Shown: positions 1-64,000, counted from the first letter of the stretch. The stretch: DNA of 64,000 nucleotides from Pavona decussata (GCA_977016875.1 CDRNST010000096.1:1612001-1676000), one strand, 5' to 3'. Notes: generated by a model from the sequence alone, not told the origin. Made by a program: numbers and translations.

Positions 1-197
1 TACATCTATTTTAAACTACGTTATATATTATTATTCCAAGAAAAGCAAAGAAACAAGGGGACAAAACAAGTAGATTAAAAATCACATACACTGCAGTGCT
101 CCAAGCTCAAGTTTTGTTGATGTTTACTCGTTCTTTGTTGCTTCGGTATGTCACTCTGCCATCCCTTTTTGTCTCGGGTTCTTAGGAAAGGATTAGT

Positions 198-479
198 TCC
201 ACTATATCAGTGAGATGTTTGGCCAGCAGCTGAATGGAGAACACCACCCTTTTTGGAAGTGCTCCTTAGTTGGTGCTTTTGCTTAGAGAATTTTTTGAAA
301 TTGCAACTGCGTTACCAAGGCCTTCTGCTTCTTCTTGTCCACTATATCAGTGAGATGTTTGGCCAGCAGCTGAATGGAGAACACCACCCTTTTTGGAAGT
401 GCTCCTTAGTTGGTGCTTTTGCTTAGAGAATTTTTTGAAATTGCAACTGCATTACCAAGGCCTTCTGCTTCTTCTTGTC
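198..479. repeat. 140-bp tandem duplication
   Basis: tccactatatcagtgagatg...cttcttgtc at 198-339 and again at 338-479; one mismatch (g311/a451). Confidence 0.95.
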
Positions 480-960
480 TGTAGCAATCTTTCTCAGGCC
501 TTCTTTAACTCCCTTTGCAGATTTCCAAGGACCTCCTAACTCTGCAACACCACTGACAAGATTAATTCTTCGTTCTCTCATTTTCCTTCCAGCCTCCTCT
601 TTTGCTCTCTGCGTTTCAATCGATTTCTCTTTTCGCTGCTGAAATATTTTCTTTTTCCTTTCTTTGTACCTTGCCATTATCGCACCATTGTTTTGCCTTG
701 CATCGGTCATTAATTTCTCTTTGTCTTCAGGAGAGATGGAATTCAGCCAGGAGGTGGTCTTCTTGTTTGTCCACATCAGAAGTGCTTCGTGGGAAATCAG
801 TCTTGCTGCTGGTTTTAAGTGCAACAGTAAATCGAACACCCCAAAATCTCTTTCAGACGTCATGTTGGTTGCTGGAACATTTTTCGCCTGTCCAATTAAG
901 TCTAAAGATGGAGAGGCTACTTTCCACCTGGAAGCTGATCTTGTGCTTGCTGTTCTAATA
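423..960 (-). pseudogene. C-terminal fragment of a probable DNA-transposase-like protein
   Basis: ORF has PATNMTSERDFG..LKPAA...EALLMWTN.KT.WL followed by a basic coiled coil, reminiscent of hAT-like C-termini; family uncertain. Confidence 0.35.
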
Positions 961-1450
961 AAATAAGCCACGAGTCAGTGTGTCAAGCTGCTCACTTTGC
1001 TCTGCAAAAAGGTTTTCATACATGTCATCTTTCCAATGTGTAATGAGGCTCCTAACTCTTCAGCTGCCTTTGTCATGTTTGAAGCATTGTCGGTGACATA
1101 ATTAAAATGTGATTAATCTAAATATACAAGCCTAATTAAAGTTTCTGTCAACCTATTAAAAGTTGATCTTATTTTTGAAAACAATTCAAATTGAGTTTTT
1201 TGTATCACCATTCTCATTGTCCTCAATAGGTGATGCCTTTGAGGCCACCTGGAACCAACTTCTGCACTACAACAAATCCTTAGATGTGGGTGAGAGTTGG
1301 GGCTAAAAGCCGAGGGTCACTTTCATTCAGTGACACACTTCTTCCAACTACGTCAATGTCCCCGATCCTCAACTGCAAGATTTTAGCCGTCAGGGCTGGG
1401 ATGTACTGATTACCCTTGTTTGTCGTTACTATCTTCACATCCCACTGTTA

Positions 1451-2211
1451 TGTCCTCTGGTTATACTCCCTTGAGACAATTTGGTCTCCTAATTTACTGT
1501 GTGCTTGGGGCTGGTTGACATGGAAATTCAGTCAATACCTTTTGTATTGATTATTTATTACATGAACTTTTGGAAAATGCAACAGGAAAAGGAGAAATAA
1601 TTATTAATTATTAATATTGTTACTGCTTGTTACAGATCTCTATAGTTTTTATAGCTTTCAAACTGTAATAATAAAATGTGAACAGATAACTAAAAGCATA
1701 CTTCAAAGGTGTCCTCTTTGGAGTGTACGCTAGAGTCAGGCTGTTAGCACCCTCAATGTGGCCCATGTGTCTATTGGGCCAACAAACAAAAAAACAGTCA
1801 GACACTGCAAGAAATTTATTCCAAATCAGAACACTAACTGGTACCCTTTAGCTATCCTGTTACAAAAGGAAAATAAAAATTATAGTAGTAGAGAGGTTGA
1901 TGATGATTGAGGTTTCAGTAATTGCTTGTGGTGCCACTGTGTTCCTGCAGTTCCTCAGAAATGAATAATGAATGATACCTGAATCTGACAACATTTGAAG
2001 CTATCAAGGAGCTCTGGGTTTAGCACAATGTTTTGCAGTTCAGCAAAGTCCTTGTCTCCTCGATCAAACCATGGCAGGTTGTCATCATTCTGCTGATCTT
2101 CCTGGTCACAACTTCCACCTAACCATTCGTGTGAGTCGCAAACATGATGAAGTAAGCCAATCGACTTATCCTGACAAGTTTAGAGAAAGGAAAATAATGC
2201 CATTTAAAATT
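1451..2211. repeat. Source copy of a ~760-bp local duplication (second copy 3145-3912)
   Basis: tgtcctctg.ttatactccctt...atgccatttaaaatt occurs near-identically at both positions. Confidence 0.95.
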
Positions 2212-2940
2212 CCAAAAGGGTTAGCTAGTCAGGAATTACATGAAGTGGAAGTCCTTACTGTCCCTTACTACATTTGGAGTACTTCACCAGAATCACTTTT
2301 GCAGATTTTGACAGTTACAGTACAGCCTTCAAGGGCATAACCCCTCACCCAACCCCAAATCCTGCCTGCAATGAGCTGAAGGCCTGGATCTGCATCTGCC
2401 AATTAGACTTAACAGAAAAAATTCTTTCCCAGAAGCACAAAAAAAATTGAACACTACACAAGACCTAGAAGAGGTACCTCTTTACCTAATTTTACCTTCA
2501 TAATTGTCAATGCTTCCTCATCAGATGTTGCCTCTGTAGTGTGTGTACTGTGGCGTACTATGTGATTATACCAAGCTTTAATTTTGGCCATAGGTCTAGC
2601 TTATCCCACCTAAAACAAACATAACAATTTGAAAAGAATACATGTTGGTGAAAGGAGCACTAATTTAAAATTGTAAAGTATACAATGTTTGCCTACAACT
2701 GCACTATTTCCATAGAGACCACAGTTCACAAAACCTGAAAAGGTGCAATACTACCGATGTTTTACCTACAGGAACATTACATGTTTGAAACTGTTACATT
2801 ACTGTACAACACATTCCTGACAGTATGCTCCTTCTGCACAAAACAAAATTTGACAAAGCTAACCTTTGCTAAACATTTTCTTATACTCTTTGATTTGTGC
2901 CAGACATCTAGGCTATGAACAACATCACTGCACTCGTTTG

Positions 2941-4480
2941 CTAAATCTAAATCTAAATGTCGTTATGTCGGCAAAGTCGTGGGACATCATGCCAACTCTA
3001 AAATAATAATAAATAAAAATATACAAAATAACAATAAAAGTTAATCTACCAATAAGAATTAAATGAAATTAGTTTACTTTTAAAAATGCAGAGAGATTGG
3101 CTGGAAACAGTTTCTTCTGGAAGTTTGTTCCATTCATTCTGTTGTGTCCTCTGTTTATACTCCCTTGGGACAATTTGGTCTCCTAATTAACTGTTGCTTG
3201 GGGCTGGTTGACATGGAAATTCCAATCAATACCTATTGCATTGATTATTTATTTCATGAACTTTTTCAAAAGGCAACAAGAAAAGGAGAAATAATTGTTA
3301 ATTATTAACATTGTTACTGCTTGTTACAGATCTCTATAGTTTTTATAGCTTTCAAACTGTAATAATAAAATGTGAACAGATGACTAATAGCATACTTTGA
3401 AGGTGTCCTCTTTGGAGTGTACACTAGAGTCAGGCTGTTAGGACACTCAATGTGGCCCATGTGTCTATTGGGAAAACAAACAAAGAAAAACAGTCGGACA
3501 CTGTTGCGAGAAATTTATTCCAAATCAGAACACAAACTGTTATCCTTTAGCTATCCTGTTACAAAAGGAAAATAAAAATTGAAGTAGTAGAGAGGTTGAT
3601 GATGATTAAGATTTCAGTAATTGTTTGTGGTGCCACTGTGTTCCTGCAGTTCCTCAGAAATGAATAATGAATGATACCTGAATCTGACATAACATTTGAA
3701 GCTATCAAGGAGCTCTGGGTTTAGCACAATGTTTTGCGGTTCAGCAAAGTCCTTGTCTCCTCGATCAAACCATGGCAGGTTGTCATCATTCTGCTGATCT
3801 TCCTGGTCATAACTTCCACCTAACCATTCGTGTGAGTCGCAAACATGATGAAGTAAGCCAATCGACTTATCCTGACAAGTTTGGAAAAAGGAAAACAATG
3901 CCATTTAAAATTGATAAAAGTTAATCTACCAATAAGAATTAAATTAAATTAGTTTACTTATAAAAATACAGAGAGATTGGCTGGAAACAGTTTCTTCTGG
4001 AAGTTTGTTCCATTCAGTAATCGTCCTGGGAAAGAAAGAAAATCTAAAAATATCTTTGTCCTTTCGGTAGAACAAATTTAAAATCATGGCTTCCCCGAGT
4101 CCTCCTTTCTCTGCTTGGTATCAAATAATCCCCCCAGTCCCCATCTAGGAGGCCGCGGCACATCTTGTATATGGTGGAGAGCCTTGCATGTCTTCTCATT
4201 GTTTCAAGTGTGTCCCACTGTAGGGACAAGCTCGGTCAAGCTCGTTGTTCGATCGTAATTTCCAGTGACAAAGCGGGCTGTTTTCCGCTGTACCCTTTCT
4301 AGAGCAACTTTATCTTTCTGGTAGTGTGAGTCCCATGCACTACAGGCATACTGGAGTTTTGGTCTCACAAGAGTCTTGTGCGCAGTTTCTTTCACTGACT
4401 TTGGACAGTTCCACAGGTTACGCTTGATAAGTCCCAAGACTTTATTTGCCTTAGATGTGATTGGTTCAATATGTGGCAGA
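2941..4480 (-). mobile_element. 5'-truncated CR1/L2-group LINE (RT C-terminus, 3'UTR, (ATTTAG)n tail) interrupted by the 3145-3912 duplication
   Basis: KANKVLGLIKRNL..LVRPKLQYACSAWD..LERVQRKTARFV..RRTRGSHDFKF..SFFPRTITEWNKLP; tail ctaaatctaaatctaaa at 2941. Confidence 0.85.
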
Positions 4481-7400
4481 AATAACAAATCAAATGTGAC
4501 ATACATCAAAAGGCAAGGAGAAAGTAAGCATAGCTCAACACAAAGCAATATCATAAAAAACACAAGGATAAATTATTTATTATGACTTGGATGTGACTTC
4601 AAAAATCACATAATTCTCACCAACTAGTTTCTTGATGGAAGCCAATACATCAGTGACGATGTCCACGACATTCAGGACATTTTTCAGCTGATGTTATGCA
4701 TTTTTTCAAAGCCTGTCATTCCATGTTGGTGGAAGCCAAACCAGCGCGGCGTTTGTCTCGCACCTCAAGGTCCAGGACATAACCTGATGTGCATTCCATT
4801 AGGAAATAGCAATTTTTTTTCCACTAAATCCGGCCGAGTTGCACTGACCCTTACCACCAACAACATCTTTTCCAGAGAACTCTTCAACAAGATTGCCCCT
4901 CATCCACTGCCACCAAGCAAGGCAAGGCTCATAAATTGAGCCATTCCATTAATTTTTCCAAAGTTGTTGCCCAAAAAAAGAACTGCTGCTTAGCTCAGCA
5001 GATTGTTGACATAAATACCATTGACTTCATGAGAAGAGCAAAACCTAAAGTTATGGCCAGCTTCACAGGTTGTTGTTTACAACAAGAATTGCACACACAA
5101 AGTGATGCTTTAGCCTTGGAGTATACAGGCAACCAGGTGTCTGACAACATTTAGAAAACAGCTCAAGGAACAGGTCCAAAGAAAAGATAATTTTTTCACT
5201 TTTACAAAGTGCAGCTCTTTTCTTAGCCCAAAGCCCTCTTCACCTCTACTCAGCTTGAGGTGTGGTCCATGAATGGGATTGTCTTCCAGTGGTAAGCCAA
5301 CTTCAGTGTTGGTATTGACCTCCTTTGGTTCAAGGTCTTGTTCTGGACCATCTTCAAATTCTTCATCTAATGAAGTGATGTTATCAGCTCCAATGACTAA
5401 TGACAAATGAGTTCAATTAAAATCAGATATTCTTAGCTTTGGAAAATAATTAAAGAAGATTTGCATCATGACACTATGTATTAAATAAATTTTTGACAAA
5501 TACACATTACTTATGTTTTAACCTAGCACATCTGTTGTGGTACAATAAATAAATTAAACTGATTTAAAAAATTTCAAAACAAAAACAGCATCATTTTGTT
5601 TTTGTTTAGAAATTTTTAAACCAGTTTAATTTTTTATTTCTTTTTGTCTCAGATCATGGTAATGAGTACGGCAATGTGTACTGTAATATGTACACAAAAA
5701 TACAAAGTAAGGTGGCAAAGTTCAAAAGAAGCATGGTTAAAAAAATCAGTACGCTTGACAGAAAACATAATTCATCTTACTCTGTTTCCTGCGACTCCAT
5801 GTCACTATCATCAGCTCCAATGAATTGTCTGTGAATTGTCAAATCAATACAAGTATTAAAAACCTTACAATTCTTGGTACTATTTCAGGGAGTTTGCATC
5901 TGGCAACAATATGCAATACATGTATTTTGAATATACAGCTTTTACACGCATAACTCTAACAATATTTCAACTAATATTACCATTTCTGGGTACATGCATG
6001 AGATGAAAGGTACATTGTAGCCACATTAAAGTGAAGCTTCAAGCTAGCCATTATAATCTCATCTACAATAAAAGTAATAATAACTACCAAGACATGTTCC
6101 CATTTGTAGCTGGTTTGCCTGATTTGATCCATATCTTGGCTCTCAGCTTTTCTGAATCGATATCGAGGCTTGGTGACATGAACAGTTGTGACAGTAATGC
6201 AGGAGTTAGACAAGGCCTCTCACCTGACAAGGATGACTGAGCAGCGATCAAAGGACCTTGCACAATAGTACCAGCTAGATCACCTGCAGCAACAGCATTA
6301 GGCACATTTGAGGGGACCATTGAAGCAGAAGCTGCAGTGGTAGAGGCTAAGACCCGGAGAAGGCCTGTGGCTCAGGACCGGAAGAAAGTGTGTCACTGGT
6401 AGCTTGCAACATAGGAGAAGTACTGTCATTTGTCTGAAGAGGAGAAAGGCATCTGGTCATCTTCAGCATGACACAGGAGACTAAACTGTCCATGATATCT
6501 GTGGATAAGGTAGGAGGTTGCTGAACTGGTAGCTGGCCAACCGCAGAGCTAGCTGAAGATATATTTGCTCATTTACCACAGATATTAAGCCAAGCAAAAC
6601 TCTGAAATCTGAATATACAGTGACCCAATTTATAATGATTAAGCATGTTTTGATTCAATTTTATCATTGGTCCAATTTGTTGTTTTCCTTTATTCTGTAC
6701 TCTTTACCATACATTAGCCATAGACAAAAACAAAGGATAATATATATGGAACCAAGTCTAATACATTTATTATTAGAAAAAGACCTTACCCTTATTTCTG
6801 TGATTCAACATCACTATCAAGGGTTCTTTCTTTATTGAGATCATCAATGGCAGACCTGAAGAGTTCCTGATAACTATGAGAATAAAGAACCTGCAGTCAA
6901 TTTGACCTTCAGTGACCCTTTCCAAGTTTTCGTTTACTGGAGTGAGAAAAGGAAGTCTGACATCTTCTGTTGAGGAGAAGGGAGTTCTTCCCCCTTTATG
7001 ACTATTACAAAATATATTATTACAGAAAGTAAGTTATAAATTATACATTTTCTCTTTTAAGTGAGATGCTATACAGTGTATGTTACCATCTGTCCTACGG
7101 AACCATTAATAGATAAAAGTTGATCACGGTATCTCAGTAAGCATAATTACAAAAAAAAGCATAAATGCAGAACTTTGCCGACCTCAGAGGCTCACAAGTA
7201 CACTGCATGATCTGGACATATCTAGACGTGTGCTTGTCCATATTCAGAAGGATCCACAGCACATAAAATAAACATAAATTTAGCTGACATCGTCTGAACT
7301 GATCTCTTCAACATCACCAGAAGAGCCCTCATTGCAGAAAACATGGAACTGTTTACTTCCCTTGAGTTGTCACATATATTTACTTAAGCAAAAAAAAGAG

Positions 7401-7539
7401 GGAATAGGTTACCATACATGTAAATTAAATGAATAAGCACCAAGCACCCTATTTAAGTGAGCACCCCTCTACACATCAAAAGGTTACACCAGTACCCCTT
7501 CATATTGAGTGTCCCCTTTCCAAAATGTCATTCAAGGAC

Positions 7540-8560
7540 GTTTGAGAGGCGTTAATTTGCTCATATTCAGCTGGTTATATCAGTGATATGGCATTCCTTT
7601 TCCTTTACAAAGAGTATGAGTCGGTGAATTTGTGTTTTCCTTACTGGGAGTACGACTCATTTCGACCAGATGCGCTGGATAACAGCAAATATAAAGCTGA
7701 ATTTATGGTGGAAAAAGAAGACATTCTTGTCTCCTCGTTGTCTTAGTCATGAAGGTTCTTGGTTTGTAGTTTATAATATGTGGCACAGCCTTGGGCGTTA
7801 AGGTGTGCATCAATTCATCGGAATCACAGGACCCATCTGGTGAACTGGCAGTTTTTGCATAGGCTTTCTTACCCTTGTCATTATCATGATATAATCCATT
7901 GTTTCAGTAGACCTGTACCCAAGCTTTGTTTGTGCTTGACTGGATGTATGATAATCATGGCAACCGCTTGACGTTTTGGACCAACCAGCCCTTTCTATCG
8001 CCAGCTAACCTAGAGCGTTACGCTCGGGCCATAACAAAGAAGGGCAGTCCTCTAACCAAGTGTTTTGGGTTTATTGATGGAATGGTACGCCAAATTTCTA
8101 GGCCAGGTGAAAACCAGTGCATACTTTGTAATGGGCGTAAACGAGTGCATGCATTGAAATTTGAATCCGTAGCAATTCTTAATGTAATTATAGCAAACTT
8201 GCATGGCCCTGTTGAGGGTTGTCGTCACGATGCTGGCATGCTAAAAGACTCTGGTCTTTTACACATACTGCAAAGAGAAGCATACACACCCAGGGGATCC
8301 TCTATGCTTATATGGAGATCACCCTTACCCTCTACATCCCCAGTTGATGTCTCCATTTCGGAGGCTGATGTACCAATACTTACACCAGAAATGAGGGCAT
8401 TCAACACTGCTATGAGTGAAGTTAGAGTGTCCGTAGAATGGCTGTTTGGTAATATTGTAGAGTATTTTAAGTTTATCGATTACAAAAAAAACCTTTAACT
8501 GGGTATGAGTGCAGTAGCTAAACAATACATTGTGAGTGCACTTTTTGGAATATTTGGCAT
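7540..8560 (+). pseudogene. PIF/Harbinger (HARBI1-like) DDE transposase pseudogene
   Basis: RLSYPCHYHD..FSRPVPKLC; CFGFIDG.VRQISRP..NGRKRVHALKFESV..GPVEGCRHDAGML..AMSEVRVSVEWLFG. Confidence 0.88.
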
Positions 8561-8739
8561 GATAAGTCATACTAATTCAATACAGTAGAAGATCGCCCTA
8601 TAAACTCTTTGATTCTTTTAAAACCATTATTTAAATGTGACATTTAAACATTCACCATGCATGTTTGCACTTAAACAAAGTGTGACTACTAGTAAGCATT
8701 TAAAAACTGTAAATGTCACTAAAACACTCAACTAATCAG

Positions 8740-8970
8740 GTTTGGTTATTTTAAAATAATGGCAAAGTCTGCATTTGTTGCTGTTGCATGTTCATCTGCT
8801 TTTCAAGTAGCTCTTGCCGTTTTATGTCAATGGAAGGCATCTCCCTGCAGTACTTTAATTCCTCTTGTTTCGTCTTTCACCCTGCTCTTGCACGAACTTC
8901 AGAGCATCACTTCACACCTTTTTCTGCTTTTCTTTGGTACAAAAGTTTTTTCATCAGTCAAATTGTCATC
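8740..8970 (-). pseudogene. C-terminal remnant of the convergent Harbinger accessory ORF
   Basis: Tail-to-tail with the transposase; Gln-rich coiled-coil end (RQELLEKQMNMQQQQMQ). Confidence 0.4.
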
Positions 8971-9729
8971 TGATTAAAGAAATAACTCGTCTCTAAAGAA
9001 AAAGCAAGACAAACATTTGAAAGCATTTTTAATTGGATTTGAAATCCCCTCCTCACAAAATTACAGTAACCTCCCTCTCCAACCCTTCCACCTACAATCA
9101 CACACAAGGATTTCACTTCTGGAAAAAGCTAAAATCCCTGGTCTAAAAAACATGTTTGAACTGCTGTTGCAAATTCAAGTTCCAGCTCTCCCCCCCCCCC
9201 CCCCCCCACCCCATACGCACAAATACAGACACAAAGTTGAATAGGAGCTGGTCTATCTTGCAAGTTCGTGGCCGATGCCATCTTGGCTGAGCAAGAGAAA
9301 GAGTTACCCGCTGACCACCCATACCTTTTTTTCTGTTCGTGTTAGTACGTCATGTAACGGAAACAGACAATCTACACACACAAGCAACACAACGCACAAA
9401 CAGTCGAAACAGACAGAAAACAATCAAAATTGTAAAACCTTAGACTTGTAGTATGATCTCCATGTACATTTGTGTAACACTGGGCAATTTTGTCAAATCT
9501 TGAAAAGACCATTCAAACTGCTTTATTAACTTAGATTTCAGCTATTTATCATCAATAAATCATTTATTGTTCAATTTCTGTTGTTAGTTGGGCATTTATA
9601 AGCAATCAGAAATTACCCATAATTCCTAGTGGGCGTGGCATTTATCAGGAATAATTAATGGCATGCAAAATACAGCGAAAAAATGTTCAGTGTACAGCCT
9701 GAAGTATAATTTTTTTTACAAAGAAGCTA

Positions 9730-11480
9730 TTATTCGTTTACTTCCAAAGGAACCTGAAAGATCCCTATGTGTTTGTGTTTCAGTTCCCCACAAACATGAC
9801 AGACAGTGCCAACAAGCACAAATGCTGATTTGCTTTTATCTAGTTTGTAGGTCATGTCAGTCAAGTTGTCTCTAACAAAAAAATTTCCCTTTAACACAAC
9901 AGAGCCTCTTTCAAATGAACAGCCATAATCATCTGTGACAGCACTCTCCAGTTCAATCACACCATCAATGGTTACTTTCAAGAGGTAACACTCATAGTCT
10001 GGGTCGTCAGCAGCAGCAATAGCAACCACCCTTCCTTTGGTGGCCAGGTCAGCAATCCACATGACAGTATCAAGGAGACCAGCTTGTGTTGTCTCAACTG
10101 TCTGGCGAGCGGTCGCATCAGATGACTCTCTTTCAAGTTGTACTTCTCTCCATTCATCAACCCACTCTTTGTTGGTGCACTTGCCCTCCTCCCCATTAAT
10201 ACAGTCAATGCAATAACATGTTCGGTTGCGAACAAAGACCTTTCCTTGTTCAGCTGTTTTTTTCACACAGTGTAGTTTCCTGATTCCTTTGAGTTCTTTG
10301 AATGTTGTCCCTGGCCTGTTCCTCACAATAGCTTCAGCACCTTCTGTTGGCACATAGAAAAATACCTACAGCCTTCTGTCTTGAGGCAAAAGTTGTCGCT
10401 GTTGGAGAGGTGAATGTACTGTTCAGGAATTCAGTCATATCTTTGCAACTCCTGATGAAAGCTGTTTTCCCGAGTAGAGCTTGGCTGACCTTTTGTTTCA
10501 TATTTGCCCTAGCAGCGTCCTGTTCTCCTTTAGCATGAGAAGTTTCAAAGAAACTTCTCTGCACAAGAAATCCAAAATGAGCTAAGGAACAAGAAATAAT
10601 ACAGTTACGTGACTTGTATTGGGCTGCACAGCCATCTGTGAACTCCTGCATTTTGTGGATGTCCATTTTTACTGTCTTTAAGGTAACCCTTTACAAGCTC
10701 TTGGGCCTTGTGAACTGCATGATAGTCCTGAACATCATATTCTGAGATGACGGACAGGTGTTCTTTCACAATGTGAGGGTCCTCCTCTGTGCTTGCCCTA
10801 CCATCCATGGACTCATGACAGTAAAGAATAGTTCTGTGAAGAGACACCTTTGCAACATCAAAGTACTCTAATTGTAGTTCGTCTTGCTGTCTACAGCTGT
10901 AGCCTTCTGAGTAATCATGCACACAGAGAACATCATTGATGGGAAGGTGTTCATTTAAGTTGTCCATTTGATCTCACTGCCATTTGGCCATAAATGAATG
11001 GTATGGATAATCTTTAAGAAGATCCAGGAAGTAATTGAAGAGATGATGTGGTGGCGTCTGCTTCGTAATCAATGCTATCTTCTTTTTTTCTTGGCCATTT
11101 GACAGGAATTTTGCAGTTTTAACATAAAAAACATAATGCCTCCAGATGACTACTTTGTCTGTTTCATCGGACAATTCCTCAGGTAGCATCTGAAACTTCT
11201 GGACTCCGCATAGATTACAATCTCTGTTTAGGCACTTAATCTTGTGGTATTCACTTTCTTCTGGCTTCTGACACAGAGTAAGATTTACTGCTTCTGTTAG
11301 TGTAGTTGGTATTTAAACAGAATCAGGGTTACCATTCTTCTTTACTGCTGCTTTGCGGAATTTCAGGCAGTCTTTAAAAACAAGTTGAATTTCCATGTGC
11401 TTTCGGCAAAGGCATGACCTTCAATCCCACTCCTTGGCTGCACGGACCAAAAAAAAGGCTTTAGAGCTTCAAATTTCCTT
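9730..11480 (-). pseudogene. Sola2-like transposase pseudogene
   Basis: SCLCRKH zinc motif; VHDYSEGYSCRQQDELQ; FTDGCAAQYKS; FFETSHAKGEQDAA; KGIRKLHC..CYCIDC, split over several frameshifted ORFs. Confidence 0.7.
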
Positions 11481-14159
11481 TGCTTTAATCAGCATAATTG
11501 CCATTAGCAAAGCTAATCCGGCAATGAAGCAGTCAGCGGACGCACAATAGATTAAATTATACATGCAAAACATATAAAGAACTGGGATACATTATTGATT
11601 CATGAGGTAATTCATAAGCTTGGTAGTGTGTTGCATACTCCACTGATACATTTCGAGTAAGATAAATTCCAAGTCCCATGTATGTTTATAGTAACCTGCT
11701 ATAGATAAAGGCCAGACCAAAATGAGAGCGAGACTCACTGAAACTATCATAAGGCCTCTGTGATTTGACTTGTCATGTGATGAACTCTCGGCAACTACTG
11801 ATCTGATTTTACCAAGCTGACGACAGATGCCTAGCAGTGAAGAAAATTCTTGGTCAATAACCATCTTCTCAGTATTGTTTGGCCTGGCCTAATAACACCC
11901 ACTTCTTGACACATCATTGAAAACTTAACTAACCTCTCGTTAAATTCTTGCTCGTTGTCGCTATCACCAGGAACTGAGCTTTTACTCCTATCACCATCAC
12001 CATCAACAAATAGATTAGTTTCGTTCCCTATTCTGGTTCTTGAAAAGGGATCATCCATTGCCACATTGAACCCATCAACTTCCAGCAGACTCCCCGCTGC
12101 AACATCCACACCAGTTATGTCTACATCACTGAAAAAAGGCACACAGAGTAAACAAAAATATAAAGAAACCATATGTGGTGGTGTTGACAACAGCATAAGT
12201 GACTAATTTTAATTTCTGAAGTAAAAAAAATCTGGTCTTTTTTACAAAATTCAAAATACAGGGCTGGGGAAATTGCATATCAATGACAATCACTGACTGA
12301 AACAATATGTGATAAGCCTTTCTCATCCCTTGCAACAAGCAAAGTGTCTCATCAAAACGATATCCTTATTTCTCACCTGGTGGATGCATCAGGGAAGGGT
12401 GATGCTAGGTCCTCTGTTCTTTTCTTCTTTGCTGGTGTAGAGCAAAATCCTGGTGGAGCTGAAAAAGATAACCAAAATTGAATGTTCAGAAAAAGTTTAA
12501 ATTTTGACTAGTGCAAGATCAATTAAATGTGTTCAATTAGGTGCCGAGCAAAAGGAATTTAGGTCTTCACTTGTGCAAGCAAATCTGCCTCATGAAAATT
12601 ATAAAGGTAGCAGTCACATGTTTTCTCACCTGAAAAACTGATATCACCGAGTGAACTTCCTTCTTTTCTTCTTCTTTCTTCTTCTGGTTTGTTAACAATA
12701 CACGAGCTACAGAAACAAAAAGAGAACCGTAAGAAGAGTCTCTAAAGTAAATTACATGTACGAATCCTGGGTAGGGTTCAAAAATAAAAGCTCATAACAA
12801 ACGAGATTCAAACAAAGAAAATTGTAAGTGTAACTTACTGTAGTAAAACTTCTGCATATTCACTATCCGTAAGTTTGGAATATCCAAACGAATCCTTCTG
12901 GCTCCTCCAGTGGTCGCGAACTGATTTCCGTAGATAAATGACCTTCACAGGCTCAGGTCTCCGAGGCCTTCCTCCACGATTTGTCGAGGCCGCCATATTC
13001 TCGCATTCACATCGTTCAACCGCTCAATCGCTCAGCCGGTCAAAAACGCTTACAATCACGATCAACAACAAAATATCTTCGTTTTAGTAGACAACTCTCT
13101 GTACGGAACGCTAAGTATTTAAAAATCCGAAGGATGGCTCTGATTCAGAACGATTTTTTGCGACTGAATGAAAGACGACGAGAAAAATGGAGGTTTTGTA
13201 TCATACGAAACCTCGACCAACGCGCGCGTTGCATCTTGGTCGACAGAGAGTCTTTAAACTCAGCGTACAAGAAGCTGGATTTCCGATTATTTGTCTGCAG
13301 CGCTTGCAATTAATTGCCCGCGAGATGTCGATCGAGACCACTTCAAACGGTATTTAAGCTTAATGCTGGATGCTTGTGAGGGAGCCTGATGAACTTAATA
13401 AAATTGTCATGGAAGGTAAGCCCACATATATATATATTTTATAACCTGAGCAGATAATTCAGCCTTTTGGATAAGCTTAAGCTAAAATATCGTTCTGCAA
13501 CAAACATGTTTTCGCATTTGAATTTTTATTGCAGAAAATGAATATAGTATTTCATGTTGGGTACAATAAAATACAAGTATAGCTTGAAATAAGCATTTTC
13601 CCGTCAAAGGGTCGATTTCAGGTGCAAAAAAAACACAAAATAACAGCTTTTTCTTGGTGTAATTAAATTAAACGCATTTAATCATCAAGTGCAATTTTTC
13701 CCAGCAAAATTCATCCCAAATTGTCCTTTGTTGATTATCACTTCTATCTATTCATACCAGAGTAGAAGCACTTTCAAAAGCTATCTACTGATACGTTTTT
13801 AGAAATATCTTTGTTCCAAACAAATGATTTATAGACACTTTCTTAAATGTATTTGATATTTACATATATGCAGAAATAGACAGTTTCACAAACCTTGATT
13901 CTTGCATGCTAAGTAGCCCGTCAAATTCTAATGTCGATTTTGCAAATTGTGCGCACAAATGTTTGAATACATGATATATGGATATAATTATTATATTCTT
14001 CCAATATTATTGGTTAATCCAAAGCTTAATATTTAATATTTTAAATTACAGGTAGCATGTGAAAGAGTTTTGTAAAGCTCTATCTAATAATGTCCTAAAC
14101 ATTTAGTTGTATTTACAAGAGGTGAACTGTAATTTTCCATGACTCAAGGAGCTTTAAGG

Positions 14160-16150
14160 CTACTTTTTTCTTTTGGCTCAATTCTTTGAAGTGGTCATCA
14201 TTAATATAGTCACTGTTATTTGGTATTCTGCCGTGAGTTGCCAGAAAATCCTCATCCCTTTTTTTTTTCAGCTGGGTTTTGACAGGCCTTAGTTCCCTAG
14301 AGACACAAGTTTGCGTGTTGCTAAGAAGTGTGTCATACTTCGTTCTGTAAAAGTGTGCCTTGGGGTTTTTTGCAACTGTTTGCTTCAGTCGATCAATCTC
14401 AGAGACCTCTGGTGTCTTTCCTAAAATTAATTCTAAGGCCTTTGTAGTCTTTGACTGAACCTCCTTCCTTCTTTTTGGCGATGTTTCTTTTTTCTTGCTT
14501 TGCTAGGTGGCTCGGTTGGGCAGTCATTTTCAGAAATTACTGTTTGATGTATACTTGAGTTATCTGCTGTATTCACTTCTAGATCTCCTGGTGCTTCAGC
14601 ATCAGGCTGCTCAATTGAATCCAAATCCATATTTATTGTGATAGGGTTCTGATCAGCTATTTCAAGATCTGCTTGTTGATCTTCACAAATGATCTGAGTT
14701 GTTTCATCGCCGTTTTCACTGCTTGTGTTTTCTCCCTGTTTAGGATACAGTGGAGCTGCTGCATCTTGCATCAATAGGGGATTTTCTGGTTCAGTTTCAT
14801 GCTCAACTGCATCTTCAGACTCCCTGTGGTAGATAACTTTGCCATCTTCATCCCTCATTTTGTAAATTGGAAGCTGGTCAGGGTGACTGGCACATTCCTC
14901 CCAAGTCTTCTCCAAATAGTGGCATATCTTCCTGATGTTGTTTGATCTGAAGGGGTGAAGTTGAGGGCCTTTTGCTTTGTTGTCTGGTTCATCTGGTGCA
15001 TCAAAAAATTCAACAGAACCATCTTCCCTCCATTTCCACCAAATCTCAGCTCCAGTTTCAGAAAATCACAGATCTTGGATAGATGTGCCGCCATAAGTTA
15101 GATCTTTTTGTCATGAGTTCCTTTGAAAAAACTGAGTTGGTTGGCTTGGGAAGACCGTTTGCAAGACATGAGATCTCGTTTCTTGGTTTGCAAGGGTTAC
15201 CAAACTGTTTGTCTCCACTGCCATTGCATCTTCAGCTTGAATGTGTAGGTAGGCATTTGGCACAAGGTCTTCTATGTGCTTGTTCCAGGTCTTTCTGGTG
15301 ATGTCCTCAATCCTGTCAAAGTACCTTTCAAAGAGCTCAGCACAGATGGAATGGAGGCAGACCAGCCTATACAGCAGTGGGGCATGATCAACAGAACCGC
15401 GATAATAAATACCACACAGCTTTCGTAGGGTTAATTCCTTTGGTGGAGTGAGCAGTCCCTGGATGGCTTGACCATGTCTAAACGAGAGCACTGATCTTGG
15501 GCTTCTTTCCCATCTTTTTCATAATAGATGCCCATCATCTCACAGAATAGGAGAAGGATATCATTCTCATCTTCCTCAAGAAGATTTTTGTTGAATAAGG
15601 CAGTGGACACCTTTCATATGGCTCTTCTGTAGTCAGTTACTCTTAGTTTGTCTTTCTTTAAGGCCAAGTTTGTGATTTCTTTGAACAGTAACAGGGCATC
15701 AACATCTGTCATGTGTTGAGGCAACTCTGTGAGAATGTTGGCTATGCGATTGAGGCATGTGTGGAGAGGTTCAAAGAAAAGGACTTCATAATCTTGTATA
15801 TTAAGCTCATCAAGTAACTGTTGCTGTGATCCAAACAGCAAAGCAAGTACTCGGGTTGCCCCTCTCAGTAAATCAGTGAGCCTCTCTTGGAGTTCCTTTT
15901 TGTTGCCATGTGCATCAACTCGTCTTGATTTTAACTCTTCTCTGATGTCTTCAACTTTGAGGGATTTGAAGGGACCGGTAGCATCTGATTTTCCAAATTT
16001 TCATTTCAGCACTAGGCTTTGCTTTTCTTCCAAGGTTTTGTACTTTTGGTAAGCCATGTAATCATACTTGCTAGCCCGTCTCATGTCTCCACCACATACG
16101 CAGCAAACAAAATGCCCTCCCTCCTGTGTGCCATCTTCAAAAATAGTTTG
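14160..16150 (-). pseudogene. RAG1/Transib/Chapaev-like transposase pseudogene with an internal SAP-like motif
   Basis: FEDGTQEGGHFVCCVC (~16090-16140); SLKVEDIREELKSRR..GNKKELQERL (SAP-like, ~15880-15960); FEPLHTCLN; GIYYRGSVDHAP; ICAELFERYF. Confidence 0.55.
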
Positions 16151-17230
16151 GAACTGAATGGAAGCCCTCTAAAAAGCTTCTCTAAGCCAGGGTCCAAGCT
16201 TGCTTCATCCCTATTACCTAGGTGTTTTCTGTCAGTGTTTCGTACGGTTTTTCATGGGCTTCAACTGACAAAAGCCTGAATTGATGAAATCCTGGAAAAC
16301 ACGCTTACATGCACTAATTTATTATTTACTGTACATGGGCCCAAAGGAGGTAAGCCATAAGTGTGATATAGAAGTGACTGGGGAGGGTTGGGAAATACAA
16401 AAACCTGATATGAAACAAAGTTGTATGTATGGATACTTGTCCTGTTTGTTCACTCTGCTAAGTATTGGTATCAAGCTTCACACATTGGCCAAGACATCCC
16501 CAAATCCAGCCTTTATGACAACATTTCACGTTCTTATATCACAGAAAATAGAAAGTTCACAACTTGTTATTATTTAAAAGAAAGAAGAGATGATACGCAA
16601 GATAATGTGTTCCACCAAATGTCCAGAGAGAGGGAAAAATACAATAATTGTTGCACTAAGGTAGAAAATACGTTTGATCATTTCACCTCATTACTGTTAA
16701 TAGCTTCGCTATAAGGTTGAAACAGTGCAAAAGCACCTTTGATCATTATAATGTTAAAGGGCGGTATATAAGTAAATAAATTATTAACAGTTCAGCATCT
16801 TATTACTATTACACAGTGCATCTTACCTTTCGTTTGGTACTTCAGGTTTTCTCACTTCCTTTTGCCAACTGTCCATGCAGAGTAAACATCTTTTTCTTCA
16901 AGCTCCTATTCTGTGTTTGCAGGGCAGTACAGCAGGCACATTCTATTTCTTCTTGCTCTTTCGTATTTTCAACATTTTCACCTGGTCGATGAGGAACTAC
17001 ACACTGGCTTGGCATGTTTGTTTTATGCACCACTACAACCAGCCTCAGCTATATCTACTGGTTGCAGTTTCGCAACGTTTGGTGTTGGTTCCGGATCAGG
17101 AGGGGTGTTGCCCATACTATCATCAAAACTTGACACTGCCTCTTTGAGAGCCTAAACAAAACAAATTTTCAACAGTACCAATAGGATAGAAAAGTATGAA
17201 CTATGAAATCAACTGTACAGAGCAACTTAT

Positions 17231-19822
17231 CCCTTTACCCCTCAAGGGACTAATGAGATGCATGATTCCTCTTCCCCAAGGGCCACTAGCCAAAATGAAA
17301 ATGATTTGAGGTAGCTTCACAGAAACCTCTCTAAGCAATTCACAACTACACAATAGAAATAAATTTTGATGAGAATTGAACGCTATATTTACAATGATAA
17401 AAGGCCTTAGTCACGGAAAAATAACAAAAGATACATGTTTGGAATACTTTCTCTTGGAATACCCTTTCTTCACGAAGTTCATGGAGGCAATGTTATGTGC
17501 ACGGAAAGCACAGCCATCGGGCAAAACCTCTACACAGAAACACTGAAGTGATTTCAAAATTTTTGCCATTACAGATTGCCCTGGGTGTGGTTTTGGAGCA
17601 TTCCAAACAAATTGGTTTGTCGCAAGACATGCACGCCAATCTACAAAATTTAATAACTTTTCGTTTCAAACATCTCTTACAACGTCCTTTTGCTTGTTGC
17701 TTTGGGCCAGTGGCCATCTGTATTTCTTCCATCAGAAACTAAGAGCCAGTGGGAAGAAAAGTTGCCGATAGGCATCTTTGCTAGCTCTAGTCTGAAATAC
17801 ATTTGCAAATGTGACAAGTGATTCAGCACTTCTTTCTCCAAGATGTGAGTATTGTTATGCTCACATCTATCAAGAACCAAAGTAGATATCACCACCATTT
17901 CCGTGATTTGCGTCCCACAGAATAATATTTCCAATGTTGGTCACTCAAATCCACGCCACCCATGTTTTTGTTGTGCCTGACTACAGCAGGAACAGTTGGG
18001 ACTTCAATAATAGATCCATCTCACTGCTTTCTGGTTACGTGATCGTCGCCCACAGGATTCGACTGCGTGCTAAGAATGGGTCCCATTTTGGTATCCTTCC
18101 AAACCGAGGCCACCAGATTTCCACGACGGCAGAACCTTGACTCTCCTTTCCTGAGGGCTTTTACTTGGGCGTTCTTTGTCAACAAACTTGCAGGCACACT
18201 GTGACAATTTGACCGAATCATGCCACACAGGTAGGTTTGCTCTCTCAGTAGATCGCGAGCATGAGGAATAAGGCCCTGTCCACACTAATGCGTTTTCGAA
18301 AACCTCTGTTTTCTGTTTCTTGAAAACGGATAAAAAGTTTTTCATCCACCTAGCGTTTTTGCAGCGTTTTCAACCGTCCACACTTGACCACCAAAAAACA
18401 GATAAGAAAACATCCGTTTTTGTCACCAGGCTCTTGCTCGACCTTACTTACTTTCGCAAAATTAATGTATATAAATTAATAAGGGCAGCACTTAGCTCCA
18501 AGCAAGCAATCAAGGTTGAAATCAGGGCAAACAACATCAATGCCAGTGACGTAATTGTTTTTGAAAATTTCCGTTTTCGCCCGTTCACACAAAGATGCTG
18601 ACCTCCGTTTTCAAAAAACCTCCACGCTAGAAAGCCTTTTCGAAAACTTTCGTTTTCGATCGTATTAGTGTGGACAGAAGGTGAAAACGGATAAAAAAGT
18701 ACAAGTTTTCAAACAAAAACGCATTAGTGTGGACGGGGCCTCAATGTGAAAAAATTATCATTAAACACGTGGTATTTTTGTAAAAATGGCTCCGTAACTT
18801 TGAGAACAACACGATAGCTGAGTCCGTGTTCTGTCACACTGCCATCTTGTTTTCCCGGGTAGACTTGAAGATTACACACGTAGCCGTTTGAAGAGTCGGC
18901 ACACTCCCAAATTTTAATGCCACGTCTTACAGGTTTCATGGGAAGATATTGTTTCATTGAAAGTTGCCCCTTGAAGCCAACCATTGCCTCATCTACAGAC
19001 AAATCCTGTTTGGGGTGATACTCCTCATGAAGTTCTTCACGACTGCATCTAAGAAAGGATGCACTTTGAAAAGCTTGTCGTGATTTGGCTGCCCGTGTGG
19101 AACAAAATTTTCATTGTTGTTCAAGTGCAGGTATTGAACACTGAGAATTGGATCATCAGACCAATACAAACTTGTTTCAGGCAAGACATGTATCCCAAAG
19201 AAGATTTGCAAACCTAAGAACACTTGGATTTCTGCCATGTTCGTTTCATACAACTTCGGGTCTGGTTTTCTTGCATTACATTGTCTTTCATAGCGGTTCG
19301 TTTCTTCAACGATATTCTGAAACAATTCTTCTGAGACAGAGAGGCAAAAGAAGTCTTTCACTGTGTCATCTTCTGGAACTGTACTTATTGCTTCAATGGC
19401 GGAGGTGAATGCGGTGACATTCACTGGAGAATCATCACGACTCCAGCCTACTTCAGCGCCATCATCTTCATCTTCTGAAAATTATAAGTTGGAAAGATCT
19501 TCAGTGTTGACTGTTGAAACAGAAATATCACTTCCTGAATCACTAGCGTAGTTATCTTGCTCATTTTCCACCTCTGAATCTTCAATGTCCAACTCAAGTT
19601 GAGCCGCCATTGTAAAATGATTTTAAACACAAAATTTCTGACAAATCTTGTATGGAACAAGACCCACGCGATCATCGCAAACATCATTCTTAGCCTCTTT
19701 GTTATTGGTCAAAGACCCTTAGCAACGAATGGCTGACTATAAGAAAGGATTCTATTGGTCTAAACATAGCAACGAAAAGAGTGGGATCTTGGTGCCAATT
19801 GGCACTCTTGGTGGGTAAAGGG
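17231..19822 (-). mobile_element. Degenerate piggyBac transposon (PGBD4-like transposase)
   Basis: TIRs ccctttaccc at 17231 and its reverse complement ending 19822; degenerate TSD TTAT/GTAT; IVEETNRY, HDKLFKVHP, SVDEAMVGFKGQLSMKQYLPMKPVRRGIKIW, DNFFT, C-terminal GRCKRC..C..CDKPIC. Confidence 0.9.
18272..18740. mobile_element. Harbinger-type MITE nested in the piggyBac ORF
   Basis: 25-bp TIR ggccc(t/c)gtccacactaatgcgtttt with one mismatch; 3-bp flanks TAA/TCA; interrupts the ORF just after DNFFT. Confidence 0.88.
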
Positions 19823-20789
19823 GTATTGTGATAAATCTCACCTTCCTCTTCCATTGTTGAGATGAGGGCTTTTGCTTTGCTTTAGATCAACCTACAGCGT
19901 GAATGGTTGGAAAAACAGACCCTGAAGTTGTCTTTTTTAAGCCATTGATTCATCGTGTCGCTCTCTTGGGCCCCATCCACATTCCAAGAGACAATGAGAC
20001 GCAAACTAGCCAAAAAACAAAATACATGCAGAAAATGGCTACACTCCGCAAGACGACAAAAACTAAAGGATGCAAAAGCGGTACGAAATAATAAAGAAAC
20101 TGGGGAAGGAGAAAGACCCAAACACACGGAACTGAAACCTACAGAGGCGAAACCTACCCCACACAAAGTAGAATTGACAACGTGACGACGAAAATTACCT
20201 CGGGTTCAGCCGCAGGAGCGGGAACGTCTAAAGGCTCCACAACTGGTGCAGGAGCTGCTGGATTTGGGGCTGCCGGTTCTTCGTGGTCAGCCATAGCAAA
20301 ACGAAGCTGGTGGTGGTTGTTCAGCTCAAAGAAACTTAAACGCCACTTTCACCGAACTTCGTAGAACTGGCCAGGAAGCGGCTAAAACCGAGCTATTTGA
20401 AGCCAGGGCCACAAGGCATCATGCGCGGCAGCACGCTGGCCCGGCAGGACGGAATTTAACTGATTTAAATCTTCCCGTGCTACGGGCTAATTATGTATGC
20501 GGTGAGAATAGTAACACAACATTGTGCAAATTATTTTCGTATTTAAAACAAGTTAAGACTATAATAAGAACGGGATTATTTAAAAATCAATGAAAAGCAA
20601 TTAATGGCTGAATCATTCTTCATTGAACAAAAACCAACAACAAACATTTTATATAACAGTGGAATAGTTATTCATTGAGAAAATGGCCAATCACAAAGCG
20701 AGTCCAAATTCCCTTCACAGTAGTTGGCGATGACCAGCTGCAAGTCAATTTCTAGTGTTTGCTGAAGTAAAAAGTTCATCATGCATAAT

Positions 20790-21350
20790 TGCCTTAGGCA
20801 AACATGCCTTAAGCGCGTGATAATACACAAATTCTTTGGTTCTTGCTATGCACATCATTGATGACCCTTTCTTCCTGTAAACTCTATATTACCTTCTTTG
20901 TGGGAATATATCACAAGGAGTCTGTGGCGGGTCTTCAGATGGCTTTGCAACCATAACACTTTCAAGCTGCGGTGTCACTGATGAAAACTATCTCCAGGTC
21001 ATCAGTTTTTTGATCAGCTCGGTTGTCTTGATCTGCTGAGGCACTCTAACTAGAGACATCTCTCAATTCGTTGTTATTCCTTTCCTCTGCCTCCTTTCGC
21101 TTTCCTCTCAGCATCAGCAGGAATTGAGCTACTCACTAACGTAGCACAAATAGGGTTCAAGGCTACCATTGTAACATGCTGCAGCTGTAGTGTGCTCACA
21201 TATACCCTGTGAGTTAAATCCTGGGTATTGGTCATCATATGAAAGTAGTTTCTTAGATGGTGAAACAGGGTGTCAGATTCCACCTGTTGAAGAAATGACG
21301 GTCCTTTTGGAATCATTACCTGGAAACACTCCTACTCCACCTACAATCCT
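20790..21350 (-). pseudogene. Degenerate SWIM-like zinc-finger fragment (TE-derived)
   Basis: YPGFNSQGICEHTTAAACYNGSLEPYL resembles a decayed C..CxH SWIM motif. Confidence 0.3.
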
Positions 21351-21580
21351 GGCTAAAAACCATGCAACAGTGTCAACGGAGCCCATCCCCCTTCCCCTTT
21401 TGTCACAAATAAAGTCTTATACTAAAAGTTGATAGAGATTCAGAGATTCTAATATGTTCTTAAAAGCTCCCCTGGATTTGTGACATTTCATATTGTCTGG
21501 TAAGGCTTTGCAAATTTTTGTCCCAGTGTAGGCAAAGCTGTTCCTATGGAACGCCAACACTGTCTTCTGTGAAGTTCTCC

Positions 21581-21880
21581 CATTATATGCGGTGCATTTT
21601 ACATTATATGTGGTGCTTTTTGTATTATATGTAGTGTATTTTTCATTATATGCGGTACTTTTCACATTATATGTGGTGCTTTTTACATTATATGCGGTAC
21701 TTTTTGTATTATATGCTGTATTTGTACACTATATGTGGTACTTTTGTCATTATATGCAGTGCTTTTGTAATTATATGCGGTACATTTCGCATTATATGCA
21801 GTGCTTTTGTCAATATATGAGGTAGTTTTTTCATTATATGCGGTGCTTTTGTCGTTATATGCGGTGCTTTCTTCATTATG
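21581..21880 (+). repeat. 21-bp tandem array (CATTATATGCGGTGCTTTT..) in the left TIR, ~14 units
   Basis: Units counted directly. Confidence 0.92.
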
Positions 21881-22499
21881 AGGATGAGGTCGAGAATCTA
21901 CGGGGATCTGGGTAAGAATTTACTGATATTGATAATCCGCCATTTTGTTTCAAACGCGTGAATTGACCTCCTCGCTCATGGATTCAATTGCGCTTGGGAA
22001 CCCTTTCAGAAAGCTTTTTAAACAAAAGGATAGACCCAGGAGTGCCATTATCTATGTCAGATAGCACTTTTGCCGACCTAAGAGTCAATACGATTGGTAA
22101 ACGTATTCGACTCAGAGAACTGTCCACAAAGTATGTGGCTGATCAAAGGTAAACAGATGAGGATGATGGAAACGCGGCTGCCACAGGCACAACCATGAGT
22201 TACAGCGATTCTGTTAGGCAAGAAAGGAGCCTTTTATTCCAACCAAGCAGCACTGGTGGGAGAAGCACTAGCTCTGGAAGGAAGAGAAAACGGAAGAAAT
22301 CTTGTCCGCAAAGGACATGGACTGTGCAGTTTGTGTACCTGGCATCTCGCTTTGCGAAAAAAAAAATCCCGACTGCAACCGAGAAAAAGACGCTATACCA
22401 AGCAGCCTTAGGGTGTAAGATATCTTTTCTCTGTGGGACACTGGTAAACATGATATAGAACGGTTCATCAAACAAGCAAACTCATATCATCCAACAATC

Positions 22500-22995
22500 A
22501 AATTTACCGCTTAAAAATCTCAAATACTGAGACTGCATTCAGTTGCATTCACTCCATATTGGATATTAAAACACTGAAACCTTTCAATACACGCTTTTTT
22601 CCCTCTAGCCACCCATCAAGAGTCAAAAAAGGATTGGTTAAAGCCGTAAGACTCGAACGAGCAATCTCCTCAAAAACGTTTGAGAAAAATATTAAAAAAA
22701 TTAAATAACGACTCCTTGCTAGAGGCTACCCGAATAATCTGATTGAAAAAATTTTATCAGATGTCAAATTTACAGAAAGGTCAGCGGAATTGAAGCAAAA
22801 AGACAACACCCCAAACAAAGATTGAGTTTCGTAACAAAACCATCAGTGCCCAGCCTCAAACATGTTTTAATGGGAAAATGGCACTTAAAACAAAACCAGC
22901 CTTTCATTGCGAGAAATCTTCAAAGAGCCACCACTAATTTCCTTTAAAAAAGGAAAATCTCTAAATGACATGCTTGTCAGAACAAAATATAAAGA
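22500..22995 (+). mobile_element. Penelope-like retroelement fragment
   Basis: SHPSRVKKG..RLLARGYPNNLIEKILSDVKF..PSLKHVLMGKWHL..EIFKEPPLISFKKGKSLNDMLVRTK (post-RT region), frameshifted. Confidence 0.65.
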
Positions 22996-23738
22996 AATTA
23001 CATTTCAAAAATTTTTCCGTTTTTAGAAGTCGTGCAGGCCTGTCATCCCTTGCTATTTCCTACGAAGACATCATATCACCGCGAGAAGTTACGCCTAACA
23101 TTTCCATTTCATGTACCAACAACTTGCAAACAAGGTGTAACTCCCATTGCGTGCCTACATTTGACGTCATAATCCGGGACAGTTTCCATGTGCTCAGTCT
23201 CAAAACAACAAGTCGCCATGTTTGTACTAGCATGTTTTGTTATTCAATTCGTTGAGTTGTGGACACTTTGAATTCGAAACAGTCGGTAAGTTCTGTCGTA
23301 TTCCGTGTGTATTGTTATTTCGCTCGTTAAAGGTGTAATTTCTTTTCATAGAAAACCTGCCTTATTGACTACCTTATTGACTGCCCTATTGCCTAACTGG
23401 ATGTTTACCCGACGTGATGACTGGAAATGTTGTGGAATTGTCGATGGAATATTTGTAAATAAATGGTTGAGTTTTCGCATTCGAATCTTACGCATATGGT
23501 CTTGGGAACTGCGTAATACAAGGTCCGGAGTAATGCGTTCGGTTTCAAATATCTCAGTTAGACCTCTGAGGTTGAGACTCTTTAAGACTGTCTCCATAAT
23601 GAATTTCACTGAACGCAAATCAAAGGAGAACACCAGCAAGAATGTCCATTCGTAATATTCGCGCGTTTGAAACAAAATGGCGGATTATCGATATTGGTAA
23701 ACTCTTACCCAGATCCCCATAGATTCTCGACCTCATCC

Positions 23739-24004
23739 TCATAATGAAGAAAGCACTGCATATAATGGTGACAAATAAAGCACCGCATATAATGAAAAAA
23801 CTACCTCATATATTGACAAAAGCACTGCATATAATGCGAAATGTACCGCATATAATGTACAAAGTACTGCATATAATACAAAAAGTACCGCAAACAATGT
23901 AAAGAGCACCACATATAATGTGGAAAGTACCGCATATAATGGAAAATACACCACATATAATACAAAAAGCACCACATATAATGTAAAATGCACCGCATAT
24001 AATG
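23739..24004 (-). repeat. Inverted copy of the 21-bp array in the right TIR, ~12 units
   Basis: Reverse complement of the left array, missing two internal units. Confidence 0.92.
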
Positions 24005-24289
24005 GGAGCATTACACAGAAGACAGTGTTGGCGTTCCATATGTTCCGATGGTAGTCTGTTTTTACTGCCAGTAAGGCTAGATTCCACCTTGAAGTCCTAA
24101 TATTATATACCAACCACTCGATATTACTCCAAAAGATATCTTTTATCTATTCGAAGACATCTTCTCAAGTAATATCAAATAGGCTGGGGTAATACCATTC
24201 ATAATTTAAACATCATGAGAGCTGTTGTTTGTTTATCCTCTCTTTGAGATTGGTCCAGCCAAGTCTACTTAATAATTCATTTATTGGCA

Positions 24290-25424
24290 TCAGGAAACAG
24301 AAGAGATACAGCTATATTTTCTTTGTAATTGCATAGTCTAAGGTAAACGGCTGCTCTGATTGCTCTCTGGCTTGCGTCTGAAAACTGGTAAATCTTGAAA
24401 ATCTTGGAATGTGTCCTTCTAGTTTGCCATCTGCTTGCACATTCCTCCAGAAGGGGATTGTCCCATCCCAAACATACTGCTCCCGTTGTCTTCTTACCCA
24501 TAGGGAACAGTTGCGGGAGCATTAACCTCCCTTCAAATAAGACTGGTGCAGCTTATCCAAGGGGAATCGTAAATTGAGTTACCAGGGATAGAACCCAGCG
24601 ACGTGTGAAAGGTCTATCTGGCACTTAGATAGATAGAAGAGAAGAAAGAGAGAGAAAAGAGATAGATGCTTTATTAAAACTAAATTGCAACCCGAGGGTT
24701 GAATTATATAGTTTTTTACAATAAAATTTAAAAAATTCAAAAAATTACAAAAGTTTAAAAACTGTCATAAAATGACAAAAATTACAATTTGAGCGCATTA
24801 CTAAGAAGGAATGAGTTCTTCAATCTATTCGTCTGAAAATTAGCGTTGAATTTTCGTTTCTTCCTCAAATTGTAATGACAATTGTTCCTCTCTGGGAGTA
24901 AAACATTATTATTCCTGTCTTCTGTGATCTTTGAAAAAGACTTGTTCATCAGTGATTGTCTTCTTGCTGAAAGAGTTTCAAGACTAGCCAGAGCCAAGGC
25001 TTCTTGGTGGGGCTTGAAGGGAAAAATGATGCGCATGGCCCTCCTTTGGATCCTCTCTAACTCTTCTGAAAGGTACTTTGGAAGACTATCATGGAATACT
25101 GGAGAAGCATATTCAGGGAGGGGATGAATACAAGTTCGATAAAATTGAATTAGCTCCTGTGTGCCGAGACCAGAGCATTTGAGCCTGTAGGTGAATACGT
25201 CTCTCTTCAGATCCCAGAGAACACTGTGCCGGTAGTTCATTGTGTCGCAAGTCCAAGTTGCGATGTCCTTTCCTACGTCTTCAGTGGGGAAGGCTTTCAT
25301 CACGGTGACTGAGTTCCACACTACTTCATGAAACCTGAGGTTTGCAGTGGCAAGAGCAGTTTGTGTGTCTTAAACTGACTTTATAGTCTCCTCTACGGTC
25401 GGTCTTGAAGCCAAACGGTCATCT
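24290..25424 (-). mobile_element. BEL/Pao LTR-retrotransposon pol fragment split by an L2 LINE
   Basis: DDRLASRPTVEE..WDLKRDVFTY | VPDRPFTRRWVLS..PLG.AAPV..LGWDNPL..FSDASQRAIRAAVYLR. Confidence 0.8.
24630..25186 (-). mobile_element. 5'-truncated L2-clade LINE
   Basis: LIQFYRTCIHPLPEYASPVFHDSLPKYLSEELERIQRRAMRII..YNLR..TNRLKNSF, then AATAAA and a TCTA/TC microsatellite tail. Confidence 0.85.
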
Positions 25425-25575
25425 CCACGACCTCTGCGATGCGGGTGCAGTGCTCCACCAACTGGGTTCAAATCCTGTTCAAGCCTGAATTTTTTTTCGC
25501 AACAGTGTGGTTGCATATATAACTGCGAGAACCTTTTCTTCTATTTAATCTTTCATCCACAGTGCATATACATGT
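25425..25575. mobile_element. tRNA-derived SINE fragment with an inverted 5' head
   Basis: Reverse complement of 25425-25464 gives cagttggtggagcactgcac..gcagaggtcgtgg (A-box side); B-box ggttcaaatcc lies on the plus strand at 25465. Confidence 0.6.
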
Positions 25576-25899
25576 CACACATATATAGGAATTAAATCAT
25601 TTTTTAATCAAAAACTTTGAAAATTTCCCTTGGGAATGGCAGTTTTGTTTCTTTTACCAGGGAAAGTGCATTCAAATGGATATAAAAGGATGATAAATGA
25701 AAGGATATTTCAAAAGAACTGAGTCTTAATTTGAAATGTATCTGAAATGACCTAGCCCATCAGGAGTCTCAATCATAAATCAATACCTATTCTTACATGC
25801 GACAAGTTTTTACTTTTGAAATTGCTAATTCTTCGTGACATAGGTAAATGTATAATTCTAACTTGGCATAAAATTAAGTTTCAAAAAAAGCAAAAACGA

Positions 25900-26470
25900 T
25901 CCTTTACGCCCGTTCGGAACCACCGTTCCTTCGATTCAATACTTGTGAGGTGCACTTAAGACAAGTATGTCTGTGTCAGGCGATTGACTGATGATCCTTG
26001 TTTCTGGGTTTGCAGCATATTTCGCATGAAGCAACATCTGGTATCTGCTTCTTCATTATTGGATATAAGACCTGCCACGTCATGATGGGAATCTATCGTG
26101 ATAGACACACATTGCTCTCCGTTCTTGAATCCTCCTCCAATGACCAGTTGTGTGTTCTCAGGGAGCCTTCCTTTCCCAAGACTGCACATAGACCTTGTTA
26201 TGAAGTCAGACAGGTTTTCCTTATTCTTTGGGTTAGTAATGATTTAGCCCACTGCTTGGGTACTGGGGTTGAAGGTCCTCCAATATGCACTTCGAGAGCC
26301 TTTGATGTACCTCTCGTTGACCACTCACAAGCTTTCATTGAGGTCTCTAAGTACTGGTCGAAAATAACGTGAACACAGTTACACTCAGGGTGGATAGGGG
26401 CACTGAAAATATGCTCTAGTACTTTGCAGCAAGTTTGCCAAATGTGGTTGCACCATCAGACTTCGTCATC
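25900..26470 (-). pseudogene. Academ-like transposon XPG/PIN-domain fragment
   Basis: VHVIFDQY..SMKACE; NKENL; SNNEEADTR..LHA; QSPDTDILVL. Confidence 0.72.
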
Positions 26471-26949
26471 TGCACAACAGCCATTCCATGTCCTTGCTGG
26501 AAGAAAAGAACAACCAGCTGAAATTATGGGGGAATCTTCTCTTCGATTAATGGTGAGACGATGGAGTCTCAAAGGATGGTTGGTTGCATCCTGACCACCA
26601 TTCACATCTGGTCCCTCGATAAACGATGGCAGTTCTTCTTCCCATTCTCTGGTACCGCTCATTGGCTGTCCAGAAACAAAACTGGCAGCTCAGGATCCAT
26701 CCTCTTGCAGAATTCCCTACAATGAATCCAATTATCCAATAAAGAAAAAAGGTCATCATTTATGGATACAGAATTGTTTTGGGGGTGAGATTTTGTTCTT
26801 GGGTAGGGATTGGAATAAGTAAAAGGGAAAAATAGTAAATAATGATATAATAATACCCACTGGATGTACGTAAAAACATTGTTGGGCTTATTTCCCAAGG
26901 AGAATAACTGGCAAGAAGAAGTGATGTCAAATATACCTTATGCCTTTAA

Positions 26950-28029
26950 CCCATTGACTCCTACACCGGCCAAAACCGGCCGTCCCTCACACATGCTCCG
27001 CGTGTGAAACTCGATACATTCTCCCTCCCCTCCTGGGGCTTCTTTCGTCCTGAAAAGGTCACAATAGCTAGTAGAATGATAAACCAATCAGAATCTGTCT
27101 TTTCCGCATATTTTTAGGCATTTTAGGGGGTAGGGGAAAGGATCCTTCTGAACCTACCGCATGGAGCTGAGCAAAATTACAAAATGGTGCCGCGCGTGAA
27201 TCGGACCTTAAGTTTCAAGACACGTTTTTTTCATCTTTTAAGCAAGTACATCATTTTTAAGCTCACAATGGAAAGGAATAACCGTGAACAATAATCTACC
27301 ACCAAAAAAGAGGACTTGGAGGCCTTAAAAAACAGGGCCGCTACCGAAATATGGATCAAAAATTAAAACCGAGCCGCGTCCTTCAAACAGACTTTATAAG
27401 ACCAGGACAGTGGCGACAACACGGTAAATGATGTTTTCCGATGTTGATTTGCTTTACAAAAATAGTTTAAGCGATGATTTGAACCAGAATTCTGTAACTT
27501 CTGTAATTTTCATCGCAAACGTGCCCGAATTTACTGCAAGTGATCGCTTTGAACAAACACAGAGTGTCTTCAACTTTTGCATGCGTGTTTGCACGCACGC
27601 AAAAAAATTGAAAGTTTTTTGCCTCCAATAGCAAATGTATCGTTTATTTCAATAAAAAGTTTTGTTGTAAAAGCTTTTTGTTGGTTTTTGTGTCTTTGTC
27701 AATTCATATATGCGTTTGAGAAGAGAGAGATTGAGTAGACAAAGGAAATTTGCACAAGCGGGTTGAAATTTGATATGCCAAAGGTGTTCATCAACTTGCC
27801 GTGAATTTTAGCAATTTTTGCGTTCAAGTGTGTTTTGGGCAAATGATTAATAGGTAACCATATTATTTTACGTCAGAAAACATTTGTTTAATCATTCCAG
27901 TTTAATATGCAGTTAATTTTGGAAGCCAACTATATTTATTTATCTATTGCGCAGTTTAGTGAATTTAGCCGCTCTAGGAAAAAAGTTAATTTATGCGAAA
28001 TCTATGGAAACACAAGAGGAGTCAAAGGG
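26950..28029. mobile_element. Non-autonomous piggyBac-like element
   Basis: 13-bp TIR ccc(a/t)ttgactcct; flanks TTAA and TTAT. Confidence 0.8.
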
Positions 28030-28250
28030 TTATCTCCTTGACAGTAAAAATGCCCCCAAGGTAAAGGTGAAACAAAGCTATGATGGTTTCTATATAATCT
28101 GAGGTACCAGCCGTGGGGTGCAATAACCATAACCAATCGTGCTGCTTTCCCTTCTTCTGTTTTCAACACTTTCAATATTGGTTGTGATAGCAATAACCGT
28201 CTCGTGAGAAAAACCACTGATACCCTTGACTTTCCTAAAAGAATATATAT

Positions 28251-30315
28251 ATATTTTTAATTTTTTTATTGAGAATACACACACATACACAAGAAAACGA
28301 AATTACAAGCACTACTACAAAATATATACAAGGTATCATCTACTCGATCATTTACATATTCATTCTATAATAATATTACGAAAGTGTTACATGCTAAGAC
28401 CTTCCAATAAATATTTCTGATTAGGATTTGCTATAAATAGTACACATACACAGAAGAAAACGAAATTACAAGCACTACTACAAAATATATACAAGGTATC
28501 ATCTACTCGATCATTTTCATATTCATTTTGTATTAATATTAAAGTGTTACGTGCTAAGACCTTCCAATGAATGGTTAAGATTTGCTATAAAATCAATCAT
28601 TGAAATTTCACTACACAATACCTTTTCATTATATAAATAATACTTGGCATATAAAAGGGTGAAGTTGAGCTTTTTGACGAAATACGAATCTACATTTTTA
28701 TCATCAAATTTTCTACCAAATAATATTTCTATCTCTGAGTAGCGTAAGGAGGTGGCATTTTCATTATTGAACCACTTTATAACTTCCGAAAAAAATTGTT
28801 TTGTCTTTACTGTGAGTAGTTCCATGTGAAAAGAAAATAACACCTCCCCATTCGCTACTCCAAATATTTTCGTCGTTAGGTTCTGAATATATTTCCTGTA
28901 AAAAATAAGCTTCATAATTTTGATCTTTTAGAAAGCAAAATATACTTTTCCTCTTCACCCGGTTTCTTAAGCCCGTAACATTTAAAGTTATAACATTAAA
29001 TTTCTCACATGCTGCCATGATTTTCTATCCCACGGAACAATTTCGCCTTAGTTGTAACAAGTACTATTCTTTAAAATAAGTTTGAAATATGTCGATCGGA
29101 GAGACACGCAAACAGAAACACAACACGCACAACACGACACAAATTTGTAGAAATTGATTAATTGCATGCAGTTCCTTATGTGATTTTTGGCTTTTATCCA
29201 TCCTCAATTGGGAGTTGTAAGTATAAATAGTTTGTATTGCACGTGTAGTCTTCAAAATGCTGGATTATAAATTAAAGTCAAAGATTGTAAATCATCTTCA
29301 CAATAAATTCTAATCGGTTTACCTTCTGGGGAGGTTTTAACAAAAATCTTGCCATCCAAAGTCCAGGCACTTAACAGCTGGTTGTGTTTCTTCAGTTGAT
29401 TTGCTTTTTTCATAATTTTTTTCCTGAAGGGAGTAAGGTTTTCATTGATAAATATACCCGTGGAATTTGCAATCGCCGCAGAAGAAGGACCAGGGAACAT
29501 GTTGGCAAGCTTGATCTTTTTTAGGGCGGTTCGCTTCTTGTATAGTTGCGTCTTCTTCTTGTGACTAAGAAATTTCACTATAATGCCTTTTGAATTGTTT
29601 TTTCCAGTAAACAGTTTGTGTGATATATCAATATCTTCAGGCTTGGAGGTGTTCTCCAAGCTTGATGACTGCTTGTTCGGTTGAGGCGTAAAAAAGATCC
29701 TCTGGAATCCCATGAATTTCTAAGGAATTTTTTGCGCGTATGTTGCTCAAGGTTGTCCTGCTGTTCGTATAACTCGTTAATCTCATTTCGCTGGTCATCT
29801 ACTTTCTTTTTTAAGCATTCAACGGACTTGTTTAGCTGGTCGGTTAATATTTCTTCTCCTTTTAGGGATTTCTTTAAGGTGTTGATTTCTGTTGACTGTG
29901 TATTGAACGAAGCTTTCAACTCCTTCATTTCGTTCGCCATACTCCTGCTTTCTGTACGCATTTCTTGAAGGGTTAGCTCGACTTTCTGGAGCAGTTTCAT
30001 GGTTTCTTTTAAACTAATTTCCTTCTCTTCGTTCTGCTCCGTTCTGCTCGCAACTGCCTTCGCTGCTGGCGCTATCTTCAACCTTCGGCTCTCTTTCGGC
30101 AGTTGCCATGTTTTGTTTCTTGGCAGTGCTGTTTTCTTCTATGGATCCTCTAGCTCCGCGCTCATGCTTCTTTCCTTTCCGGACATAGGATACACTTATT
30201 ACTAAAGGTCCTAGCATTTAGAGTGCATTTGTTAGCCTAAATTTCTTTTGAGGAGGGATTTGAAGTCTCCGCCTAAAGGACACGTCCGACCACGCCGGAG
30301 TCATGCATGCTCCAC
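28251..30315 (-). mobile_element. L1/Tx1-clade LINE with both ends retained but ORF2 internally deleted
   Basis: ORF1 coiled coil plus IFINENLT..SAWTLDGKIFVK; APE start ITLNVTGLRN..FLQEIYS..EWGG..SHGT fused at ~28810 to the ORF2 C-terminus (ILFG..LLYAKYYLY); ~17-bp TSD cctaaaagaatatatat at 28234 and 30316. Confidence 0.85.
28282..28590. repeat. ~160-bp tandem duplication of the Tx1 3' end
   Basis: acacatacac..gaaaacgaaattacaagcactactac..gatttgctataaa repeated at ~28282 and ~28442. Confidence 0.9.
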
Positions 30316-31234
30316 CCTAAAAGAATATATATTTTTTTTGCAATAAGCAACTTAAGTAACCTTTTATTACCGCTGATAACGTCACGATTAAATCCCTGTT
30401 TCCTTGATTTTCTAAGCTACTTTCTCGTCACATGACGATTGTCCTTTGTGCTGCCAGTTAAACCTATACAGCCCATGGCTTGCTGGTAATAAGCATGGGT
30501 CTTTCTTAAGCTTGTACACAGTGTCTGTAACACCAGAAACTTTTCTCTTTTTCTTCACCTGAGCTGGCTGCTTAGTTGGGTGCATGCTTTCCGAATGATA
30601 ACATCCATTGCTGGGTAAGGTTTAACACCATGAACTCTGTTAAGGATATGCCTAGTCTGTAAATCAAATATTTGTGAAATATTAAAAGAAAGCCAAACCT
30701 CTGGGCTGAGATATTACAAATTACATTAATTTTACTCTTAGGTTAATGACGCATATAAGTGGTCTGCGATAAAAGAAGTCTTAAATAGGAAAATGACCAA
30801 AAATGATACAGCATTATTGTATGCTCAGAGAACAGACTGCAAATGTTACACTTGGATCTTTACCTGAGGTTTGGAGGTTTAGAATATAACTGGTGGGACA
30901 CTTCATTCCTAGCATCTGGTAATGCACCAACGTATATAGTAACCCAATAACATGGTGGCATAGGCCCTGACCAGCAGCACGACTACAACCAAACATTTCA
31001 ACATTCGCTGTTGTTTCAGGCTTGAACACAATGCGAAGCTTGCGTGGCTCTTTGTTTTTTTTATCATGCTCCTGTAGCATTTTGCTCGTACTGCAATCCC
31101 GTCATCATTCGCTCCCACTCATTGCAATCTTCACAGCAGCCATAAACATCCCATACACTGTTGTAAGCCTTGCTGTCACTGTCACAGACAATGTATTTAT
31201 ATGGGAGATCGAAAGAAAGAGAATTACTCCATAA

Positions 31235-31990
31235 TCATCTTGCAATGTCTTTTTCCATGGCTCGACTAGATCCAGTATGATTTTTCCGTACAATTAGAAC
31301 TGTGGGATGCATATTTGGTTCTAAATTCTTTAGAGCTCTCTCCAAACTGTTCTTTTTTTCGTGAAGACCATAGTCCAACACTTGTCCTGTGTCAACAGAG
31401 ATGACAAAGCCTACTCCAAAATTTGCTGTAAAGCCTTGTTTCAACCAAGTATCATCAACAGAAACAGCAATTTCTCTCACGTTATCTTCTGTAAGGTCTG
31501 GATTTTCTTTGTGGTAAAGTTCATGCCCCATGTTCACAGCCTCTTTGTGTACTTCATACAGTGCTTGTGAGTGTTCATTCCAGGATGATGGCTGGCAAGG
31601 TGGTGGCATATTCAGAATTTCACACATAACATAAATGGCTTCGTGTCCAACACCCATTTTACAAGCACAATAAACCATACGACGGTTTGCCACATGCATT
31701 TTTGGCTTTCCATTTGCCACCATTTGCCACTTGCATTTTCTGCATTAAATATGAATTAAAGAGCTATTTCCATAGCGTTTTCCCTGTTTGTCATTAAAGA
31801 CTAGCTTTCCTTTCTTACAATTGTGAAGCTCTTGAAATGAATTCACCAAACTCGACAACTCGACCAAGCTGTAGCTAATCGAAGATTGGTCCTCATAATA
31901 ATTCGTAGTGCAAGTACGTGTCACAGTTCCCAGCTTTCTTCCTGATGCAGTTTCTTTCAAGCATTCTTCCTCGCTCTGGCTGTTAAGTGA
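31235..31990 (-). pseudogene. Mutator-like/Kolobok-Hydra-type transposase fragment
   Basis: NRRMVY..GVGHEA..EILNMPPP; IAVSVDDTW..GVGFVISVDTGQVLDY; NHTGSSRAMEKD. Confidence 0.75.
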
Positions 31991-32130
31991 ATTGCCTGGA
32001 TCACTTTCAGGGTCATTTCCTTCTCTAAATTATACAACACAATAAGTAGGCAAGGTGTTGGATGCAAAACAGCCTTTATTAATTTAAAGCAATTCAGACA
32101 AAGCCTTCACATAAAATATTAAGCAGCCAT

Positions 32131-32321
32131 TGTGTGGTTCCAGATAATATCCACACCTCCCCCATGGAAGGCTTTTTCTTTTGAGCCCTCCTTCCCTCCC
32201 TGAAATTTCCAATAAAGGTTCATACTTTCCCTCATAAATTTTGGCGGTTGAGACCCCCTTCCTCTTGGAATTTCCAACGACCTTCCATGGGGTGGGAATG
32301 AATATTTTCTCCTACCACCCA
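32131..32321. mobile_element. Palindromic MITE
   Basis: tgtgtggttccagataatatccacacctcccccatggaagg pairs imperfectly with ccttccatggggtgggaatgaatattttctcctaccaccca. Confidence 0.7.
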
Positions 32322-33644
32322 TGCACTACATGTCAGTAAGTGTGGGACACCTGTATTTCTTTTGCCGAAGAACACAAAGTCATACCATTACAGATGTAAC
32401 ATTGTTTGCAAAAGAAAAGCAAAATTCAAAGAAAATGTTATACCTAAACGTAAAAGGGGAATGGACATTAAAAAGGGCAGAGGTCATTACATTTTTTTAC
32501 AGAGGAAGTGAACATTTTTTTGCAGAGGAAGTGAACACTGTTGTAAACTTAGAATATCTAGTAGCCGGAGGCATGATATAAATGAGCTTACATATTTCCT
32601 TTACAAAATCATACCAATCCTCTAATTAAGCCACCCCTTTTTAGAAAAAGAAATTTATTAAGCCATCCCTCCCCTTTCAAAAGAAGATCTCTTACAAATT
32701 TTCGCTATTTTGAAATTTCGTATAATTTTTCTTTAATGTTTCCAACCCATGAAATAACACATGACAACGAATATGTGGGAAAAAGGGGTAGGGGATGAAG
32801 TACTCGAATTCCCGATACACGTCCATCTTTAAGGATCATACAGGTCAGATAACTTGGCAACGAGAGTGATAAGCCTCATATGGGGTCCTCATCCCCAGGC
32901 CACTGAGAGGCCTTATTCCGATCTGTGGGGTCCTAATTCCCAGGCCCTGGCCTCACATGTGGTCCAAATCCCGAGGCCCTGAGAGGTCCTCATCCTCTTG
33001 AAAAGACTGATCATCAACCAACTATGTACTTATTGTTACCATCTTAACACAGCTATCCTGGGGTCTGAGTCTATCAAGATAGCTGGAGCACTTCATCCCC
33101 TCACAAATTTTATAACATTTGTAACAAAGTCTTGATGGGAACAAAGACCCTCTACCGGGGTTAACATCACATAACAAGTGAGCCAAAATAAATAATGGCA
33201 CAAGTAGTAATCATTTCTCGTGACATTGATGGCACTATGTAGAAACTCACAAGGTCGATAAATTACTTTGAATAAAATCTGTATTCTGTACTATAATTAT
33301 GTTGCAAATATGCAGACAAGACAATGTTTGGACCCATGTTTGGAAAGGTTAAGAGAATTATGAAGTGTACACCAGGAATGTGAATGAAGCCCACCGTCTT
33401 GATTGACGATGCATGCTTGCTGTATTGTGATTAGCCTATAATGACACCGCATGTCATATGCACGAGATTGTGCTGACCTTTTGATGTAAACACAGAGGCC
33501 ATTGCATTACAGATCTGTTTTCTTAGAGGCCTAAGCTGTAAACTATTTCAATTTCCCTTTCATGGTTGTCACATTAACTTAAAATTATATTATCTATCCC
33601 CTGAAACAATTTAAACACCCAGGTGGCTTTATCAGAACACTTAA

Positions 33645-33854
33645 CCCTTTCACTCCCAGAGTCAATTATGGAGACCTGTAATTTTAAAGTTCTAACTTTT
33701 TAGTCTGTGGACGAGATCCTTTGGTGTGACTTTTCAAATGAAACCTCTTCGGCAGTACTTTTGCATGATACCATTTGCTTTCCAATATTGTAGAAAATGG
33801 AATTTGGAGTTTTTCTTGATATTTTGATATTTGGCACTCTTGGGAGTGAAAGGG
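33645..33854. mobile_element. piggyBac-type MITE
   Basis: Perfect 14-bp TIR ccctttcactccca; flanks TTAA / TAAA. Confidence 0.8.
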
Positions 33855-33884
33855 TAAAGGTATATAAATGTGAAGTTGGTCTAA

Positions 33885-35050
33885 TCAAATGGTACAATTG
33901 GAGGAAAAAATTAACAAGAGCTGCACAAACTCTTATCATAGGATCCACTAATGCAGTATGCCTGTCAGTTTTCATGATTACTAATCAGAAAGTCAGTTGG
34001 CAAGGTGCCTTCCAGTATAGTGAACTTCCATCGAAGCAGTCCAATAACACGTTCAACATGAATCCGCACATTCGCAATGCCTCGTCTGCTCCACGTCCAC
34101 TGGGTTGAGCTGAGATTTGCCCTTTGTGAAAGCTGGTATAACTAGTTTAGCATTTCTCAGTCCAACACTCTCAGTGATGGTGAATCCTTGATCGGCCATC
34201 ACCATGTCTCCAAGAATCAGTTTGTCCAGGAAGCCACAGTTCTCAGTTAAAAATTTATCTGAGACACGACCTCCCCAGGCTTCAGACACAAATGAAATAG
34301 TTCCTTGTGGTGTTATGCCTACAAGAATTTTGATTGTGTTAATGATGTTTGTAACTTGAAAATGTCTGTGCCCTGGCTAGCAAGTTTGAAGGTCTCTCAA
34401 TAAACACTTCAAAGCAGTCGATCACAATAGTTGGTCCCTGTCTGGCCAGTACACAAAGGGAAATAACATTGTGTCCATCGAAACAATCCAGTGGGAAAAT
34501 ATTCTGGAAATTGTTGACATTGAAATAACAAACCGGTATGCAAGATCCTGCAACGGTACATTTAGTCTTAGTTTCATAAGTATAATGATGAACTCTTGAA
34601 ATCTGTTGAGCGACTGTATTTGTCGTGTAACATGTGGGGAGACATGCTCGAAAACAACCATTAGTACTTCCATAGACGGTAGCCCAGTGTAAAAGCGAAT
34701 TTTATCGTCAGTGTCAAAGAAATCCTTATTTGGGGCCTGATATTTCGTTGTTTGAAACATGTAGTCAAACTCGGTGGTTTGGCACTGGGCGTCGACTTGA
34801 ACAGTTTCCGGTTCGATTTCTTCACCTTCATTAACTGCTATGGGGGCCAGATCAGAAGAAAAGGCCTCCTCATTCCCTTTGTTTCGTGGCTGACTAAAGT
34901 CGATCTGAGCAACAGGAATAGAAGGAAGGCTGCTTTCTAGGAGCTTTTGACGTTTCTCTGCCACTTCGCGTTCTTGTCGTTCAACCACAAGTTTCTAGTG
35001 TTTCTTTGCCCTTTCAGCTCTCTCTGCGTTCCCTTTAGTAACTCTCAACA
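33885..35050 (-). pseudogene. ISL2EU/Harbinger-group transposase pseudogene
   Basis: RFYTGLPS; LMKLRLN..DLAYRF..STISRIF; [22 protein letters not shown]; [30 protein letters not shown]. Confidence 0.88.
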
Positions 35051-36009
35051 ACCTATTTTGAAGTACTGTTGTGCTGCAGTCTACTGGGGAGTTTAGCTGC
35101 CAGTAATTGTTCTCTTGGGCAACCAATAGAGAACACGTCACTAAAGGGCACCTGTATTGTGGGCGTCAATGGAGACTTACATTTCCCCAGTGTTGTTTTA
35201 GGTGACGCTTGTTTCCTTGTCCTTCCGCTCTGCTTGAATAGACAGTGTCGAGTATTTGAGACTTCCTTCTGCTTCAACTTGTCGGTGTGTGGCATCGATA
35301 ATGAAGATGGCTTTGGTTTACATACTGCTAAGGTCTTTGGTCTTTTTTGTGGAGATCGAGACAAGGACGAGGATGAAGACACCAAAGATGGATTACGGTG
35401 TTTTTTTTCTTCTTCTTAGCCTTGAATAACTTGTGTTGAGTTCTTTTCAGTATTTTTTCTCTTTCGTGAACACAACATTTCAATCTCATGCAATTGACGT
35501 TCAGCCATCTTCTTCTTGAAGATATTCTCCCAGAACGTCTCGTTGTCCTCTAGGCCAGGCAAATCCTCATCTGCCACGTTGCAGCACAAATTTTGTGTAC
35601 TCGCAGATAGTCTTATGATAGGAAAGAAGTATAAAGTTCGTCCATGATTTCAACCCAGTGCTTATGTAATGCATTCCACCTCTTTTCACTCTTCGAAATT
35701 GATCAGCCGCATCCTCTAAAGAACTTCTTTCCTGAGCAACAACAAAAACAAAGAACACAATCAGTAAATAGCATGTGGTCGTTTGGTGTTGTACAGTAGG
35801 AAATTGAAGGGTGTGAGGTAGAGAATTATTGCCATGCATAATCAGGACTTTGACAATGAATGATAGTCTGGTTACGAGTACAAACCACAACATTCCTAAT
35901 TTTGGAGTTGGGATTAATAAATAATCCATGCCACACAGCAGGAAAATGTCATGTAGAGCGATGTGTGTTACAAGTGTCATTTTTTGGTTAAGCTCTGAGA
36001 GTCATTTTC

Positions 36010-36455
36010 CTTATTTGCACTCTCCAGCAGTTTGTCGTTAACTCGTAATGACTTATGTCATCTTATGGCTTGCTTTCACATGGAATAACTTGAGCCATTT
36101 GCATCATTTAGTATGTCCTCCTCAATTTTTATTTTTATTCTCTCTTGACTCATATTCTTCCCAAGCTCGTTTAACAATGACTTTGAGGAACCTATTTTGC
36201 CGTTTGAAGGGCGGAAAGGAGGATGTAATAGGCTGTCATCATCACTGCTAAAATCATCTTCAGGTACATTACTGGTAAGAGAAAGAGACATGGCACTAAC
36301 ACTCCTGTGAAGACTGAGGGCTTGCGCCAAGTCATCTCGACTTTTCTCCGGAAACATCTCAATTAGTTGTTGCAGGGTTTCCTACTCTGTTCTTTGTCTA
36401 GATGGACCAGGCTGTGGTTCTCCAATGTCATCTATGTGTAGTGGTACTTCACCTG
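36010..36455 (-). pseudogene. Fragment resembling the pre-HECT region of G2E3-like E3 ligases
   Basis: LIEMFPEKSRDDL..SDDDSLL..KSLLNELG..ERIKIKIEEDILNDA; weak recognition. Confidence 0.3.
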
Positions 36456-36618
36456 TAATAACGAACGAAATCTTGACATCTACTAGCATTTAAATACCAC
36501 TGCAAATGGTTATGTCACAACCACAATGTTAATTGTTATTAGCCAATCCACAACCACCTTCTCAGTCAGGCTGCTGCTCAATAAACTGAATTTATAATAT
36601 TTCTTTGCCTTTTCACAA

Positions 36619-36671
<53 letters not shown>
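36619..36671 (+). repeat. (AAT)n microsatellite, ~17 units
   Basis: Seen directly. Confidence 0.97.
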
Positions 36672-36672
<1 letters not shown>

Positions 36673-36960
36673 TCAATAAAGCCAATGTTATTTCAGACTG
36701 AACAACTATGCAGAGACAATCACAAGTCTAATATTACGTAATGACCATTTGTGTGTTGCATTAACATCAAACAGACAGGTTTAGTAATATACCTTTGTGG
36801 TACTAAATTTTTCTATCACCTCATTCAAAATTCATTAAGGTGCAGAGGTGTCATGGTGTGATAGGAAGATACTACACATTAATTTTTGTTCATTGAATGA
36901 AGTCCATTAAGAAGCTGTAAACTACATGAAGGCAAAGACAGTAGCTTCAGTCCATTATCC

Positions 36961-37226
36961 TGGGCCCAATTGTTGGAAGGCCAATTAACTGCTAACCTTT
37001 GTTAAAAATTTCAACCAGGGTTCTTTTTCTTTTGTTAAAAAGCATTTTCTCCGTTAACTTCCTCTCTTCTTTTTAGAGCACACACAACAATTACCCAAGG
37101 GAATTGATTAGCTACAAAGTTGTTGTAGACAAGACAACTTTTGATGAATTTGCATATCAAGCTTTATATCTTAATTTCATTTTTCCATGTATCCTGGGTT
37201 ATCTTAACTCAGCTTTGAACAACCCC
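36961..37226. mobile_element. Degenerate MITE
   Basis: Imperfect inverted ends gggcccaattgttggaagg / gctttgaacaaccc. Confidence 0.4.
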
Positions 37227-38220
37227 ACCATGGTGTCTAAGAATTTTTGATAAGAAGGTATTAGAAACTACAATAACATGCTGTACAAACTACAATACCA
37301 TGCTGCTCATTTGTGTACCAGCCAATGATGTGTAAACATCCTTGTGACTCCGAAATTTGTTGCATGGAATGGGACGTCAAACAACTTAAACATTCTACAG
37401 TAAACGTTTCATTTGAGTGCAGAAAGACAATAATAATGCCACAGTCAGTGCAAAGCCCTGCAGCCCATACATACTTTTGCCATGGTATGCATGGTTTTTG
37501 ATAGTACTAGATGCAAGTATCAGCCAGTAGGGACCATTAGCAGGACTGACTTGTGTAACAAGTTGAACGCGTAGTCTTCCTTAGCGGACGAACAGACGAT
37601 GAGAGAAGAAGATTAGCTCACATTCAAGATGGCGGTTCAACAAGTAAGTTTTTATTGAAAACGAGACTGTGACGTAGGCATGCCACGAGGCTGTGACAGT
37701 GTCACGCAATAACAATATTGTAACATCCTCCCCATTTTTTTTTTCTTTTTTAAACAAAATTTTCCTAATAACCTAGAAATGGCGAGTAATAAGTGGTAGG
37801 AAAAAAAAAATAACAACAACAACTTTGAACTATAGTGTTCACAGTCAATTGGCAGCAACATGAAATGCGCTGTCAAAGTCTCAATGTGTCTTGCAAAGAG
37901 AACAGTTCAAATCCTGACATAGTCGCTTAGCTTCGCTGGTTCTCTTACTATTTCCAGTGAATTATGTGAGCCTCTCGCCACCAGATCGATTATGGAAATG
38001 AGGCATGCTGTCCTTCGAAGGGTCATCCAAAAGAAGTTATTCCTGAACACCAAAATATGGCTCGAAAAAAGTGATTTCCACCCTACCTACTTTCACAGAG
38101 GCTGGAGCACTGCGTTTGTTACAGAGAGAGGGGACCAGCGTTTAATTCTCTTTCCCATTGCTGTGCGTTTGTTCCTTGCCCGCTCTAGCAAATTATATTG
38201 TGCAGATGGCAAGGAACTAA

Positions 38221-38487
38221 CACGGAAATGGATTGAGAAGTTGTCCATTTCATTTGTTAACCGATCATATTGAAGACAACCATCAAATAAAACTAAAGAA
38301 ACATAATTTTTGTTTGGTTGATTACTCACATGTCTGCATGAAAAAAAACAACGTCAGAGCAAGTGGGACTCATTTCAATGCATTGCATTCACTGGGATAT
38401 TCTTCAGTAGAGCGGCATCGGACTAATTTTTGTCTTCATTGTGATCGTTAACAAATAAAATTGACAATTTCTCAATCCATTTCTGTA
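38221..38487. mobile_element. Small MITE with ~45-bp TIRs
   Basis: gaaatggattgagaagttgtccatttcatttgttaaccgatca pairs with the reverse complement of tgatcgttaacaaataaaattgacaatttctcaatccatttc. Confidence 0.7.
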
Positions 38488-38755
38488 CCCTTTCATTTTG
38501 TAATGTTATAATGAAGAAACAAAAAGTGTCGTGTCCATTTATCACCTCTGAACTGTTGTAAATAATGGTTTGTAAAAATTATTTCAATCCTTGCTTAAAG
38601 TGGATAGAAAAGCTTTCAAATAGATGTACTGAGTATTCTCTTCGAACAACGGTGTCATGTGTGAATTTGATCGAAATGAAGACTCAATTTCAGTGTATTT
38701 TGATAAACTAAAATGTTGTCTCAGTTCAAAACTGGTGGGAAACAAGTTAACTTAA

Positions 38756-39661
38756 AGGGACTATGTCAGCAGGGGGACATGCGCAGTAGAGTCAGTGCGT
38801 TGTTAGAACCACTTTGAAATCGTTGGCCCAACTTTTTCAAATACCGTCGGAGAGTTCAGGAAGCTGAAGCCCTTTTCATCTGCCTGAATCGCGTTCATCT
38901 CCAGAAAGTTAGCTAAAATTGCTACTTTCAAACGTTCCTCAGTAGTTACAGAAGCTGTTTGTTGCAATATTTCTGAAATCGTTTGCTCTTGGAGCTCTAC
39001 TAACATGGATTTGCGATGTGTACTCGCGGCGGCCGTCGCTCTGGCGGCGGCTGAAAAAGAATATACGACAGCAACGGCACAAAACATAAAGTTTGGAATC
39101 GAAGACATCGAAGGATTTGCCTGGATAGTTACTGACCTTGACCTAGATATCACTGTGAATGCATTGACAGATGATGAGTGTAAATCAGACATGAATACAA
39201 ATACTGCTCTCGCTGTTTTGACAAGCCGACTCTTTCTTCGTGCCACAATTAAATAAATTAGTCTTGTGCAGTGTACGTTCGCAGTTTTGCAGGGGCAACC
39301 GCAGGTTTTGGACGTAGTTTTTCGCGTACAAGTAGTTTTGCAATTGTAAGGAGAAAGTCACACGTAAGTCACTATTTATCACTGTATTGGCAAAGTAAGC
39401 TGACCGATAATTTACATCAAACAGCACTTTAAATGCGAATCAAGCGGTTAAACTTAACTCATGTGATGTACTTTCAATGACAGCACAGTCTGTTTCCATA
39501 AGCTTGGCAAAGCAGGCACGTGAAGACGTATCTCTGCGCGTGAGAAGTGCGATTGACACCACGGACGCAATGGTGGACAAACAATAATACCTCGAACAGT
39601 TATATGCAAATTAGTCTCAACCAGACTCTACTGCGCATGTCCCCCAGCTGACATAGTCCCT
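38756..39661. mobile_element. Non-autonomous Kolobok-type element
   Basis: 38-bp TIR agggactatgtcagc(a/t)gggggacatgcgcagtagagtc; perfect TTAA TSD; AG..CT termini. Confidence 0.88.
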
Positions 39662-40054
39662 TTAAAGGAATAAACAAGGGAAATACATGTATCCAAGAAA
39701 TGGCCTTTTGAAATACGTCTCGTGCGTGGAGTAAAAACTGGACCCCAGCCTGAACAGAATAACAAAAACAACAGGAAAAAGTGATTCTTCTCATTTTTAC
39801 ACAACATTGTAGTTCTATTAGCATGAATTGAAAGTTTGAGGCTGATGATTGGTATCTTTCATCTAGTACAGGTAAAAGAACCTTTTTACAAGTGTGCCAA
39901 TTTTAAGTTAAAAAAGGCTGGAAATCTAATATCTTTAGTTCAGTAATTTTAATAATATTTCATTTTATATGATGAGTAAGAGTACTCAACCATGCAATTG
40001 CCTGCTCTCCATCAGTAGGTATACTACTTGTTGATGTGGAGGCTGACATTTCTT

Positions 40055-40690
40055 TCACAATTTGTTTTTGCAATGGCACTTTTTTCCACCATCAAACCAG
40101 TAGGTTTGGTCTCTCTTGTCATAGGGCCTTTTCTTTCGGGAGAAGTCCTCCAGCGCTTTTTCTCTTTTCTCCACCAACAGAATTTGTCTGCAGCTGTCCC
40201 AGCGGTTGCATTTTCGATGAAAATAACGTCTCATGTCGTCATTTTTCTTTTCGACTCCTGACCGAAACAAAATTTAAAAAGCAAAGTTATGAATGCTTTG
40301 ACTTTGTGTGCAAAAAAATTGTGTATACTGTACTTTGGTCAACCACCACTGGGTAACATGATGTTACCCAATGGCAGTCGACCAACGTATTTCAAAGAAA
40401 TTGAACAAAAAAGGCAGCATGATTATTATGCCATCTCTAAACTAAATATAAATATTAAATTTTTGAAGTTAAAATTGTTTAAGTTCTATATATAGGCTAT
40501 GTATTGTTATTCTGAAAACATAGTACTATTACATTTTTTACCTTGCCCAGTAAACATTTTAACAGACCCTAGGTCTTGTAATAATCCAGGTAGATGGCAA
40601 AGCATGACATGCATGTATGGCGTTATTGGCTTGTTTTATGCGCACCCAGGTCCACGCATTGATGTGAGCAAAGGAGCCCAATCTTGCTTG
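40055..40690 (-). pseudogene. Two 3' exons of a RAG1/Transib-like transposase
   Basis: Exon ending 40542 (ITPYMHVMLCHLPGLLQDLGSVKMFTGQ) splices GT-AG to exon starting 40257 (GVEKKNDDMRRYFHRK). Confidence 0.7.
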
Positions 40691-40899
40691 TGAAAATGTA
40701 AATTAAAATTTTTTTAACCTTTTTGAGAGCAAATAACACATTGTCTAAGTTTACATGTACATGAACAATGAAACATATTTCTGTCATGTATATATTGACT
40801 CAGGTTAATCTTCATGTATTTGCATACATTTCAGTGCTTGTGTATATATACATGCAAGTGTTTTTAATAATTGCAATTACTAGACATGCATGGTATACA

Positions 40900-41875
40900 T
40901 ACTTTTTTGGGGAATTCCAGAACTTCCTGCTGTGAAGGAGACCAGCTACCAAAGATGTCATAAAGTGCACTGAAATCCTGTAGATAATGGGTAGATTTAC
41001 TTAATTGACATCAGTGTGCATTTTGTGCTGCTTTGCAAATAACCACTGATCATGATCAAGTAACTTATTCTCAAGGCAAACAAAATACTGAAAGTTAATT
41101 AATAGAAATAGCAAAGTTTGAGCCCTTAAGGTAACCAAGAATATTAATACTTATTTTTCTACTCAAACAAATAGCAGTTATTTCTAGGCTTGTCATGAAC
41201 ACCCTCCATACATCTGGGCAAAGGTGGGCATACTCCTCCCCCAAAAAAGCAAATACACGACTTAGAAGCCATATTTGGGCTGCGGTTTGCCCAAGGTTGT
41301 CTGAAGGGGTTTTCAGGTCTTCAACAGTTATTGCTACTGGCTTATCTTTTAATTCTGAGTACCCATATGGAAAGTTTAAAATAAAGGTGTTGATTTCATT
41401 CAAGAGCAAATCTTGTTATTTAAAAAGTAATGAACAACAAAATATAATGTCCTTGACAAGGATCCCTCAAGAATTACGTGCATCACATCTTGAGGTAAGT
41501 GTTCAGTCACATCAAAATAGGGAGCATCCAGAAGTATGCTCCTCTTGTTAATGCCAAATGTTGGTAGAGGTCTTCACTTTGCTCGATATTGCTAAGATGG
41601 TAGTCATGAAGTTCTTTAGATCGTAACAGAAAGTCTTCTTCCACAAAATTCTGTTGCATTTCATCAAAGTCTGTCATGCAATGACAACACTTCCTTTTTG
41701 CCCTGCCAACCAACTCCTTGTGTCCTCCTAGTAACTGGCTGGCTGGGGTGTCTGCTATAACGGCCAGCAATGCACCTCGTAGGTGCACAACTCCACCATG
41801 AACCTTACAGTCAACACCAGTATCATGTCCAAGCCTTTTTAGGTCTTCAATAAAAGGAGCTAAAATTTTATACAT
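40900..41875 (-). pseudogene. EnSpm/CACTA-group transposase fragment
   Basis: ILAPFIEDLKRL..RGALLAVIADTPASQLLGG..CCHCM; NFPYGYSELKDKP..LGQTAAQIWLL. Confidence 0.7.
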
Positions 41876-41879
41876 GTGG

Positions 41880-42915
41880 CGACCTTGACCGAGAATCAGA
41901 CACTGAGGCAGATGCTAACTTTTTTCTTCACGATGACAGCGATGAAGAAGACAGCGGAAGTGAATCAGCTGATGATGAAGAACTAGTTTGGAGCGAGATT
42001 CTGACTCCACAGACTGAACTTCGCTTTGATCAGAGAACTGGTCCGGTTAGAAATTTACTCACCGACAAGAAAGCGTTCGACTTCTTTGAGTTATTTTTCA
42101 CCGAACGTTTGTATCGTTTGATTGTCCACGAAACAAACAGATACACTCGTCAGGAACAACAGCGTCTTGGCAAGGACCTGCAGTGGAGGGAATTGTCCAT
42201 CGAAGAGTTTCGCACGTGGCTGCGGTTGTATTTTGCAATGGGATTAGAGCAAAAACCATCCATCTCGGCCTATTGGGAGACGAATTTACTGACATCGACT
42301 CCTGCCTTTGGAAAAATGATGCCACGGCAACGATTTTAAAGCATTTTGCGATTTTTACATTTCGTTGACAATAACTCTGTTTTGCCACGGGAGGAAGAAC
42401 GTGACGGACTGTTCAAGATAAGGTCGGTTATCGAGGAGCTTGTCACCAGTTTCAACAAAATTATACCCTTTCCAGAGAGATTTTTATCGATGAAACTATG
42501 GTAAAATTCAAGGGAAGAAAGTTCTTCAGACAGTTTTAAGCCCATACGGTTTGGTTTCAAATTGTTTACCCTGGCGGAATCCAAATCTGGTTACATCTGG
42601 AAGTTTGAAGTCTACACAGGCCGCAAAGGGGAGGCGGAGCAGAACCAAACAAAGAATGTTGTTGTTCGCCTTACAAACCCTCTTCAGGATAAAGGCCCTG
42701 ATCTTTTTTTTTACTTTGAGGGAACATGGAATTCAAGCTTGTGGAGCTGTCCGACCAAACTGGAAGGACCTACCAAAGAAAATAATGAACCACAAGCTCC
42801 CTCTTGTCAAAAACTTACCAAGAGGTCTTTCCCTGTTCAGACAGAAGGGAGATCTTACGGCTGGCTCATGGAAAGACAAAAAGCCAGTGCATTTGATTTC
42901 AACTGTTCCTCTTAT
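41880..42915 (+). pseudogene. Second piggyBac transposase pseudogene
   Basis: Acidic N-terminus; LIVHETNRY; SIDETMVKFKGR..KPIRFGFKLFTLAESKSGYIWKFEVYTG; WKDKKPVHLIST. Confidence 0.88.
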
Positions 42916-43310
42916 GTTAAGAACCTAAGTTCTTTGTAGAAAAATAGTCATTCTTAAGAAAAGAACACACGAAGAATCACACTTAGTATTTTTCTTTTCA
43001 GAAGAATATAAATTCTCGGAAATAACGGCACAATGTATGTTTCTTGGAAAAAGAAACACCCTTTTGCTATAAAGAATTTGTCTTATATGAAGAACTTAAA
43101 TTCTTCGTAGAACAGTAGTTATTCTTAAGACGAGAAGACAAGAAGAATCACACTTTAGAGTGTTGAAGGATTTAAGGATTTGCCAGTCAAAAATCCCCAG
43201 GATTCAAATTCATCCGTCAATTTTTCTATTCCTGGTATTCCAATTGACATAAGCCACTGTATTACTCCTGACATTTCCGTATTCTTTAGAACTCTTCTGA
43301 ACAAGAATTT

Positions 43311-43520
43311 AGGGGGTGTTTACATGGTACCAGGGCGACTTTCGTACTGGCGCAAGCTCACCCTGGTTCCCTCTCGTCACTCTATATTCGTTTACATGAT
43401 ACCAATTGAAAATGTCCTACTGGAACGAGTCATACCGGCGCAAGTTCACCCCGGTTGTTGTACCGGAGCAAGAATTTCATTCCGGTATGAAATCTCGCAA
43501 CAGTATCATGTAAACGAAAA
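43311..43520. mobile_element. Harbinger-type MITE fragment
   Basis: Terminal-like ggggtgtttacatg and internal cat(g)taaac/taccgg repeats; second end not identified. Confidence 0.4.
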
Positions 43521-44119
43521 ATAACCACTCGTTGTGGACTGGATCGAGTAGCGCATGCGTAATTTACGTCAAGACAAGATGGCATCATCACGTTGGACAT
43601 GGGACGAAGAAAAAGCAGACGCATTTCTTCTAGCAACCCGAAATTATAAACGTCAAAAGCTTGGCGAAGGTACAGAATAGGACTCTGATAAGGTTCTTAT
43701 GTGGGAGCACAACAATAGGTCTCTTGGAGAAAAATGGGAAACTGACTTTGGAAAGGCTGAACCATCAAATCCCATGAAACAGCTTGCAGACATGACAAAG
43801 GAAGAATGTTAAAACTATGTTCAAGAATTAAGGGAAGAAAAAGAAGTGATTTCTACAGGGTTTCTAAGGGTTAAAAACAAATATAAAGGTAACAAATAAG
43901 TTAAATAAACCGTGTAGGGAAATAAACAATGAGGTTTGTTCACAGGTACTGTATATAATAAATGTAAGTATATATAAAATCAATGTTTGTTTTGTTAAAT
44001 TTTTGCAACTTCAATATACTGTGTAAGTAATGGCTTGCTCATTTTAACATATAGGCTCTCACTTATTTTTCCTTTTTCTTGTGCAGGAAATTTTTATGCT
44101 AGAAAAGGTCTAAAATATT

Positions 44120-44960
44120 TAATCAAAAGGTACGATGGACTCCGATAGATTAGTAAGGGCAATGGACTATTGCAATTTTGTCTATTGGAGCCAAATCATC
44201 TCCTCGCTGAGCTGTTACTAGCTGAATAGGAAGTACTCCTTGTAATATAGTGTACTTTCTGTGTACAAGACCAATTACTCTTTCTACATGGATTCTTACA
44301 TTAGCAATTTTTCTTGTCTCCTCTACAGACAGCTGTTTTTTGCCTCTGGTAAACCAGTCAATGATGACTGCAACTTTTTTGCCAAAGTTGCGTTGGAAAA
44401 CCACGGGCATGGTGGCTTGCAGTTCCTCGTGCTCTGGCCACTGAATTAAAAATTTAAGTCTAACAGACATTACATGTATCCACCTGTCAAATATTCTGTG
44501 TGCAGTTGCTACAGATATATTAAATCAATAAGCTAAATCCTGCAATGGGGAATTAAGTTTTTATCTGATTAAAACTAACAGGAATTCCTGAAACTAAGTG
44601 CATTTTGGGTGTTTCTTTCAATGTGGGGAGCAATAAGATTAAGGACACGGATTAAAAGACTACATTTGGGGATTCCAGTGTAAAAGTTAGTTTTATCAAC
44701 ATTATCTCTGAAACTATCCTCCGTTAGCTGAACGGATAGCAGTTGCCCTCTTGTACTGCTAACTCATCAGTGATATCTTGCATGTAGATCTGTTGTCTGT
44801 CCAGTCGAGCCATGTCAAGATCACTCTGGCAGTACTCCTCTGCTAAAACCATATTTTCAGTCTGGCAACATTTGTTGTGGTTGTCGTTGTCATCATTACT
44901 GTTATCAGCAAGATTAATGCTTTCATCTAGTGAACATGAGGCTGCAGTGAAATTGCTCAC
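44120..44960 (-). pseudogene. Second ISL2EU-group transposase pseudogene with an internal deletion
   Basis: NFYTGIP; LQDLAY; [22 protein letters not shown] fused directly to [21 protein letters not shown]. Confidence 0.82.
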
Positions 44961-46185
44961 ACTCACTGCAATGAAAAATATATACATGAAACGTATGTTA
45001 ACTGAATGACTCATGAAACTTAGTGGTAGGCTTGAAGGAGGCATACAAACAATGCCAAAAACAGGTATATGAAGTTTATCATTTTAAATGACTTGATATG
45101 TAAAAGATAATTTCTGCAAAAAAAAGAGTGAAGGCAGGAGGACGAGATTTTAGCATCAACACCATTTACCGGTGATCTCCATTCACTTGAAATACCTTTG
45201 TGGAGAATACTTATAATTAAAAGAGCAAACCTGACATTTAAGGGCCCTATTGATAATGTACACTTACTACATGTTTCAGGCTCAACATATTCCTTTTCCT
45301 TGAACAACCTCCACCTCACCACTTTTTCTAGGTGTAGAGCATGAGCGTTTCAGGCTGAAGGCTTCCATTATATTCAAGCAGCGGTAGCTTTTAGATTAGT
45401 CCGCTGACCACAGCATACTGCCGCATTCGAAAGCATGCGAAAGTAATATACGATTCTCTTGGGGACTTGACACGTGTTGATAATGCGTGTACTTGAGTGC
45501 TGGCCGTTTTTCGACAATTTAGAAAAACAAAAATTAAACTTCGATTTTCACTTTTCAATTTCTAAGAAAACAAATATTGAAAATTAAACATCAAATTTCA
45601 ATTTTCAGTCTACCGGAACAAAAATTTTAAATTTGATGCCAATTTTCACGAAAAATGGAAATTGAAATTCGGATGCCAATTTCCACATTTCAATTTTTCA
45701 AGTGTTTCTTACTTCCAGTACATTTAAGTCGGAGAAAGCCTGAAAGGAACAAAGACCGGACGACAACGAAAACCAATAGTTTTGGCGCCGAATTTCAAAA
45801 TGGCGGCAGTAAATAACATTCTCAACCCAGAATTTGTTCACTTTCTTCTCGTTAAGAAGAATTTAAGTTATGGAGAAATCCTAGAGGAAATGAAGAGTCA
45901 TTTTCCTGATTGCAAAGGCTGTAGTCTTCGAAGTCTAAAAAGATTTTGGAGTCAGCACGGGATCAAAAAGCAAATGCCTATTTCTGATGAGACAATCGAT
46001 GTTGCCGTACGAAGTGCTATTTCAGAGGTAAGCTATCCAATGTCTATTCAGGGCTTTCAGTGGTAGTTTTCCAACGTCTTTTCTACATTATGTGGAAACT
46101 CAATAACTACTTTATGCATTTAATTGTATTTAATATATAAATTAACTGTAATGTATTGTAAAACTGAATTTTAATTGTATTATAT

Positions 46186-48232
46186 GTGACCGTGCACGGG
46201 AAAACGTACCTTAATGCTTATCCGTTAAACGGTCGCTAACGGACAGATAGATAACGGATAGTTAACGGCCTACACAGCATTCTAACGTTTTATCCTAATG
46301 TTCTAACGGTTATCTAATTGTGCCTAACGGATGATCAGTCCGTGCTAACGCTTTGTTCTAACGGCTAACTAAGTTTGCCTAACAGATGAAGAGAAAGTTC
46401 TAACGGTTGCCTAATTTGTTCTAACGGATGACTGGAGCCGTTTAACGGTTGTTTGACGTTTAACAACTAAGGACTTTTAGCGAACGAATAGCTTAGCTGT
46501 CAGTCCGATGCTACAGGTACAAACACATAATCAGGCCAAACCAGTAGTAGTCTTACACTCACGTTTTTTTTTAAAGAATCACAAAGTGCTGATTTCGTCA
46601 GTCGTCGATGAGACAAACATAAGTATACCTATTTCCAATGAAAGCAAAACTCAGTGATAGAAACTTCCTCATCGAGATAAACAAACGCAGAATTCAAGTC
46701 CTTCGATGATGATTATCATGTGAGATGAGAAGTTAGTCCGAGGCTATTAAAAACGTCACTAAACGAGTGCGTAAACAATTTCACTTGCCAGTCGGGGTGA
46801 ACATTTTTTATTGTTTTACTCAAATGGTTTTGTCGTTTCTACTTATTTTACACAATGACTTTGTCTGGAGTATTTTAAAGTAACTGTTTAATCCAGCTGT
46901 GAATTCACGAAAGATCATGCTTTCAATTTCTTGACAGAATGCAAAAAGCGGTACCTTTGGATTCATGAGTATCCAAGCGACGGGCGTTTTGTTGGCGCTG
47001 GTTTCATCAGATAAAGTTGTTTTTGTCACATACATGTTGTTCAAAATTGGTTTCTTCTGATTCAGAGTCAGAGACAACAAGACAACAGGCTATCAAAATA
47101 TTCATCAAACTTCCCGCCAGAATATGGCCGTTTCTCACATCTTGGAAAATGTAAACAACTTTATGCAAATTTTTGAACCCACACTCTGTCAAACCTGCCG
47201 AATGTAACTTGATACATGTGAAGGAATTTGATTGCCTAGCACGTGACCAAAATCTTGTCAGTGTTTTCAGCGTGGCAATTCCTTTCCCGCCTGAACGACG
47301 GCTTCTGTCAGTATTTTATAACGTTAGTAGAAGCTTTAAATCTTGTAAAAGATGGTATTTTGGCTTTATCCAAGCGAACGTACTGAATATAGAACTGCGT
47401 CAAGCGTTAATTTGCAGTACTCAGTAGACTCGCAGTGTTAACGTTTGTTCCGGGTAATCGATCTTATCGCTCACACTGGACCTGAATGAAATTTTGCAAA
47501 GTTGAAGTTTCCTACTTTACCCCAAGCCCTTAACCAACGGAATTGCCTTGCATCTTTAAAGTCAACTGAACGATTACATTTTGCGGCCGACGACAGTAAA
47601 TGCTTGAGGTAGAGTGAGGGGAAAGTTCATGGTAAGTCAACAAATATGCAAATTAGAACCGAAGCGCGCTGGAGGAGAGAAGTCTGTTGAATTTACTGAT
47701 TTTATTCTGGGTCGTAATTTATTTTTGTGACTTAATTTCATGGATCCGGAGCTACGATATCTTCTGTCCCTGGTTTACTAAACTGTCTGATTTTGGCGAT
47801 AAAGATAGTTCCCGCGTTTTGAACTAAATGGAAGCCAACTACAACAGCTACCCTCCGTTAGGCTCTCGTTTCACACTGTGTTTAGGCGACCACGTTCTAC
47901 ATCAACGCGTGTCATGCCATTCTAATGGAAACATTACCCGTTTAACGGGTGCTGGTTTATTCTAGCGGATCCTAACGGCTTCTCTAACCGTGCTAACGGA
48001 TACAGATTGTTTGCTAACGGTTATGCTGTCCAGTCTAACGGTCTGGTGCTAACGGCTAACGGATGCATGTCTTTTGCTAACGGCTGCACTATCCGTTTTA
48101 ACGGCCCAATGCTTACGTCTAACGGTTGGGCTTACGCCTCTAACGTTCTTAAGAAAACTTTCTAACGGATGCTTAACGCTTTTGCCCGTTTAACGGATAA
48201 GCGTTAAGGTACGTTTTCCCATGCACGGTCAC
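46186..48232 (+). mobile_element. Non-autonomous Sola1-like element in intron 1 of the transposase
   Basis: TIR gtgaccgtgca.gggaaaacgtaccttaa.gcttatccgttaaacgg; ATAT TSD (AWWT target); subterminal TAACGG arrays. Confidence 0.75.
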
Positions 48233-48904
48233 ATATCTGGAAGAAATGTATTGTACACGACCCCACAAGCTTTCAGCTTCATACATATCGTGTGTGAATA
48301 AAGGCAACTTATCTATCTATGTATCCAGCGTTTATTAACGCCTCATAAGAGCAAAGCAAGGTCATGGGTAGATGAGCATAAGCTTAAACTTAACTTAACT
48401 TGAATATAAACTAAAGCTTTACTTCACTCGGCTTAACTTGTCCAACCAGATGGTAATGATTGAAGTCATTAAAACGGTGAGTGAAATTGTTGTAGAGTGG
48501 GCCTGTGTTTGGATGAAAGATGATGAAAGGCTACATTGATCAGAAAGTTAACAGATCATTTGCATCTGAAAGTCGTATAGGCAAATCACTGGCTCGTGTT
48601 GCTCCTTATTATCACCATCGTCATCAAAGGGGAACTGAAGAGCAACTAAATCCGGAGCCATATACTGCTGACTACCATGGGCATAAATTGCATATGGACC
48701 AAAACGAGAAACTTGCAGCATATGGTGTAGTTCCTGTTTGTGCCATAGACGGCTTCTCCAGATATATTCCATCTTTTGCTTGTATGCCAGTCAAGAATAA
48801 TGTGATAATTTACAATGATGTTTACAGGTGTTGCAAGCTTTCTTGAAGTGGCAACACACTTCTCTGTAACTCTGTAACTTTCATTATATTCAGTAAGAGA
48901 AAAT

Positions 48905-49125
48905 GTAGTAGCCCCATGGTGGTGTACTATAGTGGTTGGCGTCTGGGGCTTTTCGATCAGAGGATGGGTGGTTCAAGACTTGGTCTCGGCAAAATGTCAT
49001 GTTCGACACTCAGGTGTTGACGTGGGTAATGCTGGGAGAAAGGTAACCCTAAGGTCAACTAGCACTTATCCAGGGTGGAGGAGAGAGCTCTCCAGTTGTT
49101 TCATGAAAAGAATCTGGAATTAAGT
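48905..49125 (+). mobile_element. Degenerate tRNA-derived SINE in intron 2
   Basis: tagtggttggcg..ggttcaagac A/B-box-like head followed by a SINE-like body. Confidence 0.45.
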
Positions 49126-51131
49126 GCCAATATACAAAATGTTGAAGTGGAATGGACAGTAGAACATTCTCTCATGTTTTTCGCTGTTGCTACCTGTAGA
49201 AAGGAAGGGAAAAAATCACCCCCTAGACTGTGGTGTCCCTGAATGTTTATTCATTTTGTGCAATATATTTTATCTCTCATATATATTAGGAAGGCTGTCA
49301 TTGAGGATTGTCTACCTGACCAAGTTAAAGTAGACCATGGCTGTGAGTTTTATTTGACACTATACGTAAAGGAGTACATTGCTGACTTGAGGACAAATAC
49401 ACAGCGTGATCTACACCGCCAAACAGAGTCAAAAAAGGTGAAAAAATAGATTTTTATCCCTAGTATTTCTTTTTAATTTTTTTGCCGGTGACCTTCAATC
49501 GCAACTGACTTTACCATGAGGGGAATTCCCTGGCAATAGATAAACGTCATCTATTAAGTTTCACCAATACAATTTGGCTGACTAAAGGTAGTACTGTAGT
49601 ATTTAGTTCTTGTCTCATTGTATTATCTAGGTTGACTTTTTCTAGAAACTTCATTGAGTTATAAGTTACAAAGCCACACATTTACTACCATTTCACTGTT
49701 CTTTTGTTCCAACGTTTTAGAATCTCAGGATTGAGCGATTCTGGGTGGAAGTCAATGCCCGAATAAATTATCCAATCAAAAATGCATTAAGAGATAGGGA
49801 GGAGAAAGGTGCTATCGACATAACATACGACAAACGAAGTTCTCCGTATCAACAGTAACTCTCAAGGTCGCAAGGGTCGGAATGCATTGAACGGTTGCGG
49901 CCTGGAACTATCACACTATCCCTGGTAAACATCCAAATAACAAGTCAAGTATTGATGGCTTTTTGGCATTGTTTTTTTATTGTCCATGGGCCAGACAGTG
50001 ATCCCTCCTCTGGGGATTTTATGGGACATGTGCCATTTTGAAGCTTAGCTTAGGATATTCCAGGAAAAGATGCCTGAATTGAATCACCTTCTTGCTATAT
50101 GTTATTTGAGTGGGAAAACTGAATGAATCTATTTAGGGAGCGGCAGGCAATGTTCTAAAACTACATTTAAAGAAAAACAATGCCTGAAATAAGTTCATCT
50201 TTTAGTTGATTGCAGGATAACGACAGTGTTCTCTTTTCTGTTGCAGGTGTTGGAACATCAATACAGTTACGGAGTAACAACTTTCAAGGTCGAAGAATGT
50301 CTGCCTCTGAGGTCCCCACAAGTGAGGTGGCCGTCACTGCCTATGAAAGTCAGGGAGGGAATCTAACAGTATTCCCTTGTTTTGGTGTTGATCCTTTGGG
50401 AAATAATGCTACCCAACAAGCCATGAGAGAACAACAGTTTCACAATGTAACTGATTTACGAAATGCATTTGGAGACCTTGCAAATGCAGTTGGTCATTCT
50501 TTTGAAAACGCCATTTTAAGATATGCAAATATTACTATCAGTTACTGGCCTTGGTGGTGTAAACGTGGCAATAACATAAGGAAAGTCGACAAGCAACTGT
50601 ATTTTACAAGATTTAATAGTTTATCTGAAATACAAATTCCCAATTGGTCGGAGTTTTTGATCTTATGATCTTATTATTGTGTTCATATTATAATGTGAAA
50701 GCTGATTACATGTAGGTGATATCAAAGTAGTGTGACACAACAGAGATTTTCATGTTTAATTACATTATACTCACTATAATTGTATTGGAAGATACTAAAA
50801 GCTAATAACGTGGTTTTAAATCTCTCAAAAAGTGGTTAGTATACGGTATACAGGATAAAGATATTCCAATAAACACTAGTACAAAAATTATTAGCCTTTC
50901 CTTAGCTAGAGCTGTGATCAGTTCTCAGCCAGTCCTTGTAAAAGAGTTTTTTAAACTTAGTAAGAATTTGGAATCCTTTCAGATTTATGGCTATGAAATC
51001 ATATTGTAAACGGCACTTTAGACAAGCTGAATTTCCTGCAGTTGTCCAGGTATTAACACATCACTGACAGCCAAGGACTGACTCACAGCAACTGCTTACG
51101 ACAACTGGTGGTGTTATTGTATCTTTACCTA

Positions 51132-54008
51132 CAGTCGCACCTGTATATAACGGCCACCCTCGGGACTTGAGGAAATGGCCGCTTAATACAGGTGGCCGCT
51201 TAATACAGGATCACTAAAAATACTCACTGGGCGTTGTCTAATGTCAATTTTAATGGTGTATCATACAATAACATTTTATGCAAGGAAACAATAGGACAAT
51301 CAACACTCTTTCAGTGCCAACTTGTAACTTAATGGTATAATATGTGACCTTGCACAAGAAAACGTACTTTAACGCTTATCCGTTAAACGGGCAATGCCGT
51401 TAAGTATCCGTTAATCATCCGTTAAAGAACTTTATCAAAAACGTTAGAGGCGTTAGCGTACCCGTTAAATGTTCACATCAAACCGTTAGAACGGTTAGCG
51501 TAACCGTTAAAGAGAATTTGGTAGCCGTTAGAGCGGCTTAGTAAGCCGTTAGGAAAATCCAGCATCTGTTTAACGGGTAAAGTAGCTGTTAAGAAACTTT
51601 GCATCCGTTAGAACAGATGAAGCGCTCTCCATCCTTAAAGCTATCCGCTAAACGATGTCACAAACAGTTAATATGAATCTTTTTTTAATTCCCAAGTCCT
51701 CTTGCTCTACAATAAGACGTCGAGAAATAACACCCGAAACTATTGTGCGTTTTTTAATTAACTGAGGAAATGCTGTTTTCAAAGTTTTGATTCGAAAGAT
51801 TAAAGTACAATCCAGCATAATTATGTGCAGCGCCATTCTTAGCTTCTTCCATTTTTTCGCTTCTTTCATTGTTTATTACTGGGTTTAGTGGACAGGTATT
51901 CCAGCCATCTGTCAGAGGAAGACACGGTTACAATTTGAAATGAAGAAAACGTGACATTGCCTTTTGAGATTCGATGATCTCGATAATGTTTATGCAAATT
52001 TGTAACGTTACGCCAAAGATGTAAACAAAGTCAGCTCAAAGGCAAGTGAGCGGCCACGTTGAAGTTTCCCCTGTTCCTTGCCGAATTCTACTGTAAACGT
52101 TGTACGTTTTTAAATAAGGAAATGCTTTTTCCGAGGTTTTCATTCGAAAGATTCAAGTACAATCAAGTATAATCTTGCGCAGCATACTGCTTTCGCAGCG
52201 AAGATATTTCAGAAGCGATCGTGTAACATTCCGCGAAAAAGCCGCAATCTTGGGTCATTATCAGGGAGGCCCTGGGTCATTATCTTGTCCACGTGCTGTG
52301 GCGTAAGAGTCGATCAATTGGAAGGCTGCTCTGAATCGAATTTATAAAGCCAAACATGCCAGCACTGCTAATGACTGCTACTTTTTTCAGTAACATTTTG
52401 TAAATAAAGTAGATAATTACAAAACAGCAACGATGTGTTTACTCGTGAGGGACTCGGGCACGTGGAATCGAACATAACGCGCATTTTGAATTTGCATAAA
52501 GTTGTTTATTTACTTTGACAGCTAACAGAAGCGCAACAACCGAGTAACGGACAATCTGTTTTCTTCTTCCTCGCTATAAGAGTTTGAAATAGTTAATACT
52601 AGGTATTCGTAATGTGGTAATTGAAACCAAAAAGTTTTCTCTTGATAGCGCCTGGAATCACAGATACAATTTTTGGTTCAGAAACTGAAGCCAACTGAAG
52701 CATGCGAGGTGTCCTGGGATCCCAGACATTCTATGGGTGCGTGTATAAAACAAGGGGTGCAATGAAATAATTTTCGTTTTCATCATTTTAGTATCCGGGT
52801 AGCTTACCTTGGAAGTCAGATTCTTAGAACACTGAAAAAAATTTTTCTCTTCGAAAAATTCGAATTGGTGAGTCGCGACTCAAGTTCATAAGCTAACTAG
52901 ATCGAACGAGCGACTCGATTATTTCTCGTTTGAGTTTGATCTGTTATTTGGTTAAGAAAAGCCTTTTTTCAGCCTGTCGTGAATTCGATGCTTGGTTTGT
53001 GGGCAGTGTTGGGTTTTGTTTGAGTCGCTTCACTCGTTTCCTTCAATCGTTTCATCTCAAGTTTTCGCTTCTAACTGTAAATCTTTACCGTATTGTTTTC
53101 GCTATCGGCTGCGCCTTTTTCGTCATAACTCCACAGCCGTTAAACGCTTTCAGGTGGCCGTTAAACAAACCGTTTAACGCCTTTACAGCATCCGTTAGAT
53201 ATTTTGCTCAACCGTTTAACGGCTCAAGCTATCCGTTAGAGCAGATTGTGCAACCGTTCAAACGCTTTTGCAATCCGTTAGGCATTGCTTATTATCCGTT
53301 AGAACGTTAGAACAAAACGTTAAAACGCTTTGGAGGCCGTTAACCATCCGTTGGCTATCCGTCCGTTTTTACCCGTGTAACGGATAAGCGTTAAAGTACG
53401 TTTTCCTGTGCAAGGTCACATATACGTAACATTGTGTAAAAGCACTGTGTAATAAATTGTCCTCTACTCTTGTACGGTGTACAGTACTGTATTTCTAACT
53501 CACTTACTTACGTGACTTGCAGTTCACAACAAAATATCTCATTCCATCATTTCATAGTTGTTACGATCGAAGTGGAGTTATAACGGTTATGTTGCTAATT
53601 AAAAGTAACACAATATATAACAAAATTCTTCAAGTTAAAATAGGAATGGGGTAAGAATTACGGTGACTTAAACAAGCGGGACACGTGCATTTGGCACCTC
53701 GGAATTTGAAACTTTTGTTTGTAGAGCAAGTCGTTGACTGTCGGCACTCCCAGCGACAATTCCTGTTATCCATGCCACTGTGCATATGGCTTTTCCATTC
53801 AAGGGTGGCTGCTTAATACAGGTAAAAATAACAAAGAAAGACAAACATGGAACTGCAACAGGGTGGCCGTGGCCGCTTAACAGAGGTGGCCGCCTAATAC
53901 AGGTACCAAATACAGCGTTTGTATGGGGGGGAAATCGGGACTTTAAAAAGTGGCCGCTTAATAGAGGGTGGCCGCTTAATACAGGGCCGTTATATACAGG
54001 TTCGACTG
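51132..54008. mobile_element. Tc1/mariner (pogo-like) MITE inserted in the RING exon
   Basis: 24-bp TIR cagtcg(c/a)acctgtatataacggcc; TA TSD; subterminal ggccgcttaatacagg repeats. Confidence 0.88.
51344..53419 (-). mobile_element. Second Sola1-like non-autonomous element, nested in the mariner MITE and opposite in orientation to 46186-48232
   Basis: TIR gtgaccttgcaca.gaaaacgtactttaacgcttatccgtta; ATAT TSD; CCGTTA arrays. Confidence 0.75.
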
Positions 54009-54281
54009 TATAACACACTCAAAACATACAAGAAATTCTTTAATGAGAGAATTTTGACTGCCCGAAGAATGAAGACATTTGTATTCAGTTCCATGTGGAT
54101 TGCCTTATTCACTGTCTCCTTGATATCTGCCAGGTTGATATCTATGTAGGAAAACAGTAATTGAAGACATTAACACTAATAGTCAAAATTGTTGCTGTAG
54201 GAAGACAGTTTTACAGACCTGAATTTACAGCAGGCTTTGTTGTAGATTTTGAGCCTTTATCATCATCATCATCACCAGACT

Positions 54282-55283
54282 TTCTACTTCTGAACTTGTT
54301 CTCTTCTTTTTATGGAATTCAAAGATCTACAAAGGATTGCCGCCTGGTGCTGTGCGCATAGTCTCTTGATTAACCCGGACAAGACGAAGTTGTTGCTGCT
54401 CGGGACTCCTCAGATGCTGGCTCGCGTACCAGAGGGATTTGCTGTGTCCTTGCTTGGGAAAGGGATATCACCATCCCTTTCTGCCAAAAGTCTGGGTCTT
54501 GTTCTGGATTCACATCTAAGTTTCGATGAACATGTCACTGACTTAGTATCCAAATGCACAGGTAGCTTGTGTCAATTAAATCGTGTCAAGCACTTATTTG
54601 ACAGATCAACACTGATAACAATCATAAGTGCTTTGGTGTTTAGTAAGCTGCTCTACTGTTCGTCTGTGTGGGCGGGTCCGACCAAGAAAAATATCAAAAG
54701 GTTGCAAAAGGTACAGAACTTTGCTGCACGAATCGTAACTGGTACACGTAAATTCGACCATATCACCCCCTATTTGAAAGATCTACGCTGGCTTCCAGTT
54801 GCTATGCAGCTGGAGGTCAGGGACACTATGATGACTTACAAAAGCCTCAACGGCCTCACTTTAAGAAATTTTTTCACGACAATATCGGAGATCTATGAAG
54901 GAAATACTAGAAATAAGGACAAACTGCATGTACCTCTCTACAGAACAACTACAGCACAGTGATCATTTAAATACAGGAGTACTTCTCTGTGGAATAGTCT
55001 ACCTAGGGAGATTCGAGATATTAGCTCTTTAGACTTTTAAAAAACAAATCATGAATCAGGCTTTTTATAAATTCTTAGAAAATAATTAGTGATTGCAATG
55101 AAATCTTATGATGTTGTTTTTTAACTCGTTGGTAGTTCTGATGATGTGTAACATACGCATTATCCTTTATTTAGATATCTTCTCATAGTATTTATATTGT
55201 ATTTGGTTTCTTTTATATATCTCATCGTAGTTGGTTTCTGAAAAAACCATTAGTGGATGGAATCAATAAAGTTGTATTGTATT
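54282..55283 (+). mobile_element. 5'-truncated L2/Crack LINE
   Basis: WCCAHSLLINPDKTK..LGLVLDSHLSFDEH..LQKVQNFAARIVTG..LRWLPV; AATAAA and (TTGTA)n tail; short GACT flanking repeat. Confidence 0.9.
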
Positions 55284-57172
55284 GACTGGTGGAACAGGTC
55301 CTTAGATAAAACAAACAGGATAACAAAAAGTTACAAAGTAAGGTCCATAATTAGCTTGTTTTAGTCTTGGCTAAGGAAAGTCTAATATTTGTTTATTATT
55401 TTTGCGAAAAAATAAATGAAGTAAGAATCATAATTTTGGTTGGTAAATTATAGTTATAATTATGAATTCAACATTTCCAGTCTTCTGTTCAGACAAAGTT
55501 TCTTATTGATAATGCAGCATGAGAAAAAATACATCAACTGTTACCTCTTGTGACATCAGCATCCTCCACTGGTAAAGCGTTTGCAGTTACTAAGATTAGA
55601 TTGCTGTCTCCAAAGTCCTCTCTCATCTGTGCTGTTATGTATTCAACTGTTGCTGTGCTTTCATTGAGTGCAATGTAAGATTGTGTGGTAGCATTTACGA
55701 TCTTGTTACCACTCCTCTCTGCCAGGGTTACTTTAAGTGAATAGGTGGATGCCTTTTTCCCACTTGTTAATACTGACCTGCAGTAGTTATTGAGAACTTC
55801 TATCATGATTATGGTAAAGTAAAACTTTTTGTATTAGACAAACACATATAATCTTGTCATATAGACTGCTCTCTACCTTTTATAAACAAATCAATGTTTA
55901 GCCACGGAAAAAAGGGAAGGGCGGGCATATCCTGCGGATTTGACAAGGACAGGCGGGATGGGGATATTTGTGAAGTCCCAGGCATCCAGACCATTACATA
56001 CAAATATGCATACTTACTATACATACAAGCTTTATTGAAGCTCCCAAATTGGGTTTTTCAGCTACAATATACACGAAAAATACTGATGGAGAAACTAAAA
56101 AAAATACAAATTGAAATACTACAATATACCATTAGTTGTCTGGACTCTAACTGGTAACCAGCCACCTTCATGAAAAAGGTAAGAAATCTGAAATTGGCTT
56201 ATTGGGACATTACTGCATTGTGCTATGTTCTCAACAACTTGATTGACTTTGTTACCATATTATTTTTGTGTCCGGAATTTAAAAGTAAACAACCTAAAGG
56301 TACCAACCTAAACAGAGGCGAGTAATTTGGTCCCCTGCGGTTTACTTGTGATGTACCGGCGGCGGGTGAAGTGAGAAACGCATTCGATCGGCGCCGTCCT
56401 TCTACCGAAGAGAGGAATCCCTTCCAAAATCTGACAAATCAAAGCGCCCATCTCAGTTTGGACACTCTGTAGCGCCAGAAAACTCCTCAACAAGATGGAT
56501 TCCAACCGCATCAAGCTGCAGAAATTATGCAGAATTTCAACGATTCATCCTAAACCAAGGACAAGCTTTCAACACCGGATTTCGACTTGATTTGACTTTT
56601 CGATATTTCCTGAAACATATAGCTGAGCCTCTCAGCCGTTATTTGTGGTCTCTTTAGTCGCCTGTGGCTTCTATTTTCTCGTTCACCATGAAAAAACTGA
56701 AGAAGGTCCTCATCAGCCATGTTTTACCTCAGCAGACTATGCCGAATAACAAAAGCACGTGAACGTATTCCATGTGATTGGTCTTTGTTCGTTTCAGGCT
56801 TTATTGGACTTAAATGTACCGAAAGTAAGATACACCCGAAAAATTGAAATGTGGAAATTGGTATCCGAATTTCAATTTCCATTTTCCGTGAAAATTGGTA
56901 ATAAATTTTAATTTTTGTTGTTCTGGTAGATAGAAAATTGAAATTTGATGTTTAATTTTCAATATTTGTTTTCTTGGAAATTGAAACTCGAAAATCGAAG
57001 TTTAAATTTCGTTTTCTAAATTGTCGAAAAACGGTTGGCACTCAAGTACACGCATTGTTGATGTCGATTGAAAACTGAAGATGACTTCAATACGCCATAA
57101 GTTTGAGAAAAAGCTTTCCTCGGATATCCCTTATTTCATATACATCGTATTATTTATAGGCGTGATCATGGA

Positions 57173-57927
57173 TGCGAAACTGTAAAGCCATTGTTTGGAC
57201 ATTTTAGCGACTGACAACTTTCGTTTGAGACGCTGTTTGGTTGACGTCATTGGTTGATGGCTTAGAATCCACTCAGTTGCCACAGGCAGATTACATGCTT
57301 AGAAGTCTTCAATTCTTATGCAGAGTATTTTGAACGATTGAAAAGTTACGTGTCGGATCATTTTCCTTGATGTGATGGCTCAAATGTGGATTCGTCTCGT
57401 GTCAGCTTTAACAATGTCCAAAATCGATAATAAACTTTAACAGAGGTCTGGATCTCTACAGAAAACGAAAGCTATCAGCAATTCCTGAAACTGACGGAAT
57501 GTTTACAGGTTTGTTCTGAGTTTGCATCAACTTAAAGCCTCTAAATGCGAAACTGCGAAACTGTAAAGCGATTGTTTGGACATTTTAGCGACTGACAACT
57601 TTCGTTTGAGACGCTGTTTGGTTGACGTCATTGGTTGATGGCTTAGAATCCACTCAGTTGCCACAGGCGGATTACATGCTTAGAAGTCTTCAATTCTTAT
57701 GCAGAGTATTTTGAACGATTGAAAAGTTACGTGTCGGATCATTTTCCTTGATGTGATGGCTCAAATGTGGATTCGTCTCGTGTCAGCTTTAACAATGTCC
57801 AAAATCGATAATAAACTTTAACAGAGGTCTGGATCTCTACAGAAAACGAAAGCTATCAGCAATTCCTGAAACTGACGGAATGTTTACAGGTTTGTTCTGA
57901 GTTTGCATCAACTTAAAGCCTCTAAAT
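57173..57927. repeat. Recent 374-bp tandem duplication (period 381)
   Basis: 57173-57546 vs 57554-57927, about two substitutions seen; 7-bp gcgaaac spacer. Confidence 0.95.
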
Positions 57928-59961
57928 AATCATGCGTGACTTGAGAGTTCAGATGAAGAAATCGCCTACCAGTATTTACAAGAGATGATTGATGTCATGA
58001 AACTGGAATCAAAGAACTCGAAGGTCATGGTTCTTCATCGAAAACAGAAGAAACATTTTACAGTTGCCACAGGTTAGTAATTACATTTTTTTGAAGTTTA
58101 TTTGTTGTTGTTTTCGAATATTAATGCCCTGACATCCTAGTGGACCCATGAGTGCTGACAATTCAAAGTTATTTGCCTTGTTTATATATACTGTGAGAGA
58201 TTTTCCTGATGCAAATTATAAAAGCAATTGTTTTGGTGTTGACTACGTCTGTTTGACCTGAAAATTATATTAATTTAATTGTAATCTTTACGGGGATTTT
58301 TCCTTTAACAGTCTTTGATCGAATGTTCGGAAATCATCATCATATGTGGTTTGTCTACATGTTCCACGGTATGCCGCCAGCTTATATGAGCATAATTTAC
58401 GCGGGAATTTTGGTGGGTGATCATGAGCGGCGGCGGCTGCACTTGTTTTTCACTTGACTGGTCATTGTCCCGTTTTGTTTTGTTTAATTGTTATTGTGCA
58501 GCAATGCCAAAGCAGTTCATAAAAATTTAGATTGAATTATTTCTTTCATCAGAATCTTGTTAACAAGTTGTCAATTGTTATTATTTTGTGAAGATTCAAT
58601 TAGGCCGTACGGCGGAAGCTGAAATTGAAAAAACCAGCCGGAGTTGTCTTTCCGGAACATGAAGAAAAAAGGTAAACTGCATTTTTACAAACCAATATTG
58701 GAAAAATAATTGGTTACTATCATTGGAAAATTTTACCATAGAACACCAGAAGAAGAGGCCAGACAGCTGGCAGAAGAAACGAGAAGAGAGGAACTGAGGG
58801 AGAGATTAGAGAAGGAGAGGCTAAAGAAATTAAAGAAGAAGAAGAAGAAGAAAATCAATTTGTAAAATTTTGTTGTTGATTTCTTTATTTTTTTTCAACA
58901 GTTTGTTTGCAAAATAAACAGATTAAATCCAAAATGGGATCATCGATTTGTCAAGTGTATTATTTAACTAAGAAGACATTGTATGTACATTCCATGATCC
59001 TTTTATAGGTTCACACTCTGTGAGTGCACATTAATATGAGTCACAACACTGAATTCAAATACCTGTGGCAGAGTTTTTAACAGTACACTCCAAATTTGTT
59101 TTTGATCACAGTTCTTCTGAACCGTTCATTCTGATATATTTTCACCTCTTCTGTTACCAAACTAGCCAGCATCACAATTTTTACCTTATTTTGGAGATCG
59201 TGAAATGGGGTAGATCATTTAGACTTACTCTTGAATATTTTTTTAGGTGTCATTGTTTCAAGATTACTACAGAATTATGTTATCGAGTGATTTGAGTCTG
59301 CTTTAGCGCCTATAGATTAGTTTCTTGATTCAGTATACTTCTCATTGCAAAATTCCGAGGATAAAAACATAGGCTATATTTTCAATTCATGGCATGGTCT
59401 GGAATTTAATATTCGCCTACCTATTTTGTGAGGATGAAAACTAATTATTTACCTACCCTCAGGGCTTTTTAGAAGGCCATTCAACCAATTAACAAATGTG
59501 CCCGTTTGCTGGCTGTTGGGATACTTTGGAATTACCAAGTTTTGTTTGTCACGTCTGACCCTTGTCTGGGGATATTTTACACAGTGGCGCAGAGACGTGA
59601 GCTTTATTTTCTATTGATAACAGCTACCGGCGTAGCTGTGTTCGTTCGTAGGATATTGATTGTAACACGAACAAATCCCTTTTCGTGTCTTTATGCCATT
59701 GTGTTCTGATGACATTCTGATGTCAGTAACATGAATAATTCAATGATTGTATGATATTTAATTAGCAACAATCCTGACCATTTTCCATTCACTGGAGTGA
59801 TTATATCAATGAAATTTCCCTTGTGTTTTATAGTTGTGAACCAAACTTGCATATATTATGCTTAACTTACATCTGAGTGGTGCCATTAATCACACAGTTT
59901 GCTTCATCTGCACACAAAAATGGCATCATTGCCCAGCATATACATAAAGCATATTTATTTA

Positions 59962-60614
59962 AGCCTGGTTCACACTTGCGACATAATGGCATAAACATAA
60001 CGACATAAGAAGGATGTTATGTCGTTATGTTAGCAGTGTGAACATGTAAACATAATGACATATTGGCAACATAACGACATCGACATAACGACATAAGGAA
60101 AAAACTGATCTTTTCTTTATGTCGTTATGTTGTTATGTTGCTGTCAAACAAGTGTGAACAACTTCGACATAAGGACACAACAAACCACCAATAAGAGAGC
60201 GTCAAAAATTGTCGAGCCCAGTTCGCCACCAGTACTCTTTCAATATGGCGGCTACTGCGGAGTTGGAAGATATGACGGAGCAACCCTGGTGCGGCTCATG
60301 TAGATGAAGAAGAACTTGCTGAAACGGTTCAAACTTATCCAATATTGTATGATAAAAGTCGTGTAGATGCTCTTCTGGCTTCTTTCTGGAATACTGGACG
60401 CACCCACTCTTTTCTTTTAGCAATTTTTTCCCTTTGTTGTCGTCGACGACGCTTTTGTCGAAGAAACAAATTACATCATCTCAAAGGCAACAAGTGTTTG
60501 TTCTGCCATTTTTAAAGTATTCTTTCACCTAACCTTGTCTTGATGTCAGTGTTCACATTACCGACATAAGTGATTATGTCGTTATGTCATTATGTCGCAA
60601 TTGTGAACCAGGCT
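59962..60614. mobile_element. Non-autonomous Harbinger element with stubs of both genes
   Basis: TIR agcctggttcaca.ttgcgacataatg; TTA TSD; GACATAA subterminal repeats; + strand MADF-like start DEEELAETVQTYPILYDKS; - strand WVRPVFQ transposase N-terminus. Confidence 0.85.
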
Positions 60615-62153
60615 TTATAGTATACGTAATAACTTATATAAATACTTAAACTACAATACTCTTCAACCAATATGTTGAGAACGTTCATTAATATAATGAC
60701 TCTTGATCTAGATATGTACAACCAAGCACTAAAAACATTCTTGACCGACTCGATTGTATACTATTTTTAACAAGTAATAAAAACATTCTGCAATTTTTTT
60801 GTTACTTTGGAAAATTATCCAGTAATTTGCCATGTTGATATGTTGTTTTGTACAAGTTTCATCACATGACAGTGAATAGAGTTGCTTGTAAATAAATAAT
60901 ACATAACAGTCAATCACTCATCTAATTCATGGTAAAAATGACTATCATGGTATACTAAAATGTAAATTTATTTCCAGGCAGTTTCTTCAAGAATGGTTGT
61001 TTTATTCATCAACTTGGCTGCTGACATTTAGTCATATGAGGTAAGATTTTCGTATTTCATAGTCTCATGGTACAGTAGCTTACTGCATGAGTCCTAGTGT
61101 CTACGAAATAGAAAAATGGTCCTAAAAGTTAACCAACATTTTGAATGAACTTTATCTCTATACAAAGTTCTTTGAAATTAACGAGTGAAAATGTTGATAC
61201 CTAAAAATTGTCACTTTCAGCAAACAGACCTACTAAATGGTGGCACAGGTTGCCAAACTAAACAGACCATAGTTAACTTAAGTTCTACTTGCAGCTTTCT
61301 TACGAAAACTATATATTGATAAGTTTAATCAGGTTAATTAAAATGAAAAATCTGAAGACATTCTTTTGAGCAAAGCTAGATTTTTAACATTGATGCGATG
61401 TACTGCCCCAGGATTGTTAAATTCATATCTGATAAAAAACCACGAGACACAAATATTATTAACTTGAAGAAAATTTAAGATATCACCCGCAGATTACCTC
61501 TAGCAGCGAGTGTGAATTTGCATTCCTGTCAAATATAGCCAATTAAACTACAATACGGCTAAAAACATTCTAGATTTTCCGGACATTTTCAGTAACCAGA
61601 GCAAGAAGACTTAAACAAATCATAAATGTTGTTTACAACTTGTGCCATTTAAATTGCATTACTGTATGATGTCATACACGCTAAGCCTCATGGAGACTGG
61701 CCTAGTTTAGTAAAAATAGTGGGAATTAAAGCCAATGGGAAGTAGAAACATGATCGATATGATAAAAACAGTGTCTCTCACAGTCTCCGGTGTGCCTTAG
61801 TTAATTCAAAACGTCCAAAATGTACGACTGAAAGCAGCTGTAAAATGTAAACTTTCAACCATCATTTCACTTTAGACGTTCTTTCTGTGTGTAGCGTCCT
61901 TCTAAAACATTCCTTCACTGATTCAAACCATTTGCACATAAATAGCTTCAAAAAGGGAAAGAGTCAGATTCTCAAACTTTCAAGAAATGCAATTATATTC
62001 CAGTTGTGGAAGGACCTGAAACACCTGAGCCATCTCCTAAGCTGGTCACAGTCATACGTTTTAGGTGTACATTTTAAATTAACTGGCGCACAAGAGAATT
62101 TCTTCTTCTGTGACATCGCACTTAATTTGGAATGCTGATCACCTCAAACAAAC

Positions 62154-62945
62154 TTATTCTTCAACAGGGGTGATAATTGCTGATCTTCCTTTCCTTTGTT
62201 GAAGCTGCCTGAAGTTTGTGAGGGTTGGATTGCTCTGTGGCCACTGGCCTTTGGTCACCAGTACCAGCCTGTTGCACACATTCTGGGTAGTGGCATACAC
62301 ACCGTCAAGTTTGTTTACTACTGGATGAATGCTTTCAGAGCAATGCTCTGCTTCCATGCCGATGGTTCCCTTTAGGACTGCTTTTTCCGGGACATGGAAG
62401 GTCAACACATGGAACTTTCGAAGAAGGCTTGCATCAGGAAAATTCAATGGGAACCAAGACCCAAAACTGGCACACCATACTGAAAGAAAAGCAACTTCAT
62501 GACAGCAGAGAGGAGAGCTTCTTGAGTACAGGTTAAAGCACATAGATAACTTGAATAACAATGTTGAGATTTTGTTCATTGTCTTGGAGTGACTGTAGAC
62601 TTGTGTGTCCCCACTGCATAAATTGACTTTCAGTGGCTTGAAGACTTTTACTATTTTCTTAATTTTTTGTGTTCTCAAAATTTTTGCCACATCATTGCCC
62701 ACCAAAGCACCTTTGTGATAAACTTGTCGTTTCAAATTCATCTCTTCCAATGTGGAATCAAGTCTCTTTTGAAAGGGACCTTTCAGATGACTTATCCTTT
62801 CATTGACCTTCTGCAGCCGATCTTTGGACTTTCTCAAATTTTGTTGGTATTGCTTCGCTTGTTTCTGTTGTTGATCCCTTTGTTTCGTCAGTTCTGTTGC
62901 CTTCTCTCTTGCTCTCACAGCCTTTTTTGTGTGAACTTGAAACCT
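62154..62945 (-). pseudogene. Last exon of a Chapaev/Transib/RAG1-like transposase
   Basis: LKRQVYHKGALVGNDVAKIL..KFHVLTFHVPE..GTIGMEAEHCSESIH; 254-aa open frame with an AG acceptor near 62945; upstream exons not identified. Confidence 0.65.
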
Positions 62946-63195
62946 GTAACATTAGAATAGTCTTATGTCACTAACATTTTAGTATTTTGTTGTTTCTTCC
63001 CACCTTTTTAATTTGCACTGAATTATGAATAACTAGAAAAGTGAATTTTCTGTAAAAGTTCATGTAAGCCTTTTTATTTTAATGTGAAATATTTGTGCGG
63101 ACCAAAACTGGGGTTAATCGTTTTAAGGTGCACACTGGAATTCAAACAGTATTAAAACATAAGAATATCAAAGTCCATGTTTTAATAGCCGTTAA

Positions 63196-64000
63196 AGGAA
63201 CAGTATCACGAGTAGCGCATGCGCGAGCCTGATCGCTCTCGCGCGACTCTGAGATCACCGGCCGCCATTATGGATTTGTCGGTGAGTGGAAATATGTTGC
63301 ATGTATTTTGCATTTAATTAATTTTATGTTAAACACCTCGCTCAGAATTTATTATTTGCCTTTTAGGAAGCATCTTCTGTCCCTTCAACTTGCTGCAAAT
63401 GCAAAAGTGCTTGCACTACAAAACGAAAGGAGAATAGTAACCGAGGATGCCCTTGCAAAGGAAGAAACGTTCTCTGCGGAAGCAACTGCAAATGTGGAAC
63501 CAAGGATAAACCTTGCAGGAACAGGGTATGTGTACGGTCTAAAATTGCTCCAATTTATTATCAGGCCGATTCAGTTATTTATTTTCTGTGCCTTTCGAAT
63601 TTTAGGGTTCGCTCGATAACACATCTACAGGACCCGCTGAGAGAAGAGCGAGACCAACTAGAGTCGATGGTTTTTGTCTTTCAAATGCCTCCGATGTTTC
63701 AACGGAGGAACAGCAACGACTTAAAGAAAACCGCGACGTTAAGGTATTACATTCTCACTTTTATTTTACCGTCGCTTGTCTGTAAGTTGAGGAAACTTTG
63801 TTGTTGTGAGAGCTAATACTCTCGTACAATTTATGCCACGTGTGTGAATGTTTATATGTGCGTGTTGTTCGCAACTGATGCAAATTCTACACATTACCAC
63901 ACTTACCCAGCTCAAAATATCAGCAAAATTATCTTCAACCATTTTTAAATTGCCTCTGTGTTTGTTGTATCTTCATTGATGTGCTTCTGGGTGTACACGT
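63196..64000 (+). mobile_element. Probable Kolobok left end, continuing beyond the window
   Basis: TTAA then AGGAACAGTATCACG..gcgcatgcgc, similar in style to the 38756 TIR, followed by a spliced Cys-rich gene. Confidence 0.55.
63270..63743 (+). CDS. 5' exons (63270-63281, 63367-63525, 63606-63743) of a CXC/tesmin-like Cys-rich protein, probably the Kolobok accessory gene; partial
   Basis: MDLS|EASSVPSTCCKCKSACTTKRKENSNRGCPCKGRNVLCGSNCKCGTKDKPCRNR|GSLDN..RDVK|; all introns phase 0, GT-AG, no stops. Confidence 0.65.

What the first reader, a model, noticed from the sequence alone, without database searches (positions are those of the whole stretch)
400..62945. Strand-biased patchwork of TE fragments: candidate uni-strand piRNA cluster (transposon trap)
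Seen: about 20 recognisable coding remnants from unrelated superfamilies lie on the minus strand versus about 7 on the plus strand. Between ~9.7 and 41.9 kb essentially all are minus, except cargo inside one TIR element. Many are short truncated pieces abutting each other without their termini (BEL/SINE/Academ; SWIM/Mutator; RAG1-like/EnSpm). Known: uni-strand piRNA clusters such as Drosophila flamenco accumulate antisense TE fragments, and cnidarians have a Piwi/piRNA pathway. Inference: a long plus-strand precursor would yield antisense piRNAs against many TE families.
Basis: partly seen in the sequence, partly recalled or inferred. Interest (0 to 1): 0.72.

Follow-up and report, generated by a model that had tools for sequence, protein, structure and literature searches.

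The report
Transposon graveyard with modest strand bias
A gene-poor stretch of a coral genome is packed with dead transposons that mostly point one way, but the skew is no stronger than chance produces many times in a genome this size, and nothing available shows that the region makes piRNAs.

Summary
The count is real. In the window, transposon (TE) coding remnants favour the minus strand: 9 to 3 elements with Pfam support, about 17 to 6 with long ORFs added. About nine or ten consecutive minus elements lie between 9.7 and 41.9 kb.

The skew is modest, 70-75%. Its P value runs from 0.02 to 0.15 depending on the counting rule, before any correction.

The unselected flanks lean the same way: 11:4 to 13:4 by Pfam, one-sided P 0.02-0.06. 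The TE block runs from about -12 kb, just after a homeobox gene, to at least +164 kb.

Genome-wide, neighbouring TEs of different families are near random in orientation (54 same, 41 different within 50 kb). Same-family neighbours are co-oriented, probably through duplication.

Uni-strand piRNA clusters are already known in Nematostella. Published coral clusters are TE-poor.

The scan has flagged this pattern 35 times on other DNA of this genome, never with RNA support.

Verdict: an ordinary TE island. The piRNA-cluster reading is possible (about 0.25) but unsupported.

The parts
426..974 (-). 183-aa ORF of a repeated family. No Pfam family. A hAT-like 'SERDF' motif seen by eye only.
   Evidence: Copies at 86% and 74% identity elsewhere in the genome.
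3914..4572 (-). 3' fragment of a high-copy retroposon-like repeat, with a 122-aa ORF at 4207-4572 that I read as a LINE RT tail. Strand assigned from the ORF only.
   Evidence: Many copies at 89-96% identity. No Pfam hit.
7911..8495 (+). Harbinger/PIF transposase fragment.
   Evidence: DDE_Tnp_4, E 1.4e-6, 28.4 bits, above cut-off.
9733..11312 (-). Four consecutive frame-shifted ORFs of one old element, superfamily unresolved.
   Evidence: Weak Zn_Tnp_IS91 hit, E 7e-4, below cut-off. Nearest genomic copy only 69% identical.
13253..16141 (-). 2.9-kb repeated element with ORFs at 14116-16000, one carrying a SAP domain.
   Evidence: SAP, E 2.4e-10. Copies at 90-93% identity on three contigs.
18727..19481 (-). 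Truncated piggyBac transposase, profile positions 5-216 of 349. Ancient.
   Evidence: DDE_Tnp_1_7, E 1e-21 and 6e-13. Best other copy 69% identical.
21545..24040 (.). TIR element with inward-facing low-complexity ORFs.
   Evidence: Inverted repeat 21545-21963 / 23657-24040, 84% identical. Copies at 92-95% identity.
24280..25369 (-). BEL/Pao fragment (24280-24552) next to a 195-aa ORF (24785-25369) with no Pfam family.
   Evidence: Peptidase_A17, E 9e-7, profile positions 68-113 of 162.
28805..30312 (-). 1.5-kb repeat with a coiled-coil ORF and an ORF1-like ORF (29255-30138).
   Evidence: Baculo_FP_2nd, E 9e-7. Copies at 91-93% identity.
30817..32029 (-). Truncated Mutator-like transposase.
   Evidence: Mutator, E 5e-19, profile positions 49-229 of 357. 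SWIM itself not confirmed by Pfam.
32079..35035 (-). Complete Harbinger element of about 3 kb with frame-shifted ORFs.
   Evidence: HTH_Tnp_4 E 2e-16 and DDE_Tnp_4 E 2e-20. 90% identical over its full length to at least four copies; intact Harbinger ORFs lie inside two of them.
38750..39666 (.). 0.9-kb element with 42-bp terminal inverted repeats. Holds a 184-aa ORF on the minus strand; its orientation means little.
   Evidence: Copies at 91-92% identity and TIR self-matches. No Pfam hit.
41098..41914 (-). Weak EnSpm/Tnp2-like remnant.
   Evidence: Transposase_21, E 4.5e-4, below cut-off.
41854..42936 (+). piggyBac transposase remnant, abutting the previous part head to head.
   Evidence: DDE_Tnp_1_7, E 5e-16 and 1.5e-10. 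Also listed as C96:1654076-1654711:+.
44153..44524 (-). Internally deleted Harbinger remnant: an HTH tail fused to the DDE C-terminus.
   Evidence: DDE_Tnp_4 E 3e-9 and HTH_Tnp_4 E 1e-5.
45482..57056 (+). Composite plus-oriented block. It holds an integrase-like ORF (48517-48843), two TIR repeats of about 2 kb (46181-48236 and 51336-53424) and a LINE-like tail (54294-55284).
Evidence: rva_4, E 0.0016, weak. Repeats at 88-94% identity.
62157..62951 (-). 265-aa ORF, no family found.
63367..64000 (+). Cys-rich (CXC-like) ORF. A P2RX7_C-domain ORF follows just beyond the window end, at 64114-64713.
   Evidence: no family for the CXC-like ORF. P2RX7_C, E 3e-28, in L011.
1..18000 (.). Right part of a strongly CpG-depleted block. 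CpG o/e is 0.23-0.47 in all but one 2-kb bin (0.84 at 12-14 kb). The block starts sharply at -12 kb in the left flank.

Best explanation
This is an ordinary TE accumulation zone. The gene-poor block starts about 6 kb downstream of a plus-strand homeobox gene, at window coordinate -12 kb, and runs to at least +164 kb.

Insertions of many superfamilies have piled up here over a long time. Nested insertions and deletions have left truncated pieces next to complete but dead elements.

It is not the mark of a dedicated function.

Shown: TE content, ages, truncation, counts, and the lack of segmental duplication inside the block.
Inferred: that orientation is unconstrained, and that the CpG depletion of the left 30 kb reflects the TE-directed methylation already described in cnidarians.
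For: Element counts and P values:
- 9:3 by Pfam in the window.
- 9:6 by an automatic ORF rule in the window, and 27:16 over -13..164 kb.
- 14:5 above Pfam cut-offs over the whole block, two-sided P 0.064.

Genome-wide baseline: TE hits of different families within 50 kb are 54 same-strand and 41 opposite (P 0.22); at 50-100 kb they are 40 and 40.

Inside the window, same-family copies are not co-oriented: Harbinger + - -, piggyBac - +.

Ages are mixed and mostly old: 69-96% identity to other copies.

The youngest insertion in the block, a Gypsy with LTRs 99.4% identical, is on the plus strand, and so is an 875-aa open ORF with no Pfam family.

There is no depletion of poly(A) signals on the proposed precursor strand: AATAAA is 29 on plus and 15 on minus in the core.

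CpG depletion is patchy, not domain-wide. TE-targeted methylation is known in cnidarians (PMC8857917).
Against: The flanks, which played no part in selecting the window, lean the same way. Pfam-supported elements there are 11:4, or 12-13:4 once small ORFs are added (one-sided P 0.06 to 0.02).

Among 88-129-aa ORFs of the block, TE domains were found in about 9 of 96 on the minus strand and 0 of 99 on the plus strand (Fisher P 0.0014). These ORFs are not all independent elements.

Pooled over the block, 22:7 gives two-sided P 0.008.

Elsewhere in the genome, islands holding decayed piggyBac, Mutator, hAT and EnSpm copies are co-oriented in 16 of 19 cases. That grouping was chosen after seeing the data. 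It suggests some TE islands here may be orientation-constrained.
Confidence: 0.45

Rival explanations
1. Uni-strand (flamenco-like) piRNA cluster. A long plus-strand precursor starts near -13 kb, from its own promoter or by read-through from the upstream plus-strand genes. It runs rightwards through minus-oriented TE remnants and is processed into antisense piRNAs.
For: - Diverse, nested, truncated TEs with no recognisable host gene between -12 and +164 kb.
- 70-75% of remnants on the minus strand in both the window and the unselected flanks.
- Upstream genes (homeobox at -18.8 kb, WD40 at -32 kb) lie on the plus strand.
- Some remnants are 88-96% identical to families with intact members, so some derived piRNAs could still pair with them.
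- Most Nematostella clusters are uni-strand, 402 of 457 (PMC5731801).
Against: - No RNA evidence of any kind.
- The bias is much weaker than flamenco's and not significant after correction.
- The youngest insertions are in sense orientation.
- The plus strand of the core has more poly(A) signals, not fewer.
- Several remnants are too diverged (69-74%) to guide anything.
- Coral piRNA clusters called from small RNA data have lower-than-expected TE density (PMC13343488).
Confidence: 0.25
2. The block lies in introns of an unannotated plus-strand host gene or long non-coding transcription unit. Insertions in sense orientation, which bring poly(A) and splice signals, are removed by selection, leaving an antisense excess. 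No piRNA production is involved.
For: Antisense TE excess in introns is well established in mammals, flies and plants (general knowledge). The -12..+18 kb segment is as CpG-depleted (0.25-0.47) as the likely gene bodies of the left flank, with a sharp edge at -12 kb.
Against: - No plus-strand ORF of 88 aa or more in the block carries a host-type domain, apart from one HeH/LEM hit.
- CpG depletion is patchy and absent at 46-62 kb.
- CpG depletion is equally explained by TE-targeted methylation (PMC8857917).
- There is no sense-strand depletion of AATAAA.
- Introns of tens of kb are unusual in corals (general knowledge).
- Short exons cannot be seen with these tools.
Confidence: 0.15
3. The block belongs to a genome-wide class of TE islands in which old cut-and-paste transposon remnants are co-oriented for a reason not yet identified. 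One possibility is an orientation-dependent loss or retention process tied to chromatin or replication.
For: One comparison per island among piggyBac, Mutator, hAT and EnSpm hits gives 16 same and 3 different (P 0.004). Mutator-piggyBac pairs are 11:0. Their order and spacing vary, so they are not one composite element. In this block those four families are 6 minus to 1 plus.
Against: - The family grouping was chosen after seeing the data.
- All-family cross comparisons are near random: 37:31 per island and 54:41 per pair.
- The only cross-family pair from this locus in that data set (hAT at -4.4 kb minus, piggyBac at 42 kb plus) is discordant.
Confidence: 0.1

Closest known systems
Drosophila flamenco and flam-like uni-strand piRNA clusters (PMC10643416)
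   Same: TE-dense and gene-poor. Many unrelated, truncated and nested TE remnants. Lies next to a host gene on the strand of the proposed precursor. Majority of remnants on one strand.
   Different: Flamenco is dominated by Gypsy-type LTR elements and is far more strongly antisense than the 70-75% seen here (general knowledge). Here cut-and-paste remnants are at least as common as retroelements. Flamenco's promoter, precursor and Piwi-bound piRNAs are shown by experiment; none is known here.
Nematostella vectensis uni-strand piRNA clusters, 402 of 457 (PMC5731801), and Hydra one-strand clusters (PMC3592418)
   Same: Same phylum. One-strand source loci exist, so the mechanism is available.
   Different: Those loci were defined from small-RNA reads. 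Nothing in the passages I read describes them as co-oriented TE graveyards of 100 kb or more. This locus is defined only by TE orientation.
proTRAC piRNA clusters of Acropora pulchra, Porites evermanni and Pocillopora tuahiniensis (PMC13343488)
   Same: Stony corals. LTR and DNA transposons are enriched in those clusters relative to the genome.
   Different: Those clusters overlap genes and intergenic DNA and show lower-than-expected TE density. This block is almost wholly TE.
Antisense TE bias inside introns of long genes (general knowledge from mammals, Drosophila and plants)
   Same: A moderate (60-75%) orientation excess of TEs relative to a transcription unit, without any small-RNA role.
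   Different: No exons or transcript are known here.

Membership tests
Uni-strand (flamenco-like) piRNA cluster | Dense 24-31-nt, 1U-biased, oxidation-resistant small RNAs from one strand | not testable with these tools
Uni-strand (flamenco-like) piRNA cluster | Long single-stranded precursor transcript from a defined promoter | not testable with these tools
   No RNA data. Only genome-type contigs carry the window's ORFs in the assembly index.
Uni-strand (flamenco-like) piRNA cluster | Strong majority of TE remnants antisense to the precursor | tested here: inconclusive
   70-75% on the minus strand: 9:3 in the window, 22:7 over the block, 27:16 by the automatic rule. The direction of transcription is unknown, and the bias is not significant after correction.
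Uni-strand (flamenco-like) piRNA cluster | TE-dense, gene-poor, with diverse truncated and nested fragments | tested here: met
   At least 8 superfamilies. Pfam matches are partial. No host-type domains from -12 to +164 kb except one kinase fragment and a P2RX7_C ORF.
Uni-strand (flamenco-like) piRNA cluster | Fragments close enough to active TE families to guide silencing | tested here: inconclusive
   Some fragments are 88-96% identical to families with intact ORFs (Harbinger). Others are only 69-74% identical to anything.
Uni-strand (flamenco-like) piRNA cluster | Recent insertions preferentially antisense (trap behaviour) | tested here: not met
   The youngest element (Gypsy, LTRs 99.4% identical) and an 875-aa open ORF with no Pfam family are on the plus strand. 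A largely intact hAT and a 95.9%-LTR Gypsy are on the minus strand. The sample is small.
Intronic antisense TE excess | Flanking exons of one gene on the strand opposite to most TEs | tested here: inconclusive
   No host-type domain in plus-strand ORFs of 88 aa or more, apart from one HeH/LEM hit. Short exons are undetectable without RNA.
Intronic antisense TE excess | Gene-body-like CpG depletion across the unit | tested here: inconclusive
   Met for -12..+18 kb, patchy to +46 kb, absent at 46-62 kb. TE-targeted methylation explains it as well (PMC8857917).
Ordinary TE island with unconstrained orientation | Orientation counts compatible with a fair coin once non-independence and multiple testing are allowed for | tested here: met
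   Two-sided P ranges from 0.008 to 0.15 by counting rule. About 180 windows are expected by chance at 20:7. The cross-family baseline is 54:41.

The most novel reading that the evidence does not exclude
This coral genome holds a set of 50-200-kb TE islands in which old remnants of unrelated transposon superfamilies are held in one orientation. These would be flamenco-like uni-strand piRNA 'traps' in a cnidarian. The block from -12 kb to at least +164 kb would be one of them, transcribed rightwards from beside the homeobox gene.
Probability: 0.2. Interest if true: 0.6.

Novelty: already known. Interest (0 to 1): 0.27.

Why it matters
If this locus, and the roughly 35 similar ones flagged in this genome, really were one-strand piRNA traps, it would show that the flamenco type of genome defence exists in corals. 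That would mean large, TE-only loci with orientation selection, predating the split between bilaterians and cnidarians. It would also contradict the TE-poor picture given by the first coral piRNA-cluster survey.

As things stand, the main value of this check is a caution. A 70-75% strand skew among two dozen remnants is expected by chance in well over a hundred 64-kb windows of this genome. Orientation alone should therefore not be used to call piRNA clusters.

Tried and rejected

2. Control windows for an empirical null. I used strand tables of seven Pfam TE families instead. These list only the best-scoring, mostly young copies, so they are a weak proxy for old remnants.

3. Direct versus inverted orientation of nucleotide-level repeats inside the block. 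There were too few usable pairs, 10 v 7.

4. Segmental duplication as the cause of co-orientation inside the block. Rejected: no large internal duplications were found.

5. GC skew. It roughly follows the strand of the coding remnants within the window and parts from it beyond about +140 kb, so it adds no independent evidence.

6. Poly(A)-signal asymmetry. It gave no consistent depletion on the plus strand.

7. CpG depletion as a proxy for transcription. The pattern is interesting, but TE-targeted methylation is known in cnidarians (PMC8857917), so it does not discriminate.

8. tRNA and Rfam scans, to orient SINEs. Nothing was found.

9. Transcript-like contigs carrying window ORFs. Only two large assembly contigs came up. 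Absence there says nothing.

10. The labels Academ, SINE, SWIM and RAG1-like could not be confirmed with Pfam.
Full report
**Where the window lies.** The window is G000:C96:1612001-1676000 of a 602-Mb assembly in 1,180 contigs. Earlier notes of this scan call it a stony coral; I did not verify the taxon. The window has no N runs. GC is 34-42%.

**What the window contains.** I listed stop-to-stop open frames of 90 aa or more (103 of them) and scanned the plausible ones against Pfam.

Minus-strand hits above Pfam cut-offs:
- SAP-domain ORF 15617-16000, inside a 2.9-kb repeat
- piggyBac 18727-19481
- BEL/Pao 24280-24552
- Baculo_FP_2nd ORF1-like 29255-29719
- Mutator 31238-31744
- Harbinger HTH+DDE 34056-34994
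- Harbinger 44153-44524

Two more minus-strand hits are weak and below cut-off: 10977-11312 and 41510-41914.

Plus-strand hits: Harbinger 7911-8495, piggyBac 41854-42936, and a weak integrase hit at 48517-48843.

That is 9:3 elements at E<=0.01, or 7:2 above cut-offs. Adding long ORFs without a family gives about 17:6. The added minus-strand ORFs are 426-974, 4207-4572, 11595-12202, 24785-25369, 38806-39357 and 62157-62951. The added plus-strand ORFs are 50210-50665, 54294-54959 and 63367-63813.

The run of minus elements from 9.7 to 41.9 kb is real.

Most Pfam matches cover only part of their profile, so truncation is real. Some elements, however, are complete. The Harbinger at 32079-35035 matches copies elsewhere over its whole length of about 3 kb at 90% identity, and intact Harbinger ORFs lie inside two of those copies.

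Ages are mixed. Identity to other genomic copies is 88-96% for many pieces and only 69-74% for the piggyBac fragment and the 9.7-11.3 kb element.

No tRNA gene or Rfam family is present.

**Is the skew more than chance?**
- Two-sided binomial P is 0.15 for 9:3, 0.035 for 17:6 and 0.019 for 20:7.
- An automatic rule gives 9:6 in the window, 8:2 in the 9.7-41.9 kb core, and 27:16 over the whole TE block. The rule takes non-shadow ORFs of 130 aa or more and merges same-strand neighbours closer than 1.5 kb. It is conservative, because it fuses neighbouring co-oriented elements.
- About 20% of ORFs of 130 aa or more are expected by chance.
- At 20:7, about 180 of the genome's 9,410 64-kb windows, and about 15 of the 783 windows this scan has annotated, would qualify by chance. 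The scan holds 35 notes of this kind for this genome.
- A run of 9 or more like-oriented elements among 23 has probability 0.03 in one window. It would therefore be common genome-wide.

**The flanks.** I fetched 100 kb on each side.
- Left of about -12 kb lie host-type ORFs: a homeobox at -18.8 kb (plus), WD40 at -32 to -35 kb (plus) and ankyrin at -39 kb (minus).
- From -12.3 kb the DNA is TE-rich to the end of what I hold, +164 kb.
- Pfam-supported minus elements in the flanks: RVT_1 at -12.3 kb; a largely intact hAT with an Ulp1 protease ORF at -6 to -2.6 kb; HTH_21 at 73 kb; GIY-YIG at 75 kb (weak); Crypton-type DUF3504 at 78-79.5 kb; Tnp2 at 82 kb (weak); YqaJ at 86 kb (weak); hAT at 88.2-90.5 kb; Harbinger at 91 kb and at 99-100 kb; rva_4 at 105 kb; Gypsy at 153.7-158 kb.
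- Pfam-supported plus elements in the flanks: P2RX7_C at 64.1 kb (not TE-specific); RVT_1 at 84.0 kb; Harbinger at 84.7 kb; Gypsy at 134-139 kb.
- The flanks give 11:4 from the scans of ORFs of 130 aa or more, and 12-13:4 when the small-ORF hits are added. One-sided P is 0.06 to 0.02, or 7:3 above cut-offs. One of the two small-ORF hAT hits could not be located.
- Among ORFs of 88-129 aa over the whole block, TE domains were found in about 9 of 96 minus-strand ORFs and 0 of 99 plus-strand ORFs (Fisher P 0.0014). Six of those nine are window ORFs already counted, and some belong to the same element.
- Pooled, the block is 22:7 (P 0.008), or 14:5 above cut-offs (P 0.064).

The lean towards minus does extend beyond the window, at about 70-75%. 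Each independent part is only borderline.

**Genome-wide baseline.** Instead I took the strand tables of seven Pfam TE families searched over the whole genome and analysed 903 hits. The families were piggyBac, Harbinger, RVT_1, Mutator, EnSpm, hAT and BEL.
- Same-family neighbours are strongly co-oriented out to about 200 kb: 68 same v 10 different within 50 kb, 24 v 4 at 50-100 kb, 27 v 9 at 100-200 kb, and random beyond. Many such pairs have identical scores, and there are tandem arrays. Direct segmental duplication is the likely cause.
- Cross-family neighbours are near random: 54 v 41 within 50 kb (P 0.22), 40 v 40 at 50-100 kb, and 37 v 31 with one comparison per island.
- One subset stands out. 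Islands holding piggyBac, Mutator, hAT or EnSpm hits, whose lists reach decayed copies, are concordant in 16 of 19 cases (P 0.004). Mutator-piggyBac pairs are 11:0, with no fixed order or spacing. That grouping was made after seeing the data, and I leave it as unexplained.
- The one cross-family pair from this locus in the data set (hAT minus, piggyBac plus) is discordant.
- Inside the 264 kb there are no large duplications, so duplication does not explain the local skew.

**Sequence proxies for plus-strand transcription.**
- GC skew roughly follows the strand of the coding remnants within the window and parts from it beyond about +140 kb, so it adds no independent evidence.
- The proposed precursor strand carries more AATAAA than the other strand in the core (29 v 15). 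The reverse holds at 64-124 kb (56 v 80). This gives no support.
- CpG o/e drops sharply from 0.9-1.2 to 0.25-0.47 at -12 kb and stays low to about +18 kb. It is patchy to +46 kb, 0.5-1.2 at 46-62 kb, and low again at 64-70 kb.
- This suggests long-standing germline methylation of part of the block. However, cnidarian methylation is reported to target transposons directly (PMC8857917), so it does not show a transcription unit.
- The youngest insertion, a Gypsy whose LTRs are 99.4% identical, is on the plus strand, and so is an 875-aa open ORF with no Pfam family. A trap under orientation selection does not predict this, although the sample is small.

**RNA evidence.** Three window ORFs looked up in the assembly index occur only on two large contigs of another assembly, with no short transcript-like contigs. 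That absence says nothing.

**What is known.**
- Nematostella has at least 457 piRNA clusters, 402 of them one-stranded (PMC5731801).
- Major Hydra clusters map to one strand (PMC3592418).
- Three stony corals have 47-107 proTRAC clusters with 1U and ping-pong signatures but lower-than-expected TE density, overlapping genes and intergenic DNA (PMC13343488).

One-strand clusters in cnidarians are therefore not new, and the coral clusters described so far do not look like this block.

**Verdict.** The interpretation cannot be decided with what was available. My estimates:
- 0.45 that this is an ordinary TE island whose skew is sampling noise.
- 0.25 that it is a one-strand piRNA source.
- 0.15 that it lies in an unannotated plus-strand transcription unit with antisense retention.
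- 0.10 that it belongs to a class of orientation-constrained islands of unknown cause.

Small-RNA and stranded RNA mapping, together with a genome-wide orientation null, would settle it.

Noticed in passing
Genome-wide, e.g. G000:C273:5125713-5167220 and G000:C139:5263-42899: Neighbouring hits of the same TE family share a strand out to about 200 kb (68 v 10 within 50 kb). There are tandem arrays: 7 piggyBac fragments at a 5.87-kb period and 5 Harbinger copies at a 9.29-kb period. Many pairs have identical scores. Direct segmental duplication seems common in this genome.
   Followed up: partly
Genome-wide islands, e.g. G000:C36:2582590-2635457, C195:2805615-3227916, C90:805693-873544, C34:862721-906937: Decayed piggyBac, Mutator, hAT and EnSpm hits within one island are nearly always on one strand (16 of 19 islands; Mutator-piggyBac pairs 11:0). 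Harbinger, RVT_1 and BEL hits, which are young intact copies, are not. The grouping was chosen after seeing the data, and the pattern is unexplained.
   Followed up: partly
L009-L010 and window 1-18000 (window coordinates -12000 to +18000): There is a sharp CpG o/e boundary at -12 kb, from 0.9-1.2 over the homeobox gene region to 0.25-0.47 in the TE block. This points to a long-standing methylation boundary.
   Followed up: partly
L018:264-4712:+ (window coordinates 134264-138712; LTRs at 133599-134124 and 138870-139395): An apparently intact LTR retrotransposon with one 1,483-aa ORF whose domains run gag (SCAN, zf-CCHC), integrase, RT, RNase H. The integrase lies upstream of the RT, as I recall for Gmr1-type Gypsy elements. 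Its LTRs are 99.4% identical, so it is very young.
   Followed up: no
L010:4045-7391:- (window coordinates -5955 to -2609): A largely intact hAT element carrying a 483-aa ORF with an Ulp1 (Peptidase_C48) protease domain next to the transposase.
   Followed up: no
L014:727-3098:- and L014:6395-6958:- (window coordinates 94727-97098 and 100395-100958): A string of five minus-strand ORFs (155-284 aa) with no convincing Pfam family and an unusual N/D/K/E/Y-rich composition. They may be a remnant of an unclassified element or virus-like insert.
   Followed up: no
window 63367-63813:+ and L011:114-713:+: A Cys-rich CXC-like ORF is directly followed by an ORF with a strong P2RX7_C domain (E 3e-28). 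This could be a host gene or TE cargo, and it is the only non-TE-type domain close to the window.
   Followed up: no
window about 10.6 kb v 29-55 kb (L021-L023): In another public assembly (ENA ERZ25073805) the window is split over two contigs with two-fold different stated coverage: 66x for the part holding 10.6 kb and 132x for the part holding 29-55 kb. The left part of the window may be a haplotype-divergent region.
   Followed up: no
window 9700-41900: AATAAA is about twice as frequent on the plus strand (29) as on the minus strand (15) in the all-minus core. This is the opposite of what minus-oriented TEs with their own poly(A) signals would give.
   Followed up: no
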